Part shown: piece after piece, positions 1 through 64,000 of the stretch | How the letters are laid out: every line of letters starts with the position of its first letter | Numbering within the stretch: position 1 is the first letter of the stretch | NCBI GenBank assembly: GCA_963709505.1 | Contig: CAVPXC010000012.1 | Location: 93,356-157,355, forward strand | Direction: 5' to 3' | From: an uncultured Chloroflexia bacterium | GTDB lineage: Bacteria > Chloroflexota > Anaerolineae > JAAEKA01 | DNA length: 64,000 nucleotides | Translations under genes and position numbers: made by a program | The notes under the pieces: model-generated | Databases searched by the model: none | What the model was told of the DNA's origin: nothing | Seen by the model: only the letters and a program-made list of their open reading frames with translations

Positions 1-126
1 CCTGGCGTATCAGCTTGCGCAGGAGCGGGCCGAAGGGATCGGGCAAGGTGGTTGCCGCCAAAGGCGTGATTCCCTCGACCGTTTCGAGATTGTCCACTTC
101 GTCGTGCAAGCTATCGTATTGGTTCA
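1..126 (-). CDS. hypothetical protein, partial (3' end beyond window start)
   Basis: Minus-strand ATG at 124-126 opens the frame MNQYDSLHDEVDNLETVEGITPLAATTLPDPFGP..., which runs to the window edge. No recognisable family. Confidence 0.2.
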
Positions 127-190
127 TTTTGCCTCAACTATTTAACCACATTCTTCTGCGATCAAATAATCCGGGTTGGGGGAAGGCCAC

Positions 191-1216
191 CTAGGAGTCC
201 TGCGACTCTGATACCCTCTTCACGCGCGCCGCATGGGCCTTCGCCCGGAGATCTTGGAAGAAATCAGTATCGACGATATCTTGAACTTGCTGCTGACGCT
301 TTGCTTCGTCAATTTCGATCTTGAGTTCCTCTACCTGGCGCTTTAGGCTGAGCTCCCGAACGCGGACTTTGTCCACCATGAAGGAGAACGTTTCGGCCAG
401 GTCGCTGATCTCATCGCGCAACAGACCGAATCTCGGTGCCATGCTTGCGAAGTCCTGGTCATAGTCTCCTTCGGCAACGCACTTGGCCATCCGCGTGAGC
501 CTGACAATCGGACGAGTTAGAAAACGCGTGAGCAAAAAGACCAGGACGGTTAGGGAACCGTAGGTAAAAAGAAATGCCAGAACGATTTTGGAACGGATGG
601 CTGACTGCACCTCAGATACGTAATCAGCCGCAAAGTCGATGCCGACCGCCCCCACATTTTCACCTTGTGAGTTCCTGATCGGACCATAAGCCGAGATCCA
701 CGTGCCCCATTTGTCCGAGTAAGGTTGGAGACGGAAAGCCACCTCGGATAGCCCGGTCAACATGAAATCCTGCGAAGGGGTGTAGGACTCCAGGAACTTC
801 GTTGCCTCCTCGGGATGGATTTTCCTGAATATGTCGCCAATCCAAAAAACCTCGCGATCCTGGGGGCTTTTGACATAGGAATAGGTATTTGCCCGCGGCT
901 CGATGTGGTTGACGTTTTCGATCCACGCCTGGTGGGTTTCGTAAAGTGGATCGTCCTTTGGCACACCGCTCTCATCGGGCTTAGCATTCTTGACCAGCGT
1001 CTCAAATTGGGCCCCATCGATGCCATCGATCGTGGCAGTGAGCGTACTGGTCATGTCCTGGGTGATCTGATTGAGCGCGGTCCTGGTACTAAAGTCATAG
1101 AACCACCAAAAGGCTAGCGCGAACACGACGCTGAAGACCAGGCTAAAGGCAATGATCAGCTTCCAGCTCAGGCTCAGCTCGATATGCCTGCGATGCGTCG
1201 GACGGTCTTGTGCCAT
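191..1216 (-). CDS. membrane sensor protein: two TM segments flanking a periplasmic Cache-like domain, a HAMP domain and a C-terminal ~45-aa conserved helical module, with no enzymatic output
   Basis: 341-aa ORF. The N-terminal TM segment is LIIAFSLVFSVVFALAFWWF. A second TM segment (IVLAFLFTYGSLTVLVFLL) is followed by a HAMP-like segment (TRPIVRLTRMAKCVAEGDYD...). The C-terminus is QVEELKIEIDEAKRQQQVQDIVDTDFFQDLRAKA, which recurs in the ORFs at 4169..6289 and 42030..42794. Confidence 0.75.
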   Translation of the reverse strand: MAQDRPTHRRHIELSLSWKLIIAFSLVFSVVFALAFWWFYDFSTRTALNQITQDMTSTLTATIDGIDGAQFETLVKNAKPDESGVPKDDPLYETHQAWIENVNHIEPRANTYSYVKSPQDREVFWIGDIFRKIHPEEATKFLESYTPSQDFMLTGLSEVAFRLQPYSDKWGTWISAYGPIRNSQGENVGAVGIDFAADYVSEVQSAIRSKIVLAFLFTYGSLTVLVFLLTRFLTRPIVRLTRMAKCVAEGDYDQDFASMAPRFGLLRDEISDLAETFSFMVDKVRVRELSLKRQVEELKIEIDEAKRQQQVQDIVDTDFFQDLRAKAHAARVKRVSESQDS

Positions 1217-1220
1217 TGGA

Positions 1221-1751
1221 TCACTCCATCACGGCGACTTGCCCTGCAATGATTGTTGCACCGGCCTCGTCGCTACGAACGAGATAGTCAGAGACAAAGC
1301 CGCGGTACGCTTCTTTTAGCGCCGTCGACAACTCCGAATAATAGCCAAATCTGCCACGACAGGTCATCGATCCGCAATGACACGTCAGGTCGAAATCAAA
1401 CTCCGGCCGCAAGCGCTCGTAGTGACAGTACTCGGTCATGGCGTAGTCGTAGCGGATTTCTTCGTCTTTGGCAATGTCGCGCAAGGCGTAGAAGTCCGGA
1501 TAGCCGTGCTTGTTGGTCTTGACGCCGGCATTCGGCTCGCACGAATGGTTCAGATAACGCGCCGGCGGATAGACGTCCAGGTGACGATCCCAGTCGATCT
1601 GTAAGGAGAACTCGCTTTGTTCGGGCACTACTCGACCGGTCGCGCTAAACAGAAAATCACCTCGCCTGAAGTCCTGCACGGCATAAACACCTAGTCGAAT
1701 ACCTTCGACGTATCTGAGATAAACAGTGATTGGGCGAAACTGCTCAGTCAT
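1221..1751 (-). CDS. SET-domain protein-lysine methyltransferase-like protein
   Basis: NHSCEPN motif, the conserved Tyr region EIRYDY and a post-SET Cys cluster (CHCGSMTCRG). The ATGA start/stop overlap with the upstream ATP-grasp gene indicates translational coupling. Confidence 0.8.
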   Translation of the reverse strand: MTEQFRPITVYLRYVEGIRLGVYAVQDFRRGDFLFSATGRVVPEQSEFSLQIDWDRHLDVYPPARYLNHSCEPNAGVKTNKHGYPDFYALRDIAKDEEIRYDYAMTEYCHYERLRPEFDFDLTCHCGSMTCRGRFGYYSELSTALKEAYRGFVSDYLVRSDEAGATIIAGQVAVME

Positions 1752-2719
1752 TGGTGATGGTCACAAACGGACACACTCGGCTCGCGAAGAAGCCGTGCGA
1801 TCAAATCGACGTAGGTCAGTCCGGCCTGCTCAGCAAGCGCAGGCATCGCCGAACGCGTCGGATGCAATCCTGGATTGGGGTTGATTTCCAAGAGCTGGGG
1901 GCGCTGGGCATGGTCCATACGGATATCTACCCGTCCGATGGCCTGGCAGTCAACCGTCCGATACGCGTGCCAGCCCAGGTCGCACAACTGATGCCGCAAG
2001 CTGCCATCGTCTACGGGACGAAAGGTCTGCGGGCTCCATGCCTTCTTGCCGGCCAGGTCTACCAAATGAATAGCCTCATGCTGGATTTCGACTACGCCCA
2101 GCACCTCGGCCGTGTCTCCTGAGCCAATGAGTCCGACGCTGAACTCGCGGCCTGGCAAGTAGTGCTCCACCAGTACCGGCTGCCTGAAAAACGCCAGCAG
2201 ATAGGCTACGCGCTGTGCGAGCGCCTCCGGCGTTCTCACGATCGACGCGGCGGCGATGCCTTTTGACGAGCCTTCCCGGGCCGGCTTGACAAACAACGGA
2301 AAGCCGTCCAGGTCGTCTCGCAGTGACGACAGATCGCCCATGTCCGCCACAAGCCAGAATTCCGGCGTGGGTAGGCCGGCAGAGCGCCAGAGTCGCTTGA
2401 TTATAGCTTTATCGATACAGAGCGTCAACGTGAACGCATCCGCACCTGTGCAAGGGATTTGCATCGCCTCGAGCAACGCAGGTACCTGGGCCTCGCGAGC
2501 ATGGCCCCAGCGGCCGGCCGCATAGTTGAAGACCAGATCGACTTTCTGGCCGTTGGCCAGAAAGCGCACCAGGTTGCCGATGTCGCCGATTCGCTTCACT
2601 TCGTGCCCGAGAGCCTCGATCGTTTTCGCCAAGTGATCAACTTCAAGGGCAGAGGCATACTCAGCCGTCCCTTCGGAGTCGTGTTTGTCCTGCAGCTCGT
2701 ATACCAGACCGACATTCAT
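1748..2719 (-). CDS. ATP-grasp ligase, D-alanine--D-alanine ligase family
   Basis: Ddl-like motifs (LVFNYAAGRWGHAREAQVPALLEAMQIPCTGADAFTLTLCIDK, EHYLPGREFSVGLIG). The true start is probably the internal MNVGLVYELQ at 2719, which overlaps the MFS stop by 1 nt (TAATG). Confidence 0.75.
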   Translation of the reverse strand: MNVGLVYELQDKHDSEGTAEYASALEVDHLAKTIEALGHEVKRIGDIGNLVRFLANGQKVDLVFNYAAGRWGHAREAQVPALLEAMQIPCTGADAFTLTLCIDKAIIKRLWRSAGLPTPEFWLVADMGDLSSLRDDLDGFPLFVKPAREGSSKGIAAASIVRTPEALAQRVAYLLAFFRQPVLVEHYLPGREFSVGLIGSGDTAEVLGVVEIQHEAIHLVDLAGKKAWSPQTFRPVDDGSLRHQLCDLGWHAYRTVDCQAIGRVDIRMDHAQRPQLLEINPNPGLHPTRSAMPALAEQAGLTYVDLIARLLREPSVSVCDHHQ

Positions 2720-4062
2720 TAGAAATCCAGCTTGTCGAGCACGCTGGCTCCACGTCCACGCCGCCGGAGCCGCCAATTGAGCAAACCCGTGTCGTAGATG
2801 GACCGTAAGCGCAGTGCCGCCCAAATGCCGACGACAGACGCCACCACAGCCGCCGCCAGATAGCCGTAGGCATAATTGGCAAGGCCCAGCCGCAGGCCTG
2901 CGAAGACGATTACCGCAGTGATCATACAGCCGCCCAGGGAGCCGGCCACAAACAGGTAGCTGTCCATAAAGATACTGACCCGGCCACGGCGTTCCTCCGG
3001 GACGAGCGCCTGAAACTGTTTGCGCGCCGTCTCGTCGACGGTGAACTGCGGCAGTTTCTGCAGAATCACGCCGCCTACTGCAGCAACGATGCTGGAGACC
3101 ATGGCCAGCATCCAGAGCGAACCGGCCAACGCGCAGACCGGGAGTATCAGAAAAGTGTTCTTCAGGCCGATCTTGGAAATGATCCGGCTCGCAAGAAACG
3201 CTTGCACGGCAATGGAGGCCACGGTGACGGCGAGACGATACAGGCTGTAAAAGGCCTGATAGCTCACCGGATTACTGAAGACCTGCTCGGACACCGTCAG
3301 AAAGTGAAACTCCAGAAAGGTCTCGCAAAAGATCATGGCAACAAGGATGATCGCCAGGAAGCGAAACACCGGGACGTGGCGCACAAAGTCCCAACCCTCC
3401 GTCAGCGTGGCGCCGACCGGTTCGACTTTGTACACTCGGGTGCGGATCTTGGCCCTCCGCAACCCAATGAACACCACAACAAGCGATGCCACATAGATCG
3501 TACTACAAAACAGCAAGACGCTGACAGTCCCCAAATTGAACTGAAGAGCCAGCGCGGGAAACACCAGGGCCAATAGAATCCCGGTTAAACGTCCCGCAAA
3601 ACCAAGGCTAGCGATCAGCGGAAAGAGCCGCTGCGACTGAGGCATGTCAAGCAGATCGCTCGCCAAAATCCAGAAGACCAGCGGGAAGAACAACCATTGT
3701 TGCTGAGCCACCAGGTAGAGCAGGCCGTAGTTGAGCCAGTCGGGCGTCTGGACGATGAACAAGATACTGAGAGTGGCAAAGGTCAACGCCAGCACGGCGC
3801 AGAGTACCTGCAACAGCTTCCTGCGGTCAAACCGGTCGATGATTAGCGACTGCGCTCCCGTGATCAACAGTGCTAGCCCAGCGTCCAGCATCCAGATGAA
3901 GAGGATGTCGTTGACGCCAACCTGGGTCAGAAAGTTGCTCACCGCCGTGATTTCGGCCAACGGTTGGGCAACCGAGTTTGCGAACAAGAGAAACCCCAGG
4001 GTCAGTACCAGGCCTGTTTCCCCGGGGCGGAGTCGGAACACCTGGCCCAGTCGTTGGATCAC
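2719..4062 (-). CDS. MFS-type transporter (12 predicted TM helices)
   Basis: 447-aa highly hydrophobic ORF with about 12 TM segments arranged in two halves. It is the first gene of the minus-strand operon MFS-ATPgrasp-SET-sensor. Confidence 0.65.
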   Translation of the reverse strand: MIQRLGQVFRLRPGETGLVLTLGFLLFANSVAQPLAEITAVSNFLTQVGVNDILFIWMLDAGLALLITGAQSLIIDRFDRRKLLQVLCAVLALTFATLSILFIVQTPDWLNYGLLYLVAQQQWLFFPLVFWILASDLLDMPQSQRLFPLIASLGFAGRLTGILLALVFPALALQFNLGTVSVLLFCSTIYVASLVVVFIGLRRAKIRTRVYKVEPVGATLTEGWDFVRHVPVFRFLAIILVAMIFCETFLEFHFLTVSEQVFSNPVSYQAFYSLYRLAVTVASIAVQAFLASRIISKIGLKNTFLILPVCALAGSLWMLAMVSSIVAAVGGVILQKLPQFTVDETARKQFQALVPEERRGRVSIFMDSYLFVAGSLGGCMITAVIVFAGLRLGLANYAYGYLAAAVVASVVGIWAALRLRSIYDTGLLNWRLRRRGRGASVLDKLDF

Positions 4063-4168
4063 AAGGACGCTCCTGATGGCCTAGTTGGGCTGGTGGGACG
4101 GCAGCCAGTACCGCTTTTGCGCGTAACGACCGTCAGGAAAGCACTGAACTAGCCACCCGCCATGCCGG

Positions 4169-6289
4169 TCAGGCAGGCTTGTCACGGTCTGCCTCGCCAG
4201 TGGGTGGGTTGCCTTCACTGCGCTCCGTCCGAAGCTTTCTGGCCTGCGCGGTCAGGTTCTGGAAGTATTCCGTATCGACGATCTCACCTACCTGCTTGCT
4301 TCGCTTGATCTCGTCGATCTCGATCCGCAGCTCCTTGATCTGGTTTTTTAGCTGCGTTTCACGTGATTGAACTTCCTGGGCGTTTTGAATGGCTACGGCC
4401 GCCTGGTTGGCCACGCTCTCCAACACCCGTAAGTTGTTGCTGTCGAAGGCGCTGCCCACCAGCTCGATGACACCGATCAGCTTGCCTCCAACCTGCAAGG
4501 GCACGCCCAGATAGGAGTACGGCGGGACGGCAAGACGACGCCAGGTGCGATCCAAGGTCGCCTCTTCCGGTGGGGCGGCTAAAAACGCAGTCATGTCGGC
4601 GATCAACAACCCTTCCCGCGTCTCGAGCAGCTTGTCGATCAGGCCCAAAGGCTGGGCATCGGCGCGTCCAGGCAATGGATATGTACGCCCAGATAGTTCC
4701 TGGGTCGAACCGCCACTGCCGGCGCTCGTTGTCACAGCGCTGCTGACTGGCTGAACAACGTCACCCTGAACGGCAAAACCATAGACGACCAGCTTGCCCT
4801 GGGTCGCATCGGCCAGGCTGATCTCGGCGGCATCGTAGGGAATGGCGCCGAGCAGCGAGGTGGCTAAGGAGGCCAGGGTCTCGTTGAGATCGATGCTCGA
4901 GGAAACCTTGCGGCCGATGTCGTAGATCGCTCGCAGCTCGGCCGTGCGCGCCTGTAAGGCGACAATCATGCGACTAAACACGCGCGCCAGGTGTCCCACC
5001 TCATCGCCTTGGTGGGTGACATCGGCGATTTGGCCAGGCATGAACGGTCGCTCCGCTTCAACTTCGCCAGCCGTGGTCGCCAAGGTGCTAATAGGTCGGG
5101 AGAGAGTACGTGCAACGAGCAGTGAGGCAATCACGGCTAGCACAGCCATCACCGCGGCGATTGCCAGGCCAAGCAAGCGCTGCCGCTCCACCGAGCCTAG
5201 GAAACTTGCTTCAGGCAAATCGACGACGACCATGGACAAACCAGATTGGCCTGCCGCTGCCGAACCCACTCCTTGTGTCGGGTTGGCCACGGGGGCAAAT
5301 GCGGCCACGTGAAACGCGCCGTTGCAGCGCTTCGCGTCGAAGGGGGCTGCCGGATCCGTGGGATGGCAGTAGCGCAAGCTGCCAGCCTTGGCCGACTGAA
5401 ACGCCTGGGCGACGGCGTCGCCCAGAGGCTGCACCGCCGGAATCGGTTCGGGTAAACGCGCTTCCTTTTCAGCCGGCGAGCACGTCGCCGCATTGTTGGG
5501 GCAAACGCCGCCTAGCGGCTTGGCTCCGGCAATCGCGGCCTGCGTTGTGGCGGAAAGCCCGCCCAGACTGCGGTACAACCAGTCGTCACCGCGCGATTGG
5601 CTCATCACAATGCCGTTCGGATCGACCAGATAAATGTTGATCGCTTCGCGCGCCTGCGATGCCACACCCTCGGTTTCAGCGTTCAAGGTCTCTCGAAAAA
5701 CGTCGTCGATGACCTTCTCGTCCAGATGGATTGCGACCGCGCCAACGACCGCCCCGTCTTCCTCGACCGGGGCAGAGAGACTGATACCCGGCTTGTCGTT
5801 GACCAGGTCACGCCGGAAGCTCGATGTATAAGCTTCGCCGGCCAGGGCTGCCTTGATGAAGTCACGCGTGGAGACATTGCGCCCGACCGTAGCCGGATCG
5901 GTGTGCGCCATGGCTGTACCGGTAGCGTTGTAGATGCCCACCGTGTCGATGTTGCCGTTGGCAAGCTGCATGTTGGATATGGCAGCGTTGAGGTCGCCTT
6001 GCCCACCCGGAGCGGCATCTGAGATCAAGGCCGCCGCCACCTGCGGATCGCTGGCGACGATACGCAGGAAGCCCTGGCTGTTGCTCAGGACGCTCGAGAT
6101 GTGCAGCGCGACGCTGCTGCCCAGGCGCGCCATGTTGTCCTGCGTCTGCTGCGTCAGCGCACCCACGCTGGACGCGCTGATAATCCAGGCAGCTAAGAGC
6201 AGGGGCACCAACGAAATCACCAGCATCACAACTAGCAGTTTTCTGGAGATCCGCCAATTTCGGAAGGACAACTTGTCTCGCATAGTCAT
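4169..6289 (-). CDS. membrane sensor protein: TM, Cache-like periplasmic domain, TM, HAMP, GAF, and the C-terminal conserved helical module
   Basis: 706 aa. N-terminal TM LLVVMLVISLVPLLLAAWII and a second TM LLGLAIAAVMAVLAVIASLLV, followed by a HAMP segment. GAF-like region (AIYDIGRKVSSSIDLNETLASLATSLLGAIPYDAAEISLAD...). C-terminal QIKELRIEIDEIKRSKQVGEIVDTEYFQNLTAQA. Confidence 0.75.
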   Translation of the reverse strand: MTMRDKLSFRNWRISRKLLVVMLVISLVPLLLAAWIISASSVGALTQQTQDNMARLGSSVALHISSVLSNSQGFLRIVASDPQVAAALISDAAPGGQGDLNAAISNMQLANGNIDTVGIYNATGTAMAHTDPATVGRNVSTRDFIKAALAGEAYTSSFRRDLVNDKPGISLSAPVEEDGAVVGAVAIHLDEKVIDDVFRETLNAETEGVASQAREAINIYLVDPNGIVMSQSRGDDWLYRSLGGLSATTQAAIAGAKPLGGVCPNNAATCSPAEKEARLPEPIPAVQPLGDAVAQAFQSAKAGSLRYCHPTDPAAPFDAKRCNGAFHVAAFAPVANPTQGVGSAAAGQSGLSMVVVDLPEASFLGSVERQRLLGLAIAAVMAVLAVIASLLVARTLSRPISTLATTAGEVEAERPFMPGQIADVTHQGDEVGHLARVFSRMIVALQARTAELRAIYDIGRKVSSSIDLNETLASLATSLLGAIPYDAAEISLADATQGKLVVYGFAVQGDVVQPVSSAVTTSAGSGGSTQELSGRTYPLPGRADAQPLGLIDKLLETREGLLIADMTAFLAAPPEEATLDRTWRRLAVPPYSYLGVPLQVGGKLIGVIELVGSAFDSNNLRVLESVANQAAVAIQNAQEVQSRETQLKNQIKELRIEIDEIKRSKQVGEIVDTEYFQNLTAQARKLRTERSEGNPPTGEADRDKPA

Positions 6290-6305
6290 TCAAACCTAAC
6301 CGAGC

Positions 6306-7622
6306 CTAAATGCTCCAGTCGATTGTACTTGTGGCAGCCGTCGCTGCGTTTGGTTTGGATTCCGTAGGATGGCGGTAGGCAATCAACATGGTGATGTCGT
6401 CGAACTGATCGGCTGTATCGATGAAGTTAGTCAGTGTCGCTTCCGTGCGCTCCAACAGGCTCACGGCGGAGTTTCCAGGCACTGCCAGCAGGTCGAGCAC
6501 CCGTTTCTCGGTAAAGAACTCGCGCGCGGGGTTGCGGGCCTCGGGCACGCCATCGGTGTAGGTAAACAACATGTCACCCGGCTCGATTGTGGCCGAGTCG
6601 ACCTTGAACTCCACGCCTGCCATCATCCCGACTGCCGGCCCAGTGGATTTGAGCCTGCCCTTGAGCGTACCATCGGGACCGATGATGAACGTGGGTGTGT
6701 GGCCGGCATTGATGTAGGTCAGGAGACCAGTGGCTGGATCCAGGATAGCCATGAACACCGTGGCGAAATAGTTGAGCTCCATATGGTTGTCGTTGATGTA
6801 GTTGTTGGTCAGGGTGATAGCGTTTTTCAGGGCCGTGATGCCCGTCGTTGGCGCTGCCGATCCACGCAAGCTCGCTGCCTGGCGGCGACCGCCGGCCGGG
6901 GCATCCTGCAGCACATCAGCCCAGCTCAACGAGTAGTTCTGCTGGGCAAAGGCGCGAATCAGGCTGCGCACCAGGGCCATAAAGATCGCCGCAGGAATAC
7001 CCTTGTCCACTACGTCGCCGATGACCAGACCAATGCGCCGGCCCTGGAGCATTGGGAAGATGTCGTAGAAATCGCCGGCGACGTCGCGTGCTGGCAGGCA
7101 GTGCGCCGCAAGCTCCCAGCCGGCCGGTTGGGCAAAGTCCTTGACGAGAAAGCTGGCCTGAATATAGCGTGCGATTTCCACGTCATGCTCAATTTTGAGC
7201 AGCAACTCCTCCCGCTGCTGTACCTTTTGTTCATCTCGCAGGCGCTTGTTTTCCAGGTTGAGTTCCAACCGAGCCTGAAGCAGAGCCGGATTGATTGGTA
7301 ACCAGAGGAAGTCGTCAACACCGACCTGCTGGTACTTCTCGATTTCGGCTGTTTCAGCCGGCTGTACCAGAAGCAGGATCGGCATGCCACTCAGACTCTG
7401 GGTAACGCGCACATGGGCCGCCAATTCTCGACTGGTCATGTCGGGTAAAGCAGTGCCAAGCAGCATCAAATCAAACGGCTGCTGCGCGAGCGCTTCCGTG
7501 GCCTGGCGCCCGGTTTCCGCTAAAGTCACCTGGTGGCCGAGTTCTTGCAGTACACTCACGAGAATATTGCGGTCGGCCTGGTCACCGTCAACAATCAGGA
7601 GCTGGCTTGGTTTGTTCTCCAT
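6306..7622 (-). CDS. response regulator receiver domain fused to a PP2C-type (SpoIIE/RsbU-like) serine phosphatase
   Basis: REC domain (LLIVDGDQADRNILVSVLQELGHQVTLAETG...FDLMLLGTALPDM). PP2C motifs (GDFYDIFPM, GLVIGDVVDKGIPAAIFMA, FTYTDGVPEA). Start chosen at MENKPSQLLIVDGD with a GAGGA ribosome-binding site. Confidence 0.8.
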   Translation of the reverse strand: MENKPSQLLIVDGDQADRNILVSVLQELGHQVTLAETGRQATEALAQQPFDLMLLGTALPDMTSRELAAHVRVTQSLSGMPILLLVQPAETAEIEKYQQVGVDDFLWLPINPALLQARLELNLENKRLRDEQKVQQREELLLKIEHDVEIARYIQASFLVKDFAQPAGWELAAHCLPARDVAGDFYDIFPMLQGRRIGLVIGDVVDKGIPAAIFMALVRSLIRAFAQQNYSLSWADVLQDAPAGGRRQAASLRGSAAPTTGITALKNAITLTNNYINDNHMELNYFATVFMAILDPATGLLTYINAGHTPTFIIGPDGTLKGRLKSTGPAVGMMAGVEFKVDSATIEPGDMLFTYTDGVPEARNPAREFFTEKRVLDLLAVPGNSAVSLLERTEATLTNFIDTADQFDDITMLIAYRHPTESKPNAATAATSTIDWSI

Positions 7623-7781
7623 ACTGGAATCCTCGAAAAAAGAAAAACGCCGGGCAGCCTCATCGTCCATCTTCGGCGCTGGCTGTCCAGCATAGCTCAC
7701 GAAGTCATCGCTTTCGTAGAGCAGGCTTCGTCGGACGGATCGGCCCCAGGCGATATGAAACGAGCATTAATCTTCGATCTA

Positions 7782-8225
7782 TCAAACAGGCGCTTGCGCT
7801 GCTGGCAGCTTCACGACGAAGATGTTGTAGTTACATCCGTCGGCGTAGCGATAGAGGAACTCATCGACGTTTTGGACGGCCAGATAGACACCCAGGCCGC
7901 CGATCATGCGGTTTTCCAGGGGCGAGTCCAGATCATCCGGCTGCGGCCGGTTCAGCGGATTGTACGCCACAGCCGAGTCGATCAGTGTGATTATAAGGCT
8001 ATCGGGTCCGATCTCGGCTCTAACCTCGACGTCACCTGTGAGACCGTGCTCCTCATAGCCATGGATGACAATATTGGAGCTAATCTCATCAACCGCCAGT
8101 TGCAGACGATAGGTGCGCTTAGGGTCCAGTCCGGCCTCGGCTGCGGCCTCTTTGACGAATTCGCGAATCGGTCCCAGCGAGTTCAGCGTCCCGGGAACGA
8201 CTGCAGAGCGTGCGTTTGTTTTCAT
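7782..8225 (-). CDS. anti-sigma factor / serine protein kinase, RsbW/SpoIIAB-like (GHKL ATPase)
   Basis: HATPase_c-like sequence (LAVDEISSNIVIHGY...GGLGVYLAVQNVDEF). Start at the internal MKTNARSAVV. Confidence 0.7.
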   Translation of the reverse strand: MKTNARSAVVPGTLNSLGPIREFVKEAAAEAGLDPKRTYRLQLAVDEISSNIVIHGYEEHGLTGDVEVRAEIGPDSLIITLIDSAVAYNPLNRPQPDDLDSPLENRMIGGLGVYLAVQNVDEFLYRYADGCNYNIFVVKLPAAQAPV

Positions 8226-8390
8226 ACAATTCGTCATACCATAGGTGTGTCTCAGCAACGAGAGTTTTGTTTGGCTTCCGCCACGGGCAGTCCCCCTCGA
8301 CGTACGCCGAAAGGGCGACGTGTCATGAAGGAGCGACGAAGCACGGGTCCCCAGAGCCAATCGCTGGGGACCCGTATTCGAGAGAGAGGA

Positions 8391-8726
8391 CTAAAAAACC
8401 TCGATCACGGTCGGATCGTACGTGTCGAGCATGAACACGCTGTGATGGAAGCCGGTCATCTCGATCGTTTCCAGGACAGCGTCGTGCGCGCCGACGATGT
8501 AGATGTCGACACTGCCCATCTTCTGTTTGGCGAACACCAGGCCACGCAAGCCGGCGCTCGCCATGTAATCCAGGTTGGTCATGTCCAACACGAGCCGCTC
8601 AACCTCGGTATGCGAGATCTGGTCTACAGCGTCACGCAACAGCCCGGCGACAGACGCGTCCAGTTCGCCGGTGAGGGTGATGATGGCGATGCGGCCTCGA
8701 TTTTCTGTGAGTAGTGTGAATGCCAT
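8391..8726 (-). CDS. STAS-domain anti-sigma factor antagonist (RsbV/SpoIIAA-like)
   Basis: 111 aa. Sequence IAIITLTGELDASVAGLLRDAV...LVLDMTNLDYMASAGLRGLV, with the conserved phosphorylatable Ser in the DYMASAGL context. Confidence 0.85.
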   Translation of the reverse strand: MAFTLLTENRGRIAIITLTGELDASVAGLLRDAVDQISHTEVERLVLDMTNLDYMASAGLRGLVFAKQKMGSVDIYIVGAHDAVLETIEMTGFHHSVFMLDTYDPTVIEVF

Positions 8727-8913
8727 GATGGTTGTCCCTTCTGTTCCAAAGATTTATCTGATAGTAGCTTCGAGCTTCAAGTCATCCAACAGGCCCGGCG
8801 GCCCGATGGATGAAAACGCCTCGACAAGTCGAGGAGTCCGGCACGTGCCGCGGACTCCCGAACTTGTTCGGGCATTTTCAAAGGAGTGGTTAGGAAAATC
8901 GTGCGTGTTGCAC

Positions 8914-11033
8914 CTATTTGCCAACCAGAATGACAACCGAGCGATCGCCGACGAGCAGTCCGTGTTGATCCGAAAGCAACGGCTCGTTGCCGGGTTCCCA
9001 GATATCTTCGGGGGACGGTGCACCTGTGTTGGCGAAGACATGCCATTGCATGCCGGACGGCAATCCTGGCAACTCGCACCACTGGCCTTCCCAGTGCATG
9101 TTCATCGCCACATAGACGTAGTTATCCTGGACTGCGCCGCCTCTGGCGTGCTTACCGCACAGCATGAAAGGCAGCCAGGCGGTTGTCATCGGACCAGTTG
9201 GCGTTCCAGGCTTTGGTTCCATGCCAGGTGATGTCGGCGTAGCCGCTGCCTACATAGTCGCGGTTGCTGAAATGCCAACGGTTGCGCAACACCGGATGGG
9301 CGTGACGGAAGGCAATCACGTGCTTGAAGAAGCGGAACAGCTCGGCGTTGCTCTCCAGCTGCGTCCAGTCCATCCAGTTCAGCTCGTTGTCTTGGCAGTA
9401 GGTGTTGTTATTGCCCTGCTGAGTACGGCCGACTTCATCACCCATCAGGATCATCGGCACCCCCTGGCTGACCATCAGCATGGACACGGCGTTCTTGATC
9501 TGCCGCCGGCGCAGGGCATTGATGCCTGGATCGTCTGTGGGACCTTCCCAGCCGCAGTTCCAGCTATCGTTGTCGTTGCCGCCGTCGTTGTTGTTCTCGC
9601 CGTTGGCCCAGTTGTGCTTTTCGTTGTAAGACACCAGGTCCATCAGCGTAAAGCCATCGTGGGCTATGAAGAAGTTGACCGAGGCGGTCGCGCCGCGGCC
9701 GGCGTACAGATCGGGCGAGCCGGTCAATCGCTGCGCCACCTGACTCACCAGGCCAGCTTCGCCCTTCAGGAATTTGCGCATGGTGTCGCGATACTTGCCG
9801 TTCCATTCGCCCCAGCGGAAGTAAGCTGGGAAACTGCCAACCTGGTACAAGCCGCCGGCGTCCCACGCCTCGGCGATCAGCTTGCATTTGGCAAGCACCG
9901 GGTCGAAGGCCAGCGTCTCGAGCAACGGTGGGTTTGGCAGCGGATAGCCCAACGGATCGCGGCCCAGGATGGCGGCCAGGTCGAAGCGGAAGCCGTCGAT
10001 GTGGTACTCCGCCGCCCAGTAACGCAGGCAATCCAGCACCATGCCGCGCACGATGGGGTTGTTGCAATTCAACGTGTTGCCGGTGCCGCTGAAGTTGAAG
10101 TAGTAGCCATCCGGCGTCAGCATGTAGTAAACGCGGTTGTCCAGCCCTCGAAACGAGATGTAGGGTCCCATCTCGTTGCCTTCGGCCGTATGGTTGAACA
10201 CCACATCCAGGAATACCTCGATGCCCGCCCGATGAAGCTCTTTGACCAGGTGCTTGAACTCGTCGACCTGCATGCCCAGCTTGCCGGTCGCCGCATAGCC
10301 GGCCTTGGGAGCGAAGAAGCCGACCGTGCTGTAGCCCCAGTACTGCATCAGCAGCTGGCCGGTTGCCTCATTGACGCGACTGTTCTCGAACTCGTCAAAC
10401 TCATAGACAGGCAGCAACTCGATGCAATTGACACCCAACTCCTTGAGGTAGGAGATCTTCTGGCGCAATCCGGCAAAAGTGCCCGGGAACTTGACATCCG
10501 ACGATGGATGCTTGGTAAACCCGCGCACGTGCGCCTCGTAGATCACCAAATCCTCGGCCGGAATCTCCAGCGGACGGTCGCACTTCCCAATCGAAGTCGT
10601 CGAGCACCAAGCGCGAGCGGTGCTGGTAGATGTCGTTCCAGTCTGGCTCCTTACCCCACACGTCGCGGCCGCCCAGGGCCTTGGCATAGGGATCGCTCAA
10701 GATCTTCGTCGAGTTGAAGCGATCGCCCGACCTGGGGTCGAACGGCCCATCCATGCGATAGCCGTACTCGATTTCTTCATAGTCAAGACCGTAGACCACC
10801 ATCGACCAGACGTCGCCGATGCGGAACTCCTCAGGAAAGGGGATCTCGATCCTGGGCTGGGGCGCGCCTTTGTCAAACAACACCAGGGTGCACGACGTAG
10901 CGTGGCTCGAATAAATCGAGAAGTTCGCGCCGCCGGGAACCATGGTGGCGCCAAAGGGAATCGGCTTACCGGGCCGCAGCCGGTAGCCCTGGTATTCGTG
11001 GGTAGAGTAAGTATCGATACGTAACGGATCCAT
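8914..11033 (-). pseudogene. glgX: glycogen debranching enzyme GlgX (CBM48 + GH13 isoamylase type), interrupted by two apparent single-base insertions
   Basis: Three overlapping ORFs in different frames: 10401..11033 (CBM48 N-domain), 9152..10687 (GH13 core with GFRFDLAAILGRD and VFNHTAEGNE) and 8914..9222 (C-terminal domain). The junctions are DFDWE|GDRPLEIPAEDLVIYEAHVRGF near 10600 and RLAAF|MLCGKHARGG near 9171. Confidence 0.8.
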
Positions 11034-11044
11034 TACGGCGCCTC

Positions 11045-11386
11045 TCAGTCAGCCAACGCGGCCAGGCCAGCGTCAAGTGTGTCGAAGTACTGGAAGAAGT
11101 CCAGAAAGCCGGTCATTTCCATGGTGTCGCGCAGGTCATCGGGCAGCCTGACAAGCACCACCTCGCCGCCGTTGCCCTTGATGGTGCGATAGATCACCAA
11201 CAGCAGGCGCAGGCCGGCGCTGGACATGTACGTGACGCCGCCCATGTCGATGGCGATCTTGCAATCCGGCTTGGCCAATGGCATGATCTTGGCTTGAGCC
11301 TCAGGCGCCGTACTGCCGTCGATGTCACCTACGATGTGCACGACAGTCGCGAGGTCGATTATTTCAATGTCGATGTTCAGGGCCAT
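11045..11386 (-). CDS. STAS-domain anti-sigma factor antagonist (second copy)
   Basis: 113 aa. Sequence VVHIVGDIDGSTAPEAQAKI...AIDMGGVTYMSSAGLRLLLV. Confidence 0.8.
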   Translation of the reverse strand: MALNIDIEIIDLATVVHIVGDIDGSTAPEAQAKIMPLAKPDCKIAIDMGGVTYMSSAGLRLLLVIYRTIKGNGGEVVLVRLPDDLRDTMEMTGFLDFFQYFDTLDAGLAALAD

Positions 11387-11448
11387 GGTTTGTACCTACC
11401 TGTTTTCCTTTATGCCTTCTCAGTCGCCGGGGACTGAGGCTGAGCGTT

Positions 11449-11994
11449 TCACCGCAGGGTCGTGTCAGTCGCCGGTTGGCGAGCGGGAGAGGACGAACTC
11501 GGGTCGGTGATCGCTTCCAACAGCGCGGCCGCCGGCGCGTCGGCCACCGAAAGCACCGCGTCAACAGGGCCAGGTAGCTGCGCCTCGATGTAGTCCGCAA
11601 AGGCCTTGTTGTACAGTGCGCCAGGCCGCTTGTCGCGAATGAGCTGTACGGCGTCCTTGCCTGGCATGCCCAGGTTCGTTAGGATCAGGCCGGCGACTAG
11701 AGCGCAGCGGTTATGGCCCATCCCACAGTGCGATAGCACCTTCAGCCCGCTGCTTACCATCATTGCGCCCATCCGCGCCACGGCGTGCAGCTTCTCCAGA
11801 TCGGGCAGCGTTAGGACGTCGTCGATGGGAAAGTAGATGTAGAGATACTGGTTCGGAACTGAAGGCACGCCGATGTCGAGATCGCCATCCATGTCGATGA
11901 TGGCGCAGATATCGCGTTCTTCGACCAAGCTCCAGTCGTCGATGTCGGGAGAGATAAAGAGACAACCCTTTTCGTCAAGCTGGAAAATGTCCAT
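11449..11994 (-). CDS. dual-specificity / tyrosine protein phosphatase (CX5R)
   Basis: Active-site motif HCGMGHNRCA (CX5R) in a DSPc-like context. Confidence 0.75.
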   Translation of the reverse strand: MDIFQLDEKGCLFISPDIDDWSLVEERDICAIIDMDGDLDIGVPSVPNQYLYIYFPIDDVLTLPDLEKLHAVARMGAMMVSSGLKVLSHCGMGHNRCALVAGLILTNLGMPGKDAVQLIRDKRPGALYNKAFADYIEAQLPGPVDAVLSVADAPAAALLEAITDPSSSSPARQPATDTTLR

Positions 11995-12034
11995 TTCGGT
12001 TTCGGTTGCGCCTTGTGGTTCTTAAGTAGCCTGC

Positions 12035-12165
12035 CCTGAGGCTGCCGAAGCATCCCGTGCCATTCGAGGTCGGGATGCTTCGGCGCAGACGCCTACTCAT
12101 GACATGCCATGTCATTCGTTTGCGAATACCGCCCTGCGGGATGCGGGGCCTCAGCATGACACTCG
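12035..12165. repeat. dispersed ~70-bp repeat (family B) with an internal near-palindrome ATGACATGCCATGTCAT, plus a 13-bp perfect IR hairpin (GCCGAAGCATCCC/GGGATGCTTCGGC)
   Basis: The segment 12092..12160 is ~90% identical to the reverse complement of 48689..48755. The spurious ORF translations MTCHVIRLRIPP and MTYHVIRLRIPP confirm the match. Confidence 0.7.
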
Positions 12166-12185
12166 CACAGAGCACGGTTGGTGAC

Positions 12186-14003
12186 CTAGACCGGCTCGAT
12201 GCGAACCTTCACCCGCACCTGGTTCTTGGTGTCGGGCAGCTTCACCGTCAGCCCGGCGGCGTCGAAGTTGTCGTAAGGCTCGTCGTCGATCCACACCTGG
12301 CCGATGCGAACGCTGCCGGCCGGCAGGATGTCGGGCGAGACCCGCAGGATGTTGCGCTTGAAGCTGTTCGGGTACGGCTTGAAGTAGAAGTCCATCGGCC
12401 GCTTGAAGATCAACAGATTGTTGTATACCGCGGCCAGGTAGCACAGCTCCGACGAGTGGTAGAAGCTCATCGAGTGGCTGCCCTTGAAGCGCTCCGTTCC
12501 CATCAGGTACGGAATGCCGTTGGCCAGGACGTTGAAGAAGACACCGCCGTCGTCGTGGTCCAGGAAGAACGAGTTGTAGAAGGCCTCGGACTTGCGGGCG
12601 ATGCGCAGGTACTCGTCGTCGCCCAGGATGCCTTTGAGGATCAGGTACGCCAGGATGCCCTGCTCCTGCTGCCACCACGCCTTGCGATCGTGGAACGCGT
12701 AGCGGTGCCACTCTTCACTCCCGTGCTTCATGCGCTCCATGACGTCAAACCAGCCGGAGCGCTGGCGGTCCATGCCCACCGTGGGCATGACTTCGCCGAT
12801 CTTGCGAGCCAGAGCCTCATACTGCTCTTTGGGCTTGAGGCCGTACATGCGCATCAGGTTCCAGGAGATCTTGAGGTTATGACCGACGACGCCGCGGTTC
12901 TGCTGCCACATGTGCGTGCGGTCGGCGGACCAATCGGTGAAGAACTTTTCCTGGACGAAGGGGCTTTCGTCGTAGTTCGGGAAGTACTTCTCGATAGTGT
13001 CGAAGGTGTACTCCAGGAAGTCGGCATAGCGCTTCTCGCCGGTGGCCAGGTAGAGGTTGATCAGGTAGGCCGGTGCATGGTCGCCCACCGAGTTCCAGTT
13101 CTTCTTGCCCTTGTTTTGACCCAGAGACTCGCTCTGCGGGTCCAACGTGATGACGTCCAGGTGCGAGAAGTAGCCGCCGTCGTGCCGGTCCAGGTAGAAG
13201 CGATCAAACAGATCCACGGTCATTTCGGCGTCGCGCAGGATGCGAGGATCGCCCGTGATGCGGTAGGTCTGGATGGGCCCGGCCAGGGCGTAGATCTGCT
13301 CGTAGGCCGGAATGGCGTCGTAGTCGTCGCCGAACTCCGATGCGAACACCTTGGTCTCGCGGCGTCCACTGACGTCGATGCCGTGATACCAGTATACCAC
13401 ATTCTCGTCCGGGTCGAAGAAGCGCATGTGCTCGCGGAGGTACTCGGTGCCCTTCTCGGCGCCCTCAAGGAAGCGGTCCTCGCCCGTCAGCAGGTAGCAC
13501 GAGGCGAAGCCATACACCAGGCGGGAGATGGTATCGGTCTCCTGGCGGTAGTTGTCCTGGGCCTTGTCGCCTGCCAGGGTGATGGTGGTGCGATAGTTCT
13601 GGTAGTTGACCGGCTCATCGCCGAACTGCGCCTTCAAGTAGAAGTCGCCCAGGGAGACGATCTGCTTCATCCACCAGTCTTGGCGCTCAAAGGCCCAGTT
13701 ATCGGCGGTCTTGCCGACGAAGATGATGAACTGGGCCTCGAAGGTGTTGTCGCCGCCTTCGGGGTAGTAGACGCCATAGACATACAGGAAGCGGCCCTCC
13801 TGCAACATGTCGCGCATCTGCCCACCCACCCACTGGCGCGGCTCCTCGAGGTTGTTGGCGATCCAGGCATAGGTGCCCGGCGCGAACTTCACGGCATACT
13901 CACGGCCATCCGTGGTTCGAAGGCCGAAGGTGTCAGCCTCCTTGTCGTACTTCGTGACGTAGCCGGCAATGGTGTCGGAAAAGGTAAAGTTGATTTGGTT
14001 CAT
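12186..14003 (-). CDS. six-hairpin (alpha/alpha)6 glycosidase-like protein, N-acylglucosamine 2-epimerase (AGE) superfamily-like, with an N-terminal extra domain
   Basis: 605-aa ORF with a GGAGAC ribosome-binding site. AGE-like stretches (GHNLKISWNLMRMY, GGVFFNVLANG). The family call is tentative. Confidence 0.4.
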   Translation of the reverse strand: MNQINFTFSDTIAGYVTKYDKEADTFGLRTTDGREYAVKFAPGTYAWIANNLEEPRQWVGGQMRDMLQEGRFLYVYGVYYPEGGDNTFEAQFIIFVGKTADNWAFERQDWWMKQIVSLGDFYLKAQFGDEPVNYQNYRTTITLAGDKAQDNYRQETDTISRLVYGFASCYLLTGEDRFLEGAEKGTEYLREHMRFFDPDENVVYWYHGIDVSGRRETKVFASEFGDDYDAIPAYEQIYALAGPIQTYRITGDPRILRDAEMTVDLFDRFYLDRHDGGYFSHLDVITLDPQSESLGQNKGKKNWNSVGDHAPAYLINLYLATGEKRYADFLEYTFDTIEKYFPNYDESPFVQEKFFTDWSADRTHMWQQNRGVVGHNLKISWNLMRMYGLKPKEQYEALARKIGEVMPTVGMDRQRSGWFDVMERMKHGSEEWHRYAFHDRKAWWQQEQGILAYLILKGILGDDEYLRIARKSEAFYNSFFLDHDDGGVFFNVLANGIPYLMGTERFKGSHSMSFYHSSELCYLAAVYNNLLIFKRPMDFYFKPYPNSFKRNILRVSPDILPAGSVRIGQVWIDDEPYDNFDAAGLTVKLPDTKNQVRVKVRIEPV

Positions 14004-14022
14004 GATTTGGGTCTCCGTTCAT

Positions 14023-14139
14023 GTCGGTGATCGGTGAATTGGTAGATTGGTGATCGGTGATTGGTGATCGGTGAAAGCAGTCACTCAATCATCTCAGGCC
14101 TGATTACCAATTACCAATTTACCGATTACCGATTACCGC
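14023..14139. repeat. heptamer-repeat hairpin element (GGTGATC tandem array on the left arm, GATTACC array on the right arm)
   Basis: Left arm ggtgatcggtgaattggtagattggtgatcggtgattggtgatcggtga, loop, then right arm gattaccaattaccaatttaccgattaccgattacc. The arms are complementary if G.T pairs are allowed. Confidence 0.8.
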
Positions 14140-14613
14140 TCACAGCGCCGGCGGATTCTCTTGATCCACATAGCCCTGGCTGATCTCGACGATGTTGCCC
14201 TCAGGGTCGGCGACCCAGACGGTGTTCCAGCCAGGGATGAAGGCGCCGAAGTCAAGCGGCCCTAGGGTGATCTTGGCGTCGTCACCCATTGCGGCCAGTT
14301 TGGCGTCCACGTCGTCCACTTTAAAGGCCAGGTGCCGCCATCCTGGGAAGTGCGGTCCATCGCCACCGACCGGCGGCGCCGGAGCGTCACCCTCGGCTTG
14401 GAACAGCTCCAAGTAAAGGTTGCCCGATTTGATGAAGACGAGCTGCACCTCGCCCAACGGAATGACCCGGCTGCGGGTGAAACCGAAGTGCTTGGTGTAG
14501 AAACGCTCCACAGCAAGCGGATCCCGGCAGGAAATGGCGACATGATGGAAATTCGCGTTAACCACATGGTCCTCCGTTTTGGGGAACAGTGAACAGTAAT
14601 GGTAATCAGTCAA
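14140..14613 (-). CDS. VOC (glyoxalase/bleomycin-resistance/dioxygenase) family protein
   Basis: 157 aa. Sequence FHHVAISCRDPLAVERFYTKHFGF, typical of the VOC fold. Confidence 0.7.
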   Translation of the reverse strand: MTDYHYCSLFPKTEDHVVNANFHHVAISCRDPLAVERFYTKHFGFTRSRVIPLGEVQLVFIKSGNLYLELFQAEGDAPAPPVGGDGPHFPGWRHLAFKVDDVDAKLAAMGDDAKITLGPLDFGAFIPGWNTVWVADPEGNIVEISQGYVDQENPPAL

Positions 14614-14676
14614 TTGGTATCGAACTGAGTGAGCCTCACTGTTTACTGTTCACTGTCTACCTACTGTTCACTGTAC
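14583..14676. repeat. heptamer-repeat hairpin element (GAACAGT/GTGAACA arrays)
   Basis: gaacagtgaacagtaatggtaatcag ... cactgtttactgttcactgtctacctactgttcactgtac. Confidence 0.7.
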
Positions 14677-15070
14677 TACCCGTTCAGCTGCGCCATCAAG
14701 CCAGCCTGGTCCCACACGTCCCACAACTCGGCAATCTTGCCGTCCTTGACGTGGAAGATCGTGATGCCGATCATCTTCACGCTCTTGTTTGTGGGGGGCA
14801 TGCCGAAGAAGTCGCCGGTGTGCGTTCCGGCGGCCGACCAGCGGCTGACGACCTTCTCGCCTTGGGTGAGCTGATCTTCCACCGTATAGTGCAGGTCGGG
14901 AAAAGCCGTCAGCAACAGGCCCACAAAGCCTTTGCCGATGTCACGGTGCGGGATCGTGTCGGTGTTGACGTGGCCGACGTAAGTCTCGGCCATGGCGTCG
15001 TTCCACAGGTCAGGTTATTCTCGTTGTACACCTGGTAGAACGTGTTGATTGGATCCATAATGTTCGACAT
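14676..15070 (-). CDS. SnoaL-like ester cyclase (NTF2 fold), with an apparent -1 frameshift near 15008
   Basis: The N-terminus MSNIMDPINTFYQVYNENN (AAGGAGA ribosome-binding site) is in one frame and the remainder DLWNDAMAETYVGHVNTDT...ELWDVWDQAGLMAQL is in another. One missing base in aacctg(g)acctg would restore NLDLW. Confidence 0.6.
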
Positions 15071-15098
15071 GTCGTATTCTCCTTGTTGAATAGTCTAA

Positions 15099-15668
15099 CT
15101 AGCGTTCGCTAAGTAGTTCGATAATCTTGCGAGCAAATTGATGGCAATGCCCACCCGTGCGCGCCGTCACCAGGTCGCCGTCCACCACCACGTCCTGGTC
15201 GGTGTAGATGGCGCCCATGTTGCGAATGTCGCCGTAGAGGTTGGGGTGGCCGACGACAGGCCGGCCTCGCACCAACTCCGGCGTCGTCGAGATCAGCCAC
15301 ATGCCGTGGCAGATGATGCCCTTGAGAATCGTCGGCTCGGCAAAGGCCCGTTGGACAAACTCGGTGGCCGGCGCCAATTTGCTCAGGTCATTGGTGTAGC
15401 GCAGCCGATCCGAGACGAAGGCCGAAGGCACGATAATCGCGCTGTAGCTGCGCAATTCTTCGTCGCTCATACCTTCGAACGTTTCACTGCAGTAAAAGGG
15501 CGCCTTGAACTCGTGGCCTGTGAAGGTGATCCCCGGCTGGCCCCACAAGCGGGTCAGCCAGTGCACCTCGATGCCTTCTTCGGCAAAACGGTGCTCGTAG
15601 TAGAAGATTTCCTTCTCGTAGAAGTCGCTCTCGATGAGGATGCCGATTTTTTTGCCTTGTAGTGTCAT
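15099..15668 (-). CDS. DJ-1/PfpI family protein (class I glutamine amidotransferase-like)
   Basis: 189 aa. Nucleophile elbow GIICHGMW. Sequence KKIGILIESDFYE. Confidence 0.75.
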   Translation of the reverse strand: MTLQGKKIGILIESDFYEKEIFYYEHRFAEEGIEVHWLTRLWGQPGITFTGHEFKAPFYCSETFEGMSDEELRSYSAIIVPSAFVSDRLRYTNDLSKLAPATEFVQRAFAEPTILKGIICHGMWLISTTPELVRGRPVVGHPNLYGDIRNMGAIYTDQDVVVDGDLVTARTGGHCHQFARKIIELLSER

Positions 15669-15675
15669 AGATCAC

Positions 15676-15790
15676 TCCGTGTCAATCTGATAACACGTAA
15701 CAGCGTAACACGTAACCCGGAATCCGGAGCACCGTGTCCAAGAGACGGGTTCCGGGTTCCGGGTTCCGGGTTACGTGTTACGCTTTACGT
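15676..15790. repeat. heptamer-repeat hairpin element (CGTAACA/CCGGAAC arrays)
   Basis: aacacgtaacagcgtaacacgtaacccggaatccgg ... ccgggttccgggttccgggttacgtgttacgctttacgtgttacg forms a long imperfect inverted repeat. Confidence 0.75.
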
Positions 15791-15791
15791 G

Positions 15792-16184
15792 TTACGCCAC
15801 CGTCCCATCAGGATACTGTGTCATACCGGCGAAGTGAATGGCGATTTTGCCATCGCGCAGCACCCAGCTGTCGGCGAAGCGCATCTTGGCCTCCTGGCCG
15901 CCGGCCGTCATCGTGATGGCCTCGACGATCATCAGCGTTTGAGGATCTTCAGTCTCGGCCCAGAACGCGATGTCGGTCTCCAGCCCCTCGATGCCCAGGA
16001 TGCCCTGCATGTGCTCGCGCAACTGCTCCTGGCCGCGATAGTAGAGAGGCTCCTTCATAAAGCTGCTGATCAGCAGACAGTCGTCGGTGTATTGGTCGCA
16101 CAAGGCGTCGATGTTCTTGTCCAGAATGTGCTGGATGTGCTCGCGATACATGTGACCGAGAGCGGTGTCGGGTACGTTTTTCAT
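15792..16184 (-). CDS. NTF2-like (SnoaL/ketosteroid-isomerase-like) protein
   Basis: 130 aa with NTF2-fold features (DALCDQYTDDCLLISSF...WVLRDGKIAIHF). Confidence 0.55.
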   Translation of the reverse strand: MKNVPDTALGHMYREHIQHILDKNIDALCDQYTDDCLLISSFMKEPLYYRGQEQLREHMQGILGIEGLETDIAFWAETEDPQTLMIVEAITMTAGGQEAKMRFADSWVLRDGKIAIHFAGMTQYPDGTVA

Positions 16185-16230
16185 GGGTTCATCTCCAGAG
16201 TGCTTACTATGGATAACTTTGTAACAAGTG

Positions 16231-16330
16231 ACTCGTAATCCGGAGATCGGTGATCGGTGATCGGTAGTCGGTATCCGGACAAGCAGTATATCATCTGCTG
16301 TTAATCCGGGTTACCGAGTTACCGATTACC
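16231..16330. repeat. heptamer-repeat hairpin element (GGTGATC / GATTACC)
   Basis: ggagatcggtgatcggtgatcggtagtcggtatccgg ... ccgggttaccgagttaccgattaccgattacg. Confidence 0.75.
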
Positions 16331-16332
16331 GA

Positions 16333-17871
16333 TTACGTTACTACGCCGCCAAAATCATCTCGGCCGCCTTCGCAGCCGATCATGAAGCAGGCGGCCACGG
16401 TGTTACCGCTGGTGACGGTCGGCATGACCGAGGCGTCGGCGACGCGCAGGCCCTCGACGCCGTAGACGCGCAGCTGCGGGTCCACAACGGCCATCGCATC
16501 CCGGCCGATCTTGCACGTGCCAGCCGGGTGCCACAGGGTCGAGCCCTGCGAGCGGATAAAGCCCTCCAGGTCCGCACCGGCGCCGGGCAGGATCTCAACC
16601 TCGTTGAGGTCGCTAAAGGCCGGCGTGTTGGCGATGGCGCGGATCACCTCGATCACCTTGACGAAGGCCTCAACGTCGGCGGGCTGCTGCAGGTAGTTGG
16701 GGTTGATCGAAGGCGGCGCTAACGGGTCGGCCGAGCGCAACGTCACCTCGCCGATGCTGAAGGGCTGCACCAGGATCGGCAGGAAGATACAGGCCGCAAA
16801 AGGTATGTTCAGAAGCGGCGCCAGCGGCGCGGGAATGCTGGGCGTGAAGTTGAGCTGCATGTCCGGCGGCGCCGCCTCGGCTCCCTCGCGGGTGCGCAGG
16901 AAGAGCACGTTGCCGGTCAAGCAGCGTGGTCATGGGCGAGTCGGTCTTGCGCTTGAAGACCACGGGCAGTTGCACGTGGTCCTGCAGGTTCTGGCCCACA
17001 CCCGGCAAGTCGGCGACGACGTCAATGCCATGCGGCGGCCAGGTGGTCGGCCGGGCCGATGCCCGGACAGCATCAACACCTTGGGCGACTGCAACGCGCC
17101 GGCGCTGACGATTACCTCACGGCTGGCCTGGGCCTGCTTCAGCTCGCCACCCTGGAGGTATTCGACGCCTACGGCCTTCTTGCCTTCGAAAAGGACGCGC
17201 GTGGCGTGCGCGCCGGTCTCCACGGTCAGGTTGGGCCGGTCCAGGATCGGGGTCAGAAAGACCGTGGCTGCGCTGGCGCGCTTGCCGTCGGGGCTGATGT
17301 GAAACTGCAGCAAGCCGGCGCCGTTTTCCTGTCGCGCGCCGTTGGTGTCCCAACGCGGACCGTCGTAGCCGACTTGGGTGGCGCCGACCATAAACTCGTC
17401 TGACACCATCACCGGATCGGGGCAATCGACTACAGGAATCGGCCCGCCGGCGCCGTGATACTCCGAATCGCCGCCCGCGTAATCCTCCAGCGACTTGAAG
17501 ATCGGCAGGACGTCCTTGTAGCTCCAGCCATCGGCGCCGAGAGCGTTCCACATGTCGTAGTTGAGCCGATTGCCGCGCACGTACATCATGGCGTTGACGG
17601 AGGTGCTGCCACCCAACACCTTGCCCTGGTTAATGATCAGACTGCGGCCGGCCATGCCCGCCTGTGCCTCGGTGCCGAGCGCCCAGTCGACGTCCGAGCC
17701 CCACAGCGACACAAAACTGCCTACATCGGCGATTGCTGGGTTCGTGTCGGAGCCGCCGGCTTCAAGCACCAGCACACGCATAGCTGGATTGGCGCTGAGA
17801 CGGTTGGCAACCACGGCGCCGGAGGCGCCGCTGCCGATAACGATGAAGTCAAAAGACTGGTGGGAGGTCAT
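16333..17871 (-). pseudogene. GMC-family (choline dehydrogenase-like) FAD oxidoreductase, disrupted by three single-base insertions within ~130 bp
   Basis: N-terminal FAD motif FDFIVIGSGASGAVVANRLS and C-terminal motif HPAGTCKIG...GLRVADASVMP. The three frame switches are LMLSG|IGPADHLAA|HGIDVVADLPGVGQNLQDHVQLPVVFK...TTLL|TGNVLFL, at about 17025, 16990 and 16915. Confidence 0.8.
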
Positions 17872-17928
17872 GGTCTGCTCCTGATGGTTCGAGTAGGCAA
17901 TTCTGTGAGCCTACAAAATGATTGGGAT

Positions 17929-18618
17929 CTATTTCGCCGGCGCGGCGGCCTGTTGCTGCTGTTTTGCAGCTGCCTGGGCCGCTAACGCCTTGGTTTTCAT
18001 CTCGCCCAGTCGCTTGGCATTCCAATAGACCAGGAGTACGCAGGTGATGATGACCAAGGCAGAGTGAAGAGCCCAAGGCTGCGAAGCCTCCCAGCGTAGA
18101 GTCACGGTCACGTAGTAGATGACAGCCAGGAGGAAATAGGTGCCTGCTCGCAAAAGATGGCCGCGGATGTCGGCGACGCGCTCCGTGCGCTCGGTGCCCT
18201 GGTAGTGCCGCAACCGATTGGTGTGCCAGCCGACCATCAACAGGTGAAAAACAGCCAACGCAGCGATGTAGTACCAATAGTTCGGTGGGTTTCCTGCCAG
18301 GAAGCTGAAGCTGAAGATGAAGTACAGCACCGAAAACCGGATCACGTCAAAGAAGAAGACGGAGTAATCGAGCGTATATGGAAAGCGCTCGATGAGCAGG
18401 CTGTACGAAAGCCACACCGAAACGACGAAAAACAACGTCGCGATGAACGATATCACAATCAGGACATTGGCGGGTGTCGACAGATCAAACACCGGACCGG
18501 TAGTGAGCTTAAACGTAACCATGAACTCACGGAAGAACGTGACCAACATGACCGAGAAAAAGAAGGTGATCAGAGTTGGCAAACGCTGTAAGTACCTTGC
18601 AAGTGGATCAGGATTCAT
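17929..18618 (-). CDS. integral membrane protein of unknown function
   Basis: About 6 hydrophobic segments. Start at MNPDPLARY with a GGGAAGG ribosome-binding site. C-terminal Gln/Ala-rich tail. Confidence 0.5.
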   Translation of the reverse strand: MNPDPLARYLQRLPTLITFFFSVMLVTFFREFMVTFKLTTGPVFDLSTPANVLIVISFIATLFFVVSVWLSYSLLIERFPYTLDYSVFFFDVIRFSVLYFIFSFSFLAGNPPNYWYYIAALAVFHLLMVGWHTNRLRHYQGTERTERVADIRGHLLRAGTYFLLAVIYYVTVTLRWEASQPWALHSALVIITCVLLVYWNAKRLGEMKTKALAAQAAAKQQQQAAAPAK

Positions 18619-18669
18619 ACGCAGTTCACCTTCCCTATCGTTACCTACTGACATCTGGGCTGGAACTTT

Positions 18670-18775
18670 TTGCGGAGACACGTCTCAAAGCGACGGAAGT
18701 TGCAGGTTGCAGGTGGCTGGTTGCAAGGACTTGCAACTTGCCACTTGCAACCTGCAACCTGCCACCTATTCCACC
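18670..18775. repeat. heptamer-repeat hairpin element (GCAGGTG/GCAAGTG arrays)
   Basis: gttgcaggttgcaggtggctggttgcaaggacttgcaacttgccacttgcaacctgcaacctgccacc. Confidence 0.75.
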
Positions 18776-18780
18776 GTGGT

Positions 18781-19194
18781 TTACTTCTGCAACTGCTCGA
18801 TCAGGCCCCAATCGTCCCAGTTCGCCCAGGCCTCGGTGATCTTGTCGCCGACCACATGGTACATGACCAGGCCCTTCCAGGTGGCGCGCTTGCCTGTGGC
18901 CGGAATCCCGGCGAAGGTGCCGGTGTGGGTGCCGGGCGCCTGGAAGCGTACGACCACCTTGTCGCCCTCGGCCACCATGTCCACGATCTTCAGGTCCAGG
19001 TCCGGAAACGCGGCATAGAGCATGTCCATCTGGTTGTGCAGGGCATTCTCGCCCTTGATCGCCTCAGGCACGGCCGAGCGATCGATGTAGAAGCCCGGCG
19101 CCGTAAACTGCGTGAACTTGCTGAAGTCTCGCTCCACCAGAATCGCCTGCGCATAGGCGCGCACGATTTCTTTGTTCTGTTCAATCGAACCCAT
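18781..19194 (-). CDS. SnoaL-like ester cyclase
   Basis: Sequence MGSIEQNKEIVRAYAQAIL...DKITEAWANWDDWGLIEQL. Confidence 0.7.
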   Translation of the reverse strand: MGSIEQNKEIVRAYAQAILVERDFSKFTQFTAPGFYIDRSAVPEAIKGENALHNQMDMLYAAFPDLDLKIVDMVAEGDKVVVRFQAPGTHTGTFAGIPATGKRATWKGLVMYHVVGDKITEAWANWDDWGLIEQLQK

Positions 19195-19196
19195 GA

Positions 19197-19818
19197 CTAA
19201 TCTCCTTGTTTGCCAAAATGATCGAGCAGTGTCTGCAAGATGATCGGGTACTGCCCGCCGTTGAAATGATGCGCGCCCGGCACGACGACCACGGAGGCGC
19301 TCAACTTGTCTTGCCACGCGGTGCGGTTGGCTCGCCAGTCTGATGTGTGCGGATCGTTGTCGGATATCATGACCACGATCTGCCGGCCGGCCGCTGTCTT
19401 GGCCCGCTCCAGGTCGAACGGCGTGTTGATCCAGGGCATCAGGCTGTCCCAGGGCGCATCGGTCCAGAACCAGCCGGCCACGCAGAGCGTGCCGTCAACG
19501 TGAACGCCTTCCGGCAGCTCGGCCAACGCACGCAGGACTGCCTGGCATCCCACGCTGTGCCCGACGATCACAGTCCGGGCGATTTCGTCGGGATCAGAAC
19601 CGAGCACCTGCATGACCCTTCCGACCCAAGCCGAAATAGTTGGCTCGCCCGGGTTGGGCATGGCAGACACCACGACCGGATCGAAAGGCAGCGGAAGGTC
19701 TCGATACGGCGGCGGACCGCCTACTCGACCGACGGATTCAGCTCCGCTGCAGCCAGGGATACCAGTCGCTTGCCGGCGTGCCGGACCAGCGCGGGATGAC
19801 GATCAGACGCTTGCTCAT
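19197..19818 (-). CDS. RBBP9/YdeN-like serine hydrolase (alpha/beta fold), with an apparent frameshift near 19700
   Basis: The N-terminus MSKRLIVIPRWSGTPASDWYPWLQREL ends at a stop. The remainder, in another frame, is PPYRDLPLPFDPVVVSAMPNPGEP...GHSVGCQ (GXSXG)...ISDNDPH. Confidence 0.65.
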
Positions 19819-19835
19819 TGGGTGCCTGATGCTGC

Positions 19836-20264
19836 CTAGCCTTCGTAGAGCATCTTGATGCCATCGATCTGGCGCATCAAGCCCATCACGTCGTTCTCCA
19901 CAATGGCCTTCACCAGCTTACCTTCGGGTGAGAACCAGAAGAAGGTGACGCCGTCGATCGACACATTCTTGTTGCTGCCGGGCACGTTGCGCCAGGTGCC
20001 GACGTGCTTGCTGCTCATGGTCCACCAGGAAGCCGCCTTGGTGTCGTCGGCCACGATGTCGTTCGCGACGTAGGTCAAGCCCTCGAAGGCGATGCGGTTG
20101 CGCGTCACCATGCCCTTGAACCCGTCGATCGTGTCGGTACGCGTGAACGCCAGAATGAAGGCGAAGTTGGGATCGATCAGCTCGTCGATCGTATCCATGT
20201 CGCCTTTGCTCCAAATCTCGGTCATGAAACGCCGTATGGCGTCCTCGTTCTCTTTCTTACCCAT
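19836..20264 (-). CDS. SnoaL-like ester cyclase
   Basis: Sequence MGKKENEDAIRRFMTEIWSKGDMDTIDELI...KLVKAIVENDVMGLMRQ. Confidence 0.65.
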   Translation of the reverse strand: MGKKENEDAIRRFMTEIWSKGDMDTIDELIDPNFAFILAFTRTDTIDGFKGMVTRNRIAFEGLTYVANDIVADDTKAASWWTMSSKHVGTWRNVPGSNKNVSIDGVTFFWFSPEGKLVKAIVENDVMGLMRQIDGIKMLYEG

Positions 20265-20707
20265 TGTGTCGTTCTCCTTCTTAAATTAGTGGTCAAGCTG
20301 GGCAATACGTCAAGCTGCTGAAGCAGGCCCAGGCTATCCTGAGCCACCCACATCTCGACGATCTTGCCGTTTTCGATGCGAAAGATGTCAATGCCCTTGT
20401 CGATCACGCGCTTACCCGTTGCCGGACGTCCCAAAAACTCGCCCGTGTTGGTAGCCACATAGCTCCAACGTGTCGCCACCAGATTTCCCTCAGCCATCTC
20501 GATATCTACGGTAAAATGCACGTCTGGGAAAGCTACGAGTGCAGTTTCGAACCATTTATGCAGGTTAGGCGGTTGATGCGCCTGGCCTCCGGGAAAATTA
20601 AAGATGACAGGTTCCACAGCAATCTCGTCGATGATCTCGCCATGCTTGTCGTTCCACAATTCGTACCAGTAGCGCCGCACAACGGCTTTATTTGCTTCGA
20701 TTGACAT
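20222..20707 (-). CDS. SnoaL-like ester cyclase (C-terminus extended by ~25 aa, overlapping the next gene by 43 nt)
   Basis: Sequence MSIEANKAVVRRYWYELWNDKHGEIIDEI...KIVEMWVAQDSLGLLQQL. Confidence 0.65.
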   Translation of the reverse strand: MSIEANKAVVRRYWYELWNDKHGEIIDEIAVEPVIFNFPGGQAHQPPNLHKWFETALVAFPDVHFTVDIEMAEGNLVATRWSYVATNTGEFLGRPATGKRVIDKGIDIFRIENGKIVEMWVAQDSLGLLQQLDVLPSLTTNLRRRTTQWVRKRTRTPYGVS

Positions 20708-20721
20708 AGTTGTTAGTAACT

Positions 20722-20812
20722 CCGGCTGTAGATTGGTAGATTGGTAGATTGGTAGATTGGTTAGATTGGTAGATTGGTACCAATTACCATTACCAATCTA
20801 CCAATCCGCCAA
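20722..20812. repeat. octamer-repeat hairpin element (GATTGGTA x6 / TACCAATC arrays)
   Basis: gtagattggtagattggtagattggtagattggttagattggtagattggtaccaattaccattaccaatctaccaatc. Confidence 0.8.
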
Positions 20813-20816
20813 GCTA

Positions 20817-21257
20817 TTAACCAGGTGGCGGCGGGACAACGCCAAGCTGTTGCAGCAAGCCCAGCTCGTCCACATTGGCCCAGCGCTCGACGATCTGGCC
20901 GTCGCGCATGCGGACGATGGTGGTGCCGCTAAAGGTCAGTTGCTTGCCACTGGGCGGCATGCCCATCACGCCACCGGTGTCGGTGCCAACCAGGTGCCAG
21001 CGGTGCACGACCTTGTCGCCGGCGTACACTTCGTCGTCGATGGTCAACTGGATGTCGGGCATGGCGGCACGGAACATGCCGACGATGGCGCGGAAGCTGG
21101 CGCTGCCTTTCTCCGTCTTCGGCTTGCCGCCAACCGTTGAATGATCATCTGCGTCGGGGGCAATCAGCGTATCGAGTACGCTGAAATCGCCCTTGTTCCA
21201 GACTGAGTTGAAGAACTTCTCGGCGATGGCGTTGTTGGCTTCGGGTGAATAGGACAT
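20817..21257 (-). CDS. SnoaL-like ester cyclase
   Basis: Sequence MSYSPEANNAIAEKFFNSVWNKGDFSVLDTLIAPDADDHST...ERWANVDELGLLQQLG. Close paralog of 22151..22561. Confidence 0.7.
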   Translation of the reverse strand: MSYSPEANNAIAEKFFNSVWNKGDFSVLDTLIAPDADDHSTVGGKPKTEKGSASFRAIVGMFRAAMPDIQLTIDDEVYAGDKVVHRWHLVGTDTGGVMGMPPSGKQLTFSGTTIVRMRDGQIVERWANVDELGLLQQLGVVPPPPG

Positions 21258-21335
21258 TGGGATTCTCCTTGTTTACGTTATCGTCAGTTCGACTATCGGC
21301 GGCTGTCAGGTCGCCGAGATCTACAATTAACCAAG

Positions 21336-22125
21336 TCAGCGAGCGTTGGCGGGCAAGACGCCCTCCAGCGTGCCAACGAGCTGCAGCGACACCTGGCCGC
21401 CTTGCAGCAACATCACATCATAAACGGTGCGCACTCCCAGGCTGCCGCCCGCCGTGGCCTCGAACCAGACGTAGTCGTCATCGCCGGTAATGTTGCGCAT
21501 GAATACCAGATGGAATCCACTCTCCGTTTCGAACTTGTGACGGAAGAACGAGCGCAGGGCCTCGCCGCCTTCGACTGAAAGCTTACCCGTGACAAGACGA
21601 GCGTCGGCGGTGAAGAAGTCGTCGGCCATGCCGTCGGTATCCTGGCGAGCCTGGTAGTCGATGTAGCGATGGTGCACCCGTTGAGCATCTTCGTTGACCG
21701 GCGGGACAAAGCCCGCAAAGTCGCCAGGCTGCCACACGCTGCCCTGCTTCGAGCCGTAGAGCTGCAGGTAGACCTGACCGTGGCGCAGGAACTTCATCTC
21801 ATATGGCTCGATCAGGCCGGCTGGGCTGTCGATCACAAGCTCCTGCCAGATGAAGTCACGCCCGGCGACGAGCTGCTGGACCCGGACAGGGCCGAAGCCG
21901 GCCAGTCGCTCCGTCATCAGCTCGATCACACCTTTGACGGCCGGCCGGCCTTCGGCGCGGAAAGTTAAAGCCATGCAGACGGGCGTCCTCGGTGTACAGA
22001 TCGCGCACCAATCCATCCAGATCGCCGCGCTGCGCGTACGCCATCCGTCGCGCCTGATAGGCCTGGGCCTGTTCGACGCTGGCGGGATCGCCGACAATCA
22101 TGGGGGCAATGCGGTCGTCTGTCAT
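21336..22125 (-). CDS. tandem NTF2-like (SnoaL_2) two-domain protein, with an apparent single-base insertion near 21965
   Basis: MTDDRIAPMIVGDPASVEQAQAY...LYTEDARLHGFNF in one frame continues as RAEGRPAVKGVIELMTERL... in another. An extra c in tttccgc explains the shift. Confidence 0.6.
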
Positions 22126-22150
22126 GAGGTAACTCGTGTCCACCAATCTA

Positions 22151-23462
22151 CTAACCAGGTGGCGGCGGCGCAATGCCAAGCTGCTGGAGCAGGCCCAGCT
22201 CGTCCACGTTGGCCCAGCGCTCGACAATCTTGCCGTCGCGCATGCGCACGGTGGTGATGCCGCTGAAGTGCAGCTCTTTGCCGCTGGGCGGCATGCCCAT
22301 TACGCCACCGGTGTCCGTGCCAACGAGGTGCCAGCGGTGCACGACCTTATCGCCGGCGTAAACCTCGTCGTCGATGGTCAGCTTGATGTTGGGCATCGCA
22401 CTGCGGAACATGGAGACGATCGCAAGGAAGCTGGCGCTGCCTTTCTCGGTCTTGGGCTTGCCGCCAACCGTCGAGTGGTCGTCCGCATCGGACGCGATCA
22501 GCGTGTCGAGCACGCCGAAGTCGCCCTTGTTCCACACCGAGTTCGAAGAAGCGCACGGCAATAGCGTTGTTTTCTTCGGGAGTGAACTGGCGCGCGGACG
22601 GACGGCCGGCCGTCATCTGAGTGGTCAGGCCAAGCTGATTGGCAACCACGTGGATGGCGCGGATCTTGCCGCCCCAGAACTCGAAGAAGTCAATGCCATA
22701 CTCGTCAACCTGGCTTCCGGACGGTTGAACGCCGTTGAACTCGCCAACGTGCTGGCCGGTGATACGCCAGCGTAGGGCTGCCTTGTTGTCGCCGGCAAAC
22801 TCGCGCACGACCTCGAATTTGAGGTTGGCGAACGCCTGGCGGAGGTAGCTAACGTAGCCGCGCAGCGCCTCTTTGCCGGAGAGCGACGGCATGGTGGGCA
22901 AGCTGAACTGAAAGTCGTCGGCGAGGATCTCGTCCATAGCTGAGAAGCGCCCCTTGTTGAGCAGCTCGTCGAAGAAGCGGCGAGCCGTTGCCAGGTTCTG
23001 CTCCGGCGTAGTTGCGGTCCGAGGGCTAGGCATGACGCCAAGCTGCTGGAACATGCCAATGGTGTCCTCGTGGCCGATGACCTCGACGATCTTGCCGTCC
23101 TTGATCCGGTGCCAACTCATGCCGTCGATCTCGAAGTAACGGCCGCTGGGCGGGACGTCGCCGGCGACGGTGTGGATGGCGCCGCCCAAATGCGTGCCGC
23201 CGCCGCGCCACCTGGTCACCACCATATCGCCCGACGCCACCATGTCCTTGGCGTGGATGTAGAAGTCGGGAAAACACCCATGCAGCATGGTCACAAGATC
23301 CTTGAAACCGTCCGGGCCTACGTACGGCTCAGGATGCGTCGGCAGGGTAAAGACGAAATCAGGCGTCAGCAGCTCGTACAGGGTGCCGAGATTGCCATCC
23401 GTCATGATCTCCTTAAAGTAGCGCATCGCGATGTACTTGTTCTGGGTTTCCGACATGCTCAC
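22151..23462 (-). CDS. three tandem SnoaL-like ester cyclase domains in one reading frame (third domain shifted by one inserted base near 22578)
   Basis: Domain 1 runs MSMSETQNKYIAMRYFKEI...GMFQQLGVMP. Domain 2 runs PEQNLATARRFFDELLNKGRF...VVANQLGLTTQ. Domain 3 runs MTAGRPSARQFTPEENNAIAVRFF(N)SVWNKGDFGVLD...LGLLQQLG. There is no stop between the domains. Confidence 0.6.
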
Positions 23463-23560
23463 ATCACCTCTTCAGTCTCTTTCTTCTCCATCGGGAGAAG
23501 CATCAACGGCCAAACTCCGGCTCCCCTCTCCGTAGTAGAAAAGGAAGCTTGAGGAAGAAT

Positions 23561-23670
23561 GCTAGAGGTATCTTCTCAACTTGTAGGGGCCAGGCCCTTG
23601 CGGTCGCCCTAGCGGGCAGGCGCAAAGCCGTGCCCCTACCCCGGATTATTGAGAAGATACTGCTAGAGCC
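23561..23670. mobile_element. MITE-like ~100-bp element (family A) with ~25-bp terminal inverted repeats GTATCTTCTCAA....GTAGGGGC
   Basis: Left end gtatcttctcaacttgtaggggc and right end gcccctaccccggattattgagaagatac. The core ttgcggtcgccct.g..ggcaggcgcaa.gccgtgcccctacc is about 85% identical to the reverse complement of 44693..44790. Confidence 0.65.
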
Positions 23671-24148
23671 GTGCAAAGCCCGGTGCATAGCTCGGCGGCA
23701 CGACTACCGCGTTGTAGCTCTCGATCACCAGCCCGTACGGGTTCTTGGTCGAAGGACGCAAGGTCCAGGCCTGCGTAAAGTCGGCTGAGACACGCTTGCT
23801 TTTGGCGGCCGGCGGCACGAACCAGCTGGCCTGCCACGCCACGACGACCTGAACGTTGATGTTATCGCCATCGATCTTCGGATCGACGCTCACCACGTTG
23901 TGGTTTTCGTCGAAAAAGAGGTTAATCACACCCGGCGCCTTCTCGCCGTCGGAATACGTGCCGCCAGAATACCAGGCGACAAAATCGCCGACGCCGTGCA
24001 GGGTCTTCTCGGGGAAGATCATTTGGACGTTCTCATCCGCCACGAGTTCGAGGATCTTCTCAGTCGGCACGTGGAAATCCAGCGCCTGGTACCAGGCCGC
24101 GGCAAAGGCTTGAATTTGTTCTTGGGTAACTGCGTTATGTCCAGTCAT
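23663..24148 (-). CDS. NTF2-like protein (SnoaL-like superfamily)
   Basis: 161 aa. Sequence MTGHNAVTQEQIQAFAAAWYQALDFHVPTEKILELV. Confidence 0.5.
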   Translation of the reverse strand: MTGHNAVTQEQIQAFAAAWYQALDFHVPTEKILELVADENVQMIFPEKTLHGVGDFVAWYSGGTYSDGEKAPGVINLFFDENHNVVSVDPKIDGDNINVQVVVAWQASWFVPPAAKSKRVSADFTQAWTLRPSTKNPYGLVIESYNAVVVPPSYAPGFARL

Positions 24149-24164
24149 GGGATATCTCCTTTGG

Positions 24165-24300
24165 ATCGGTGAACAGTCAACAGTCAGTCAACAGTCAACA
24201 GAAGTTGCGACTACTTGCTTCTTATCTGTTCACTGCTTACTGCTTACTGCTTACTGCTTACTGCTCTACTGTTCACTGTTCACTGTTCACTGCCTAAGTC
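24165..24300. repeat. heptamer-repeat hairpin element (GTCAACA / CTGCTTA / CTGTTCA arrays)
   Basis: ggtgaacagtcaacagtcagtcaacagtcaacag ... ctgttcactgcttactgcttactgcttactgcttactgctctactgttcactgttcactgttcactg. Confidence 0.75.
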
Positions 24301-24668
24301 GGGAACGAGAACGGGCTGACCGAGATCACGCCCGTGAATTGATGGGTTGCCTTGTTATCACGCAACATGAACACGTCGTAGACCTTGGCCTCGGCCAGGT
24401 TGGTGTGCAGAGTGGCCTCGAAAAAAATCGAGTCCTCCGTCTCCGTAAAACGATCGGTTGACACCAGCTTCAAGCTGCCCAATCGAGCAAGATACGCCAC
24501 GAAGTGCTCACGCAGCGCCTGGCGGCCTTTGATCGTGAAGTCGAAGCCGATCAACACTGCGCCGTCGTGATAGTGCTGCATTAGCCCGTCGATATCGTGG
24601 GCCTCCAGTGCAGCGACCTGCTCTTGGTAGAATTTCTGGCCTGCTGTCAAGTTCGAAGAAGTCGTCAT
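24294..24668 (-). CDS. NTF2-like / SnoaL_2 protein
   Basis: Sequence MTTSSNLTAGQKFYQEQVAALEAHDIDGLMQHYHDGAVLIGFD. An alternative upstream ATG lies at 24698. Confidence 0.55.
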   Translation of the reverse strand: MTTSSNLTAGQKFYQEQVAALEAHDIDGLMQHYHDGAVLIGFDFTIKGRQALREHFVAYLARLGSLKLVSTDRFTETEDSIFFEATLHTNLAEAKVYDVFMLRDNKATHQFTGVISVSPFSFPT

Positions 24669-24699
24669 GATATGTATGCTGCGAGTATCCCGATCCATC

Positions 24700-24800
24700 G
24701 ATAGATTGGTAGATTGGTAGATTGGTCGTAGAACGATACTGGCGAGTCCGCGTTGCCTTTCCCACCAATCTACCAGTTTACCAATCTACCAACCTACTGC
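24700..24800. repeat. octamer-repeat hairpin element (GATTGGTA / TACCAATC)
   Basis: gatagattggtagattggtagattggtcg ... ccaccaatctaccagtttaccaatctaccaacc. Confidence 0.75.
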
Positions 24801-26505
24801 CCACATGTTGCGCCGATGCGCTCCGGGTGCGTGTCACCTTCCAGCACCAGGTCGATCAGGAAGGGGCCGGGATGGGTCAGCATCTGCTGGATGGCCGGAC
24901 CGATCTCATCGGGCTTCTCGACCCGAAGTCCGGGCACGCTGAGGCCCCGAGCCATGTCGACGAAGTGCAACGGTGGGCTGGACAGGTCAAAGCTCAGCGG
25001 GAAATCGTGCTTGGGAATGCCCTGGTCCTTCCAGTACTGGTCGATGTTCAGCTGCAACAGCCGGTAGGAGCCGTTGTTGCAGACCACGAACTTGACGTCG
25101 AGGTTGTGCCGCGCCGCGGTCCACAGCGCCTGGATGGTGTACATCGAGCCGCCGTCGCCGCTGAAGCCGATTACTGTCTTGCCGGGATTGGCCAGCTTGG
25201 CGCCGATTGCGCCGGGGAAGCCGATGCCCAGGGAACCGCCGCGGGTCAGGAAGTACTCACCAGTTCGCTGGGGCGGCCAGTAGCGCACCACGGCTGGCGA
25301 ACTGGTCAGCGCCTCGTCGAAGATCACGACGTTCTCAGTGGGGAGCTGCTTGACCAGCTCTTCCATAAACTGCGCCATGTGCAGCGGCGTCGCGTCGCGC
25401 GCCGCCTGGTCGGCCTGAAGCAGCGCCGCCCGTTTGGCGGCCTTGGCCGCGCCGATCTCCTGCGTGCGAGCATCGGCCGCCGTGCGCTGTTCGGTGGTCA
25501 TTCCCGCCTCCAGCGCGTCGGCCAACAGGTCCAGGCTCAACTTGGGATCGGCCACTACGGCCAGATCGACCCGATGGTTCTTGCCGATTTCGTAGGCGTT
25601 GAGGTCGATGTGCACGACCTTGGCGCCCGGCGCCCAGATGTCGCCCAAATGCGGAAAAACTTCGGGCAAAACGTAGGTGCCGACAATGAGATTGGCGTCG
25701 CCTTTCTGCATCAAGGGCAGGCTGGCCGAGCCGAACATGTGGCCGGTCATGCCCTGGTACAGAGGATGCTCGTAGCTCATGTTGACCTCGCCCGAGTCCG
25801 CTTCCCAGACCTCAGCGCCCAGCAGCTCGGCCACCTTCTCCAGCTCGGCCTGCGCGCCGGAGTAAGCCACGCCGTCGCCGGCGAAGATCATCGGCTTGGC
25901 GCCGGCGGCCAGAAGAGCGGCGGCCTGGTGCACAAAGTCGATCTGCGGCCTCACGCGCGTCGAGGGGATCAAGGTGGGGTAGACCTCGTCGGTGCACGGC
26001 GCATCCAGGATGTCGGCCGGGATACAGACGTAGACCGGGCCCATCGGCGGCGTGCCGGCCACCTTGATGGCCCGGCGAATGACCCGCAGCAGGTTGGCCG
26101 GCTCCAGCACCATGGTCGACCACTTGGTCACCGGCTCGGCGAAGGCCACCAGGTCACCGTACATCTGCGACTCGGTGTTCATGTAGCGGATGCCGGCGTC
26201 GCCGCCGATCACCACTAGAGGTGAATGGCCGCGCTTGGCCTGAAAGAGCGCACCGATGCCGTTGCCCACGCCGGGCGTGCTGTGCAACTGCACCAGCGTC
26301 GGGCGCTGGGTCGCGCGGGCATAGCCATCGCCTGCCAGCACGGCGACAAATTCCTGGAGCGTCAGGATGTACTTCATCTCCGGGTAGTCGGCCAGTGCAT
26401 CCAGGAAACCCTGTTCCACAGTGCCGGGATTGCCGAACATGAAATCCATCCCATCGGCGAGGAACTGTTCGATGATTGCGGAACGACCGGTTTTTGTCTG
26501 CCATA
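24794..26505 (-). CDS. thiamine-diphosphate-dependent enzyme (acetolactate synthase / benzoylformate decarboxylase family), with an apparent extra A in an A5 homopolymer near 26493
   Basis: ThDP-binding motif GDGGSMYTIQALWTAARHNL...NNGSY. The N-terminus MADK(T)GRSAIIEQFLADGMDFMFGNPG is restored if aaaaacc is read as aaaacc. Confidence 0.7.
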
Positions 26506-26527
26506 ACCTTTTGCGGCGACTGGGTGA

Positions 26528-26640
26528 CCGGTAGACCGAGTAGATTGGTAGATTGGTCGGGTGACCGGGTACTGGTGAGGTTCGATGTACCCAACTCTAC
26601 CTAGCTTACCTTGTCACCTTTCACCTTCTACCATCCGTAC
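26528..26640. repeat. octamer/heptamer-repeat hairpin element (GTAGATTG / GGTGACC arrays)
   Basis: gaccggtagaccgagtagattggtagattggtcgggtgaccgggtactggtgagg ... cccaactctacctagcttaccttgtcacctttcaccttctacc. The inverted repeat is imperfect. Confidence 0.55.
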
Positions 26641-27482
26641 CTGCGCAACCCGTTCTCCAGCACTTCGATCATCAATTCGCCCACCAGGTGAGAGTCCTGG
26701 GTAGAGCGGCCGGTGAGGAAGGGGTAGTCCAGGATGGTGGAGATGGTGCGGCCAACGCCGCCGTGGTACTGGCCATCGGGGCCGACCGCGTCGCGCAGGA
26801 TGTACTCCAGGGGATAGAAGGGCGTGCGGAAGTTGGCACTGGTGTTCATCGGGTTGCCGTCGTAATCGTACATCTGGGCAAAGCCGGTGCCGTCTTTCCA
26901 GTCGTACTCGCGGGCGTGGCCGGTGACGTGTTTGCCCCAGATGATGCTCTTGCGCTCGGTCCAATCACGGGCAAAGGCCAGGCAGGTCACGCAGTAGCAC
27001 TCGGCGGCGATCAGCTTGCCCTGGGCCAGGAAGCCAAGGATCACGTCGTGCAGCCGCTCGTTGTTGACCATATCGACCATGGGACCACTGCCGCCGGGCA
27101 GCAGGAGTGCATCGTATTGCTCCAGTTCCTTCCAGCAGGCATCGCGCTTGGTGTAGTACTCTTCCAATTGTATGCCAAAGTGCGGGCCATTAAAGTAGGG
27201 CATCTGCGGGAACCAGGTCGACAGGTTGATCGGATCCTTCAGCAGGCTCGACTCATGGATCTCTCGGGTCCGGGTGGCATAATGCACGTCGGTGACGATC
27301 TTGTGCAGTGGCGGGTCTAGGAAGCCCGGCTCCATGCTGGGCGGTAGCGCCGGCGGCTTCCGGCCGAACGGTGTCATAAAGTCAATCTGATAGCCACGCT
27401 CGAGCAGAACATCATATGGGCCTACTAGCTCTTCGCCCCAGTAGCCCCACTCAGACAGGACAGCGAGAATCTTTTTGGACAT
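26628..27482 (-). CDS. DJ-1/PfpI-like (class I glutamine amidotransferase-like) protein
   Basis: 284 aa. Sequence LLPGGSGPMVDMVNNERLHDVILGF...IAAECYCVTCLA (nucleophile Cys). AAGGAG ribosome-binding site. Confidence 0.65.
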   Translation of the reverse strand: MSKKILAVLSEWGYWGEELVGPYDVLLERGYQIDFMTPFGRKPPALPPSMEPGFLDPPLHKIVTDVHYATRTREIHESSLLKDPINLSTWFPQMPYFNGPHFGIQLEEYYTKRDACWKELEQYDALLLPGGSGPMVDMVNNERLHDVILGFLAQGKLIAAECYCVTCLAFARDWTERKSIIWGKHVTGHAREYDWKDGTGFAQMYDYDGNPMNTSANFRTPFYPLEYILRDAVGPDGQYHGGVGRTISTILDYPFLTGRSTQDSHLVGELMIEVLENGLRRYGW

Positions 27483-27594
27483 GGGAAGCTCCTTATGTTA
27501 TGTAGCAAAACTTACTTCGAATGCAACCAATGGTGAAGGAAGAAGAGTCCTTGCATACTCAAAACGGGTAGGTTGGAACAATCTGCGATCCAGA

Positions 27595-27834
27595 TTACGA
27601 CCACAGGGAGCCTGGATCGATATCGTCCAGGTCCGGGGTAACCTCATCCTGCTCCAACTCGACCTTCAGGAAGTGCATCAGTGTTTCGATGGTGGAAAAT
27701 CCAACGCGCTTGCCGCTGCGGGAATCCTCCAAGCTGAAGCGCCACATCGCCGGCACGTCAGTGCCGCCATCGCGCTCCTGCCAGCAGCGCAAGAGATAGA
27801 CGCTGTAGCGGGGCGGTGATTTGGCCTGAGACAT
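27595..27834 (-). CDS. small hypothetical protein
   Basis: 80-aa ORF MSQAKSPPRYSVYLLRCWQERDGGTDVPAMWRFSLEDS.... No family recognised and the start is uncertain. Confidence 0.3.
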   Translation of the reverse strand: MSQAKSPPRYSVYLLRCWQERDGGTDVPAMWRFSLEDSRSGKRVGFSTIETLMHFLKVELEQDEVTPDLDDIDPGSLWS

Positions 27835-28299
27835 AGTGAATGCTCTCTTGCAGCGAAAGGACCGCTGCAACGCTGCGGTGAGATTGAAACTGGTGGCGGG
27901 ATTATGGCAGAATATCGTAAACTCAACGTTAAATGGATTGTCAACGAAACGACCAGAACTGACGAATAACAAAGCAAATCGTAAACCCATTTTGCTGGCC
28001 AAAACTCTCAATTCAACTCAACCTACTGTATATTGTGTTGCTGGAGACAGTAACCTCAGTATTTAGGTATTTACCAAGTTACACGAAATTTACGATGTGC
28101 CTACTATTCGGTTGCTCCAGGTGATCAGAACCTGCTGCGGCATCGCCAACTGGAATCTCACCTACACAAATAAGTCGCCTATCCTGGGTTCTTAGTAAGA
28201 GTGTCTTCAGAATGAGTTGACGGAATATTGAAGAGCTAGCTTCTGAGCACAGTGTCAACCCATTTTGAATGCACCCATTTGATAAGATCGTGTTGTCTC

Positions 28300-28400
28300 G
28301 AAAGAGCCGTTGTAGTGCAGGTGGACAGGTGGCAGGTAGCAGGTGGCATACAGTTGCTACTTGCCACTTGCCACTTGCAACCTGCAACCTGCAACTTGCC
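28300..28400. repeat. heptamer-repeat hairpin element (GGCAGGT/GGCAAGT arrays)
   Basis: caggtggacaggtggcaggtagcaggtggcatacagttgctacttgccacttgccacttgcaacctgcaacctgcaacttgcc. Confidence 0.8.
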
Positions 28401-28447
28401 CACCCTTACGAAGGCCGATAGTTGACGCCAACCTCGTCATCTGTAAA

Positions 28448-30553
28448 ATGCAAAGCCAGGTTATGATCCCTACACTGCTATCCTTGAAACTGTTCGGTGG
28501 GTTCGAACTTCGACTAAACGACGTACCTGTCGACGGCTTTGTCTCAAACAAGGCGCGCGCGCTGTTAGCGTTCCTGGTTGTGACCAATAGACCACAGCCG
28601 CGCCCCGTTCTAGCGGAGTTGCTGTGGGGCGACAAGCCCGACAACGTGGCCAACTCCAACCTCCGCATGGCGCTGTCTAATCTTCGCAAGCTCGTTGGTC
28701 CTTGCCTCGACATCACTCGCAGCGATGTGGCCCTCGTCAAGGGACGCCTCTACGATGTGGATGTAGAGCACTTCCAGACACGTCTCAGTCAGGTCGATCT
28801 GGCAACTCTGGAGAGCAACTCCAGCTTGCTGGAGGAAGCAATCGCGCTGTATCGCGGCGACTTTCTCGAGGGCCTATCGGTGCGCGATGCATCGAGCTTT
28901 GAGGAATGGGCGCTGCGCCAGCGAGAGCGCTATCGCCAAATGGCCCTGCAAGCACTCTACCGACTGTCCATGGTCCACACCGACCGCGGCAACTATGCCG
29001 CGGCCATTGATTACACCACCCGGCTGTTGGACCTCGAACTCTGGCAGGAGGAGGGCCACCGGCAGATGATGCTTCTGCTGGCCATCACCGGCCAGCGCGC
29101 CGCCGCCCTGGATCAGTACGCGGCTTGCCGGCGCATCCTGGCCGAGGAGCTGCACGTCGATCCCATGCCCGAGACCAATGCCTTATTGGCCCGCATCAGG
29201 GCCATGCCCGAACAGCGGGACATACCGGCGCAAGCCGGCGCAGGAGCGCCTGCCCTTTTTGGTCGCCAAGACGAGCACGCCTGGATGCTACAGCAATGGA
29301 AAGCCGCTCAAGACCAACGCAGCAAAATCACCTTGATCGAAGGTGAGGTAGGCATCGGCAAGACCCGCCTGGTCGAGGAAGTTCTGCGCTTTGCGACGGC
29401 GGCGGGCGCCACGATTCTGCGGGCGCGCTGTCACGATTTCGGCGACGACATGCCCTTCCATCCGTTCATCGAGATTCTCCGCCAGGCGCTGGATCGGCAG
29501 CCGGACCTGCCTGGCCGCCTCTCCCCGGTGTGGCTAGCAGAGCTGTCTGGACTGCTGCCGGAGCTGACCGATGCCATGCCAGACCTGCTCGAACTGGCGC
29601 TGCGCCCACCCGACGCTAACACGAGACAGCGCCTGTTCGAGGCCATTTCACAACTCTTGCGCGCAACGCAGCATCAGCCGTTGGCCGAGGCCGCACGGCT
29701 GGCTACGAATGGCAAAGGACCGTTGAAGCAAGACAGTACCCTGCTCGCCGCAGCGGTCAAACCCAAGGAACGATGGACCGTTCTCTTCCTCGACGATTTG
29801 CATTGGATCGATAGCGCCAGCGTCGATCTCCTGCGCTACCTGGCTCACCGGCTCAACGGGTGCACCCTGTGGTTCATCGGCGCCTATCAGCGCGAGGGCA
29901 TGGATGCCGATCACCCTTTCCTGAAGCTGCGCCGCTCCCTGGTCTCTGAGGGCCGCGCCGACGTCCTCCGGCTCGAACGTTTGCCTGCCAGCGCGATCAC
30001 CGAATGGATCAAGGCGATGCCCGGCTTGACAGACGACCAGGTCGGCCGGCTATCCAAGTACGCAGTGACTCGTTCGGAGGGCAATCCCTTCGTCACCAAC
30101 CATCTCTTGAAAGAGATGCGCGAGAACGCTTCCCTACGAGAGGTGAGAGGGGTTTGGCGTTTAGAGGATGGGTGGATCCCATCGAGCAGCGCAATTCCTT
30201 TCGCCGTGCGCGAGGTGATCATCCTCAAGCTGAGCCGGGTGAGCCCGGCGGCGCGCGCCTTGCTCGGAGAGGCCGCCGGCCTGGGGGAAAGCTTCAACCT
30301 GCAAAGACTCCGCCAAGTCTTTGGGATGGAAGGGGACCTAGCCGACGCACTAGGTGAATGCTTGCATCAGGGCCTCGTTAGCCCGAGCCACGGCGACACG
30401 TACCGCTTTTCACACGCCATGATTCGCGAGATCGCCTACGAGCGGCTGTCGCCATGGCACCGTATGAAGGCCCATGCCTGGCTCACCCAAAGCCCCTCAT
30501 CGGAGACACCCATCCGGGTGCCATCCGTTCTGGCGGCTGGTCAATTTCGTTGA
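28448..30553 (+). CDS. SARP/AfsR-family transcriptional regulator: OmpR-type winged-helix DNA-binding domain, BTAD, AAA+ (NB-ARC-like) ATPase and a C-terminal helical region
   Basis: Winged-helix region (LFGGFELRLNDVPVDGFVSNKARALLAFLVV). BTAD region (YRGDFLEG...EWALRQRERYRQMALQAL). Walker A GEVGIGKTRL. Start chosen at MQSQVM (28448), because the ORF-finder N-terminus is a translation of the upstream repeat. Confidence 0.75.
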   Translation: MQSQVMIPTLLSLKLFGGFELRLNDVPVDGFVSNKARALLAFLVVTNRPQPRPVLAELLWGDKPDNVANSNLRMALSNLRKLVGPCLDITRSDVALVKGRLYDVDVEHFQTRLSQVDLATLESNSSLLEEAIALYRGDFLEGLSVRDASSFEEWALRQRERYRQMALQALYRLSMVHTDRGNYAAAIDYTTRLLDLELWQEEGHRQMMLLLAITGQRAAALDQYAACRRILAEELHVDPMPETNALLARIRAMPEQRDIPAQAGAGAPALFGRQDEHAWMLQQWKAAQDQRSKITLIEGEVGIGKTRLVEEVLRFATAAGATILRARCHDFGDDMPFHPFIEILRQALDRQPDLPGRLSPVWLAELSGLLPELTDAMPDLLELALRPPDANTRQRLFEAISQLLRATQHQPLAEAARLATNGKGPLKQDSTLLAAAVKPKERWTVLFLDDLHWIDSASVDLLRYLAHRLNGCTLWFIGAYQREGMDADHPFLKLRRSLVSEGRADVLRLERLPASAITEWIKAMPGLTDDQVGRLSKYAVTRSEGNPFVTNHLLKEMRENASLREVRGVWRLEDGWIPSSSAIPFAVREVIILKLSRVSPAARALLGEAAGLGESFNLQRLRQVFGMEGDLADALGECLHQGLVSPSHGDTYRFSHAMIREIAYERLSPWHRMKAHAWLTQSPSSETPIRVPSVLAAGQFR

Positions 30554-30554
30554 T

Positions 30555-30720
30555 GCTACAAGTTGCAAGTGGCAGGTGGCAGGTGGCGGATGGCAGGTGG
30601 CAGGTGGCAGGTGGCAAGTGGCAAGTGGCAAGTGGCAAGTGGCAGGTTGCAGAACACTTATCACTTGCCACCTGCCACCTGCCACTTGTAACCTGCCACC
30701 TGCGAGCCGAACTGCCGATG
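30555..30720. repeat. heptamer-repeat hairpin element, asymmetrically expanded (about 14 GGCAGGT/GGCAAGT units on the left, about 6 complementary units on the right)
   Basis: caagttgcaagtggcaggtggcaggtggcggatggcaggtggcaggtggcaggtggcaagtggcaagtggcaagtggcaagtggcaggttgcag ... cacttgccacctgccacctgccacttgtaacctgccacctgc. Confidence 0.8.
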
Positions 30721-30927
30721 CCGCTGACTTGCCGAATTGGGACTTGCTAGCTACAATTCCGCAACGTATCATGTCTTGAGTTGCATCGAAGCCTTCGTTG
30801 CCAACACAAGTAAAATCATCAGGGGCATAGCTGCCTGGCGTAAAGTTGCACGACCGATCTATGCTGTTGTGTCGAATTGGCGCTACCAACGGCCTGACTG
30901 CCTAGCTATCAAGGAGATAGAGTAACA

Positions 30928-33900
30928 ATGTTTGAGCCCATAAGAGATGTCGCACGTCGTCCTGTTCACAGATTGCGGGGCAAGCACCGTATCCGACCGG
31001 CTCTTGGTACCGCACTCATGCTTGCAGCCATGATCGTCGTGTCGCTGGCCTATGCCACGCCGTCGACATGGGCGAGTGCCCCACCGGCCCAGCCAGCCAC
31101 ACCGATTGTGGTCAATTCGCTCGGGGACGAAGCGGACGCCTACCCCGGCGACGGGATATGCCAAACTGCAAGCGGCAGCGGCTGCACCCTTCGTGCGGCG
31201 ATCCAAGAGGCAGAGAGTGCTAGTTCGCCCGGCCTTGACGTGATTGACCTAACCGGACTGAGCGGTACAATCAGCCTAACGAACGGCGCGTTGCCGGACA
31301 TCAGGGAAGATCTAAACGTCCTCGGCCCGCTACTGATTACCTTAACGATTGACGGCCTTCATGCCGCGCGTCCCCTATTGATCCAGAGAAATGCAACAGT
31401 TCTCGTCGCCAACCTAACGGTCGCCAACGGCAGCAGTACCCGTTTTGGCGGGGCGATCTCAAACAGTGGCACTCTCACGTTGCAGAACGCAACCATCGTT
31501 GGCAGCAACGCCCATGTGACAGGAGGAGCGATTTTCAACAGTAGTGGGGCTTCGTTGTGGCTGAAGGATAGCTTAATCGGCGGTGACACGTCGAGCGACG
31601 CCAACTCCGCGTTGTTCGGCGGAGGCCTCTACAATGGCCGCGGCGCGGTAATCATCGAAGACAGCCAGATCTCGCACAACGAGGCGGCAGCGCTTGGCGG
31701 CGGGATTTATAACTCAGGTGGTAAAGTCACCACGCTTGGCACGACCCGAATCGAAAGCAACCACGCAATCGGCAGCGGCGGAGGAATCTTCAATGGAATC
31801 GGTGGATCACTTGAGGTTTCCAACACAAGCATTGACCGCAATTCGGCCGGCGGATCCGGCGGCGGAATCTATAACCTCGGCGCGCAAACGTTGGTAAACG
31901 CAACCGTAGGAGAGAACACGGCAGTCCACTACGGCGGTGGCATCGCCAACACCCATGGCGCCGTCACCAATCTGTACAACGTGACCATTGCCGGCAACGG
32001 CGCCAACGTTATTTCGGACCATGGCGACTTCCGAGGCAGCGGCGGCGGCGGCATCTTCAGCAGTGCCGCAGTTGGGTTGCAGAACTCCTTGATCAGCGGC
32101 AATTACGACAACTCTACCGTAACCAGTTACCCTGACTGCTACGCTTCGGAATCGGCCTCCTTCCCTGTCAACGCGCAAAATCTCATCGGAAATAACGCAG
32201 GCTGCGCCGCTTACTTCACTAACGGCGTAAACGGTAATCTGGTCGGTACGGCCACGGCCCCACTCGATCCGATGCTCGGAGCCTTCTCAGATCCCGGCGT
32301 TTATCCGCTGCAGGCCGGCAGCCCGGCCGTCGATGCGGGCGACCCAAGCGGCTGCGATGATAGCCACGGCGGTGTTTTGACTGACGATCAGCGCGGCGTG
32401 CTGCGCCCCCAGGGTCCTACCTGCGACATTGGCGCCTACGAAGCCGCGCGGCCTGTGATGAACGACCAAAGCTTTGAGCTGCCGGAGAACAGCCTTAACG
32501 GCACCTTGGTTGGCACGGTTGTCGCAACGGATCCCGACTTGGGTGTACTGACCTACGCGATCACCGGCGGCAACACCGACGACGCATATAGTCTGGACCA
32601 GTCGAACGGCAACCTGACCGTCAACAACAGCAGCGCGCTCAACTACGAGACGACTCCCCAATTCAATCTCTCGGTCGTAGTCACCGACGCCGAAGGTTTC
32701 ACGGACTCTTCGACCGTCACTGTCGATCTAATCAACGTCAACGAGCCCCCGATTGCCGTCGACGACGTTTATACCGCGACACAAGCGTTGCCGTTGACCG
32801 TACCTGCCCCTGGCGTGCTGGAGAACGACATTGATCCCGACCTGGCTAACGTGCTGACGGCAGCCCAACTCACCAGCCCGGCCTATGGTGACGTGAGGTT
32901 GGCCATCGACGGCGGGTTCGTATACACGCCTACCATCGGATTCGCGGGAGAAGACGCTTTCACCTACTTCGCCAGCGATGGAGTGTTTACGAGCACGGCT
33001 ACCGTTTCCATCACCGCAACCTACGATCCGCTGATCGTCCGCAACACCGCCGATAGCGGTGCAGGCTCTCTCAGGGAAGCCATTAATTATGCCACTCAAC
33101 TGGGCCTCCCAGCCACGATCACCTTCGACATCCCTGGCCCTGGCGCCCACACCATTTACCCTGTCATACCATTGCCAGACCTTGCACCATACGTGACGAT
33201 CGACGCAACAACTCAGCCATCCGGCACGGTCGAACTCAACGGCAGTCTGTCACCGGCTGGCACTACAGGGCTGTTCGTCTTCGGCGGCGAGCAAGCCAGC
33301 GCTCCATCGTCAACGGGCGAGCTCAGCGCACTATCTGTTGCCGCCATCCGCGGGCTGGTGATTAAGGGCTTCCCAGGCGACGGCATTCGCATCGCGGATG
33401 CCTATGATATTCTCGTCGAAGCCAACACGGTAATCAGCAATACCGGAAACGGCATCAGCGTATCCAGCGGAACAGGTATTGCCATTCATGGCAATAGCAT
33501 CGCCGAAAACGGCAGACTGGGCATCGATTTGAATGACGACGGCGTCACTCCGAACGACATCGGCGACCCGGATTCAGGACCGAACACGCTGCAAAACACC
33601 CCAGTGCTGCTGCGCGCCGTCCCGATCAACTCCGGCATTACCTTCGAGGGCCGGCTCAATAGCTTGCCGATGACCCGAACCTACACCCTCGAGTTTTTCC
33701 GGAGCTCGACGTGCGATCCCAGCCAGTACGGCGAGGGCCAGGTTTTCCTTGGCGCCCACGATGTGGAGACCAACGGCGCTGGCAACGCCAGGTTCTCGAC
33801 AATCCTGCCCGTCGTCGTACCAACCGGGCAATTCGTGACCGCTACCGCTACCGATCCGGATGGCAACACCTCCGAGTTCTCCCCGTGCATCGTCACCGGC

Positions 33901-36900
33901 GCCGGCAATGATACCTGGCCTCGGGCGCTACGCCTGGAGCCAACACTCGAAGGCCCGATCCTGACCGCAAGCGCGTCGCAGTACCTCGATCTCCTGGACC
34001 AGTCGCGCTGGTACAAGATCCACATCGAGCCAGGCACCAAGGTCAAGGTTACCCTGGAGGACCTGCCTGCCAATTACGACCTGACTTTGTACAAGGACAT
34101 CCGGGAGACCTATGACGCGCTGACAATCCCCAGCGACAACAGTGACCTGACGAAGCTCAACGCCGAGTTCGCACCTGACTCCTGGAGCCCCGACTCCTGG
34201 AGCCCCGACTCCTGGAGCCCTGACTCCTGGAGCCCGACTCCTGGAGCCCAACTCCTCGGAGCCTGACTCCTGGAGCCCCAACTCCTGGAGCCCCGACTCC
34301 TGGAGCCTGACTCCTGGAGCCTGACTCCTCGGAGCCTGACTCCTGGAGCCCGGATACTTACAGCCCCGACTCCTGGAGCCCCAACTCCTGGAGCCCGGAC
34401 CCGGCCTATTCCAGTGCCCAACTGCGCAGCCTTCTAGCGACATCGGGCCTTGACGGCACCGCCAACGAGCGCGTCGTGGCGAACACATGGAGCAACACAG
34501 GCGATTTCTACGTGCGAGTGCGCGGGCGCAACGGTGCCTTCAGCCTGGCTGCGCCATTTACCGTGAGGATCACCGTGGAGACCGGCCTGTGTGAAGGTCT
34601 TGACACAACCCTCGTACCCTCCAGCCTCAGCCCGGTGGCCGGCAACTATCGCACGATCATCCTCACCGACCTGGCCCGCACACCGGGTTCACCCGCGGCC
34701 ATCGCCGAACTGCAGGCTAAGCTGGCCGCTCTAGCCGCCCGCGGCGAGGTCGCCGGCGTCGTGGTGGACGTCGGCGCCGACGCCCGTGTTGCGGCCGCCA
34801 ATGCACAGGCTGACGCCAAGCCGGAGTGTCCGCCTGCCAAGAACCTGGTTGCCGACAGCATCAAGGAAATCGTCGAACAGTATCGCTCGGTCAACCCGCT
34901 GGAGTACGTGGTGCTGGCCGGCGGCGATGAGGTCATTCCCTTCTTCCGCCACCCGGACCACTCGCTGCTGGCAAACGAGTCCAACTACGTGCCGCCTGTG
35001 AAAAACGATACCGCCTCGCAGTCCAGCCTGCGCCTGGGCTACGTCCTGAGCCAGGACCGCTACGGATCTGCCGTTGATGTGTTCTACAAGAGCTACGTCA
35101 TTCCGGTGCCGAACCTGGCTGTCGGCCGGCTCGTGGAGACTCCTGCTGACATGATTGGTATGATCGACGCCTATTTGAGCACGGCATCTGGCGTCGTGAC
35201 TACGCCCACCTCCTCCTTGGTTACCGGCTACGACTTCCTGACAGACGCGGCGGAGGCCGTGCAGACAGAGCTGCAAGCCGGCATCGGCGCACCTGCGCAG
35301 ACACTGATTGCGCCCCGCTCGGCGCTCCCCACCGATCCGGAGTCGTGGAACGCGGATCAGCTTCGTGCGCTGCTCCTGGGCAGCCGCCACGACCTGATCT
35401 ACCTGGCCGGCCATTTCAGCGCCAGCACGGCCCTGGCCGCCGACTATCAGACCCGTCTCTCTTCCACCGACGTCACCTCGTCGACCGTGGACATGGTCAA
35501 CGCCATCGTCTTCAGCGCCGGGTGCCACTCGGGCTACAACATCGTCAATCAAGCCGGCGTGCCCCTCGTGACGCGCGAGCCGGACTGGGCCCAGGCATTC
35601 GCTCGCAAGGGCGCAACGCTCATCGCCGGAACCGGCTACCAGTACGGCGATACCGACTTTATCGAGTACAGCGAACGGCTCTATCGCGAGTTCAGCCAGC
35701 AACTACGCCTTGGGTTCGGCCCGGTTTCAGTCGGCAAGGCCCTCGCAGCCGCCAAAACGCAGTACCTGGCCGAGACGCCTGAGATGCGAGGCATCCACGA
35801 GAAATCTCTACTCGAGGCGACGCTGTTTGGCCTGCCCATGCTCAGCGTGAACATGCCGGCGGGCCGGGGCGATCCGCCGGTAGACCCGTCCATCGTGACC
35901 GAAACCGGCGGCTTCCCGACTAACCCTGGCAATGCCCTGGGGCTACAGGCCGCCGATGTGACCATAGTCCCTGACCTGACCGTCAACAACGTGGTGCTAA
36001 CCGCTACCAACGGCGTCGACACAGTAACTGCGACTTACCTTTCCGGTTCCGATGGTGTCATGGTCAATCCCGGCGAGTCAGCGTTCCCGGTGGAGTTTCC
36101 CAACGTCACGGTACCCGGTAACGTGCTGCGTGGTGTCGGCTTCCGAGGCGGAGCGTACAGCGATGAGACCAACATCATACCGTTGACCGCGGCGCCAGTG
36201 ACTGAGCTGCGAGGTATGCACGGACCGTTCCAGCCGAGCATTTTCTACCCACCATTGCCATGGCAGGCCAACTACTTCGACGCACTGGCGAATCCGGTCG
36301 ATGGTGTCACGCGCCTGGCCATCCTGCCAGCCCAGTTCAAGGCAGACAGCTCGACAGCAGTTGAGGGGACGCTGCGCTCCTTCGACACCATGCGATTCCG
36401 CCTATACTATAGCGACAACCTGATCGTGCCAGAAGATACCGTGCCCAACTATCCGGCGCTGGCCGCACCGCCATCTATCTCGAAAGTCAGCTCGATCACC
36501 GCCACAAACCAGGTCGACTTCGTAGTCACGGTCATCGGCGACCCGGTGGCGGGTGTTCAAGAGGCGTGGGTGATCTACACGGCTGTGGCTGGCGACCTCT
36601 ACGGCCAGTGGCAAGCGCTCGACCTCACGCAAGACGCCCTGGACTCCAGGGCGTGGAAAGGCACACTCACGGTGACCGGGACGGCGCCTGACGACGTGCG
36701 TTTCATGGTGCAGGCCGTGAACGGCGTCGGGTTGGTGGCGACGGCCACCAACATGGGGTCCTACTTCATCGGTGGCGTTGATCCAGGGGCGACCTCCAGC
36801 GACGCCCAACCGACCAGCGTAACCCTGTTGGCCCCACCTACGTCCGGACCCTACGCCACTGAAACAGCCGTTACCGCCCTGTTAGAGACGATCGCCGGGA

Positions 36901-37814
36901 ACGCGGGCAGTGGACCAACCACGGCTGCCAACCCTTTGCCCGGTCAGAGCGTGACGTTCGCCTTGGGCGGCCAACAGCGCGTTGCGATCACCGGTCCGGA
37001 TGGCCGTGCCACGACAACTTTACCGCTCATGGCGCCTCCCGGGCTTAACGAGATACGGGTCTCTTTCGCGGGCACTGAACAATACCTGCCCTCGTCCTCG
37101 ACGGTTCCCTTCACCCTCTTCAAGCAGCCCACGCGGCTGGCGCTCGTACCGCAGCCAGCGACAGGTCAATACAGCGACGCTGTCGAGTTGAGTGCGAAGC
37201 TCACCGATAGCCTAAACAGAGCGCTGCGGGACAAGACGATCTTCATGATCGTCGGCAGCGGCAGTCCATCGACAACGATCTCGACGATAACAAACTACCT
37301 TGGCGAGACTGTGTCGGAGCCTATCTACTTACCGAGCGGCACGTACTCGGTAACCGCCTACTTCATGGGCGTCATTCCAGTAGGCGGCGGTGCGACCGTT
37401 ATGTTGGAAGATCCACTGTATGAGCAATCCACCCAAGGCGGGTCGCTCCTTATGCTTCCGGAATATGCCAAATTGGACTACACGGGCCAGATCGCCGGTT
37501 ACCAGAATCTGCCTTTCCGCGCTGCTGCCCAGGTCGCCCAAGTGGACGACGGCATGCCCGGTGACCTGACCCTGGCCAAGGTGCAATACGTTCTCACTGA
37601 CGCCAACAATCAGGTCGTTGCTTCAATGCTTGGGGACGTCGCACCAGATGGAAGCTCCTTGGCTAAAATCCCGGGGCAGGCGGCAGGCATCTACTACATG
37701 ACTGTCCAGGTCGTTGGCGGCTACTTCACCTCATCCGTCAGCGAGCCCACGACAATCACGGTGTACGCCCCTTTGCCGGTCCGAGTATGGCTTCCAAGCA
37801 TAGCTTCCCAGTGA
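30928..37814 (+). CDS. giant secreted multidomain protein (~2290 aa if contiguous): signal peptide, CSLREA-like motifs, right-handed beta-helix (PbH1) repeats, cadherin-like domains, PPC-like domain interrupted by DSWSP repeats, clan-CD (gingipain C25-like) peptidase-like domain and C-terminal Ig-like domains. The reading frame is broken inside the tandem repeat at 34230-34340.
   Basis: Two 1112-aa ORFs (30928..34266 and 34476..37814) lie in different frames. The first ends inside the PPC-like domain (...RWYKIHIEPGTKVKVTLEDLPANYDLTLYKD...APDSWSPDSW). The second starts by completing it (ANTWSNTGDFYVRVRGRNGAFSLAAPFTVRITVE). Other features: N-terminal signal/TM LGTALMLAAMIVVSLAYA, CSLREA-like motifs GSGCTLRAAIQEA and GAGSLREAINYA, GGGIYN beta-helix repeats, DLINVNEPPIAVDD, and a His/Cys pair in LAGHFSAS...FSAGCHSGYN. 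AAGGAG ribosome-binding site. Confidence 0.6.
34174..34400 (+). repeat. coding 15-nt tandem repeat (GACTCCTGGAGCCCN encoding DSWSP) of about 13 units, with several 14-nt units and two ctcgg variants
   Basis: Spacings between successive ACTCCT starts are 15,15,15,14,14,15,15,15,14,14,15. The net length change of about -4 switches from frame 1 to frame 3. Confidence 0.85.
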
Positions 37815-37928
37815 CGATCTCGGAATGAAGCGACTTGTTTCAGTGCATGGTAGGAACCGGCACTCACAATTGGAACGAATTAGCGCATACGCACCGCCCA
37901 GCAGGTCGCCTCGAGGGAGTCGCTGCTG

Positions 37929-38279
37929 ATGCTGACACTGTTCGAGCGCGGCCTGCTGGCCCACTTGATCGCCGATTGGCTCCTGCAAAACGACTGGATG
38001 GCACGCAACAAGCGCAGCGTACTTCACCCTGCCGCTTGGGTGCACGCCGGTATCCAGTCTATGTGCTTGGGTATCGCCTTGGGCCCGATCGCGGGTATCG
38101 TGCTGGGCGGCATACATCTGTTGGTCGACACGCGCATTCCCATGCGCTGGTGGCAACGCGTGTTTCGGCAAACCACCGAAGGCGAGGTGGCCTTGCACGT
38201 CGCCATCTGGGAAGACCAGGTCATCCATATCGTCACTATCGGGATTTGGGTCGCTTTAGTTGGCCTGATTAAACCGTAA
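37929..38279 (+). CDS. DUF3307-family membrane protein
   Basis: The sequence MLTLFERGLLAHLIADWLLQNDWMARNK matches the DUF3307 N-terminal signature. Two to three TM segments. Confidence 0.55.
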   Translation: MLTLFERGLLAHLIADWLLQNDWMARNKRSVLHPAAWVHAGIQSMCLGIALGPIAGIVLGGIHLLVDTRIPMRWWQRVFRQTTEGEVALHVAIWEDQVIHIVTIGIWVALVGLIKP

Positions 38280-38313
38280 GAACGAGCAAACCGCCCCAAA
38301 CGGAAAGTCAAGC

Positions 38314-41300
38314 ATGGACTCACCGATCGTATATCTTCCAATGGATCGTCGCCAGGCGTTGGCACGCGGTGAAACGCTGCCTGATCGCGTTCAAGGTGCG
38401 GCTCTCTTCGCCGACATCTCCGGCTTCACCCCGCTCACAGAAACGCTTGCCCGAGAGCTTGGCCCCCAGCGCGGCAGCGAGGAAATAACGCTACACCTCA
38501 ACCTGGTGTACGATGCGCTGATTGCCGAGCTACACCGTTTCGGCGGCAGCGTCATCGGCTTTAGCGGCGACGCGATTACCTGTTGGTTCGACGAGGATCG
38601 TGGCCAGCGAGCTGTGGCCTGTGGTTTGGCCATGGAGCAAGCGATGGCGCGTTTCGCAACGATTATCGTGCCTTCGGGCAAGACCATGTCTTTGACGATG
38701 AAAGTGGCGGTCACCGTTGGGCCGGCGCGTCGTTTCCACGTCGGCGATCCTGGCTACTGGATCGTCGAAGTGCTTGCCGGCGCCACCCTCGACCGATTGG
38801 CCGCCACCGAAAACCATGCTCGAGGCGGTGAGGTTGTGGTCGACTCGGCGACCGCGGCTGCTCTGGGCGATGCGCTTGAGATCGTAGCCTGGCGTGAAGA
38901 CCCGCAAAACAACCAACGCTTTGCGGTGGTCGGCGGACTGACCCAGCAGGTGACGCCCACGCCATGGCCTCTCTTGCCCGACGACGCTCTTGACGAAGAG
39001 GTCACGCGCCCATGGCTATTGCCTGCCGTCTACGAACGGCTCCGGCAGGGCCTTGGCGGATTCCTGGCCGAGTTACGCCCGGCAGTCGCGCTGTTTATGG
39101 CTTTCACCGGCATTGACTACGACTTAGACGACGATGCTGGAAGCAAGCTGGACACATTCATCCATGCGGTGCAGACGATCCTTGCACCCTACGACGGCAC
39201 GCTCATTCAGTTGACCATGGGCGACAAGGGTAGCTACCTGTACGCGGCCTTCGGTGCGCCTTTTGCGCACGAAGATGATGCCAAGCGGGCGGGATCAGCG
39301 GCGCTTGAGCTGCGCGATCTGGCCACGAAGCTGGACTTCCTCCGTGGGATTAGGATTGGCATCACCCAGGGCAGTATGCGGACCGGAGCCTACGGCGGGA
39401 CAATGCACCGCACCTATGGCGTGCTCGGGGACGCCACAAACCTGGCAGCCCGGTTAATGCAAGCTGCGACGCCCGATCAGATTGTGGTGACTCAAAGGGT
39501 CCAAGAGATGCTTGCGGAGGATTTTACGTGGGAGCGCCTCCCGGAGCTGCACGTCAAAGGCAGGAGTGAGCCTATCACCGCGTACAACCTTCTGGCGGTC
39601 AAAATACGTCCGGCGCTCACGTTGCTTCAGTCGCAACATGAGCTGCCCCTGGTGGGACGCCAGGCTGAGATGACGCTGGTCGGCGAAAAGATGGAGCGAG
39701 TGGCACAGGGCGCCGGCCAAATCATCGGAATCACGGCCGAGGCTGGCATGGGCAAATCCCGGCTGGTAGCTGAGCTCATGCGCCTCGTCGACGAACGACA
39801 ATGGCCTCACTACGGCGGCGAGTGCAGCTCGTATGGCACCAACACCAGCTATCATGTCTGGTACAGTATCTGGTGGCACTTCTTCGGCCTCAATCCGGCG
39901 TCGACGTTGGAGGAGCAGATCGGTACGCTCGAGACCCAGCTCAGATGGATCGATCCTGGGCTACTGCCTCGTCTGCCGCTGCTGGGCACTGCATTGAACC
40001 TCCCCATCCCAGACAACGAGCTCACCGCTACGTTCGATGCCAAGCTGCGCAAGTCGTCACTCGAGGCGCTCCTGCTCGATTGCTTGCGGGCGCGCAGCCA
40101 GCAGACGCCTTTTGTGCTGTTGCTCGAGGATTGTCATTGGCTTGACCCCTTGTCACACGATCTGCTAGAAGCCGTTGCCCTGGCCGTTGCCAGCCTGCCG
40201 GTGCTTATGCTCCTGGCCTATCGACCACCGCAGCTTCAGTATCTGAAGTCGCCTCGTGTAAGCTCGCTGGCCCACTTCGCCATGGTCGAGTTGGACGATT
40301 TCACCCCTGATGAGGCTCGTCGCCTGATCGACCTCAAGATTCAGCATGAGTACGGCAGTCAGGCCGAGATATCTGGCGATCTGGCAGGACGCATTACCCA
40401 ACGCGCGGGTGGAAACCCCTTCTTCATTGAAGAGCTGCTGAATTACTTGCGAACCCAAGGAATCGATCCCACCGACCGCAACGCGCTGGCGCAGTTGGAA
40501 CTGCCGAACAGCCTGCAAAGCCTGGTGTTGAGCCGTGTAGATCAACTGGCCGAGAACCAGAAGATCACCCTCAAGGTGGCCAGCGTGGTGGGTCGCTTGT
40601 TCGAAGCCGATACGCTGGGTGGCTACTATCCACAACTGGGCGGGGCTGAGCGCGTGCGTGAGGACCTGGGCGCACTGACAAATGCGGACCTGACGCTGCT
40701 TGAGGTGCCTGAGCCTGAGCTGATCTATGGCTTCCGCCACGGTATCACGCAAGAGGTAGCGTACGAAAGCTTGCCTTTTGCGACCCGAGCCATGCTTCAC
40801 GAGAGCCTGGCCAACTACACCGAGCGAACCGCCGGCCCGCGGCTCGATCAAGTTATCGACCAACTCGCCTTCCACTACGGTCGCAGCGACAATGTGGACA
40901 AGAAGCGCGAGTACTTCCTTAGAGCAGGCGAGCGCGCCCAGGCCGCCTACAACAATGCCACAGCCATCGACTATTACCGGCAAGCCCTTCCGCTGGTGGA
41001 GGGCAGAGAGTGCATCGCCGTGCGGCTGAAACTGGCCCAGGTCATGGACTTGGTGGGCAAGTGGCAAGAGGCCAATGAGTTGTATCAACAGGCCCTGGAC
41101 CTGGCAGTCCAGTTGGACGACCTCCAGGCGATGGCTCGATGTGAAACGGCCATGGGCGAACATCTGCGCAAGCGCGGGCTGTACAAGGAGGCTGCATCCA
41201 GGCTGAACGAGGCACGCGCCAAGTTTGAGCAGATCGACGACTTGGCTGGGGTGGGCCAGACCCTCCACACCGAAGGCACCCTGACAGCGCAACAGGGCGA

Positions 41301-41985
41301 CTTCGAACGAGCTCGATCCCTCTACGAGAGTAGCCTAGAGATCCGCCGACAGCTAAATGATTGGGCAGCCATCGCCAGCCTCCTCAGCAACCTTGGCAAC
41401 GTCGCGCGCCTGCAAGGCAAGTATGAGGAGGCGCGAGCTCTGCAAGAGGAGGGGCTGGCCATTCGCCAGGAGAGCGGTGACAAGTGGGCCATTGCGGTTT
41501 CACTCAACAACCTTGGCAACGTGGCGCTGAACATCGGCGACCATACGGCCGCCCGTGAGTACTTGCAGAAGGCCGTGGCTCTGGAACGCGAGGTTGGCGA
41601 CCGAGCCAAGCAGGTCAATGCTCTCAATGACCTGGGAAACGTAGTTCGCAGCCAGGGCGACTACAGCGCGGCGCAGTCCCTCTATACTGAGGCGTTGCAG
41701 ATCAACCGGGAACTGGACAACAAATGGGCCTCGGCCTATCTTTTCGAGGACGTCGGCTGTCTGGCGGCCTTGAAAGGCCAGGCAGAACGCGCGCTACAGC
41801 TGGTCGCAGCCGCCTCGGCGCTGCGGCAGTCTATCGGCGCACCCCTGTCACCCGCGGAGCAATCAAAACTCGACGAGCTACTCATCCCAGCAAAGGAACA
41901 GCTTGGCGAGGAAGGCCTCGCAGAAGCGAATGAGAAGGGCCGCTCACTGAGTCTCCAACAGGCCATCGATCTGGCTGTCGGTTGA
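38314..41985 (+). CDS. multidomain regulator: two class-III adenylate/guanylate cyclase (CHD) domains, AAA+ ATPase and C-terminal TPR repeats
   Basis: CHD 1 (AALFADISGFTPLTE...GFSGDAITCWF). CHD 2 (VALFMAFTGIDYD...LTMGDKGSYLYAAFGAP...YGVLGDATNLAARL). Walker A AEAGMGKSRLVAEL. TPR-like repeats (LSNLGNVARLQGKYEEARALQEEGLAIRQESGDKWAIAVSLNNLGNVAL). Confidence 0.85.
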   Translation: MDSPIVYLPMDRRQALARGETLPDRVQGAALFADISGFTPLTETLARELGPQRGSEEITLHLNLVYDALIAELHRFGGSVIGFSGDAITCWFDEDRGQRAVACGLAMEQAMARFATIIVPSGKTMSLTMKVAVTVGPARRFHVGDPGYWIVEVLAGATLDRLAATENHARGGEVVVDSATAAALGDALEIVAWREDPQNNQRFAVVGGLTQQVTPTPWPLLPDDALDEEVTRPWLLPAVYERLRQGLGGFLAELRPAVALFMAFTGIDYDLDDDAGSKLDTFIHAVQTILAPYDGTLIQLTMGDKGSYLYAAFGAPFAHEDDAKRAGSAALELRDLATKLDFLRGIRIGITQGSMRTGAYGGTMHRTYGVLGDATNLAARLMQAATPDQIVVTQRVQEMLAEDFTWERLPELHVKGRSEPITAYNLLAVKIRPALTLLQSQHELPLVGRQAEMTLVGEKMERVAQGAGQIIGITAEAGMGKSRLVAELMRLVDERQWPHYGGECSSYGTNTSYHVWYSIWWHFFGLNPASTLEEQIGTLETQLRWIDPGLLPRLPLLGTALNLPIPDNELTATFDAKLRKSSLEALLLDCLRARSQQTPFVLLLEDCHWLDPLSHDLLEAVALAVASLPVLMLLAYRPPQLQYLKSPRVSSLAHFAMVELDDFTPDEARRLIDLKIQHEYGSQAEISGDLAGRITQRAGGNPFFIEELLNYLRTQGIDPTDRNALAQLELPNSLQSLVLSRVDQLAENQKITLKVASVVGRLFEADTLGGYYPQLGGAERVREDLGALTNADLTLLEVPEPELIYGFRHGITQEVAYESLPFATRAMLHESLANYTERTAGPRLDQVIDQLAFHYGRSDNVDKKREYFLRAGERAQAAYNNATAIDYYRQALPLVEGRECIAVRLKLAQVMDLVGKWQEANELYQQALDLAVQLDDLQAMARCETAMGEHLRKRGLYKEAASRLNEARAKFEQIDDLAGVGQTLHTEGTLTAQQGDFERARSLYESSLEIRRQLNDWAAIASLLSNLGNVARLQGKYEEARALQEEGLAIRQESGDKWAIAVSLNNLGNVALNIGDHTAAREYLQKAVALEREVGDRAKQVNALNDLGNVVRSQGDYSAAQSLYTEALQINRELDNKWASAYLFEDVGCLAALKGQAERALQLVAAASALRQSIGAPLSPAEQSKLDELLIPAKEQLGEEGLAEANEKGRSLSLQQAIDLAVG

Positions 41986-42029
41986 ATTGCGATCACGCCG
42001 ATCAACCTGCTTGGAAGTCACCCAATTCC

Positions 42030-42794
42030 ATGCACGGATTGACCTTAGAACCGGAAAGCAGCTATCTCCACGTGGACAAGATCAACATTTTGCAGTCGGT
42101 AAGCATCTTCTCGACCACGCCGCGCCACATCCTGGCCGAGGTGGCTGACAAGCTGGAGGAGGTCGAGGTCCTGTCAGGGGCAACGATCTTCGAAAAAGGC
42201 GACCCGGGCACGTCGATGTACATTGTCGTCGACGGCTCGGTGTGGGTACACGATGGCGACATGAGCATCAACTACCTGCACACGCGCGACGTCTTTGGCG
42301 AGATGGCGGCTCTTGATCCCGTCCCGCGCAGCGCCTCCGTGACCGCGGTAGAGGACACACACCTCTTCAGGCTGGAACAGGACGAGTTGCACGAGATCAT
42401 GATGCGCTCACCGGAAATCGCCGATGGCATCATCCGCGTGCTCTGCGAACACCTGCGCGCTCGGGTATCAGATATGAAAGAGGATTACCTCTACATGCAG
42501 CAGTTCGCCAAGGTGACCGCCGCAGCCGCCGCGGTCGAAAGTGGCGTGTACATCCCCGAGGCGCTGGACGATGTCGCACAGCGCACCGATGCTCTGGGCC
42601 GGCTGGCGCGCGTGTTCCAAAGCATGATGCGCGAGGTCTACACCCGCGAGCAACGCTTCAAGAAACAGATTGCCGAGCTACACATCGAGATCGACGAAAC
42701 ACGAAAGGCGCTCCAGGTCTCGGAGATTACGGAGACGGAGTACTTTCAAGAGCTCAAACAACGGGCCGGCGCGCTGCGGCGGGCGAAGCAGTAG
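42030..42794 (+). CDS. cyclic-nucleotide-binding (cNMP) domain protein with the C-terminal conserved helical module
   Basis: cNMP-binding motifs (GATIFEKGDPGTSMYIVVDGSV...FGEMAALD...RSASVTAVEDTHLFRL). C-terminal KKQIAELHIEIDETRKALQVSEITETEYFQELKQRA. The gene starts 45 nt after the cyclase stop. Confidence 0.8.
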   Translation: MHGLTLEPESSYLHVDKINILQSVSIFSTTPRHILAEVADKLEEVEVLSGATIFEKGDPGTSMYIVVDGSVWVHDGDMSINYLHTRDVFGEMAALDPVPRSASVTAVEDTHLFRLEQDELHEIMMRSPEIADGIIRVLCEHLRARVSDMKEDYLYMQQFAKVTAAAAAVESGVYIPEALDDVAQRTDALGRLARVFQSMMREVYTREQRFKKQIAELHIEIDETRKALQVSEITETEYFQELKQRAGALRRAKQ

Positions 42795-42875
42795 TGCAGG
42801 TTGCAAGTGGCAAGTGGCAGGTTGCAGGTTGCAGGTTGCAGCTTGCCACCTGCAACTTGCCACCTGCAACCTGCA
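42795..42875. repeat. heptamer-repeat hairpin element (GCAGGTT/GCAAGTG arrays)
   Basis: gtgcaggttgcaagtggcaagtggcaggttgcaggttgcaggttgcagcttgccacctgcaacttgccacctgcaacctgcat. Confidence 0.8.
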
Positions 42876-42883
42876 TAAAGACC

Positions 42884-44059
42884 ATGACCCATTCACAACC
42901 CTTCCCCTCCGAAATCACCCATAACGGCGAGACAGAGCGCAAAGTTACCTGGCTGGAGCTCTTCTACGACCTGGTCTATGTGGCAGCCATTATCCAATTG
43001 GGCAACGTGCTGAGCAAAGACGTGTCCTGGTTTGGCTTCATCGCCTTTGTTGCCCTGTTTATCCCCATCTGGTGGTCCTGGACCGGGATCACTTTCTATA
43101 TCAACCGCTTCGTCGTGGACGACTTGTGGTATCGGATGCTGATCTTCGTCCAGATCGGCTTTATTGCGATTCTGGCGATGAGCGTGCCGAAGGCCTTTGG
43201 CGAGCTGGCGGTGCAGTTTACCCTGGCCTACGTCGGCATTCGAGCGATTCTGATTGTGTTGTACGTCCGTGGAGGCCGGAGTGTTCCGCAGGCGCGGCCG
43301 CTGACCCGACGTTACGCAATTGGGTTTTCGATCGCCGCCGCGATTTGGCTGCTCTCGGTCTTTGTACCAGCCCCAGCCCGGTACGCGATCTGGGCGCTGG
43401 GCATGATCGTGGACTTTGCCGTCCCCCTTTCCTCACGCCGTCTCAACGCGCTCATTCCACCCGACGTGTCGCATATGGCCGAGCGCTATGGGCTGTTTAC
43501 TATCATCGTGTTGGGCGAGGCGTTTGTGAAGGTGATCAGCAGCGCGCCCGAAGAGCCGCTTGCGGCTATAGAGCTGGTGCTTGGCGCACTTGGACTAGTC
43601 ATCGTCGGCGCCATGTGGTGGATCTACTTCGACAACGTTGCCGGGTCATCGGTGAGACCCGTGGGGCGCGCCCCTTACATCTGGATCTATTCGCATCTCC
43701 CTTTAGCCATCGGCCTGACCGCGTTTGGCGTGGGGATCAAGAAGATCATTTTCCTGCACGGCCACGAGGGAATCCCTGACGGGTACCGACTCCTCGTTGG
43801 GGGCGCACTGGCTGCGGTCTTGGTCTTCGTTATGCTGATCGAGCTCGCTACCACGCGCGCGGAGAACGCCCCACCCATCCGGCCGCGCGCGGGCATGCAG
43901 TTCGGGGCCGCCGCGCTTGTGGTTGCGATTGCGGTGTTTGGCGCTTCGCTGTCGCCTGTCGCCTTTATGGCTGTGCTGGCAGCGGCAGCCGTTGCGCCGA
44001 TCTTGGTCGGCTTGTTCGAAGCGAGAAGACATCCTGCCCATGAGCCAGAAGCACACTAG
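42884..44059 (+). CDS. LtrA-like (low temperature requirement A family) integral membrane protein
   Basis: The sequence VTWLELFYDLVYVAAIIQLG matches the LtrA N-terminal signature. About 10 TM segments. Start at MTHSQPF (42884), downstream of the repeat. Confidence 0.6.
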   Translation: MTHSQPFPSEITHNGETERKVTWLELFYDLVYVAAIIQLGNVLSKDVSWFGFIAFVALFIPIWWSWTGITFYINRFVVDDLWYRMLIFVQIGFIAILAMSVPKAFGELAVQFTLAYVGIRAILIVLYVRGGRSVPQARPLTRRYAIGFSIAAAIWLLSVFVPAPARYAIWALGMIVDFAVPLSSRRLNALIPPDVSHMAERYGLFTIIVLGEAFVKVISSAPEEPLAAIELVLGALGLVIVGAMWWIYFDNVAGSSVRPVGRAPYIWIYSHLPLAIGLTAFGVGIKKIIFLHGHEGIPDGYRLLVGGALAAVLVFVMLIELATTRAENAPPIRPRAGMQFGAAALVVAIAVFGASLSPVAFMAVLAAAAVAPILVGLFEARRHPAHEPEAH

Positions 44060-44684
44060 GCCGCCTGCCCCTGTCGGCTCCATGAGCACCCACCGCATCG
44101 AGGCCCTGGCCGACGGCGTATTTGCCATCGTCATGACCCTGCTGGTCTTTGACCTGCGCGTGCCCGAAGTACCCGCAGCAGAACTACCCGCTACGTTGAT
44201 CGCTTTGTGGCCCAAATTCATGGGATATGCGATCAGCTTTGTTCTGCTGGGTATCTACTGGATCGGCCATCGCAACCAGTTCAACTTCATCAAGCGCGCC
44301 GATCAGAACTTCCACTGGCTCAACATCCTGTTTTTTGGCGCCGTCTGTCTTGTGCCGTTTTCCACCGGCCTGGTCAGCCGCTATCCGGGCGAATGGCTGG
44401 TGATCGCAATCTACGGGGTGAATCTTATCCTGATTGGGCTGTGCTTGTTCCTGACTTGGACCTATGCCTCCTACCGCTATCACCTGGTCGACGCGGACCT
44501 GCCGCAGCCCGTGATGCGGCTGGCCCGCCAGCGCACCCTGCTGGCGCCGGCCTTCTACGTCGTTGCCATCTTGGTCGGCTTGATCAACCCCAGACTCAGC
44601 CTGATCATTTTCGCGCTGGTCCCGCTGCTCTACATCTTCCCCGGTTTGCAGCATTTCTGGACCTACCTGGCCCATCGCAGCTAA
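44040..44684 (+). CDS. DUF1211 / TMEM175-like putative K+ channel family membrane protein
   Basis: The sequence RIEALADGVFAIVMTLLVFDL matches the DUF1211 signature. The start overlaps the LtrA 3' end by 20 nt. An alternative start lies at 44082. Confidence 0.6.
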   Translation: MSQKHTRPPAPVGSMSTHRIEALADGVFAIVMTLLVFDLRVPEVPAAELPATLIALWPKFMGYAISFVLLGIYWIGHRNQFNFIKRADQNFHWLNILFFGAVCLVPFSTGLVSRYPGEWLVIAIYGVNLILIGLCLFLTWTYASYRYHLVDADLPQPVMRLARQRTLLAPAFYVVAILVGLINPRLSLIIFALVPLLYIFPGLQHFWTYLAHRS

Positions 44685-44692
44685 ACTCATGT

Positions 44693-44795
44693 TGTTTCTT
44701 CTCAATATTACGAGGTAGGGGCACGGCCTTGCGCCTGCCAGTCAGGGCGACCGCAAAGGTACGCCCCTGTTGGGAGTCGTGCTTACTTCGCCGGA
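44693..44795. mobile_element. MITE-like element family A, second (partly decayed, inverted) copy
   Basis: ttcttctcaatattacgaggtaggggcacggccttgcgcctgccagtcagggcgaccgcaaaggtacgcccctg. The shared spurious translation RGRGTALRLP(A/V)RATA appears in both copies. Confidence 0.6.
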
Positions 44796-44804
44796 CGCCC
44801 ATAT

Positions 44805-44821
44805 GTAACTATAATAGTTAC
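44805..44821. promoter_or_regulatory. perfect 8-1-8 palindrome GTAACTAT-A-ATAGTTAC containing a TATAAT -10 hexamer, 19 bp upstream of the Rrf2 gene. Candidate autoregulatory operator/promoter.
   Basis: Read directly from the sequence. Rrf2 regulators commonly bind palindromic sites overlapping their own promoters. Confidence 0.45.
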
Positions 44822-44839
44822 AGTAGGCGAGGTCCAAGA

Positions 44840-45268
44840 ATGTCGAGTAACAGTCGCTTTGCAGTCGCAGTCCATACCGTGACACTCCTGGCGCTCAGTG
44901 ATGGCCCGGTTTCGTCGTCGGCGATTGCCGGCAGCGTCAGCACCAACCCTGTGGTGATTAGACGTATCCTGGGCGCTCTACATCAGGCTGGCTTGGTCCA
45001 CACGCAGCTCGGACCGGAAGGCGGCGCTGTGCTGGCTCAGCGGCCAGAGGATATCACCCTCCTGGACGTTTACCGAGCCACCGGACAGAGTGACCTCTTC
45101 GCCCTGCCCGCTCACCAGCCTAACCCGTTGTGCCCGTGCGGTCGCAACATCCAGCCCGTGTTGATACCGGTATTGGAACAAGCCGAAGACGCCGTCCAGA
45201 CGACCCTGGCTGCGGTGACTGTCGCCGACCTAGTTGACCAGATTAGACAGCGCGAGCACGTAAGCTAA
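44840..45268 (+). CDS. Rrf2-family (BadM/IscR/NsrR-like) transcriptional regulator
   Basis: Sequence MSSNSRFAVAVHTVTLLALSDGPVSSSAIAGSVSTNPVVIRRILGALHQAGLV, a wHTH of the Rrf2 type. Cys residues in NPLCPCG. Confidence 0.7.
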   Translation: MSSNSRFAVAVHTVTLLALSDGPVSSSAIAGSVSTNPVVIRRILGALHQAGLVHTQLGPEGGAVLAQRPEDITLLDVYRATGQSDLFALPAHQPNPLCPCGRNIQPVLIPVLEQAEDAVQTTLAAVTVADLVDQIRQREHVS

Positions 45269-45341
45269 CGGTCTCTCTTTTTTGAGACCAAGTGTCACCG
45301 ATCCTAATACTGAACTAGAATCACCGAAAGGAACGAATCCC

Positions 45342-46196
45342 ATGAGCAATCGCATTCTTGTCGTCGGAGCCACCGGAAATGTTGGCCACAGCCTGATCGA
45401 GCAGTTGACCGCGCGCGGCCATAAGGTGAGGGCCGCAACGCGTCACATCGAGACCTACGCGAGTCCCGCTGGAGTTGAGGCCGTACGCTTTGATTACGAT
45501 CAGGCTGAGACCTATGGCCCCGCCTTGCAGGGCATGGATCACGTGTTTGCCATCCCAAAAGGCGCCGATAATGAAGCCCACCAAACCCTGGGTCCCTTCA
45601 TCGACGCAGCCAAGGCCGCCGGTGTGCGCCATTTTGTCCTAATGACCGCACGTGGCGTCGACATGGCGCCTGACACCGGTTATCGCAAGGCGGAGCTGCA
45701 TCTCATCGACTCGGGTCTGCCCTATACGATCCTGCGTCCGACGTGGTTTATGCAGAACTTCAACCCGGGCTTCATCCTGCCGATCATTCGGCAAACCGGA
45801 AGTATCTACCTTCCCGCCGATGAGGGCAAAACCAGTTTCGTCGACACCCGGGACATCGCCGACGTTGCCGCAGTCGCCCTAACAGAAGAGGGGCATCTGG
45901 GCAAAGCCTATGGCATCACAGGCAGCGAAGCTCTTGGCTATGGCGAAGCGGCGGCGATCTTGTCCGCTGCTGCTGGGCGCACCATCGGGTACACTTCCAT
46001 ATCCGACCAGGACTTCCGCAACGGGTTGAGTGCCGCCGGCTGGACCTCCGGCCAGGTGGGGATGATGGCCGGCTTGTTTGACACCGTACGTGCAGGCTGG
46101 GCCGCCGGCATCGATTCGACGACGCAGGATCTGACGGGTCGTCCGCCCCGCTCGTTTATGGACTTCGCCAAGGAAAACGCCGACGCATGGTGTTAG
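45342..46196 (+). CDS. NmrA-family NAD(P)-binding protein (atypical SDR)
   Basis: Sequence MSNRILVVGATGNVGHSLIEQLTARGHKVRAATR. AAAGGA ribosome-binding site. Confidence 0.75.
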   Translation: MSNRILVVGATGNVGHSLIEQLTARGHKVRAATRHIETYASPAGVEAVRFDYDQAETYGPALQGMDHVFAIPKGADNEAHQTLGPFIDAAKAAGVRHFVLMTARGVDMAPDTGYRKAELHLIDSGLPYTILRPTWFMQNFNPGFILPIIRQTGSIYLPADEGKTSFVDTRDIADVAAVALTEEGHLGKAYGITGSEALGYGEAAAILSAAAGRTIGYTSISDQDFRNGLSAAGWTSGQVGMMAGLFDTVRAGWAAGIDSTTQDLTGRPPRSFMDFAKENADAWC

Positions 46197-46244
46197 TCCT
46201 GGTCTGAGAACCGCGGACTGTTGGAGGCGCGGACCAGAGATCTA

Positions 46245-46306
46245 CTTTGTACAGCATTGCGTAAACCCGTGCCGGGTTTACGCAATGCTGTACAAAGGTT
46301 TTCGTT
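46245..46306 (+). terminator. perfect 24-bp inverted repeat (CTTTGTACAGCATTGCGTAAACCC / GGGTTTACGCAATGCTGTACAAAG) with a 5-nt spacer, followed by GTTTTCGTT. Probable intrinsic terminator, possibly also a protein-binding palindrome.
   Basis: Exact reverse complementarity verified by eye. A T-rich tract follows. Confidence 0.5.
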
Positions 46307-46399
46307 GACGGTTGCCGAAGGGACACCGCGCATGGGCGGCTGGCCTGAGAATGTAGCGCCACCTGTGGCACGAAGAACTAATTTTGAGAGGAGACGACG

Positions 46400-47020
46400 A
46401 TGAATATCGGTATTCTAGGCGCCGGTCGGGTCGGAGGCACTCTCGGCCGGCTGTGGATGAGCCAGGGCCACCAAGTGATGTTCGGGGTACGCGATCCGCT
46501 CGGGCCTAAGATGCAGGAGCTGCTTGCCGCAACCGGACCGGCCGCGCGCGCCGCAAGCCCGGCCGAAGCTGTCGCTTTCGGCGATGTCGTGCTGCTGGCC
46601 GTGTCGTGGGCGGGCGCGCGCGAGGTTATCGAACAGGCCGGCCCGTGGACCGGTAAAATCCTGATCGACGCGACCAACCGGCTGACGCCGCCGTCGCCCG
46701 ACGATGCTCCGTCCGCCGCCGAAGACGTGGCACGCTGGGCGAAGGACGCCCGCGTCGTCAAGGCCTTCAACGCCACCGGCTCGGCAAATATGGCCGCCGC
46801 TCCCTATGGCGCATTCAAGGTTGATATCATGTTCTGCGGCGATGATTCCCACGCCAAAGCCGTCGTTACCGACCTGATCGCCACCAGCGGATTCAATCCG
46901 GTGGACTGCGGACCACTGGCCAACGCAAGCCTGGTAGAATCGCTGGCCAAGCTGTGGATGCAACTCGCCTTTGCCATGGACAACGGCCCGGATATAGCGT
47001 TTAAGCTTTTGCATCGATAG
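46400..47020 (+). CDS. NADP oxidoreductase, coenzyme F420-dependent family (F420H2:NADP+ oxidoreductase-like Rossmann protein)
   Basis: Sequence MNIGILGAGRVGGTLGRLW...VVLLAVSW...KILIDATN. GAGAGGAG ribosome-binding site. Confidence 0.65.
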   Translation: MNIGILGAGRVGGTLGRLWMSQGHQVMFGVRDPLGPKMQELLAATGPAARAASPAEAVAFGDVVLLAVSWAGAREVIEQAGPWTGKILIDATNRLTPPSPDDAPSAAEDVARWAKDARVVKAFNATGSANMAAAPYGAFKVDIMFCGDDSHAKAVVTDLIATSGFNPVDCGPLANASLVESLAKLWMQLAFAMDNGPDIAFKLLHR

Positions 47021-47059
47021 AGCAAGGCCATTCCAACTCGCCAAGAAGAAGAACAAACC

Positions 47060-47633
47060 ATGCTAAACTTCGATCCCGTAAGTAAAGAAGAAATCACCAT
47101 CGACCAGCTTTGCGCGATGCTTACCGTCGCCGATCTGCGTCAACTGACCGACGAAATGATCGACGCCATGCTCGACCTGATCGCCGGCTGCACGGATGCG
47201 GATGTCACATTTGTTCCTGATGACCCTAGGGCCGAGGATACGTTCGCAACGGATCCCGACGAAGCCAGCTTGGCCTGGACCCTCGGCCACGTGATCGTGC
47301 ACGCCACCGCATCGTCGGAAGAGGCGGCGTTTCTGGCAGCTGAGCTAGGGCGCGGCGTACCCGCACGCGAGGACCGATCTCGCTATGAAGTCCCCTGGCG
47401 CACGATGACAACCACGGAACAGTGCCGCCTGCGGCTGGAGGAAAGCCGGCGTATGCGCGTAGCAAGCTTGGAGTTGTGGCCGGATCCACCCCATCTCGAC
47501 AACACATTTAAGGCCTGGTACGGCGACCAACGCTACAACGCTGATCGTACGTTTCGTGTTCGGCCTACGACACGACGACAGCCACCTGGGACAGATTGCG
47601 GAGATCGTGCGGCAGGCGAGAGCGGGGAGATGA
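47060..47633 (+). CDS. DinB/YfiT-like (DinB_2) metal-dependent hydrolase-fold protein, with an apparent frameshift near 47545
   Basis: After ...[11 protein letters not shown] the +1 frame gives the expected C-terminus [30 protein letters not shown]. The annotated frame continues as unrelated residues. Conserved His in [11 protein letters not shown]. Confidence 0.55.
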
Positions 47634-47711
47634 TGAGATGGTGCAGTAGTTCGGTAGTGTGATAGTGCGGAAGTGCCAGGCGTCGGTGACATGTCACTTG
47701 AGAGGTAAGCG

Positions 47712-48680
47712 ATGAAGGCACATGGCGTTATGATGATAAGCGTGCGACCTGTTGATCCTGCTGCCGACTTGGCACGCATTGCCGAGTTGACCAATGCCGT
47801 GCATCCAAACTCGGAGACAGAGGAACTGCTGCGAGAAGATCTTAGCGCGCCAGATGGACGGGCGCTTTATGCGGAGTTTGGTCGCCAGTGTGCCGGACGA
47901 ACCGGTTGCGGGCTATGCGCTGGTAGATCACGTTCCCTGGCAGCCCGCAGGCCGGTTTTGGCTGTGGGTCACTACAGATATCCGTTGGCGCGGCCAAGGT
48001 ATCGGTTCGATGTTGTTTGCACGAGCGCTTACGCTAGCCACCGAACAGCGTGCCGCTATTCTCGCTACTCAAGTGCGGGATGACCAACCTGAAAGCCTCG
48101 CATTTGCCGAACGCCGCAACTTCCACGTCGAGCGGCACATCTTTGAATCCGTGATCGACCTATCGATCTTCGACCAGAGTCGATTCACGGGCTTAATAGA
48201 AGATATAGAGGCCACCGGTATCCGGTTCTTTTCCCTGGGCGACGCAGGTAATACGCGGGAGGCCTTGCGCGCGCTGTGGGAGGTCAACTACCGCGTCTGT
48301 ACTCGACGACCCGGCATCCACGGGGAGCTTTTCCTCCTTCGAGGATTTCAGCCAAGTCGTGGGCCAGGCCTCCTGGTTCGACCCTTCGGGCCAGATCATG
48401 GCCGCCGACGGCGAGACGATTGTTGGTCTCGGTGCGGTTGGGTATTTCCCGGAGAACTCGTAGCGCCAGGAATATGATCACCGGCGTCGAGCGCGCCTAC
48501 CGAGGGCGTCACATCGCGTTGGCGCTGAAGCTCCTTGGTATTCGCTACGCGAAAGCCAGGGGTGCGCTCACGATCCGCACCAACAACGACTCGCAAAACG
48601 TGCCTATGCTTGCCGTCAACCGCAAGCTGGGCTACCGACCCGAACCGGGTATATACCGGCTAATCAGACAATTCGCCTAG
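47712..48680 (+). pseudogene. tandem-GNAT N-acetyltransferase, split across three frames (at least 3 indels near 47870, 48300 and 48465)
   Basis: Domain 1 runs VAGYALVDHVPWQPAGRFWLWVTTDIRWRGQGIGSMLFARAL. Domain 2 runs in two further frames: ...FEDFSQVVGQASWFDPSGQIMAADGETIVGLGAVGYFPENS* and then NMITGVERAYRGRHIALALKLLGIRYAKARG. Confidence 0.65.
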
Positions 48681-48688
48681 CTGGTTAT

Positions 48689-48780
48689 GTCGTGCTGAGA
48701 CCCCGCATCCCGCGGGCGGTATTCGCAAACGAATGACATGGTATGTCATGAGTAGACCCCGCATCCCGCGGGGCATGAGG
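48689..48780. repeat. dispersed repeat family B, inverted copy, plus a duplicated ACCCCGCATCCCGCGGG motif
   Basis: gtcgtgctgagaccccgcatcccgcgggcggtattcgcaaacgaatgacatggtatgtcatgagtag is about 90% identical to the reverse complement of 12092..12160. Confidence 0.7.
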
Positions 48781-48823
48781 AACTCAGAATGACACCAAAG
48801 AACATAACACGAAAGGAAACAAC

Positions 48824-49846
48824 ATGCGTTACAAACTTTTCGGCAAGAGCGGCCTGCGGGTCTCAGAACTGGCGTTGGGAACAATGACGTTCGGCGAAGA
48901 CTGGGGCTGGGGCGCGTCGAAAGAGGTCAGCCAACAGATCTTCGATGCCTATGCCGCGGCCGGTGGCAACTTCGTCGACACGGCCAATCGCTACACCGAA
49001 GGCGCCAGCGAACGCTTTGTCGGCGAATTCGTCGCCGCCGACCGCGAACACTTCGTGGTCGCCACCAAATACACGCTCAAGACGCGCACCGGCGACCCCA
49101 ACGCCGCCGGCAACCACCGCAAAAACATGGTGCAAGCGCTTGAGGCCAGTCTGAAGCGATTGAACATGGATTATGTCGATGTCTTTTGGCTTCATGCCTG
49201 GGACTTCATGACCCCCGTCGACGAGGTCATGCGCGGCCTGGACGACCTGGTGCGCGCCGGCAAGGTGCTCTACGTCGGCATCTCCGACACCCCAGCCTGG
49301 GTCGTGGCCCAAGCCAACACCCTCGCCGAGCTGCGCGGCTGGTCGCGCTTCGCCGGCCTGCAGATCCGCTACAGCCTGGCCGACCGCGCGGCCGAACGCG
49401 AGCTGCTCCCCATGGCTCGCGCACTCGATCTGGCCGTCACCCCTTGGAGCGTGCTGGGCGCCGGCGTGCTGACCGGCAAGTACAACAAGGACGCGGCAGC
49501 CACGGGTCGCGTCGCACAATGGGGCGCCTCCCAGCGTGACCTGGCTCTCGCCGATACGGTGCTGCAGGTCGCGACAGAGACCGGTTGCTCGCCGTCGCAA
49601 GTTGCCATCAACTGGGTCCGCCAAAAGCCGGGCGTCATCATCCCGATCCTTGGCGCCACCAAGCTCGCCCAGCTGACCGATAACCTCGACTGCCTGGCGC
49701 ATCCCCTCGACGAAGCCCAAATCACCCGGCTCGACACAGACAGTCAAATCGAACTAGGCTTTCCCCACGACTTCTTGTCCTCGGGCAACGTCCGCGACAT
49801 GGTCTTTGCCGGAACGTTCGATCAGATCGATAACCACCGGGTGTAG
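48824..49846 (+). CDS. aldo/keto reductase
   Basis: Sequence MRYKLFGKSGLRVSELALGTMTFGEDWGWG...NFVDTANRY. Typical AKR N-terminus. Confidence 0.85.
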   Translation: MRYKLFGKSGLRVSELALGTMTFGEDWGWGASKEVSQQIFDAYAAAGGNFVDTANRYTEGASERFVGEFVAADREHFVVATKYTLKTRTGDPNAAGNHRKNMVQALEASLKRLNMDYVDVFWLHAWDFMTPVDEVMRGLDDLVRAGKVLYVGISDTPAWVVAQANTLAELRGWSRFAGLQIRYSLADRAAERELLPMARALDLAVTPWSVLGAGVLTGKYNKDAAATGRVAQWGASQRDLALADTVLQVATETGCSPSQVAINWVRQKPGVIIPILGATKLAQLTDNLDCLAHPLDEAQITRLDTDSQIELGFPHDFLSSGNVRDMVFAGTFDQIDNHRV

Positions 49847-49851
49847 CAGTG

Positions 49852-49950
49852 GAGGGTGGAGAGTGGAGGGTGGAGGGTGGAGGGTGGAGGGTCCGAAGCA
49901 GATGTTCCGCGGCCAGCTCCCCACCCTCCACCCTCCACCCTCCACTGATT
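49852..49950. repeat. heptamer-repeat hairpin element (GGAGGGT x6 / CCACCCT x4)
   Basis: gtggagggtggagagtggagggtggagggtggagggtggagggtccgaagcagatgttccgcggccagctccccaccctccaccctccaccctccac. Confidence 0.8.
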
Positions 49951-50658
49951 TTACCAGGAAATCAACTCGCGATCCCGAAAAAACCCACCACTCGGCCCCC
50001 CGTCCGGCAGCGTCGCAAGCCAAACGATGCTGTCGGCGCCTTGCTCGATGCTACGCGGCGCGGCGGGCCCACCCATCTCGGTTCGAACCGAGCCCGGACA
50101 GGCCGCGTTGACCAGCACGTTGCTGCCGCGCGTCGCGTCGGCTAACATCAACGTAAGCCCGTTGAGTGCGAGCTTCGACAGCCGGTAGGACGGCATGTCT
50201 CCAACCATGCTCGAGATCTGCCCGGCGCCGGAGGAGACGTTCACTACCCGCCCGAAGCCCCGTTCCACCATACCCGGAACGATTTCCTGGCACAACATTA
50301 AGGGACCGAACAGGTTGGTGTCCAGTGTCGCGTGATAGACCGCCTGCTCAACCTCCATCACCCCTCGCCCTTCGTCGGGATAGACGGCCGCGTTGTTGAC
50401 CAAGACGTCAGCGCCGCCGAAATTGCGCTCGACGTAGTGTTTCAAGTCCTTGATCTGCCGCTGACTGGTGACGTTGAGGGGGCGAAAGACGATTTCTCCT
50501 CCCTCGCGTTTGAGCCGCTCGGCTGCCTCCAATCCCTGGTTGACCTTACGGCTGGTCAGGACGACGCAGTAGCCGAGCCCCGCCAACTGGCGGCACACCT
50601 CGAAGCCAATCCCGCGATTTCCACCGGTGACGATCGCCGTGCGCATCTGCCTGTCCAT
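49951..50658 (-). CDS. SDR-family oxidoreductase
   Basis: Motif TAIVTGGNRGIGFEV. Sequences NAAV and YRLSK (YxxxK). Confidence 0.8.
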   Translation of the reverse strand: MDRQMRTAIVTGGNRGIGFEVCRQLAGLGYCVVLTSRKVNQGLEAAERLKREGGEIVFRPLNVTSQRQIKDLKHYVERNFGGADVLVNNAAVYPDEGRGVMEVEQAVYHATLDTNLFGPLMLCQEIVPGMVERGFGRVVNVSSGAGQISSMVGDMPSYRLSKLALNGLTLMLADATRGSNVLVNAACPGSVRTEMGGPAAPRSIEQGADSIVWLATLPDGGPSGGFFRDRELISW

Positions 50659-50667
50659 GGCCTCAAG

Positions 50668-51075
50668 CTACTCTTCTTTCGGTGTTGCCGGGGCGAATTG
50701 AAGCGCGTCGGAGTTGATGCAAAAGCGTTTACCGGTGGGCTGCGGGCCATCGTCGAAGACGTGACCCAGGTGGCCGCCACAGCGGTTGCAAACCACCTCA
50801 GTACGGACCATAAAGTGGCTGATGTCGCGCTTGGTCTCCACCGCCTCCGGATCGACGGGCTCCCAGTAGCTGGGCCAGCCCGAGCCGGATTCGTACTTGG
50901 TGTCAGAGCTAAACAGCTGGGCGCCGCAGCCGGCGCACAAGTAGGCGCCGGCCGTCTGGTTGTGATAGTACTTGCCGGTGCCTGGCCGCTCCGTGCCTTT
51001 TTGGCGCAAGATATTGTACTGCTCGGGCGTCAGCGTCTGGCGCCACTCGGCATCTGATTTTATCGTCTTCTCCAT
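50668..51075 (-). CDS. msrB: peptide-methionine (R)-S-oxide reductase MsrB
   Basis: Zn-binding CxxC pairs ([21 protein letters not shown]) and the catalytic region RFCINS. Confidence 0.85.
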
Positions 51076-51086
51076 AGCATATTGCT

Positions 51087-51195
51087 CCTGAAAAGCTGAC
51101 TACTCACCTGTCATTCCCGCGGAAGCGGAAAATCAGCCCAAGCAAGCTAGATTCTCGCTTGCGCGGGAATGACGGGTGAGCAGTTACCTGAAAAG
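51087..51195. mobile_element. MITE-like element: ~90-bp body with ~27-bp imperfect terminal inverted repeats, flanked by a 9-bp direct repeat CCTGAAAAG (candidate target-site duplication)
   Basis: Left TIR gctgactactcacctgtcattcccgcg. Reverse complement of the right TIR ggtaactgctcacccgtcattcccgcg. Direct repeats at 51087..51095 and 51187..51195. Confidence 0.55.
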
Positions 51196-51218
51196 TTTCA
51201 AACGCTGCCGCGTATTCC

Positions 51219-51879
51219 TCAGCGGTAGACTATTTCCCGCTGCCATTGGCCTTGCGGTTCACAGTGCAGCTGCCAATAGACGTCAGCTATCCGGTCGGGA
51301 TCAAACAAAGTACCTGGCTGAACCATGCCGGCAATGGTCACGGTCGCCACGTGAATGCCTGCCGGCTCCAGCTCAGCGGCCAGACTGAAGACCAAGTTGC
51401 GCAGACCGGCCTTGCCCACGGCTAAGGCAGCCGCTTGCGGCCATGGATTGAGCGCCAACCCACCTCCGGTGAACAGCATCGTTCCGGCCCCTGCCGTCCG
51501 CATCTGGGGAAACACCTGCTGGGAGGCAACCAACGCCCCGACCACATTGGAGCGAAAGGCCTCGACCAACTGCTCGCCATCCAACGTCGAGGGAGCGCCC
51601 GGAGCGTTTGCGGCGACGTTGTAGACCAGGACCGCTGTCGGGCCCAGATGGTTGGTGATACGCTCAAACGCTCCGCGCAAGGATTGGGCTTCGCCGGCAT
51701 CGGCGGCAAAGCCAAAGGAACTCGACGCCGCCAGCGGAGAGCTCTGCCTGATAATCTGCCAGAGCTTCCTCGCGCCGGGCAATCAATGCGACCCGAAAGC
51801 CTTCTCGACCAAAACGCCGGGCTACGGCCAGGCTGACGCCCGGTCCTGCACCGACGATAGTGCATAGTTTGGTGTTCAT
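51219..51879 (-). CDS. SDR-family oxidoreductase, with an apparent frameshift near 51750
   Basis: The N-terminus MNTKLCTIVGAGPGVSLAVARRFGREGFRVALIARREEALADYQAEL (ORF 51664..51879) continues in another frame (ORF 51219..51782) with ...VYNVAANAP... Confidence 0.6.
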
Positions 51880-51887
51880 TTCGTCCT

Positions 51888-52574
51888 TTAGAGGCCCTCA
51901 GCCTTGAAGCCAATGTCCTTGTGGGTACCGTCGCAGAACGGCTTGTTGTGCGAGCCGCCGCAGCGGCATAGGAAGGCACGGTTGCCCTCAAACGCAATCA
52001 GGCCGTCGGCGCTGGACAACCCCAAGTCGCCTTCGATCTTGATCGAGCCGTCGGCCGTCGGAATAACAATCAACCTACCGCCAGTTTGGATCGTGTCGAT
52101 CAGGCGAACCCTGTTTTCTCCAAGCGCTCCGGAGTTTGCAAACCCGATACGAACGTGACTGTTGTCGCAGAACGGCTTGTTGTGCGAATCGCCGCAGCGG
52201 CAAAGCGCCATGCGCGTATCCTGCACCACGGCGCCATCGACCAGGCGCAGCTCAATGTCGCCGCGCAGGTACAAGGGGCCGCGGTCGCGTAAGCAAATCG
52301 TATTTTGCTCAGGCGCGCCCTCGGCTGCGCCGCCGTCTTTACGCTCAAAGTGCAACGCGCCGGTGGGACAACGCATTATCACCTCGGCAACTGCGTCCGC
52401 CGCAGCGTTGGCCGGCTGGATCCACGGCCGTTTGCCGGTATCGAACACGCCCGGCAACCCGCGCACGCATTCGGCGGCATGCGTACATCGTTCGGCGTCG
52501 TAGGTAACGACGATGTCATCACTCCAGTATGCTTTTACCTTAGCGGTCATGGGGTTTTGTCCTTCTCTGGCCAT
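51888..52574 (-). CDS. CDGSH-type iron-sulfur domain protein (two CDGSH motifs) with an N-terminal Cys-rich domain
   Basis: Motifs CRCGDSHNKPFCDNSH and CRCGGSHNKPFCDGTH. N-terminal ERCTHAAECVRG...MRCPTGAL. Confidence 0.8.
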   Translation of the reverse strand: MAREGQNPMTAKVKAYWSDDIVVTYDAERCTHAAECVRGLPGVFDTGKRPWIQPANAAADAVAEVIMRCPTGALHFERKDGGAAEGAPEQNTICLRDRGPLYLRGDIELRLVDGAVVQDTRMALCRCGDSHNKPFCDNSHVRIGFANSGALGENRVRLIDTIQTGGRLIVIPTADGSIKIEGDLGLSSADGLIAFEGNRAFLCRCGGSHNKPFCDGTHKDIGFKAEGL

Positions 52575-52585
52575 TCAACGTTTTT

Positions 52586-52671
52586 GATCCTCAGATCGGT
52601 CCGGTCCCCGAAGACCGGACCGATCTGAGGATCAAGTGCGATCGGTCCGGTCTTCGGGGACCGGACCGATC
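52586..52671. repeat. two consecutive perfect palindromes (48 bp: GATCCTCAGATCGGTCCGGTCC-CCGA-AGACCGGACCGATCTGAGGATC; 32 bp: GATCGGTCCGGTC-TTCGGG-GACCGGACCGATC) sharing the core GATCGGTCCGGTC
   Basis: Read directly from the sequence. Located between two minus-strand genes. Confidence 0.7.
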
Positions 52672-52677
52672 TCCTCG

Positions 52678-53298
52678 TCAACTGATCGCCGGCGCCTTGT
52701 AGAGGTAAGTCGAATCGGTAAGCTGCTTGAGCACAAACGCCGCCACGTCGGCGCGGGAGACCTGACCGGCGCCAATCTCAGGGTCGAGGCCGGACTTGTA
52801 GCTGCCGGCGGCGGGACCGTCGGTCAATCCGCCCGGGCGGATGATGGTCCAATCGAGGCCACTGGCCTTGATCACCTGCTCCTGGCGCTCCTTGTCCTCC
52901 ATCGGCTTCCTGAGCACGCTCTTCATCAACATCTTGAAGGCGAATGACACCTGATCCTTGCTCTCGCCCACGCCCAGCGAGCTAACGATGATGATTCGGC
53001 GCGGCTGCCCGAGCCGCTTCATGGCGTCGACGATTGCCTGCGTTCCTTGTGAGACAATATAATCCGGATTGGAGTCGGTGTTGCCCAGCGAGACGATAAC
53101 AGCCTCGGCGTCTTGCAGGGTTTCGTCGACTTTGGCGGCGTCGAGCACGTTGCCCGTGACGACGGCTAAGTTGGCATTGTTTAGGCCAAGCTTCGCAGGA
53201 TCCCGCACCAACACGATTACCTGGTCCCCTGCGGCCAGCGCTTGCTGGACCACTTGTTTGCCCGTGCCGCCGGTGGCGCCAAAAACAGCGATCTTCAT
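52678..53298 (-). CDS. NAD(P)H-binding (NmrA/SDR-like, atypical) oxidoreductase
   Basis: Sequence MKIAVFGATGGTGKQVVQQALAAGDQVIVLVRDPAKL. Confidence 0.75.
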   Translation of the reverse strand: MKIAVFGATGGTGKQVVQQALAAGDQVIVLVRDPAKLGLNNANLAVVTGNVLDAAKVDETLQDAEAVIVSLGNTDSNPDYIVSQGTQAIVDAMKRLGQPRRIIIVSSLGVGESKDQVSFAFKMLMKSVLRKPMEDKERQEQVIKASGLDWTIIRPGGLTDGPAAGSYKSGLDPEIGAGQVSRADVAAFVLKQLTDSTYLYKAPAIS

Positions 53299-53313
53299 GG
53301 TCTTTTTCTCCTA

Positions 53314-53670
53314 CTATTCTTCTCGGTCTTGCGTCTCAGCCGCCCGGCGACTTTTTTGTTGCCGTGCGATCTCGTATGAGTCGGACAGCAAAGCGATCGC
53401 CCGATCGACGTCAGCCGGTTGCCGGAGGTAAAAGCTGATCCACCCGGTTTCGGGCAGCAGATGATGCGGTTCGGCCCGTCCGGCGGCGACCACGGCGTCC
53501 CGCACCTTCTTCGGAAACGGGATATCGAGCATGTGATCGCCATGAAGATGCCCGATCTCACGCGTGTCCAGCCGATATTCCGTACCGCCAAACCGATGCG
53601 GCGCGGCGGTCATGCTGTCCCAACTCAACACGGCCCGCGTGATCTCCTCATTTGCACCAGTCACTGCCAT
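53314..53670 (-). CDS. hypothetical protein (small alpha/beta protein). Possibly luciferase-like/DUF family.
   Basis: 118-aa ORF with good codon usage. Sequence HRFGGTEYRLDTREIGHLHGDHMLDIPFP. Confidence 0.4.
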   Translation of the reverse strand: MAVTGANEEITRAVLSWDSMTAAPHRFGGTEYRLDTREIGHLHGDHMLDIPFPKKVRDAVVAAGRAEPHHLLPETGWISFYLRQPADVDRAIALLSDSYEIARQQKSRRAAETQDREE

Positions 53671-53724
53671 AGATATCCATCCGCCTCCTTCAGCGCCAAC
53701 TGTTCACTGTTCACTGTTCACTGT

Positions 53725-54570
53725 TCACTGCCCCAGCTCTGCAAACAAATCATCCATCACCAAACTCTTCTGCTCCACCGGCCAGGCCAACGCATAGGCC
53801 TCGCGGCTCAGCATCTGCTTGAGCGCATCGTCGGGCAGCTTGCGGAAGAAGCTGTCAGAGCCGAACTGGGTCGCGTGGCACATAAGCGCCGCAAACTTCG
53901 CTTCGACCTGTTCGGCAACGTCGATGACGGCGTCTACCTGATCGTCGGGCCAGCCGAGCTCGCCTTTGTCGATCCGCTCTTGCCAGCCGCCGGCATCTTC
54001 GCCCAGAGAGACCATGCGATCGCGCATTTCCAGAAAGAAGGAGCGGGGAATCACTTGATAAAACAAGCGGCTGGCGTGCCAGGCCTTACCCTGCTCGAGA
54101 AACTGCGACGCGTCAGCAGCGGCGTGAAAGGCCGCCACGGTGTGCCTATGGATGGCCAGATGATCGGGATGGCCATAGCCGCCGTTTGGCTCGAACGTCA
54201 GCACCACCTGCGGCTGCAGCCGGCGGATGATACCCACCAGCCGCGCCACGACCTCGTCGGTGGGGGCGTTGATGTAGGCGCGGGGGTCTTCGTTTTCCGG
54301 CGTGCCAACCATTCCAGAATCGCGATAGTCGAGGAAGATCAGCTCCTGCACACCAAGCATGCCGGCCGCGCAGCGCAGCTCGTCCTGCCGCACCTGCCAG
54401 AGGGTTTCGGGCGTCGCCAGAGCCGAGTCGGCGATCTCGCCCACGTCGCCGTTGGTAGCGCAGACCAGCGCGGTCAGTGTGCCACGGGCAGCGTAATGCG
54501 CCAGGGTCCCGCCGGAACCGAAGGCCTCGTCGTCGGGATGGGCAAAAAGAGCGAGAAGTGTCTTAGTCAC
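53725..54570 (-). CDS. PIG-L/LmbE-family N-acetylglucosaminyl deacetylase (MshB/BshB-like)
   Basis: Hallmark LALFAHPDDEAFGSGGTLA and a downstream His-rich HPDH. Confidence 0.8.
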   Translation of the reverse strand: MTKTLLALFAHPDDEAFGSGGTLAHYAARGTLTALVCATNGDVGEIADSALATPETLWQVRQDELRCAAGMLGVQELIFLDYRDSGMVGTPENEDPRAYINAPTDEVVARLVGIIRRLQPQVVLTFEPNGGYGHPDHLAIHRHTVAAFHAAADASQFLEQGKAWHASRLFYQVIPRSFFLEMRDRMVSLGEDAGGWQERIDKGELGWPDDQVDAVIDVAEQVEAKFAALMCHATQFGSDSFFRKLPDDALKQMLSREAYALAWPVEQKSLVMDDLFAELGQ

Positions 54571-54976
54571 GAGCTGGTTCCTGTTCTTTCAGACTAACGG
54601 CTGCATAGATTTCGCCAAGAAAGCGACTGGGCTTGGTACCGAGCAAGCGGGTGTCGGCAAAGCCGCACCGCAGCGCCAGATCCTGCCACGTCCCGAACGA
54701 TAGCGGATGCGGCACCCATGTGTTACCGCGATTGGCGCCGTACTCCACCAGGATCAACCGGCCGCCTGGCTTGAGATAGCGATGAACGAGCTGCACGATA
54801 GGCTCCTTGCTGCGATGGAAGTGCAACGAGTTAGCCATGATTGTACCGTCCAACGGGGGCAGCGGGAGCCAGCGAGTGAAGTCGGCGGTAAAACTCCGCC
54901 CGGCGCGATCACCCCACCTCGCAGCAAAGTCACATGATCGGTATGGTCCATAACGGATCGATGGCCTTGCAGCCAT
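54563..54976 (-). pseudogene. class I SAM-dependent methyltransferase remnant (only the C-terminal half recognisable)
   Basis: Sequence LHFHRSKEPIVQLVHRYLKPGGRLILVEY resembles the post-motif-II/III region. No Gly-rich motif I upstream. Pieces occur in two frames. Confidence 0.35.
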
Positions 54977-55144
54977 TATACCGGTTATTAGGGGAACCCT
55001 GCGTTATGCGCCTTACACTTAGCACACAAATACAAAAAGCTCGGCATGGTCGAACCGATTGACTTTTTGAAAAGTCTATGGCATTATATAACCATGGTCA
55101 TGGCTATGGCCACCAATCAACTCGCGCTGTCATGGAGGCGCCTC

Positions 55145-55375
55145 ATGCTTACTATCTCCAAGAGCAAGTTAAAAACCCACATGCTGCAGGTTTTTCGTCA
55201 GATCGAGCAGACCGGTGAGGAGGTCATTGTCACCGACAACAATCGTCCTGTGCTTCGAATCCAGCCCTTTGCCCGGAAACCTGGCGTCGACGAGGTGTTC
55301 TCCCCGTATCGCGGCAAGATGGTCTTGCACGAAGATCCGGATACACCCACTGCTGACGAATGGAGCGAAGTCTAA
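55145..55375 (+). CDS. type II antitoxin, Phd/YefM family
   Basis: Sequence MLTISKSKLKTHMLQVFRQIEQTGEEVIVTDNNRPVLRIQPF. Confidence 0.75.
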   Translation: MLTISKSKLKTHMLQVFRQIEQTGEEVIVTDNNRPVLRIQPFARKPGVDEVFSPYRGKMVLHEDPDTPTADEWSEV

Positions 55376-55756
55376 ATGGTGGTGCTTGATACGTCTGCGC
55401 TGCTCTCTTGGACATTTTCTCCAGAGCAGCTTTCTGCAAACGCAGCCAAGGCAATCGAAGAAGCTCAACAAGTCGCCATCAGTTCGATGTCGATCTGGGA
55501 GATTGGTCTCAAAGTGAAGCGCGGCAAACTGGAGCTTCCCCTGTCACCCGACGCATTCGTGCTGAAACTCAAAGAGACAGATAGAATGCGAATCGAACCG
55601 GTTACTGAAGCGACCTGGCTGAAAAACCTGGAGCTGCCCTGGGACCACAAGGATCCGGCCGACCGCACGATTGTAGCCACAGCTGCCCTGTTCAATTGTC
55701 CCCTAATTACTTCTGATCTGGAGATTCGATCATTCTATGCGAATGCTGTGTGGTAG
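55376..55756 (+). CDS. type II toxin, PIN-domain (VapC-like) ribonuclease
   Basis: Sequence MVVLDTSALLSW...SIWEIGLK...TIVATAALFNCPLITSD. Its ATG directly abuts the antitoxin stop (TAAATG). Confidence 0.75.
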   Translation: MVVLDTSALLSWTFSPEQLSANAAKAIEEAQQVAISSMSIWEIGLKVKRGKLELPLSPDAFVLKLKETDRMRIEPVTEATWLKNLELPWDHKDPADRTIVATAALFNCPLITSDLEIRSFYANAVW

Positions 55757-55763
55757 TGTGTGT

Positions 55764-58700
55764 TCATGAAACGCAGACAGAGCCAAGCAACAGGCCCCCG
55801 AAGTGACGTGCTCTTCGGGGGCCTGTTGCCGCTGCAGAGTATTTACACGTGCCGTCGCCGCGTTGCTCAGCGCGCCGGCCAGTAACGCCAGCAGCGCCAG
55901 CAGTGTTCCGGCCAACGGCAGGGCAGGGACGACGGCAGGAGTTCGCCTGGATACCGCTCAACGTCACAGCGGTCGGCCCGGTGTAGACCACGCTGACCGG
56001 CCCGTGCCGCGTCGCCACGCCGCTGTTGTCGACATCCTCGACCCAGTAGAAGTAAGACGTGCCGGGAACCAGGTCGGTACGGTCGTCCCAGGTGTAGATG
56101 AAGCCGCCGGGGTTGCCCTGCGACTGCGAGGGAATCAGCGTCTCGTTCAACTGCCGATCCGGCCCCCCATCCGACGTGCCGCGGTAGAGGTTGAAGCCGC
56201 GGTTGTTCAGCTCGGTGTTGGTTTCCCAAGTCAGCAGAACGGCATCGCCTTGCTGCACTGCACTGAAGTCGGCCAGGGTTACTGCCAACGGGCTAAAAGT
56301 AAGCTTGTAGTCCTCGGCTTCGCCCGCTGTGGCCGCGCCGAAGGCCGTCGGCGTTGCCTGCGGCCCTGCCGCGCCGCCCTCCGCACCCGCCAGCGGATAG
56401 CTGATGCCCGTGCAGCCGTTGCTGCCGTCGCGCGCAGTCAGGCGGAAGCGGAAACGGTAGGTGTTGGAACCCGCCCCGAGCAGTCCGGTCGGCGCACTGA
56501 ACGTGATGTTGTTGACGCCGTTCACCAGGGGCGCATTCTGGATCACCCGCTCGGAGATACCGCCGTAGCTATCGCCGAAATCGCCGTCCGAGCCCCCAGG
56601 CGCCGCCGGGCCGACGCCCGTGCCGTCCGTGAAGTCCATCCAGGCGTCCAAACAACTGGCGCCCGAAGCCGTCACATTGAACGCGCCCGTGCCGCCTCCC
56701 CAGTTGCCGTTGCCGGCCAACGCCACCCCGTCGTCCGAGACGTTGTCGCCATCCTCGACAAAGCTGGCGTCAGCCGTCCAGCCGGAGCCCAGTCGCAGCG
56801 CGCCGCTGCCCGTGTGCCAGGCGACACCGTAGGAAGCCGCTAGATCGCTGTAATCGGCGGAGGAGGCAATCGAGGCGCCGCAGATTGTCAGACTCCAAGA
56901 TGAGAGGGTACCGGTGTCGCTTATCGCATCGTCCACCACTCGCAGTGTCCACGTGCCGTTTGCCGCCTTGCCATCCAAGCCGCTCAACAGGCCTTCGGGT
57001 TTGAAGCTACCGGTGAAGGGTGCCGTACCCGCCGTGATAGAAGTCGCCGCTTCGTCGTCGAATACGGTGTTCACATAGTTGTCACCGCTGCTGCCGTTGT
57101 CCGTCGACAACTCTACTGCAGTCGTGTCAGGATGCAGAATGTGGATGTCCAGATCCTCATCCCAGGTATGGGTAAGTTGGCCGATGGTGATGTTCACATC
57201 TGTGATGGTTCCACCACCGCTGGGCACATTGACGACGGAGGTCGTCGTGCCAAGCGTGCCGCTAGGGGGCACCGCCTTGGGCACGTCGGTGCTGACGTAG
57301 GTAGTACAGCTCACTGCTGCTGTGCGGAACGCAAAGAGGGTCGAAACGCGGTTCCCGCAGGCATTGACCGCATACACGCGCCAGTAATGCACTGTGTCGG
57401 CGGCCAACGCCGAAGATGTCCAGCTTGTGGAGGTCAATCCGGTCGCCAACGCCACAATGTTCGCAAACGTCGGATCGGTCGCCACCTGGATGTCGTAGCT
57501 GGTCGCGCCTGCCACCGCGCCCCAGGTGAAGGTCGGGTTCGTGGCGCCGCCGGTACTGCCGTTAGCCGGCGCAGTAAGGGCCGGCGCAGCAGCCAGCGGA
57601 GTCGAGACATTCAGCGTGGCACTGGCCTGGTGGGTCAGGCTGCCCGCCGTGCCGGTGACGGTGATGTTGGTCGCGCCTGCGCCTGCGCCGCTGACGGTCA
57701 GCGTGCTGCTGCCCGGCGGGGCGACGGGGTTGGGGCTGAAGGATGCGGTGGGACCAGTCGGGCTAAGGGCCGCACTCAGGCTAACGGCGCTGCTGAACCC
57801 ACCGACGCTCCCGACCGTCACGTTCACCGTGGCGTTGCTGCCCTGGCAGATGGTCTGGTTGGCCGGCGCGGCAGCGATGGTGAAATCAGACACGTTGCAC
57901 GATGGGAACTTGAAGGTGCCGATGCGCGTATACCAGTTATATGCGCCGCTGGTCTGCGCGTACTCCTGGGTGTACCAAAAGGTGCAGTCGTCGGAGGGGT
58001 CGACTTGCATGGCGCTGTAATCGCCCCAGCGGTTATTGGAGTCGTTTTGGTAGCCGCCACCCGTGACGAGGGTGGCCTCGTTCTGGGGCAGGGTGCCTAG
58101 CGTGTCGGCCGCCAAACGGCCGACGTACCGGATGCTGGGGTAGAGACTGACGTTGTCGGTGATGCTGTAGCCCAACGCCATGTTGCCGGCGCCGTCCATG
58201 GCAATGCTGCCCATCCAGCGGCTGGTCGAGGTGGTGTCGGCCGGCCCGTAGACCCCCTGCTGGTTGATCGCCCAGGCGCTGCCGGTGTTGCGCAGCTCGA
58301 ACCAGTGGATGCCAGCCCGGCCGGCCGGGCTGTTGGTATCCACGGTGTGGTTACTGACCAGCGTCTGGTAGCTGCCGAAGTTGCGGTACTGGAGACGGTG
58401 CATCAGCCGGTCGGCGAGATCATCCAGCATCACGCTCGTCCCCGGCTGGTCGATGCAGGCGGGTGAAGCGGCGCACAGGGTGGGGTCGACGTTCGTCGTG
58501 TTGAGCGTATAGGTCGGCACGAAAGGCGAACCGGCAGTCCCGAAATAGGAGTTGGCCGGCGCCGTCCAGTCGACGTGGAAATTCCAGATGCGCAGCGCGT
58601 CGCTGGGTCCAATATTGGCCGAGTCGTCCCACTCAGCGAAGAGACTAGGCGCGCCGCTTGGCGGCTGGGTTGCCCCCTCCCAGTCAGCCGGCAGCATCCC

Positions 58701-59684
58701 GCCATAGGCGGAGTTGTAGGAGTAACCGTTGAAGTACTGAACTGACGCCGCGGCGCCGGTCAACATTGCGGAGCGTTGGAAAGCGGCCACGCCCGCGCCA
58801 CGCCACGCCGTCCCGGCATCGTTGAACTGATTGACCGAAAGATAGTAGCCATCGGGCCACAGCCCAATTTTAGGATAGTCCGGGAAATAAGTATTGGGCC
58901 AGGTGTAGGAGTAACGGTACCAGCTCCCCGTCGGGTCGCCAGTCTGCGACACCGCGATACAGATCAGGTCCGAGCTCCCGTCGCCGACGGCGCCAAGGGC
59001 GAACTGCATCATGACCCAGCGGTCCGCCAGGTGATCGTAGAGCGTGACCGGGTCGCCGTCGTTATAGTCCTGGCACTTGCCGCCGAAGCCGCTCCACAGG
59101 GTGTTGCCGAGGGCCGGTCCGTAGAGCGACGTGCCGGTCTTGGTCCAGATCTGGAAGCGAACGTTGACCCACTGAATCTGATGGTCGGGTCCGACATCGC
59201 CTTGGGTGTCTGGTGGACGTACGGTATAGCCCACGTTGTTGATTCCAGCCCAGTTCTGGATCGGCAACGGCATGGCTGCCGGCCCATGCCAGTCCTGGTA
59301 CGAGGAATCGATCCCGCTGAAGCTGCCCTCCTTTTCATGGCCCGGCAGCAGCCCGAGTTCCCTGAACCGAATGAGGGTCGGGTCCGCCGGCGGAGCAGCA
59401 ATGGGCTCAATGTCGCGCAAGGGCGGCGAGACATCCATGTGGTCTGGCTGGATCACGACCACCCCGTCGGCCGCCGGCTTCACATCCGCCTCCTGGTTGA
59501 CCCTGCTCAGCCCTGCCGATGCGCCCGCCACGCTGAGTTGCCCGGCCTTCTGTCCGATGGCCGTTCGGCCGGCCGCACCTGACTGGGATACGCCGGGATG
59601 CATAGCGCCAGGCGGCGCAAAGGCCGCCAGGCCGATCCCTAACACCACCAAAGCGCCTACCAGACGATTCCAATGTGGTTTCAT
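55764..59684 (-). CDS. large secreted protein (about 1300 aa): signal peptide, ~700-aa N-terminal region of unknown fold, proprotein-convertase P-domain-like module, FN3 domain and the conserved C-terminal anchor module. The extreme C-terminus is apparently frameshifted near 55940.
   Basis: Signal peptide MKPHWNRLVGALVVLGIGLAAFA with a GGAGA ribosome-binding site. P-domain-like DLDIHILHPDTTAVELSTDNGSSGDNY...GTWTLRVVDDAISDTGTLSSWSLTICG. FN3 PTFTWGAVAGATSYDIQVATDPTF...VHYWRVYAVN. Module EDYKLTFSPLAVTLADFSAVQQGDAVLLTWETNTELNNRGFNLYRG...YFYWVEDVD...RHGPVSV..PTAVTLSGIQAN. The -1 frame continues TPAVVPALPLAGTLLALLALLAGAL, a hydrophobic anchor. Confidence 0.7.
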   Translation of the reverse strand: MKPHWNRLVGALVVLGIGLAAFAPPGAMHPGVSQSGAAGRTAIGQKAGQLSVAGASAGLSRVNQEADVKPAADGVVVIQPDHMDVSPPLRDIEPIAAPPADPTLIRFRELGLLPGHEKEGSFSGIDSSYQDWHGPAAMPLPIQNWAGINNVGYTVRPPDTQGDVGPDHQIQWVNVRFQIWTKTGTSLYGPALGNTLWSGFGGKCQDYNDGDPVTLYDHLADRWVMMQFALGAVGDGSSDLICIAVSQTGDPTGSWYRYSYTWPNTYFPDYPKIGLWPDGYYLSVNQFNDAGTAWRGAGVAAFQRSAMLTGAAASVQYFNGYSYNSAYGGMLPADWEGATQPPSGAPSLFAEWDDSANIGPSDALRIWNFHVDWTAPANSYFGTAGSPFVPTYTLNTTNVDPTLCAASPACIDQPGTSVMLDDLADRLMHRLQYRNFGSYQTLVSNHTVDTNSPAGRAGIHWFELRNTGSAWAINQQGVYGPADTTSTSRWMGSIAMDGAGNMALGYSITDNVSLYPSIRYVGRLAADTLGTLPQNEATLVTGGGYQNDSNNRWGDYSAMQVDPSDDCTFWYTQEYAQTSGAYNWYTRIGTFKFPSCNVSDFTIAAAPANQTICQGSNATVNVTVGSVGGFSSAVSLSAALSPTGPTASFSPNPVAPPGSSTLTVSGAGAGATNITVTGTAGSLTHQASATLNVSTPLAAAPALTAPANGSTGGATNPTFTWGAVAGATSYDIQVATDPTFANIVALATGLTSTSWTSSALAADTVHYWRVYAVNACGNRVSTLFAFRTAAVSCTTYVSTDVPKAVPPSGTLGTTTSVVNVPSGGGTITDVNITIGQLTHTWDEDLDIHILHPDTTAVELSTDNGSSGDNYVNTVFDDEAATSITAGTAPFTGSFKPEGLLSGLDGKAANGTWTLRVVDDAISDTGTLSSWSLTICGASIASSADYSDLAASYGVAWHTGSGALRLGSGWTADASFVEDGDNVSDDGVALAGNGNWGGGTGAFNVTASGASCLDAWMDFTDGTGVGPAAPGGSDGDFGDSYGGISERVIQNAPLVNGVNNITFSAPTGLLGAGSNTYRFRFRLTARDGSNGCTGISYPLAGAEGGAAGPQATPTAFGAATAGEAEDYKLTFSPLAVTLADFSAVQQGDAVLLTWETNTELNNRGFNLYRGTSDGGPDRQLNETLIPSQSQGNPGGFIYTWDDRTDLVPGTSYFYWVEDVDNSGVATRHGPVSVVYTGPTAVTLSGIQANSCRRPCPAVGRNTAGAAGVTGRRAEQRGDGTCKYSAAATGPRRARHFGGLLLGSVCVS
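55781..55817. terminator. 14-bp perfect stem (ACAGGCCCCCGAAG / CTTCGGGGGCCTGT) with a 9-nt loop between the convergent PIN toxin and secreted-protein genes. Candidate bidirectional terminator.
   Basis: Read directly from the sequence. Weak T-tract. Confidence 0.45.
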
Positions 59685-59832
59685 AGGTTGAATTCTCCAG
59701 TTTCTCTGAGCATATGAAGCGAACCGGCCATATGTCCACAGCGCCCATGGAAGCCTGACAAATGCCGCGCCGACCAAGGATGCCAGCAGCGCCCTGCCTG
59801 CTAACCAGGGGATTGACCGTGAAGAACAGAAG

Positions 59833-59857
59833 GCGGGGAGCGACGTCGCTCCCTGCC
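59833..59857. terminator. 18-bp perfect palindrome GGGAGCGACGTCGCTCCC downstream of the 59911..61078 gene
   Basis: Read directly from the sequence. Confidence 0.4.
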
Positions 59858-59910
59858 TCCCACGTGCCAGAAACCGGGCCTTTCCCTACAACCCGGTACG
59901 GAAAGATCGG

Positions 59911-61078
59911 CTATGCGCGGCGACGCAGCCGGCTCAGTCCCAGGGCTATGCCAGCGCTCACAGCGACCCACAGCCACGGCAACCTCACGGTCGCCGCCGG
60001 ACCAGCCTGTATCTCGCTCACCGTCACCGCCGTCGGCACGGTGTAGTCGACGCTCACCGGACCGTGCCTCGTCGCCGCGCCGTAGATGTTGACATCCTCG
60101 ACCCAGTAGAAGTACGACGCGCCAGGAACCAGTTCGGTGCGGTCTTCCCAGGTGTAGATGAAGCCGCCGGCGTTGCCCTGCGACTGCGACGGAATCAACG
60201 TCTCGTTCAACTGCCGGTCCCACCCCGCCGCCGACGTGCCGCGGTAGAGGTTGAAGCCGCGGTTGTTCAACTCGCTGTTGGTTTCCCAAGTTAGCAGGAC
60301 GGCGTCGCTCTGCTGCGTCGCGCTGAAGTCGGCCAGGGCAACGGCTAAGGTGCTGTTGCAGGGCAGAGCGCCAATGGTGCCGCCTCGGATAATGTCTGCC
60401 CCACAGATGGACTGTGTCCCAGGAGGATTGGGTATCTGGGAGACGTCATCCCAGTTTGTTCCTGTGTCATTGAGCGCTGTGAAGTCGCTGCAATCAAGGG
60501 TGTTCGCCCAAGAAATCGCTGCACCTTCGCCGTTGACCTCGCCCGTTTCGGGAACACTCGCGAAGTCGATCTGGGTAGCACCGCACGCCAGATACAGGTC
60601 GGTCCCACTGGAATTTGAGAAGAAGGTAGTGCCATTACTGACAAAGGACATGGTGAATTCACAACCTACGGCGCTGTTTAGCTCTGTGCTTGGAACACCA
60701 GCGGTGTTTCCCCCGCACAGTTGAATGCACGTCTTAGCTGAAATGCTAGAACTAGAGGGGAAGGAGTATGTCCACAAATCGGTGTTTCCTCCAATAGCTG
60801 TATTGCGAAAAGAGCAGCCATTGAGGTCAACGCTCTGCGGCAAGACGGTTGCAAATCTCGACAAATTCGCCGTCGCCGGGGTCGGCGCCGCACGTGTTGG
60901 GATTGTAAAGCAACTGCGAAAAGAAGAGATCGCCGGGTTGGGGCGTCACCGTAGGGGCCTTCGGAGACGCGCCAATTGCCGAGCCAGCCACGAAAAGCAA
61001 CAGCACCGACAGGAGAGGCAACGCCAATGAAGCCGGCTTGACACGGGTCGCGCTTTGTCGAGAGGCGGGCTGGTTCAT
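59911..61078 (-). CDS. secreted lamin-tail-domain (LTD) protein with the conserved C-terminal anchor module, with an apparent frameshift near 60840
   Basis: Signal peptide MNQPASRQSATRVKPASLALPLLSVLLLFVAGSAIGA. LTD start DLFFSQLLYNPNTCGADPGDGEFVEICN in one frame, continuing as SRFATVLPQSVDLNGCSF in another. C-terminus LADFSATQQSDAVLLTWETNSELNNRGFNLYRG...PTAVTVSEIQAGPAATVRLPWLWVAVSAGIALGLSRLRRRA*. Confidence 0.7.
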
Positions 61079-61370
61079 GGTATTCTTCCTTCCAGAGTCT
61101 CCAATAAGCTCGACCGTAAGCAGTGGCTTCCAATTTTCCGTTGCTGGTCGCCAGGTCGTTTTTAGTGCGACCGTTAGCTTGCCAGACACCTGTCTCATAT
61201 CTTGAACGGGGATATCTTCGTTCAGTGGCCTCAGCACGATACATCCACATTCGACATATCACGAAGTTCGGCTTCACACAAACCCACGCATTTTACGGGC
61301 AGCTTGCAGTTACCCCACGCCGCCAACTGGCGCCATTGGGGGTAACTGCGCTAGGCAAGAATGAACAAAG

Positions 61371-61400
61371 CGCCTGATCCTTAGTCGAGGGTCAGGCGCC
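61371..61400 (-). terminator. 11-bp stem hairpin (GCGCCTGATCC / GGGTCAGGCGC) followed on the minus strand by UUUGUUCAUUCUU, about 70 nt downstream of the 61472 stop
   Basis: Read directly from the sequence. Confidence 0.45.
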
Positions 61401-61471
61401 TTCGTTGTGCCACTCTTGGGTGACTTGCGGACACTGGACCAGTCTCCGATGGCTGGACCAGTCGCAGCAAC

Positions 61472-63003
61472 TTACCCGTTCTGGCGTCCCGCACGCCGGA
61501 AGAAGCGGCTAAGGGCCAGGGACAGCCCTGCGACCACTGCCGCCCACAGCCATGGCAACGGCTGTGCTGGCGCGCCGCCGGCCCGCAAGCCACTCAGTGT
61601 CACCGCGGTCGGCACAGTGTAGTTCACACTGACCGGCCCATACATCGTCGCCGCGCCGTTTATGTTGACATCCTCGACCCAGTAGTAGTAGGTCGAATCC
61701 GGCGTCAAATCGGCACGGTCTTCCCAAGTGTAGATGAAGCCGCCGGGGCTGCCTTGCGACTGCGACGGGATCAGCGCCTCGTTCAACTGCCGGTCCGGCG
61801 CGGCCGGTGAGACGCCGCGGTAGAGATTGAAGCCGCGGGTGTTCAGCTCACTATTGGTCTCCCAGGTCAACAGGACAGCGTCGCCCTGCTGGACAGCGCC
61901 AAATTCGGCTAGGGTCACGGCCAGAGGGCTGGCCGCGGAGAGGACGAATTGGGTGTTGGTGGCCGACAAACTCAGATTGCTTAACGTCACCGAACAGTTG
62001 AGCTGCCCCGACACGCACGCGCTGCGGGTGATCCCCACGAGGATCTTCGTCCAGGCACCAGTCCCGATCTTCGCCCAGACCCACAAACTGCTTGGGGTCT
62101 GGCCATTGAGCTCACCAAACGTATAGTAGAAGACGACTGATGACGCCGTGTCAGTAGTGGTTGGGTCAATGGCGTAGCAGCGCTTCACGGAAATCTGCGA
62201 CCCGGCCGCGGTCCAGTCCGAGCACGTCTGGTTACCGCTGATGTTCACGATGGTGCTGCCAAGGTTTGCACTAGCGTCCGTTGTGATGTTCACCCCGTAG
62301 TATTTGTTGGTGGAGATATTCAGGAAATTGTACAAGGTGTTGTTGGACGACAGCGTCTGGGTCTGTCGCAGAGCGCCGTTGTTCGTCACCGTGCCACCCA
62401 CGGTAAGAGCGAACGTATTGAGGTCGAGCGTGGCTGCGCTGCTCACGGACAGGTTCCCGGCCACGTCCGTCGCACGACTGAGATCCGTAGTACCGCCACT
62501 AACAATCAGGTTGTTGAAAGTGTCAAAAGCAGTATTGTTCGGTAAGGTGTTATTGGCGGTGGAGCTGCTACAGTGCCACTACCTTGGGTCCAAGTGCCAA
62601 TATTGGTGGCGGTAAAACTCCCAGCTTTCAAGGTTCCACCGCTTGTCATGTTAATGCTACCGGTCCTGGAACCATTTCCAAACGTTATCGCTCCAGAGAC
62701 CGTCACCTGAGAACCGGAGTTGAACGCGAGGATACCGCTGCCGGAGGCAGGCGTCGTGCCGCCTAGTTGGATGCTTGCGCAAACTGCATTTGAAACGTTA
62801 AGGGTTACGGTGGCCCCATTTTGGATCGTTACCGTGTCGCCAGCAACCGGCACATTGCCGCATGACCAGGTACCAGCGGTCCCCCAGTTACCGTTTGTCG
62901 TTGCCACACAACTGGCTGCCGCCGCGTGTTGTGGCGCGGCCACGAGGGCAAAACCCGCGACCAAAAGCGCCCCGAACACCATCAAGAACCATTTGGGTTT
63001 CAT
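61472..63003 (-). CDS. secreted beta-helix-like protein with the conserved C-terminal anchor module, with an apparent frameshift near 62560
   Basis: Signal peptide MKPKWFLMVFGALLVAGFALVAAP with a GGAAGGGA ribosome-binding site. The N-terminal ORF 62506..63096 ends at a stop and the downstream frame continues open (SSTANNTLPNNTAFDTFNNLIVSGGTTDLSRATDVAGNLSV...). C-terminus LAVTLAEFGAVQQGDAVLLTWETNSELNTRGFNLYRG...PTAVTLSGLRAGGAPAQPLPWLWAAVVAGLSLALSRFFRRAGRQNG*. Confidence 0.7.
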
Positions 63004-63092
63004 CGTTTCCCTTCCTTCCGCATGCTGAGTTGAGTGATTTCTCCTCAGTCGCATGGCTGGAACTGGCCCCACCATGCCCTTTACGCCTGAAG

Positions 63093-64000
63093 TCATAAGA
63101 TCCCTTGTTCACGTTTCATGCATTCTTCCTTTGCCCCAGGCTGGAACACGCCGACGATGGGGCCATCGGGGAGCGTTTGCTGCGGGCCGACCGCCAGCGT
63201 GGCAACCAGCAAGCACAACACCGGGCCTTTCGCAACAAGCCCGGTGTCGCCCACTTGCCACATCCTCTCACGCTGGTTCCGTGATATCGGCGCTGCACTG
63301 GTCGCACGCAGACTGGGCCAGTCTGGAGTATTACCGCGCCGTCGCAAGCGCCCGAGACCCACGGCTACTCCAGCGCCCACGGCCAACGCCAGCCAGGGCA
63401 GCGCACTGGCGGCTGCCGGGGTGGCGCTAATGCCGCTCAACGTCACCGCAGTCGGCGCCCCGAACGTCGCGCTCACCGGCCCGTGACGAGTTACCACGCC
63501 GTTGAGATCCACGTCCTCGATCCAGTAGTAGTAGGTCGAACCCGGCGTCAAGTCGGCACGGTCTTCCTAGGTGTAGGTGAAACCACCGGGGTTGCCCTGC
63601 GACTGCGACGGAATCAGCGTCTCGTTCAACTGCCGATCCGGCCCGGCTGGCGCCGTCCCGCGCCACAGGTTGAAGCCTCGGTTGTTCAGCTCGCTGTTAG
63701 TCTCCCAAGTCACCAAGACGTGGTCAGTGCGCGCCTCAGCTTGGAACATGGCGAGTGTCACAGCAAGCGGTCTGAAGTCCCAACGATAGTCCTCGACCTC
63801 ACCACCCTTCGACTGACCAACACCATTCGCGGCTCGCCCGTCGAACGCCAGTTGCGGTGTAAGAGGAACTTCGTCCGTGGGAAAGAGCCGAAAACGGCCA
63901 TAAAGCGTTCTATTGCCATCCGGTGGGAAGGTGCCAGCCGGAACATTGAAGGTAAAAACCTGGTTCAGCCCTGGGCCTACAGGCTGGTTGATGATCGCAT
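63093..64000 (-). pseudogene. fourth member of the secreted-protein family (5' end outside the window). The conserved module carries an in-frame TAG replacing a conserved Trp codon, and the C-terminus extends ~70 aa past the RRR tail.
   Basis: The frame reads ...EVEDYRWDFRPLAVTLAMFQAEARTDHVLVTWETNSELNNRGFNLWRG...GGFTYT*EDRADLTPGSTYYYWIEDVD...RHGPVSATFGAPTAVTLSGISATPAAASALPWLALAVGAGVAVGLGRLRRRG.... The paralogs have W at the * position (TGG to TAG, plus-strand cta at 63566..63568). Confidence 0.55.

What the first reader, a model, noticed from the sequence alone, without database searches (positions are those of the whole stretch)
191..6289. A ~45-aa C-terminal helical module is the only shared, and only output-side, element of three otherwise unrelated signalling proteins
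Three proteins in this window end with the same motif. Consensus: (K/R)xQ(V/I)xEL(K/R/H)IEIDE(A/I/T)(K/R)(R/K)xxQV(Q/G/S)(D/E)I(V/T)(D/E)T(D/E)(F/Y)FQ(D/N/E)L..(K/R)A. The first is the Cache-HAMP sensor at 191..1216 (...LKRQVEELKIEIDEAKRQQQVQDIVDTDFFQDLRAKA). The second is the Cache-HAMP-GAF sensor at 4169..6289 (...LKNQIKELRIEIDEIKRSKQVGEIVDTEYFQNLTAQA). The third is the soluble cNMP-binding protein at 42030..42794 (...KKQIAELHIEIDETRKALQVSEITETEYFQELKQRA). None has a kinase, cyclase, GGDEF/EAL, MCP or DNA-binding output. The inputs differ (two periplasmic Cache-like domains, one cyclic-nucleotide pocket). I infer that this module is a common output or docking element. It resembles an amphipathic heptad helix, not an HK DHp/CA domain. 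I do not recognise it as a named domain.
Basis: partly seen in the sequence, partly recalled or inferred. Interest (0 to 1): 0.8.

Follow-up and report, generated by a model that had tools for sequence, protein, structure and literature searches.

The report
Unnamed sensor tail linked to MinD-like ATPases
Three sensor proteins in this window end in the same unannotated 60-residue helix, which closes thousands of bacterial sensor proteins and nearly always sits beside a MinD/ParA-type ATPase gene, pointing to an undescribed signalling route.

Summary
Three ORFs (191..1216 -, 4169..6289 -, 42030..42794 +) end in one ~60-aa module, consensus RExxLKxQVxELRIEIDExKRxxQVxEIxETDYFQxLxxKAxxLR. No other copy is in the window.

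No Pfam-A, NCBIfam, PADLOC or PDB sequence covers it. It is a large family: 2,496 cluster representatives at 50% identity. It is almost always the extreme C-terminus, behind Cache, CHASE3/4HB, GAF, cNMP, REC or hybrid-kinase inputs. It occurs in Chloroflexota, Cyanobacteria, Acidimicrobiia and Deinococcota. AlphaFold2 predicts one long helix continuous with HAMP AS2.

The module behaves as a non-enzymatic output. But it is not the only shared element, because all three proteins also carry HAMP. The proposed partners (REC-PP2C, STAS, RsbW) are rare neighbours (2-6 of 80 loci).

The recurrent neighbours are a ~251-aa MinD/ParA-like ATPase and a small winged-helix protein with a basic tail. The ATPase is in 48 of 80 loci in each of two sets, and directly downstream in 36 of 62 cases. 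Fusions join module to wHTH and ATPase to wHTH. An 88%-identical contig shows the wHTH gene and two such ATPase genes just past the window's left edge.

Best guess: the module couples sensors to this ATPase/wHTH pair. Physical docking is inferred, not shown.

The parts
203..388 (-). C-terminal module of protein 1 (residues 277-338 of the 341-aa ORF 191..1216)
   Evidence: Profile match E = 2e-26, with 3 residues left after it. Sequence ...RELSLKRQVEELKIEIDEAKRQQQVQDIVDTDFFQDLRAKAHAARVKR.
191..1216 (-). Protein 1: two TM segments, an unassigned periplasmic domain, HAMP (residues 228-285, nt 362..535) and the module
   Evidence: Pfam HAMP at 29.1 bits against a cut-off of 25; nothing else matches. 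About 350-aa orthologues occupy the same operon position in 47 of 80 genome loci.
4208..4390 (-). C-terminal module of protein 2 (residues 634-694 of the 706-aa ORF 4169..6289)
   Evidence: Profile match E = 7e-28, with 12 residues left after it.
4169..6289 (-). Protein 2: dCache_1, TM, HAMP, GAF, module
   Evidence: Pfam dCache_1 5e-17, GAF 6e-12, HAMP 6e-5. The same architecture is seen in P0062, P0108 and P0127.
42615..42791 (+). C-terminal module of protein 3
   Evidence: Profile match E = 1e-25, ending at the last residue.
42030..42794 (+). Protein 3: soluble cNMP_binding, HAMP, module (the ATG at 42030 gives 254 aa, the length of its orthologues)
   Evidence: Pfam cNMP_binding 1e-18. The upstream stretch matches HAMP with hhalign probability 99%, E = 5e-18. 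AF2 shows AS2 running without a break through the module. Orthologues of 245-270 aa are in L081-L105.
2..130 (-). First 43 codons of a small winged-helix (wHTH) gene directly downstream of protein 1, cut off by the window edge
   Evidence: tblastn with the L001 wHTH protein gives E = 6e-8. Contig L161 is 88% identical and collinear. It shows the full 103-aa gene followed by two MinD/ParA-like genes of 249 and 251 aa.
2719..4062 (-). 447-aa polytopic membrane protein ('c1', weak MFS_1 match) with a conserved C-terminal tail ...NWRLRRRGRGASVLDKLDF
   Evidence: Pfam MFS_1 1.7e-8. Found in 47 of 80 genome loci, just upstream of the protein-1-type sensor. The tail motif resembles the wHTH tail.
1221..2824 (-). 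Enzyme cassette between c1 and protein 1: a Ddl-like ATP-grasp (1748..2824) and a SET-domain protein (1221..1751)
   Evidence: Pfam Dala_Dala_lig_C 5e-29 and SET 1.6e-12. In other loci this slot holds a KamA-like radical-SAM protein, a GNAT or a pre-ATP-grasp ligase.
6306..8726 (-). REC-PP2C (6306..7700), RsbW-like kinase (7782..8360) and STAS (8391..8726) upstream of protein 2: a local accessory, not the general partner
   Evidence: Pfam SpoIIE 1e-42 and Response_reg, HATPase_c_2 2e-21, STAS 5e-18. These families occur in only 2-6 of 80 related loci per set.
38314..41985 (+). Class III cyclase, AAA_16, TPR protein immediately upstream of protein 3: the probable source of its cyclic-nucleotide input
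   Evidence: Pfam Guanylate_cyc, AAA_16 and TPR. The same pairing occurs in L049 and L051. A cyclase is present in 9 and 11 of 80 loci.

Best explanation
The module is a previously unannotated, non-enzymatic output domain of about 60 residues. It is a single long helix that continues the last helix of the preceding HAMP or GAF domain. Because HAMP and GAF proteins are dimers, it should form a parallel coiled-coil stalk that carries a strip of invariant charged residues (R11, E12, E25, D27, E37, R55).

It terminates sensors with many kinds of input: Cache, CHASE3/4HB, cNMP, GAF, receiver domains and hybrid kinases. I propose that signal-driven rearrangement of HAMP or GAF is passed down this stalk. 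That would change how the stalk engages a dedicated MinD/ParA-type ATPase of about 251 aa (deviant Walker A HSFRGGTGKS) and its partner. The partner is a small winged-helix protein with a basic C-terminal tail. The wHTH domain also occurs fused to the ATPase, fused to the sensor, or inserted in amino-acid-permease-like membrane proteins.

The downstream effect is probably control of amino-acid or peptide transport and metabolism genes or proteins that fill these operons.

Shown:
- the domain family and its terminal position;
- its predicted helical nature;
- the conserved gene triad of sensor, ATPase and wHTH;
- the fusions.

Inferred:
- physical docking of the module to the ATPase or the wHTH;
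- the direction of signal flow;
- the physiological target.
For: Family and position:
- The profile finds 2,496 representatives at E <= 1e-3 and 1,650 at <= 1e-10. The match lies at the extreme C-terminus in nearly all of the 150 listed.
- The same holds in the two locus sets of 80 loci each.
- Architectures among 105 full-length representatives: HAMP 78, dCache_1 22, GAF 21, REC 16, cNMP 4, CHASE3 4.

Conservation:
- 15 positions are at least 87% conserved over 347 unique modules from several phyla.
- The module is better conserved than the adjoining HAMP: 41-45% identity between the window paralogues against 26% for protein 3 versus protein 1 HAMP.

Structure:
- AF2 gives pLDDT 91.6 and 90.0, with one helix continuous with AS2.

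Link to the ATPase and wHTH:
- A MinD/ParA-like gene is present in 48 of 80 loci of the genome set and 48 of 80 of the independent metagenome set.
- It is directly downstream on the same strand for 36 of 62 module genes that have at least 600 nt of downstream sequence.
- The link holds for every input type checked. TM Cache-HAMP. REC-HAMP. cNMP-HAMP. Hybrid kinase P0067, followed by the ATPase and then the wHTH. CHASE3-HAMP-GAF P0090.
- Loci with several module genes have matching numbers of ATPase genes (L108, L158).
- Fusions: P0099, P0168 and L026 join module and wHTH. L009 2637..3743 joins the ATPase and wHTH.
- In this organism's near relative L161, the wHTH gene and two ATPase genes follow protein 1.
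Against: - No direct evidence of binding exists, and no multimer model could be run.
- No module-ATPase fusion was seen.
- About 40% of loci show no ATPase gene within reach. These include the closest relatives of protein 3 (L081, L092) and the 64 kb of this window itself.
- Neighbourhood statistics come from loci ranked by similarity to two query types, so they are not an unbiased sample of the 2,496 representatives.
- The association is with module-bearing proteins. It cannot formally be separated from the HAMP domain that precedes the module in most of them.
- Operons are also rich in transporters, which could be the direct targets instead.
Confidence: 0.55

Rival explanations
1. Cargo tag rather than signal output. 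The module would be the element by which sensor proteins or clusters are recognised and positioned or segregated by the ParA/MinD-type ATPase, as ParA-like PpfA positions cytoplasmic chemoreceptor clusters. The wHTH tail would act as the ATPase-stimulating partner.
For: The gene association is the same as for the best explanation. The ATPase belongs to the MinD/ParA/FleN clade. Most host taxa named are filamentous, where positioning matters (my own knowledge of these taxa).
Against: Module proteins have every kind of signal-input domain and no other output. That fits signalling better than passive cargo. Soluble 240-aa REC-HAMP-module proteins are odd cargo. Pairing is one ATPase per sensor gene rather than one per cluster.
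Confidence: 0.15
2. Direct regulator of the adjacent transporter. The acidic face of the stalk would bind the basic C-terminal tails of the c1 membrane protein or the permease-wHTH protein and gate transport. The ATPase would be an accessory.
For: c1 lies beside the protein-1-type sensor in 47 of 80 loci. SDF symporter, SBP_bac_5 or permease genes flank other types. The c1 and wHTH tails share a motif of a basic cluster followed by hydrophobic-x-D-x-L/W-D/E-F/L.
Against: c1 is almost absent from the second set (1 of 80), while the ATPase stays at 48 of 80. Many minimal operons are only sensor plus ATPase, with or without wHTH. Charge complementarity is conjecture.
Confidence: 0.12
3. Purely structural coiled coil. 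The module would be a dimer-stabilising cap on HAMP or GAF with no specific partner, and output would occur by some other route.
For: It is predicted as a plain long helix with heptad-like hydrophobic spacing. The nearest structural matches are generic coiled coils.
Against: Near-invariance of charged residues (R11 100%, E12 98%, E25 91%, D27 99%, E37 89%, R55 99%) across phyla and architectures is far beyond what dimerisation needs. These proteins have no other output domain. The gene linkage and fusions are tight.
Confidence: 0.1
4. One reading: a docking helix for the partner-switching proteins (REC-PP2C, STAS, RsbW).
For: In this window these three genes lie directly upstream of protein 2 on the same strand. 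PP2C, RsbW or STAS genes recur in a few related loci. One wHTH is fused to an RsbW-like kinase and GNAT just downstream of a module gene (L078).
Against: These families occur in only 2-6 of 80 loci per set, against 48 for the ATPase. They are absent next to proteins 1 and 3 here.
Confidence: 0.05
5. Remnant of a histidine-kinase DHp domain or S-helix whose catalytic domain was lost by truncation or frameshift.
For: It follows HAMP as DHp or S-helix segments do. The N-terminal V-x-A-R-E-x-x-L resembles the S-helix ERT region (resemblance recalled from my own knowledge). UniRef calls some members 'histidine kinase'.
Against: There is no Pfam HisKA match on the module. HisKA matches in family members lie at the N-terminus of HisKA-REC-HAMP-module proteins. 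Only one canonical H-box was found in the set, in P0067 and far upstream of the module. The stop codon position is conserved in hundreds of homologues, and the next gene is unrelated. No HATPase_c fragment lies downstream in the window.
Confidence: 0.03

Closest known systems
Signalling helix (S-helix) and HAMP output helices of sensor kinases and cyclases
   Same: A heptad-patterned helix continuous with HAMP AS2 or a GAF C-terminal helix, presumably a parallel dimeric coiled coil that transmits conformational signals.
   Different: An S-helix is a linker between a sensor domain and a catalytic domain. This module ends the protein. It has its own invariant signature, L-[RK]-I-E-I-D ... Q-V-x-E-I-x-[ED]-[TS]-[DE]-[YF]-F ... 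R, and no curated model matches it.
MCP signalling domain of chemoreceptors
   Same: A non-enzymatic helical output placed after HAMP. It works by docking partner proteins rather than by catalysis (for the module this is inferred).
   Different: There is no sequence relation and no Pfam MCPsignal match. The module is about 60 residues of single helix rather than a hairpin of about 250 residues. Its associated partner is a MinD/ParA-type ATPase, not CheA/CheW.
MinD/ParA/FleN-type ATPase regulatory pairs (MinD-MinE, ParF-ParG, FleN-FleQ)
   Same: The linked ATPase is a MinD/ParA-clade P-loop protein; the nearest solved relatives are archaeal MinD 1hyq, Aquifex MinD and FleN. Its wHTH partner carries a flexible basic tail, like the ATPase-stimulating tails of ParG and ParB (from my own knowledge). 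FleN shows that such ATPases can regulate transcription factors.
   Different: This subfamily reaches no equivalog cut-off. It has Arg in place of the signature Lys (HSFRGGTGKS). It is paired with sensor proteins. The module shows no similarity to MinE (hhalign probability 0.2%).
Streptomyces conservons (CvnA sensor, CvnB roadblock, CvnC DUF742, CvnD GTPase)
   Same: A sensor with HAMP, a small wHTH-like protein (weak DUF742 match, E = 0.0045) and a P-loop NTPase encoded together as a signalling unit. The resemblance in logic is my own reading.
   Different: The NTPase here is a MinD/ParA ATPase, not a Ras-like GTPase. There is no roadblock protein. The sensor lacks a kinase domain and ends in the module.

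Membership tests
HisKA / DHp (histidine-kinase dimerisation and phospho-acceptor domain) | Profile match to HisKA-type models over the segment | tested here: not met
   No HisKA match on any of the three window proteins at E <= 1. In family members with a HisKA match, it lies at the N-terminus, far from the module.
HisKA / DHp (histidine-kinase dimerisation and phospho-acceptor domain) | Conserved phospho-acceptor His (H-box) followed by an HATPase_c catalytic domain | tested here: not met
   No position of the module has His as a conserved residue. The module is followed by a stop codon after 0-40 residues. No HATPase_c lies downstream.
S-helix (signalling helix) | A 40-50-residue heptad helix predicted to form a coiled coil | tested here: met
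   AF2 predicts a continuous helix at pLDDT 90-92. Conserved hydrophobic positions are spaced 3 or 4 residues apart.
S-helix (signalling helix) | Located between an N-terminal sensory domain and a C-terminal catalytic or output domain | tested here: not met
   The module is the C-terminus in nearly all homologues.
S-helix (signalling helix) | Central conserved E-R-T signature | tested here: inconclusive
   The module has an invariant R11-E12 near its start, which is not the ERT triplet. No S-helix profile is available in these libraries for a formal comparison.
HAMP (for the segment upstream of the module, not the module itself) | Match to PF00672, or to Pfam-defined HAMP regions | tested here: met
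   Protein 1 scores 29.1 bits against a cut-off of 25. Protein 2 scores 23.7 bits (E = 6e-5, just under the cut-off). For protein 3, hhalign gives probability 99.0% and E = 5e-18 against ten Pfam-defined HAMP regions.
MCP signalling domain | Profile match to MCPsignal | tested here: not met
   Not among the Pfam matches of the window proteins or the top families of 105 homologues.
MinE-type MinD-binding helix | Sequence or profile similarity to MinE | tested here: not met
Partner-switching module (docking to PP2C, STAS or RsbW) | Consistent co-occurrence with PP2C, STAS and RsbW genes | tested here: not met
   PP2C in 6 and 3, RsbW in 5 and 2, STAS in 4 and 2 of 80 loci in the two sets.
MinD/ParA ATPase family (for the linked neighbour gene) | Deviant Walker A P-loop and a match to CbiA, ParA or AAA_31 models | tested here: met
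   Pfam AAA_31 2e-15, ParA 7e-14, CbiA 4e-10. Consensus HSFRGGTGKS and DTD motifs. NCBIfam MinD models match, but below their equivalog cut-offs. The nearest PDB entries are archaeal MinD and FleN.
Module-ATPase physical complex | Direct binding of the module to the MinD/ParA-like ATPase or the wHTH protein | not testable with these tools
   Only single-chain structure prediction is available, and no contact or PAE output is returned. The support is gene linkage and fusions only.

The most novel reading that the evidence does not exclude
The module marks a distinct, undescribed class of bacterial signal transduction. In it, sensors with any kind of input (one-component-like, receptor-like, or fed by phosphorelay through REC) have no enzymatic or DNA-binding output. 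They would instead signal through a conserved coiled-coil stalk to a dedicated MinD/ParA-type ATPase switch and a tail-bearing winged-helix adaptor. Those in turn would control transporters or transcription. It would be a P-loop-ATPase-based pathway parallel to two-component, chemotaxis and partner-switching systems, expanded in filamentous Chloroflexota and Cyanobacteria.
Probability: 0.4. Interest if true: 0.9.

Novelty: new variant of a known kind. Interest (0 to 1): 0.78.

Why it matters
Thousands of bacterial 'HAMP domain-containing proteins', and some mis-named 'histidine kinases', have had no identifiable output.

- This work defines their common terminal domain and gives a signature for annotating them.
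- It names a concrete, testable partner set: a MinD/ParA-type ATPase and a tail-bearing wHTH protein.
- If the coupling is real, ParA/MinD ATPases would gain a role as switches downstream of environmental, cyclic-nucleotide and phosphorelay sensors. They are best known for positioning and division.
- It would also explain how many sensors in Chloroflexota and filamentous Cyanobacteria signal.
- Cultured, sequenced hosts exist for experiments. One is Herpetosiphon aurantiacus DSM 785, with sensor ABX03906.1 and ATPase ABX03903.1. Others are Spirulina major and Leptolyngbya.

Tried and rejected
- **HisKA/DHp idea.** Twelve of 105 homologues match HisKA. The match is an N-terminal HisKA in HisKA-REC-HAMP-module proteins, not the module.
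- **MinE-like contact helix.** hhalign gives probability 0.2%.
- **Word-index protein search with the module.** It returned only proteins of 39-114 aa. It was useful for building the profile but not for architectures.
- **Exact look-ups that found nothing or were uninformative.** Window protein 3 and P0014 were not on record. The P0045 contig ends at the gene.
- **Literature searches.** Motif strings and combinations of MinD/ParA, HAMP, receiver, wHTH and DUF742 found nothing on this module or gene triad. One query was malformed. This library is incomplete, so absence is not proof.
- **Natural fusion proteins.** I considered predicting their structure to see a module-wHTH interface. I did not, because the tool returns no contacts or PAE and would probably refuse those sequences.

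Full report
**1. The observation**

The three ORFs are present as described: 191..1216 (-) of 341 aa, 4169..6289 (-) of 706 aa, and 41982/42030..42794 (+) of 270/254 aa. Their last ~65 residues align with 41-45% identity and 21 invariant columns. A six-frame motif scan finds only these three copies in the window. A family profile scores them at E = 2e-26, 7e-28 and 1e-25, so they are homologous.

Pfam and NCBIfam see the following:
- protein 1: HAMP;
- protein 2: dCache_1, HAMP and GAF;
- protein 3: cNMP_binding;
- none of the three has a catalytic or DNA-binding output, and no model covers the shared C-terminus.

Two details of the finding need correction. First, Pfam does not recognise the periplasmic domain of protein 1 as Cache. 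Second, the module is not the only shared element. Excluding the module, the stretch upstream of it in protein 3 matches ten Pfam-defined HAMP regions with hhalign probability 99.0% and E = 5e-18. The three proteins are therefore X-HAMP-module, X-HAMP-GAF-module and cNMP-HAMP-module.

**2. A large, unannotated family**

I built a profile from the window copies plus fragments found by the word-index search. It retrieves 2,496 cluster representatives (50% identity clusters) at E <= 1e-3 and 1,650 at E <= 1e-10.

The match almost always ends 0-40 residues before the stop codon, followed by a short basic tail. This holds in the 150 listed proteins (90-962 aa) and in the two sets of 80 genomic loci. 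Exceptions are rare and are addressed in section 4.

Pfam matches among 105 full-length representatives (details):

| Domain | Members |
|---|---|
| HAMP | 78 |
| dCache_1 | 22 |
| GAF | 21 |
| Response_reg | 16 |
| HisKA | 12 |
| 4HB_MCP | 5 |
| cNMP_binding | 4 |
| CHASE3 | 4 |
| WD40 | 3 |
| PAS | 3 |

The HisKA matches belong to HisKA-REC-HAMP-module proteins and lie at the N-terminus, not on the module.

More than 438 genomic loci were confirmed. They come from:
- Chloroflexota (Anaerolineae, Caldilineae, Thermoflexales, Herpetosiphon);
- Cyanobacteria (Leptolyngbya-like genera, Nodosilinea, Elainella, Spirulina);
- Acidimicrobiia;
- Deinococcota.

Public names are only 'HAMP domain-containing protein' or 'histidine kinase'. 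PDB sequence, Foldseek and PADLOC searches give nothing. Five literature searches found no description.

**3. Anatomy**

Over 347 unique modules, the conserved positions are:

| Position | Conservation |
|---|---|
| R11 | 100% |
| L22 | 100% |
| D27 | 99% |
| V35 | 99% |
| F44 | 99% |
| R55 | 99% |
| E12 | 98% |
| L47 | 98% |
| L15 | 97% |
| I24 | 96% |
| I38 | 95% |
| A51 | 93% |
| E25 | 91% |
| E37 | 89% |
| I26 | 87% |

Numbering starts at the F of FSFMVDKV in protein 1. The hydrophobic positions follow 3-4 spacing, with two register shifts near residues 30-34 and 39-42. The invariant charged residues are not needed for a plain zipper.

Because HAMP and GAF domains are dimeric (established knowledge), the module should be a parallel coiled-coil stalk of about 9 nm. 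This is inference.

The module is better conserved than the HAMP next to it: 41-45% identity between the window paralogues against 26% for protein 3 versus protein 1 HAMP.

**4. Surroundings: the main new result**

I fetched two independent sets of 80 loci. One came from genomes and is biased to protein-1-like sensors. The other came from metagenomes and is biased to soluble cNMP and REC types.

Loci (of 80) holding each neighbour family:

| Neighbour family | Genome set | Metagenome set |
|---|---|---|
| MinD/ParA-like ATPase (~251 aa) | 48 | 48 |
| Small wHTH protein | 25 | 17 |
| Cyclase | 9 | 11 |
| PP2C | 6 | 3 |
| RsbW | 5 | 2 |
| STAS | 4 | 2 |

For 36 of 62 module genes with at least 600 nt of downstream sequence, the ATPase gene is the very next gene on the same strand.

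The link holds for every input type I could check:
- TM Cache-HAMP;
- REC-HAMP;
- cNMP-HAMP;
- hybrid kinase-REC-REC-module P0067, followed by a 255-aa ATPase and an 87-aa wHTH;
- CHASE3-HAMP-GAF-module P0090.

Loci with two or three module genes carry two or three ATPase genes (L108, L158).

The ATPase matches Pfam CbiA, ParA and AAA_31. It stays below the NCBIfam MinD cut-offs. Its consensus is HSFRGGTGKS. Its nearest solved relatives are archaeal MinD, Aquifex MinD and FleN.

The wHTH protein has weak IclR, MarR, TrmB and DUF742 HTH matches. It ends in a basic cluster followed by P-x-x-[IL]-[WF]/D-[LF].

Fusions tie the three parts together:
- P0099, P0168 and L026 are sensor-module-wHTH;
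- L009 2637..3743 is ATPase-wHTH;
- a ~970-aa amino-acid-permease-like protein carries the wHTH as an insert, and it follows the ATPase in a recurrent three-gene unit of REC-HAMP-module, ATPase and permease-wHTH.

No module-ATPase fusion was seen.

**5. This window**

Protein 1 belongs to a conserved cluster. The window's order on the minus strand is:
- STAS, RsbW-like, REC-PP2C;
- protein 2;
- c1, a 447-aa polytopic membrane protein at 2719..4062;
- a Ddl-like ATP-grasp (1748..2824) and a SET protein (1221..1751);
- protein 1;
- the start of a wHTH gene (130..2), cut by the window edge.

Contig L161 is 88% identical and collinear with window 4084..1. It continues with the complete 103-aa wHTH gene and two MinD/ParA-like genes of 249 and 251 aa. 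The window therefore stops just short of the partner genes.

Protein c1 is in 47 of 80 genome-set loci. Its C-terminal tail (...NWRLKRRQRGKSVLDKLDF) resembles the wHTH tail.

Protein 3 follows a class III cyclase-AAA_16-TPR gene, as in L049 and L051. This plausibly supplies its ligand. Its nearest relatives (L081, L092) also lack an adjacent ATPase, whereas many other cNMP-type members have one.

Other operon members are amino-acid or peptide related:
- SDF symporter;
- Asp/Glu racemase;
- SBP_bac_5;
- glutaminase;
- KamA-like radical SAM;
- GNAT;
- ATP-grasp ligases.

**6. Most likely mechanism**

Shown:
- a terminal, helical, highly conserved, non-catalytic domain behind diverse inputs;
- a conserved gene triad of sensor-module, MinD/ParA-like ATPase and tail-bearing wHTH;
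- the fusions.

Inferred: HAMP or GAF rearrangements propagate down the coiled-coil stalk and change its engagement with the ATPase, the wHTH, or both. That would switch the ATPase cycle and so control wHTH-bearing effectors such as transcription or transporters.

I put about 0.55 on this overall. The family and its output role are near certain. The functional link to the ATPase/wHTH pair is at about 0.75. Direct docking of the module is at about 0.45.

Rivals:
- a cargo-positioning tag for a ParA-type system (0.15);
- direct gating of adjacent transporters through their basic tails (0.12);
- a merely structural zipper (0.10), disfavoured by the invariant charged residues;
- a truncated kinase or S-helix remnant (0.03), refuted by the conserved stop position, the absence of His and the absence of a CA domain.

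**7. Comparison with known systems and novelty**

The module works like an S-helix or HAMP output helix, and conceptually like the non-enzymatic MCP signalling domain. It fails the membership tests for HisKA, S-helix (by position), MCPsignal and MinE.

The gene triad resembles ParF-ParG or FleN-FleQ pairs and the Streptomyces conservon in logic. That comparison rests on my own knowledge and not on homology.

I file it as a new variant of a known kind: a new, unannotated output-domain family with a new partner class. A categorically new signalling pathway remains possible at about 0.4. Interest is 0.78. The mechanism itself is still inferred from genomic context.

Noticed in passing
window 2719..4062 (-); L001-L080 cluster c1: This 447-aa polytopic membrane protein has only a weak MFS_1 match. 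It ends in a very conserved cytoplasmic tail (...YDxSLLNWRLKRRQRGKSVLDKLDF). The tail's motif, a basic cluster followed by hydrophobic-x-D-x-L-D/E-F, resembles the C-terminal tail of the small wHTH proteins. They may share a binding partner.
   Followed up: partly
window 1221..2824 (-); equivalent slot in L001-L080: The slot between c1 and the protein-1-type sensor holds a variable enzyme cassette. Here it is a Ddl-like ATP-grasp plus a SET-domain protein. Elsewhere it holds a KamA-like radical-SAM protein, a GNAT, or (downstream) a pre-ATP-grasp ligase. This suggests amino-acid, peptide or protein-tail modification chemistry under control of the sensor.
   Followed up: partly
window 38314..41985 (+) and 42030..42794 (+): A class III cyclase-AAA_16-TPR protein of 1,223 aa overlaps the alternative TTG start of the cNMP-HAMP-module gene (41982) by 4 nt. 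The same pairing recurs in L049 and L051. It looks like a self-contained unit that makes and reads a cyclic nucleotide.
   Followed up: partly
window 28343..37814 (+): A BTAD-AAA_16 regulator (28343..30553) is followed by two tandem ORFs of identical length (1,112 aa each; 30928..34266 and 34476..37814). The first has cadherin, Big_9 and beta-helix domains. The second has no Pfam match at E <= 1e-5.
   Followed up: no
L078 6192..8057; L142 408..1862: Two unusual fusions were seen. One is an RsbW-like HATPase_c_2 + GNAT + tail-bearing wHTH protein directly downstream of a module gene. The other is a cNMP-HAMP-module protein extended by about 240 residues that look like an HD-type phosphohydrolase domain (by eye only, not scanned), one of the rare cases where the module is not terminal.
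   Followed up: partly
P0038, P0051, P0120, P0181 (metagenome proteins): P0038 (58 aa) joins the first two strands of CsrA (Pfam PF02599) to the module. This may be a chimera or a mis-call. P0051, P0120 and P0181 carry a duplicated second half of the module (TETDYFQxLxxKxxxL twice).
   Followed up: no
L001-L080 record titles: Most host taxa are filamentous or multicellular: Anaerolineae, Caldilineae, Herpetosiphon, Leptolyngbya-like cyanobacteria, Spirulina and Microthrixaceae. Several genomes have many paralogues, for example three loci from Tildeniella torsiva among the best 80 and three genes in this 64-kb window.
   Followed up: no
MinD/ParA-like genes in L001-L166 (consensus from 92 sequences): The linked ATPase subfamily has Arg where MinD and ParA have the signature Lys of the deviant Walker A (HSFRGGTGKS). 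At about 251 aa it is shorter than E. coli MinD; whether it lacks a C-terminal membrane-targeting helix was not checked.
   Followed up: partly
window 42030..42794 (+): PADLOC reports matches of protein 3 to Pycsar TIR effectors (E = 4e-18). These cover only the cyclic-nucleotide-binding domain (residues 32-152) and do not indicate a defence system.
   Followed up: yes

Follow-up and report, generated by a model that had tools for sequence, protein, structure and literature searches.

The window, a stretch of 64,000 nucleotides from an uncultured Chloroflexia bacterium, carries 23–25 single-base indels (17–18 insertions and 6 deletions), together with one TGG>TAG nonsense codon and one deletion of ~160 nt. 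These lesions fall in 15–16 genes. Frame analysis, match coordinates on Pfam profiles and comparison with intact orthologs established that the genes are split, and the high density of single-base indels and the one nonsense codon in conserved genes, which a sequence-only reading of this DNA had reported, were thereby confirmed. The genes and features concerned are as follows:

8914..11033, minus strand: GlgX/isoamylase, in three frames; 1-bp insertions at 9169 (TT>TTT) and 10582 (within GTGC, non-homopolymer)
14676..15070, minus strand: SnoaL-like cyclase; 1-bp deletion near 15014
16333..17871, minus strand: GMC oxidoreductase; four 1-bp insertions at 17064 (G), 17035 (C), 16921 (C) and 16372 (C)
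19197..19818, minus strand: Ser_hydrolase (RBBP9/YdeN-like); at least one frameshift (insertion) at ~19700–19745, not placed to the base
21336..22125, minus strand: tandem NTF2/SnoaL_2 gene; 1-bp insertion at ~21965 (TT>TTT or C>CC)
22151..23456, minus strand: triple SnoaL fusion; extra G between TTC and AAC at ~22578
24794..26504, minus strand: ThDP-dependent enzyme; extra A in the A5 run 26491–26495, four codons past the ATG
30928..37814, plus strand: secreted beta-helix/cadherin-type protein of ~2,296 aa; one gene split into two 1,112-aa ORFs
34177..34400, plus strand: 15-nt tandem array (GACTCCTGGAGCCCC, DSWSP) of ~15 units; four 14-nt units, i.e. four 1-bp deletions
47060..47633, plus strand: DinB_2 gene; 1-bp insertion (T) at 47542
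47712..48680, plus strand: two-domain GNAT acetyltransferase; 1-bp insertions at 47842, 48296 and 48454
51219..51879, minus strand: second SDR gene; 1-bp insertion at ~51740
54563..54976, minus strand: methyltransferase remnant; ~160 nt (N-terminal SAM-binding part) missing at about 54862–54893
55764..59777, minus strand: secreted protein S1, 1,337-aa ORF; C-terminal anchor frameshifted at ~55945 (insertion), with a possible second lesion at ~55875
59911..61078, minus strand: secreted protein S2; 1-bp insertion at ~60840
61472..63003, minus strand: secreted protein S3; 1-bp deletion at ~62565
63567..63569, minus strand: in-frame TAG in secreted protein S4

In GlgX, the CBM48, alpha-amylase and ISOA_C domains fall in separate ORFs (Pfam), and alignment with the ortholog of relative L086 (81.7% nucleotide identity) contains exactly two 1-bp gaps; the repaired gene encodes 705 aa versus 702–704 aa in relatives. 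All four GMC insertions are unique to the window in a three-way alignment with L001 and L102, and their repair gives 508 aa versus 509 aa in L001. Three of them had been seen before, between 16915 and 17025, but the fourth, at 16372, had been missed. The Pfam SnoaL match of the cyclase at 14676..15070 begins only at profile position 17, and alignment to L001 and L086 gives a net change of −1. Likewise, the Ser_hydrolase match begins at profile position 35, and the N-terminus of this protein, MSKRLIVIPRWSGTPASDWYPWLQR, sits in a different frame. The tandem NTF2/SnoaL_2 gene switches from frame f1 to f2 and yields a 262-aa ORF when repaired. The extra G of the triple SnoaL fusion was seen by nucleotide alignment with the paralog at 20820–21272; the repaired ORF has 434 aa, and the L102 ortholog reads through the ~22578 site. 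The ThDP-dependent enzyme starts with M-x-x-K/R-T/N-G-x-x-AI-I/L-EQF in eight relatives, and the product of the internal ATG is matched by NCBIfam profiles only from position ~16.

The two halves of the giant secreted protein had been counted as two clean 3.3-kb ORFs, which is incorrect: homologs of 2,100–2,500 aa are collinear with both, and the sister-species locus L173 carries one 2,225-aa gene at this position. The repaired protein has 2,296 aa versus 2,225–2,374 aa in orthologs. In the four short units of the DSWSP array, the C-run is shortened (three-frame reading and TRF). The 6.9-kb gene has its four lesions within this 224-nt array, which contains 11 of the 171 C/G runs of at least 3 bases in the gene, and the other 6.7 kb are clean. 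The 14-nt units form two adjacent pairs, with a higher-order period of 73 nt (TRF).

The DinB insertion and all three GNAT insertions are unique to the window in comparison with L172 and L173. The DinB_2 Pfam positions 3–92 are found in the upstream frame only, and the repaired protein has 190 aa versus 191 aa in L172. The repaired GNAT protein (321 aa) matches intact homologs of 315–321 aa with 81–86% identity and 98–100% coverage; its three lesions had been recognised earlier at the approximate positions 47870, 48300 and 48465. In the second SDR gene, adh_short profile positions 3–52 and 48–180 lie in different frames; since L173 retains only a 268-nt remnant and L172 lacks the gene altogether, this is probably a real decaying gene. 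At the methyltransferase gap, both L172 and L173 carry ~160–190 nt that are absent in the window, whose ORF aligns only to residues 74–181 of the 181-aa L173 ortholog. The 3.9-kb ORF of S1, previously taken as clean, is out of frame in its C-terminal tail: the end of the L172 ortholog reads ...MPLAGTLLVLVALLAVRRRL..., a transmembrane segment that the window encodes only in another frame. Repair of S2 (frame switch f0>f1) and S3 (f1>f0) gives ORFs of 388 and 510 aa, respectively, and the TAG of S4 corresponds to TGG (Trp) in three paralogs in a paralog nucleotide alignment.

Single-base reversal restores full-length ORFs collinear with orthologs in the GMC, GlgX, GNAT, DinB, giant protein and triple SnoaL genes, and in the first five of these the repaired ORFs run to the orthologous stop codon. 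The sequence-only reading had proposed a comparison with a closely related genome. In the comparison made here, with sister species of 82–92% identity rather than members of the same population, 11 indels could be assessed (two in GlgX, four in GMC, the SnoaL deletion, one in DinB and three in GNAT), and every one proved private to the window. The genes are intact in L001, L002–L005, L086, L091 and L173, and the relatives come from at least seven independent assemblies. An independent assembly of the same species was not found in the collections searched, where the cyclase and the GNAT-fragment clusters have a single member each.

The spectrum of lesions is narrow. Single-base indels outnumber nonsense codons ~24:1, and insertions outnumber deletions ~3:1. 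Eight insertions could be positioned, from alignments with close orthologs or paralogs and, for the ThDP enzyme, from its start. Of these, four lie outside any run, three extend a run of 1–2 bases and one converts A4 to A5; thus, a run of at least 4 bases harbours just one of the eight, the ThDP A5. The earlier statement that most lesions are insertions outside homopolymers therefore holds for the placed set, and four further insertions, placed against L172 and L173, also lie outside long runs. Spontaneous bacterial indels cluster in homopolymers. Gene decay is deletion-biased, mixes nonsense codons, larger deletions and IS hits, and raises dN/dS. The mixed spectrum and deletion bias of genuine pseudogenes were not found in the window, where ~24 single-base indels stand against one nonsense codon and one larger deletion.

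Similar lesions occur in other assemblies. L102 is a nanopore-only MAG of the Microflora Danica set, assembled with Flye plus one Medaka round (PMC12313526), and its GMC gene alone contains five or more private 1-bp insertions. L172 (ENA 'contig_133442'), long-read-style, has about 18 private 1–2-bp indels in ~8 kb, whereas the SPAdes-style L173 has essentially none. Gene calls broken up by indels in long-read consensus sequences are a documented problem, above all where coverage is below ~40x (PMC9262707).

The substitutions were also compared with those expected of decaying genes. With a substitution-to-indel ratio of 3–10:1, as in mutation-accumulation data, decay should have added 12–40 neutral changes to each gene. 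On the window branch of GMC, substitutions by codon position number 20/9/62 versus 19/24/59 in the intact L001 ortholog, a pattern which indicates normal purifying selection and constraint that is not relaxed despite four frameshifts. Substitutions in GNAT at codon positions 1+2 versus 3 number 31:44, compared with 123:219 in the pooled intact neighbours; judged by codon position, this gene too is under purifying selection that is not relaxed, despite three frameshifts. GlgX has 51 window-specific amino-acid changes versus 21 for L086 (~2.4-fold), with 61 versus 44 in intact controls; the excess is not significant against the controls, and would be compatible with a hint of some relaxation.

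The distribution of lesions is patchy and not of even density regardless of gene function. They are dense at 8.9–27 kb, at 47.5–48.5 kb and inside the 15-nt tandem repeat, and long stretches elsewhere are without any; clean long ORFs amount to ~27 kb (window positions 1–8.9 kb, the cyclase, SARP, both halves of the giant gene, and AKR to PIG-L). The clustering, described earlier as odd, does exceed chance: there are five gaps of at most 150 bp between lesions (Monte Carlo P = 0.004). However, the excess of short gaps comes mostly from the repeat array and the GMC triple, and removal of the repeat cluster gives P = 0.07 (Monte Carlo). Tandem arrays are a classic site of consensus errors, and part of the clustering is explained by such a hot spot.

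From these results we infer a technical origin of the indels, and we assign a probability of about 0.72 to the reading that most of the 1-bp indels are patchy, unpolished long-read consensus errors, and that a few lesions represent real decay. Uncorrected consensus errors would have remained in a (meta)genome assembly of long-read type, the organism itself being free of these mutations, and the error patches would require local variation in coverage or polishing. Genuine decay of accessory DNA would account for a small minority of the lesions, namely the deletion in the methyltransferase, the second SDR and perhaps the TGG>TAG change. The consensus-error origin is preferred because the indels are private, are not accompanied by substitutions of relaxed constraint, and recur independently in long-read-style relatives. 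Between decay and error-prone reads, a choice that the sequence-only reading did not make, errors are thus better supported for the 1-bp indels, and decay for a minority of lesions only.

The lesions resemble long-read (nanopore or PacBio CLR) consensus errors in that they are 1-bp, assembly-private, reversible by a single base and enriched in a tandem repeat, and split conserved genes, and in that comparable lesions occur in L102 and L172 at different positions. They differ from the commonly described nanopore pattern of homopolymer length errors, as non-homopolymer insertions dominate here and the distribution is very patchy; the textbook nanopore error is a homopolymer deletion, which fits neither the insertion bias nor the sequence contexts of the window. 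The far from uniform distribution, the excess of amino-acid changes in GlgX and the real decay in the same region also count against consensus errors.

The alternative that survives best, although we regard it as unlikely, is that the indels are real and that accessory clusters of this Chloroflexota lineage were very recently inactivated, mostly by +1 frameshifts, with decay just starting. The restriction of lesions to patches of accessory-type genes with intact long neighbours, the true decay nearby and the GlgX excess speak for it. Indeed, the window is like bacterial pseudogene accumulation under relaxed selection in that frameshifted accessory genes adjoin intact ones, and at least three of its lesions look ordinary in this respect (the ~160-nt deletion, the nonsense codon and a gene found as a remnant in relatives). 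Yet the lesions consist nearly entirely of 1-bp indels, biased towards insertions that lie mostly outside homopolymers, only one nonsense codon accompanies them, and the multiply broken GMC and GNAT genes lack excess first- and second-position substitutions. Four 1-bp deletions in one 224-nt repeat, with none in the rest of the giant gene, and the independent occurrence of such indels in L102 and L172 but not in L173 also disagree with real inactivation. Pseudogene accumulation occurs, for example, in host-restricted or recently niche-shifted lineages. That the insertions are real products of a very recent, insertion-biased frameshift burst, e.g. by error-prone repair in patches, appears quite improbable.

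It is highly improbable that the DSWSP repeat is a phase-variation (contingency) locus which toggles the giant protein between fused and split forms. The reading frame is indeed lost within a tandem repeat, and the paired 14-nt units with their 73-nt period may mean that the short units were duplicated at the DNA level. Nevertheless, the 15-nt unit is a multiple of three, so slippage by whole units cannot shift the frame; the C3–C4 runs are short and are neither hypermutable tracts nor long homopolymers; a single ORF encodes the protein in homologs and in the sister species; and the same systematic consensus error can also easily recur where contexts are identical. Function of the split genes through programmed ribosomal frameshifting or transcriptional slippage can practically be discounted: the downstream frames stay open and one lesion lies in a short A5 run, but the heterogeneous sites, mostly not runs, have no common or conserved slippery motif or long homopolymer, slippage is known from A/T runs much longer than A5, and the same proteins are encoded in a single frame in orthologs.

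With most of the 1-bp indels read as consensus errors, the finding is chiefly a data-quality warning: owing to these indels, gene callers see 15–16 conserved genes as fragments. IDEEL-type length tests reveal such errors, and polishing or tools such as proovframe can remove them (PMC9262707; bioRxiv 10.1101/2021.08.23.457338). If, on the other hand, the burst of insertions were true, it would have hit the SnoaL/NTF2-GMC-ThDP cluster and the secreted-protein family of an uncultured Chloroflexota, and decay would have been caught before any substitutional trace builds up.

The sequence-only reading had reported an unusual density of single-base indels in conserved genes, and frame tracking, Pfam profiles and ortholog comparison confirmed this with corrections. 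Frame tracking and stop-to-stop ORFs revealed numerous frame switches on the same strand across the window, and consecutive stretches of a single Pfam profile were found in different frames. The CBM48, alpha-amylase and isoamylase C-terminal domains of GlgX lay in three separate ORFs, the N and C domains of the GMC oxidoreductase were split between different ORFs, positions 3-52 and 48-180 of adh_short (second SDR) were matched in different frames, and the GNAT match was fragmented into pieces. The SnoaL and Ser_hydrolase (RBBP9/YdeN-like) matches began at profile positions 17 and 35, respectively, while DinB_2 was matched only at positions 3-92. The lesions counted in 16 genes comprise 17-18 insertions and 6 deletions, together with a single nonsense codon and, in the methyltransferase, a deletion of ~160 nt. 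Lesions were placed using syntenic loci of relatives (L001, L002-L005, L086, L088, L091, L102, L172 and L173):

9169 and 10582: two 1-bp insertions in GlgX, the sole such differences from the L086 ortholog (81.7% nucleotide identity)
~15014: 1-bp deletion in the SnoaL-like cyclase gene
16372, 16921, 17035 and 17064: four 1-bp insertions in GMC, seen in neither L001 nor L102
~21965: NTF2 tandem gene, placed by three-frame reading
~22578: extra G in the triple SnoaL fusion, from comparison with its own paralog
26491-26495: A5 run in the ThDP enzyme; A4 would give MADKTGRSAIIEQF, agreeing with the N-termini of eight relatives
47542: insertion in DinB, seen in neither L172 nor L173
47842, 48296 and 48454: insertions in GNAT, seen in neither L172 nor L173
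~51740: second SDR, placed by three-frame reading
~60840 and ~62565: secreted-protein genes S2 and S3 (- strand), placed by three-frame reading
63567-63569: in-frame TAG in S4 (- strand) in place of TGG, which three paralogs have

The hydrolase lesion (~19720) and the C-terminal lesions of S1 (~55875-55945) are positioned approximately, not base-exactly. Comparison with related genomes, which had been proposed as a check, showed the GlgX, GMC, DinB and GNAT insertions to be unique to the window; the three GMC insertions noticed earlier were present, but their number rose to four. Apparent 1-bp gaps in the C-terminal half of the methyltransferase were dismissed as alignment noise, as the protein aligns in a single frame.

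The window has a G+C content of ~60%, and its best protein matches come from Anaerolineae/Chloroflexota MAGs. The nearest relatives are sister species of 82-92% identity; the collections searched contained no second assembly of the window's own species. A scan of metagenomes with the aldo-keto reductase (AKR) yielded only relatives of ≤72% identity that lacked synteny, and a scan of genomes with the ThDP enzyme gave top matches of 77-78% identity as well as the syntenic L102. The GMC genes of L002 (36% identity) and L088 (<45%) were rejected as outgroups, not being orthologous. Scanning the window for Rfam families and tRNAs gave no match.

The two 3.3-kb ORFs previously regarded as clean proved to be halves of one broken gene. 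These 1,112-aa ORFs (30928-37814, + strand) are collinear with homologs of 2,100-2,500 aa, ORF1 ending at residue 1115 and ORF2 beginning at residue 1130 of one homologous protein (P0136), and the locus of a sister species (L173) carries a single 2,225-aa gene. The break sits in a tandem array of a 15-nt unit (DSWSP), four units of which are 14 nt long. Every lesion of the 6.9-kb gene, four in number, falls within this 224-nt array, where 11 of the gene's 171 C/G runs of length ≥3 are located. Together with a SARP regulator, the ~2,296-aa protein forms an ~11-kb insertion (27500-38300) relative to L102, where the gap from the DJ-1-like gene to adenylate cyclase is only ~1.2 kb.

Likewise, the 3.9-kb secreted ORF (S1) that had been listed as clean has a frameshifted C-terminal anchor. 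The four adjacent secreted proteins S1-S4 (55764-64000, - strand) have a common C-terminal module of ~110 aa (…LLTWETNSELNNRGFNLYRG…LIPSQSQG…GGFIYTWEDR…YYYWVEDV…HGPVSV…PTAVTLS), after which come a transmembrane helix and an RRR motif; there was no NCBIfam match in the scanned regions, and the module appears to be a sorting or anchor domain not yet described. A perfect GC-rich hairpin at 55800-55835 (GGCCCCCGAAG…CTTCGGGGGCC), directly downstream of the S1 coding region, is probably the S1 terminator. Both the annotated and the shifted frame of S1 traverse it, which suggests that the true stop lies upstream of the hairpin. Between the methyltransferase remnant and these genes, a PhdYeFM antitoxin / PIN toxin pair (55046-55756, + strand) is conserved in L172.

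Single-base edits were sufficient to restore uninterrupted ORFs of ortholog length: 508 aa for GMC (509 in L001), 705 for GlgX (702-704), 190 for DinB (191) and 321 for GNAT (321), the repaired GNAT being 81-86% identical to intact homologs over 98-100% of its own length. The edited SnoaL triple, NTF2 tandem, S2, S3 and giant protein comprise 434, 262, 388, 510 and 2,296 aa, respectively. The genes with several lesions are the most informative for tests of selection. On the window branch, GMC with its four frameshifts carries 20, 9 and 62 substitutions at codon positions 1, 2 and 3, against 19, 24 and 59 in the intact L001 ortholog, which indicates no relaxation. In GNAT (three frameshifts), the ratio of positions 1+2 to position 3 is 31:44, against 123:219 in six intact neighbours pooled. 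At usual substitution-to-indel ratios, neutral accumulation of four indels is expected, from mutation-accumulation studies, to bring tens of extra position-1/2 changes and several stops; all the broken genes together contain one nonsense codon against about 24 indels. Insertions prevail over deletions. Eight of them were placed by close-ortholog or paralog alignments and the ThDP start, and A4>A5 is the only one of these eight insertions within a run of at least four bases.

The lesion burden follows the assembly rather than the lineage. L102, syntenic with the window over 14.7-42 kb, is a Microflora Danica nanopore-only MAG assembled with Flye and one Medaka round (PMC12313526), and it has 1-bp insertions of its own, different from those of the window, in several genes that include GMC, the SnoaL triple and the hydrolase. 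In L172 (ENA ERZ25039459 contig_133442, a Flye-style name), some 18 private indels of 1-2 bp occur within about 8 kb, with the cyclase, NmrA, GNAT, AKR and PIG-L genes fragmented, whereas L173 (a SPAdes-style name) is essentially free of private indels and its genes are all intact. Frameshifts from long-read consensus indels are well documented, especially for bins below about 40x coverage (PMC9262707). The indel-rich tracts of the relatives' public assemblies are L102:12797-19830 and L172:1-18861; with their private 1-bp indels and fragmented genes, neither should be used uncritically as a reference.

An ordinary data-quality problem is thus the most likely explanation, and we put the probability that most lesions are consensus errors, with a few real ones among them, at roughly 70%. 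Real and very recent decay seems unlikely. Several observations speak against the consensus-error reading. The lesions are patchy, dense at 8.9-27 kb and 47.5-48.5 kb and leaving about 27 kb of long ORFs clean, and the short gaps between them are beyond chance (P = 0.004; P = 0.07 with the repeat cluster removed). The insertion-rich, non-homopolymer spectrum differs from the textbook nanopore pattern. The same DNA also shows genuine decay: the methyltransferase lacks about 160 nt kept in both L172 and L173, and the second SDR, absent from L172, persists in L173 only as a 268-nt remnant. GlgX shows an excess of window-specific amino-acid changes (51 vs 21 in the ortholog); the faster protein evolution suggested by a relative-rate test was set aside as not significant against intact controls (61 vs 44). 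Recoding or phase variation is given little weight, because the insertion sites have no motif in common, CCWGG-type sites included, the array is built of 15-nt units, and the orthologs are single-frame.

The GMC and ThDP genes belong to a conserved syntenic cluster (12186-27482, - strand), common to the Chloroflexota relatives L001, L002-L005, L088 and L102. It comprises at least 10 SnoaL/NTF2-like genes, as single, double and triple fusions, together with the GMC oxidoreductase, the benzoylformate-decarboxylase-like ThDP enzyme, two DJ-1/PfpI genes, a glyoxalase and an AGE epimerase. Almost all intergenic spacers contain 7-8-nt tandem arrays as inverted pairs, e.g. (GCAGGTG)x12.6 then (CACCTGC)x6:

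14024-14138, 15691-15796, 16235-16336, 18699-18767, 20728-20805, 24221-24293: inverted-array spacers
24702-24797, 28317-28399, 30565-30703, 42795-42875, 49849-49945, 53699-53730: further inverted-array spacers

The hairpins that they form are highly stable (-37 to -102 kcal/mol, z -7.9 to -9.6). Units differ in sequence between spacers, and L001, L172 and L173 have arrays of different units in the matching spacers. Intergenic heptamer repeats are known in cyanobacteria and Beggiatoaceae (PMC4679880, PMC4692102).

Real indels would represent an unusual insertion-biased mutational process and the very first step of accessory-island decay, a reading which the evidence does not favour. If the indels are artefacts, then until the contig and its genome bin are polished, neither their gene calls nor the pseudogene counts and pathways derived from them are reliable, and about 15 genes risk being wrongly annotated as pseudogenes or fragments, including the 2,296-aa surface protein and members of the conserved SnoaL-rich cluster.

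Follow-up and report, generated by a model that had tools for sequence, protein, structure and literature searches.

The spacers of an Anaerolineae-like Chloroflexota genome contain hairpins whose two arms are tandem arrays of a heptamer or an octamer, and one spacer may carry units quite different from those of the next. This raises the question of how such hairpins arise and whether they are kept because they do something for the genes around them. The analysis was carried out on a window of 64,000 nucleotides (64 kb), which is the whole stretch of DNA considered here, and on the corresponding sites of related genomes.

Repeat hairpins of the window

The window contains 12 clear hairpins, in which tandem 7- or 8-nt units face their reverse complement, and, beyond these, one decayed copy at 26.5 kb and one single-arm array at 53.7 kb. 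The preliminary description had counted at least 14 copies; 12 of them stand as hairpins, the copy at 26528-26640 is decayed, and the locus at 53695-53735 has one arm, in agreement with its earlier description as a half-site. Tandem Repeats Finder detected arrays of period 7 or 8 at all the positions given in that description, and the 14 loci, with at least six unit consensus types, are all situated in gaps between ORFs. A periodicity scan of the 64 kb yielded 16 runs of period 7 (720 nt) and three runs of period 8, and no runs of periods 5, 6 or 9-12; the 7-nt periodicity is therefore far above the chance level. The proposed build of tandem units and an inverted copy was confirmed by both of these analyses, by the complementarity of the arms and by RNA folding, in which the stability of the 12 elements lay 4 to 11 SD beyond that of shuffled sequences. 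A scan of the whole window against Rfam gave no family above the gathering thresholds.

The density of 12 hairpins per 64 kb is uneven, since 10 of the 12 lie inside 17 kb. Almost every gap between 14 and 31 kb had been reported as filled, which proved to be overstated: there are 17 gaps of 40 nt or more, and they contain 10 clear copies and one weak copy. About 40% of such gaps in this gene string have no hairpin, and the hairpin is therefore not obligatory there. Several mechanically listed ORFs begin within the arrays.

The elements are numbered E1 to E14 along the window. E1 (14023..14139, minus strand) lies between the stop codon of a VOC gene (14140) and the start (14003) of a gene for a 605-aa GlcNAc-2-epimerase-like protein, for which an exact look-up returned no match on record. 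Its left arm on the plus strand consists of GGTGATC/GGTGATT units opposed by GATTACC units, and its ΔG is −65.3 kcal/mol for the plus strand and −47.6 kcal/mol for the minus strand, against −33.4 ± 3.2 kcal/mol after shuffling. E2 (14583..14676, minus strand), located between the stop of a SnoaL gene (14676) and the start of the VOC gene (GTG at 14565), is a composite hairpin with outer GTGAACA units and inner remnants of the TTGGTA type (z = −5.2). In the nested hairpin E3 (15676..15797, minus strand), outer CGTAACA units enclose inner CCGGAAC/GGGTTCC units, and the upstream SnoaL_2 gene, as read from the sequence, ends with a TAA inside the first unit. The 27-nt arms of E3 (15702-15784) have a complementarity of 96%, and its ΔG values are −73.8 and −66.6 (−35.6 for shuffled sequences). 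The stop codon of a GMC oxidoreductase gene is followed by E4 (16231..16336, minus strand), a GGTGATC/GGTAATC hairpin with CGTAAC remnants on its flanks, and that of a SnoaL gene (18781) by E5 (18695..18770, minus strand), a GGTTGCA/GGTGGCA/AGTGGCA hairpin with 29-nt arms (90%).

Octamers make up E6 (20722..20816, minus strand), where six GATTGGTA units face TACCAATC (period 8, 95% matches, z about −9), and E8 (24697..24797, minus strand), where three TAGATTGG units face CCAATCTA directly after the stop codon of a TPP-enzyme gene (ΔG −43.8, shuffled −19.6). E7 (24165..24297, minus strand) is a CAACAGT/GTGAACA hairpin with an expansion of ACTGCTT (plus strand) in one arm. The decayed E9 (26528..26640, minus strand) combines GTAGATTG and GGTGACC units with degenerate TCTACC and TCACC units, and its hairpin is no longer significant on folding (z = −1.3 and −1.9). 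E10 (28311..28401), with GGCAGGT facing GCAACCT/GCCACTT, occupies the divergent spacer upstream of a regulator gene (28343-30553) with the Pfam domains BTAD and AAA_16; it folds with z = −6.5 on the plus strand and −3.7 on the minus strand, and a promoter-like site (28422-28449) lies just downstream. Directly after the stop of the regulator gene (30553) begins E11 (30555..30712, plus strand), and this gene has a GGCAGGT hairpin on each side. No other copy is as large as E11: about 13 GGCAGGT/GGCAAGT units (12.6 copies) face about six CACCTGC units, the arms are 55 nt long (30587-30709, 84% complementarity), and the ΔG is −116, against −63 for shuffled sequences.

The remaining loci are more scattered. 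E12 (42794..42875, plus strand), with a gene for a cNMP-binding protein on one side and a gene of the LtrA family on the other, is a TGCAGGT/GGCAAGT hairpin with a 3-nt loop and 39-nt arms (42795-42875, 87% complementarity). E13 (49847..49947) lies between convergent aldo/keto reductase and SDR genes and has six to seven GGAGGGT units facing three to four CCACCCT units; its 26-nt arms (49862-49946) are 100% complementary, and its ΔG is −77 (shuffled −42). The G-rich arm of E13 has at least four GGG tracts, and (GGAGGGT)n is predicted to be capable of forming a G-quadruplex. E14 (53695..53735, minus strand) consists of 4.6 copies of CTGTTCA with 100% matches, and neither an inverted partner nor a hairpin on folding was found for it. 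Some unit families recur, the GGCAGGT type at four loci and the GATTGGTA type at three.

Variation between close relatives

The relatives compared include a syntenic MAG named Anaerolineae bacterium, with 92% amino acid identity and 80-86% nucleotide identity over 12 kb, and L083, which is 95.5% identical to the window and was used for counting differing alignment columns. L001, L083, L084 and L085 are four assemblies from different projects, the flanks of which align cleanly at 80-95% identity. The preliminary description had allowed for an assembly artefact of low-complexity reads; the four independent assemblies have repeat hairpins at the same intergenic sites, so that the elements are not artefacts, and we regard the probability of this explanation as negligible. 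No empty orthologous site was found: at the sites compared, none of the relatives is without a hairpin of some sort.

The hairpin persists at these sites despite the replacement of the unit type, which occurs over short evolutionary distances. Hairpins orthologous to E1 are present in L083, L084, L085 and L001 and are built from GGTAATC or GATTGGTA units. At the E2 site, the outer units are identical in L083, where the TTGGTA interior is longer; the units are of the GATTGGTA type in L084 and L001 and are TGATTGGG 8-mers in L085. CGTAAC-type units alone make up the hairpin at the E3 site of L001 and are also found at the E4 site of L083 and L001, where 47% of the columns differ from L083, and E6 is nearly identical in L083 (5% of columns differ). 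The E5 site carries a GGTGATC hairpin in L001 and a non-repeat hairpin of 22 bp in L081 and L082 (a fifth relative); metagenomes scanned with the membrane protein of 230 aa were used for this site, and at least two short contigs among the matches listed were informative there. Unit number differs from the relatives at some orthologous sites, and the one-arm expansion of E7 (AAGCAGT units, 24.2 kb) is not present in the 95%-identical L083. These differences in unit number and in one arm bear out the slippage suggested previously.

The proportion of columns that differ from L083 is 29.7% for the elements; for other intergenic DNA it is 6.3%, and for coding sequences 3.7%. The value for the elements is thus about five times that of other intergenic DNA, and substitutions alone amount to about twice the rate at third codon positions, where 7.6% of the sites are substituted.

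Aligned arms contain single-step intermediates between units: at 16.3 kb CGTAATC becomes GGTAATC, at 15.7 kb GTAACCC becomes GGAACCC, and at 14.1 kb GATTGGTA becomes GATCGGT. Together with the unit changes at orthologous sites, these intermediates indicate that several of the seemingly different units are mutational derivatives, which were homogenised later. The unrelatedness of the units had been taken as an argument against descent from a single element. In view of the stepwise intermediates at orthologous sites, this argument is not supported, although the overall likeness of the unit families, taken as a set, was not above that of shuffled 7-mers (p = 0.13). A common GTRR core of the units was also considered and rejected: it is present in five of the six families of the window (random expectation 0.26 per unit), but in 27% of the units elsewhere, which is the random level, and the motif had been chosen after the fact.

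When an equal number of random substitutions was simulated, the level of stability seen in L083 was matched in at most 3% of cases for E1, E2 and E5 and in 6% for E4. The stability of the hairpins is retained far better than random substitution allows. Compensatory pairs between the window and L083 are rare (E1 and E5 have a single one apiece, E3 and E6 have none), and the case for retention of structure therefore rests on this simulation and on re-registering of the arms. Because periodic stems re-register, site-by-site covariation is uninformative for them. Some process keeping the arms complementary is needed, and to this extent the earlier suggestion of slippage combined with template switching or a dedicated enzyme holds. 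The enzyme itself gained no support, as a Pfam scan of about 60 ORFs of the window detected no transposase, RAYT, reverse transcriptase or integrase.

Gene context and handedness of the arms

Inside strings of genes of the same strand, the elements start 0-13 nt downstream of stop codons; a further 10-25 nt separate their ends from the ribosome-binding site of the next gene, and this site is left outside the stem. Most of them lie at the 3′ ends of genes, away from promoters; the initial view of the elements as non-coding hairpins is supported for gene 3′ ends and intercistronic spacers. Judging by this gene arrangement, the elements are most likely transcribed within polycistronic mRNAs. A consensus scan of the region 12-31.5 kb revealed 17 terminator-like sites, none of which coincides with an element. 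Among the elements outside this region, E13 is followed only by a short TGATTTTA, E12 is without a T-run, and E14 forms no hairpin. The elements do not appear to be classic terminators composed of a hairpin and a U-tract. The promoter and terminator consensus scans showed neither enrichment at the elements nor overlap with them.

The arms of the copy at 14023-14139 pair fully only with G·U pairs on the plus strand, which had been read as pointing to a plus-strand transcript. The genes that flank the elements between 12 and 28 kb are encoded by the minus strand, so that this pairing belongs to the antisense strand. In 12 of 13 hairpins the plus strand gives the better fold regardless of gene strand, so the asymmetry does not follow the sense transcript (at sites with one sense strand only, this strand is the more stable in 3 of 10). 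For the same reason, sense-strand G·U wobble was rejected as a sign of selection at the RNA level. Amplification of one or two unit variants can also account for the many G·U pairs in one element.

A different asymmetry concerns the order of the arms. With few exceptions, the arm rich in G is the 5′ arm, on either strand; this holds for 54 of 63 repeat hairpins found by the first detector and for 21 of 24 found by the second, whereas ordinary palindromes of the same DNA (16 of 28) lack such a G-first bias. This handedness is present in cyanobacterial loci too. Avoidance of Rho was considered as its cause and set aside, because the cyanobacterial loci share it and cyanobacteria are not known to have Rho. 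A directional, structure-restoring process could build and renew hairpins from arbitrary 7-8-nt units in Chloroflexota and Cyanobacteria alike, though we consider this a speculative and rather improbable proposal. Candidate forms are fold-back or template-switch synthesis favoured by a G-rich nascent strand, or an unknown enzyme, and the signature of such a process would be the synthesis of the G-rich arm first, on either strand.

Origin of the hairpins and comparison with known systems

We lean towards the view that the elements are slippage-driven repeat hairpins of the STRR type, presumably kept as intercistronic RNA stem-loops. Unit-wise slippage and amplification of mutated units evidently generate the arrays and keep remodelling them, so that their rate of evolution is several times that of near-neutral sites nearby. 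The arms would be kept complementary by selection for the stem-loop, by quasi-palindrome template switching, in which one arm is copied from the other, or by both; on these data, a purely mutational origin of the complementarity is inseparable from selection. A repeat stem would tolerate the gain or loss of units, because it could re-pair in a shifted register. Such elements would act as intercistronic or 3′-end RNA stem-loops, and their possible roles include protection from exonucleases and service as double-strand-specific processing sites or as pause or attenuation sites.

It is possible, though on balance doubtful, that the hairpins are a functionless by-product of replication, with heptamer slippage producing the arrays, intramolecular template switching copying an arm, and regeneration outpacing decay. 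The elements do change faster than third codon positions, one-arm expansions occur, the decayed E9 and the single-arm E14 exist, many gaps are without elements, site-specific compensatory changes are almost lacking, and the G-first handedness points to directional synthesis; in the literature, an excess of heptamers is credited to polymerase slippage (PMC4692102). However, the non-repeat hairpin at the E5 site of a relative suggests that the site itself calls for a hairpin, and the elements consistently start right after the stop codon and spare the ribosome-binding site. Besides, cyanobacterial arrays are mostly unpaired, with at most 4 of up to 16 paired per locus against 17 of 26 in this lineage (counts from the same strict detector, which under-calls imperfect pairs), and pairing is therefore no automatic outcome of slippage.

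Explanations that give a role to transposition or to a DNA-binding protein fit the data worse. The recurrence of one unit family at several loci (GGCAGGT type at four, GATTGGTA type at three) and the switching of the unit type at an orthologous site between close relatives would suit miniature mobile elements, REPIN-, MITE- or SDR-like, transposed as whole hairpins by an enzyme encoded elsewhere. This is very unlikely, as copies of one family share the unit only and differ in length, loop and ends, aligned orthologous arms show gradual mutation of units and no insertion boundaries, about 60 ORFs of the window yielded no transposase or RAYT, and neither an empty site nor a target duplication was seen at the sites compared. 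The loops of E1 and E4 have AGATGAT..ACTGCTT in common (nominal p = 0.02), but this is one of 132 comparisons, after which it is not significant, and transfer of the whole element from E1 to E4 was rejected, as the arms show stepwise mutation of units. The arrays might, with a still slighter probability, be binding sites of a heptamer-recognising regulator or nucleoid protein, one candidate being the BTAD/AAA_16 regulator, whose gene lies between E10 and E11 and is flanked by GGCAGGT hairpins on both sides. Against this, SARP sites are heptamers about 11 bp apart and not contiguous 7-bp arrays, the presence of at least five or six units per genome, replaced at fixed sites, is hard to fit to sequence-specific recognition, and most elements are at gene 3′ ends rather than at promoters. 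Precedents for binding are the paired hepta- and octanucleotide arrays of Geobacter metallireducens, annotated as putative global regulator sites (PMC2700814), and SARP-type regulators, which are reported to bind heptameric direct repeats (PMC5930380).

The function of heptamer repeat hairpins was described as unknown or uncharacterised in papers of 2009 and 2015 (PMC2670836, PMC4692102). With the window a second phylum joins the hosts of such hairpins, and the set found in it is unusually dense; the close relatives give a first quantitative picture of how they evolve. The column differences, the replacement of units, the retained stability of stems and the handedness constrain models in which the hairpins are RNA stabilisers, processing sites or by-products. 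The repeat spacers are also hypervariable markers for strain typing and places where short-read assemblies and gene callers err.

In the early mRNA of phage T7, RNase III hairpins stand between the cistrons of one transcript and after cutting become protective 3′ hairpins. The likeness is a functional analogy, long stem-loops between successive cistrons, whereas each T7 site has a sequence of its own, with internal loops, and is not a repeat array. The REP and BIME sequences of Proteobacteria are abundant extragenic imperfect palindromes, often within operons, for which roles including mRNA stabilisation, termination and supercoiling are proposed (PMC3733652, PMC3116915). REP, BIME and REPIN agree with the elements in principle, as extragenic palindromes between genes of one operon. 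REPs, however, are dispersed by RAYT transposases and consist of a conserved sequence of 20-40 nt whose ends are marked by GTAG or CGTC tags, and here only the 7-8-nt unit is shared, the loops and ends differ among copies, so that no conserved palindrome with defined termini is seen, and no RAYT gene was detected by Pfam in about 60 ORFs of the window.

Tandem arrays offer a nearer comparison. In the same phylum, (GATAGRA)n heptamer satellites are scattered through the genome of Chloroflexus aurantiacus, but they have a single unit type, the host belongs to the class Chloroflexia, and the passages covered make no mention of hairpins (PMC6749651). A related array, (TAGGAAA)n, was found in locus L058 of Ca. 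Chloroploca. Heptamer arrays of Xanthomonas vary rapidly between relatives, and some are inverted pairs able to form stem-loops, their excess being credited to slippage (PMC4692102); Geobacter metallireducens has pairs of tandem 7- and 8-nt repeats, one on each strand (PMC2700814). Inverted pairs and 7-/8-nt tandem repeats are common to these arrays, to the long SSRs of the GGGNATC type of Xanthomonas and Nostoc and to the window, but the former have one dominant unit type and are mostly unpaired, whereas here there are many types, mostly in hairpins, and most units are without the GGG tracts of the GGGNATC type.

The STRR of filamentous cyanobacteria are tandem heptamers that often form hairpins of an array, a loop and an inverted array between co-transcribed genes such as hupS-hupL, and roles in transcript stability, translational coupling or termination have been proposed for them (PMC2670836). 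In Anabaena, longer half-lives of nif transcripts go together with stem-loops at processing sites (PMC4284476), and an earlier study describes variable but structured intergenic regions in close relatives (Jackman and Mulligan 1995). The elements of the window share with STRR the tandem 7-nt units, the several unit types per genome, the intergenic position and a length and sequence that change rapidly among close relatives while the positions are conserved. The unit CAACAGT of E7 is presumably STRR3, and array-hairpins of the same build occur in the cyanobacterial loci L065, L072, L055 and L043. The elements are thus not specific to one genome, as the preliminary description had held: the same architecture is found in four relatives and in cyanobacterial loci, and repeats of this kind have been described as STRR hairpins (PMC2670836), as inverted heptamer pairs of Xanthomonas and as paired arrays of Geobacter metallireducens. 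They differ from STRR in that the units are G+C-richer, 8-mers are mixed with 7-mers, and paired arrays dominate (17 of 26, against 0 to 4 per cyanobacterial locus as counted by the under-calling detector). STRR were originally defined, in the narrow sense, for filamentous or heterocystous cyanobacteria; as the host here is an Anaerolineae-like member of Chloroflexota, the elements are not STRR in the strict sense and are filed as the same kind of element in another phylum.

Repeat hairpins in the window and their placement

The dense family of intergenic 7- and 8-nt repeats is real, and the preliminary description of it was correct and careful. Tandem Repeats Finder returned a period-7 or period-8 call at every coordinate listed there, and an independent self-match scan of the 64 kb found 16 runs of period 7 (720 nt) and three of period 8, with no runs at periods 5, 6 or 9–12. 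General low complexity thus does not explain the periodicity, which is specific. The inverted arms are also present, with lengths of 26–55 nt and 84–100% complementarity at 15.7, 18.7, 30.6, 42.8 and 49.9 kb. RNA folding placed 12 elements 4–11 standard deviations above shuffled sequences in stability; the copy at 26.5 kb (E9, 26528–26640) is decayed (z = -1.3 and -1.9), and the copy at 53.7 kb (E14, 53695–53735) consists of one arm only. Most gaps between 14 and 31 kb carry an element, but not almost all of them, as had been proposed: 10 clear copies and one weak copy were counted in 17 gaps of at least 40 nt, the gap at 14566–14675 being re-drawn. A scan of the window found no matching Rfam family.

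Genes from 0.2 to 28 kb lie nearly all on the minus strand, and small enzyme genes line the stretch densest in elements, 14–25 kb, among them VOC/glyoxalase, DJ-1/PfpI, split GMC oxidoreductase, serine hydrolase and TPP enzyme genes. At least 11 SnoaL-like genes (polyketide cyclase/ester cyclase fold) form an unusual string at 14676–24698, some paralogues being about 86% identical at the nucleotide level; the counterpart of the fused multi-domain SnoaL gene at 22347–23462 in the close relative L083 is a 434-aa triple-SnoaL protein. The GMC oxidoreductase (16333–17871) is divided into two ORFs, the N domain at 16930–17871 and the C domain at 16333–16920, the break being a frameshift, the sign of a pseudogene or an error in the sequence; in L083, a gene was called for the C-terminal part only.

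Eight of the 12 clear hairpins are located between co-directional minus-strand genes, E11 (30555–30712) and E12 (42794–42875) between co-directional plus-strand genes, E13 (49847–49947) between convergent genes and E10 (28311–28401) in a divergent spacer. In mRNA orientation, the arrays start 0–13 nt past the upstream stop codon, and in E3 (15676–15797) and E4 (16231–16336) the TAA stop of the upstream gene falls inside the first CGTAAC unit. The stem ends about 10–25 nt ahead of the next start codon, leaving a GGAG-type ribosome-binding site unpaired. The starts right past stop codons, the spared ribosome-binding site and the same-strand gene strings argue for the elements being carried on polycistronic transcripts, as we infer from this placement. 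None of these hairpins precedes a T-run like that of an intrinsic terminator, a consensus scan detected no enrichment of promoter-like hexamers, and no transposase, RAYT, reverse transcriptase or integrase was found among the approximately 60 window ORFs scanned.

The G.U pairing of E1 (14023–14139), which had been said to work on the plus-strand transcript only, is numerically right (-65.3 vs -47.6 kcal/mol) but fails as strand evidence, the flanking genes being on the minus strand. Irrespective of gene orientation, 12 of 13 hairpins are more stable on the plus strand, and the many wobble pairs of E1 also reflect one unit variant amplified per arm, a matter of one or two events. The asymmetry thus does not speak for or against a function in sense RNA.

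In the G-rich orientation, most units of E1–E4 and E6–E8 (E6, 20722–20816; E8, 24697–24797) contain a stop triplet: TGA (GGTGATC, GTGAACA), TAA (CGTAAC, GGTAATC) or TAG (GGTAGATT). Given the 7-nt period, three such units are enough to put a stop in each frame; units of the GGCAGGT and GGAGGGT families lack stop triplets. Several mechanically listed ORFs start in or read through arrays (14589–15038, 18670–19200, 20757–21140 and those starting at 28343 and 42794). For the VOC gene, the GTG at 14565 is the correct start and the TTG at 14613 is not, and mis-setting of starts by gene callers beside the elements is likely. The gene of a BTAD + AAA_16 (SARP/AfsR-like) regulator (28343–30553) has GGCAGGT-type hairpins on both sides, E10 and E11, and promoter-like hexamers lie directly past each (28422–28449 and 30729–30772). 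SARP regulators bind heptameric direct repeats.

The window also contains other features. At 34177–34400, about 15 tandem copies of a 14–16-nt unit, GACTCCTGGAGCCCC, each with CTCC-T-GGAG, begin within the 3' end of a 1112-aa cadherin/Big_9 gene and extend into the spacer; in the frame of that gene the array reads ...PDSWSPDSWSPDSWSP until the frame breaks, and the minus strand folds far better (-112.6 vs -75.9 kcal/mol). A second class of intergenic hairpins, without repeats, occurs at 46245–46297, 51094–51189, 52593–52672 and 61290–61430, with arms such as a perfect 33 nt (AGATCGGTCCGGTCCCCGAAGACCGGACCGATC and its complement), a perfect 25 nt and 34 nt at 85%. A gene for a Phd/YefM-like antitoxin and one for a PIN-domain toxin lie side by side at 55046–55756.

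Relatives and sequence turnover

The best relative of the 605-aa protein adjoining E1 (92% amino acid identity) belongs to a MAG named Anaerolineae bacterium, and further matches are mostly from Chloroflexota. The contig of this MAG (L001) shares 12 kb of synteny with the window, with a nucleotide identity of 80–86%. The VOC protein led to L083 (95.5% nucleotide identity over 8.4 kb), L084 (about 86%) and L085 (about 81%), and a metagenome scan to L081 and L082, with 78% amino acid identity on a membrane protein among the matches listed; all are separate assemblies. Repeat hairpins occupy orthologous intergenic sites in L001, L083, L084 and L085, which excludes an assembly artefact and contradicts the notion of a genome-specific family. 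Besides, period-7 arrays are frequent in filamentous cyanobacterial loci from the same search (Okeania, Argonema, Rivularia, Hormoscilla, Anabaena), and several of them are array–loop–inverted-array hairpins built exactly as in the window.

Hairpins containing TTCGGAAG/CTTCCGAA are found in orthologous or neighbouring spacers of L081 (205–265) and L001 (4966–5088). The Ca. Chloroploca locus L058 carries a 126-nt element twice, nearly identical and 5 kb apart (804–929 and 5922–6047), with GACGCGAA three times on one side and CCTTTGCG three times on the opposite side; its separate (TAGGAAA)n array resembles the (GATAGRA)n satellites of Chloroflexus.

The position of the elements is conserved and their sequence is not. 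The site of E5 (18695–18770) is occupied in the window and L083 by a hairpin of GGCAGGT type, in L001 by one of GGTGATC type, and in L081 and L082 by a unique 22-bp hairpin without repeats. E4 is of GGTGATC type in the window and of CGTAAC type in L083 and L001. E2 (14583–14676) is composed of GTGAACA and TTGGTA in the window and L083, is of GATTGGTA type in L084 and L001 and is a TGATTGGG octamer in L085; in E1, GGTAATC heptamers alternate with GATTGGTA octamers among relatives. In the comparison with L083, differences affect 29.7% of the columns in elements (16.5% substitutions, along with many indels), against 6.3% of those in the remaining intergenic DNA and 3.7% of those in coding sequence, where 7.6% of third codon positions are substituted.

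Slippage, suggested earlier, is seen directly: in the window, a single arm of E7 (24165–24297) is longer by 4–5 AAGCAGT units. Point mutations alter the units and are then homogenised. In E4, aligned arms show a step from CGTAAT(C/T) to GGTAATC, and in E3 one from GTAACCC to GGAACCC; E1 intermixes GATTGGTA and GATCGGT units. Part of the diversity of units thus reflects derivation of one from another, and the independent origin previously ascribed to the units is not supported, although the six consensus units as a set are no more alike than shuffled 7-mers (p = 0.13). Copies within one unit family have only the unit in common, loop similarity being not significant, which argues against transposition of whole elements.

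Hairpin retention, handedness and possible mechanism

The hairpin is retained despite the hypervariable sequence, and folding is good in every orthologue. When the observed number of substitutions was placed at random in the element of one genome, no more than 3% of trials attained the real stability of the partner genome's element for E1, E2 and E5, and 6% did so for E4; E3 gave a significant result in only one direction. Between the stems of the window and those of L083, hardly any compensatory changes are seen when counted strictly position by position. A repeat stem can re-pair one unit out of register, which may be part of why repeats give durable hairpins.

The reverse complement of a hairpin is a hairpin of the same polarity, so the identity of the G-rich arm is independent of strand. 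With the first detector, the 5' arm was the G-rich one in 54 of 63 repeat hairpins with clear skew across all loci: 9 of 10 scorable hairpins in the window, 9 of 9 in close relatives (one further was neutral) and 36 of 44 in the other, mostly cyanobacterial, loci. A second detector, an ungapped inverted-repeat finder, gave 21:3 in favour of G-first among repeat hairpins and 16:12 among non-repeat palindromes of the same DNA. As orthologous sites are not independent, both sets of counts overstate the evidence, but the difference from ordinary palindromes remains suggestive. To our knowledge, G-first handedness of repeat hairpins has not been reported.

The reading that we prefer, with moderate confidence, is that slippage would generate the arrays, that selection and/or template switching would uphold the complementarity of the arms, and that the resulting hairpins would serve as intercistronic RNA stem-loops. 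The main rival, in which the elements are a functionless mutational by-product, is less likely. As to the handedness, a polymerase makes the G-rich arm first whichever strand is considered; a preference of fold-back or template-switch synthesis for G-rich nascent strands would fit this, and a constraint on the transcript could equally produce it.

Comparison with known systems

The elements do not correspond to REP/REPIN sequences, intrinsic terminators or an Rfam family. Heptamer repeats are over-represented among long SSRs of many bacteria, and the GGGAATC arrays of Xanthomonas lie between the same genes in two species, vary extensively in length and sequence and include some inverted pairs (PMC4692102). 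In filamentous cyanobacteria, heptamer repeats are known as STRR (PMC2670836). In Geobacter metallireducens, tandem arrays of hepta- and octanucleotides are paired across opposite strands (PMC2700814), and in Beggiatoaceae, arrays of TAACTGA precede start codons (PMC4679880). Within Chloroflexota, 22 satellites derived from (GATAGRA)n are reported for Chloroflexus aurantiacus (PMC6749651), and no description of heptamer-repeat hairpins in Anaerolineae was found in the literature searched. The window elements share every structural and evolutionary feature of the STRR/heptamer-SSR kind and depart from the original definition of STRR only in its taxonomic restriction to a cyanobacterial host. 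The family belongs to a known kind, and what is new here is limited to the host lineage, the dominance of the paired form, the quantified hypermutation with retention of the hairpin, and the G-first handedness.
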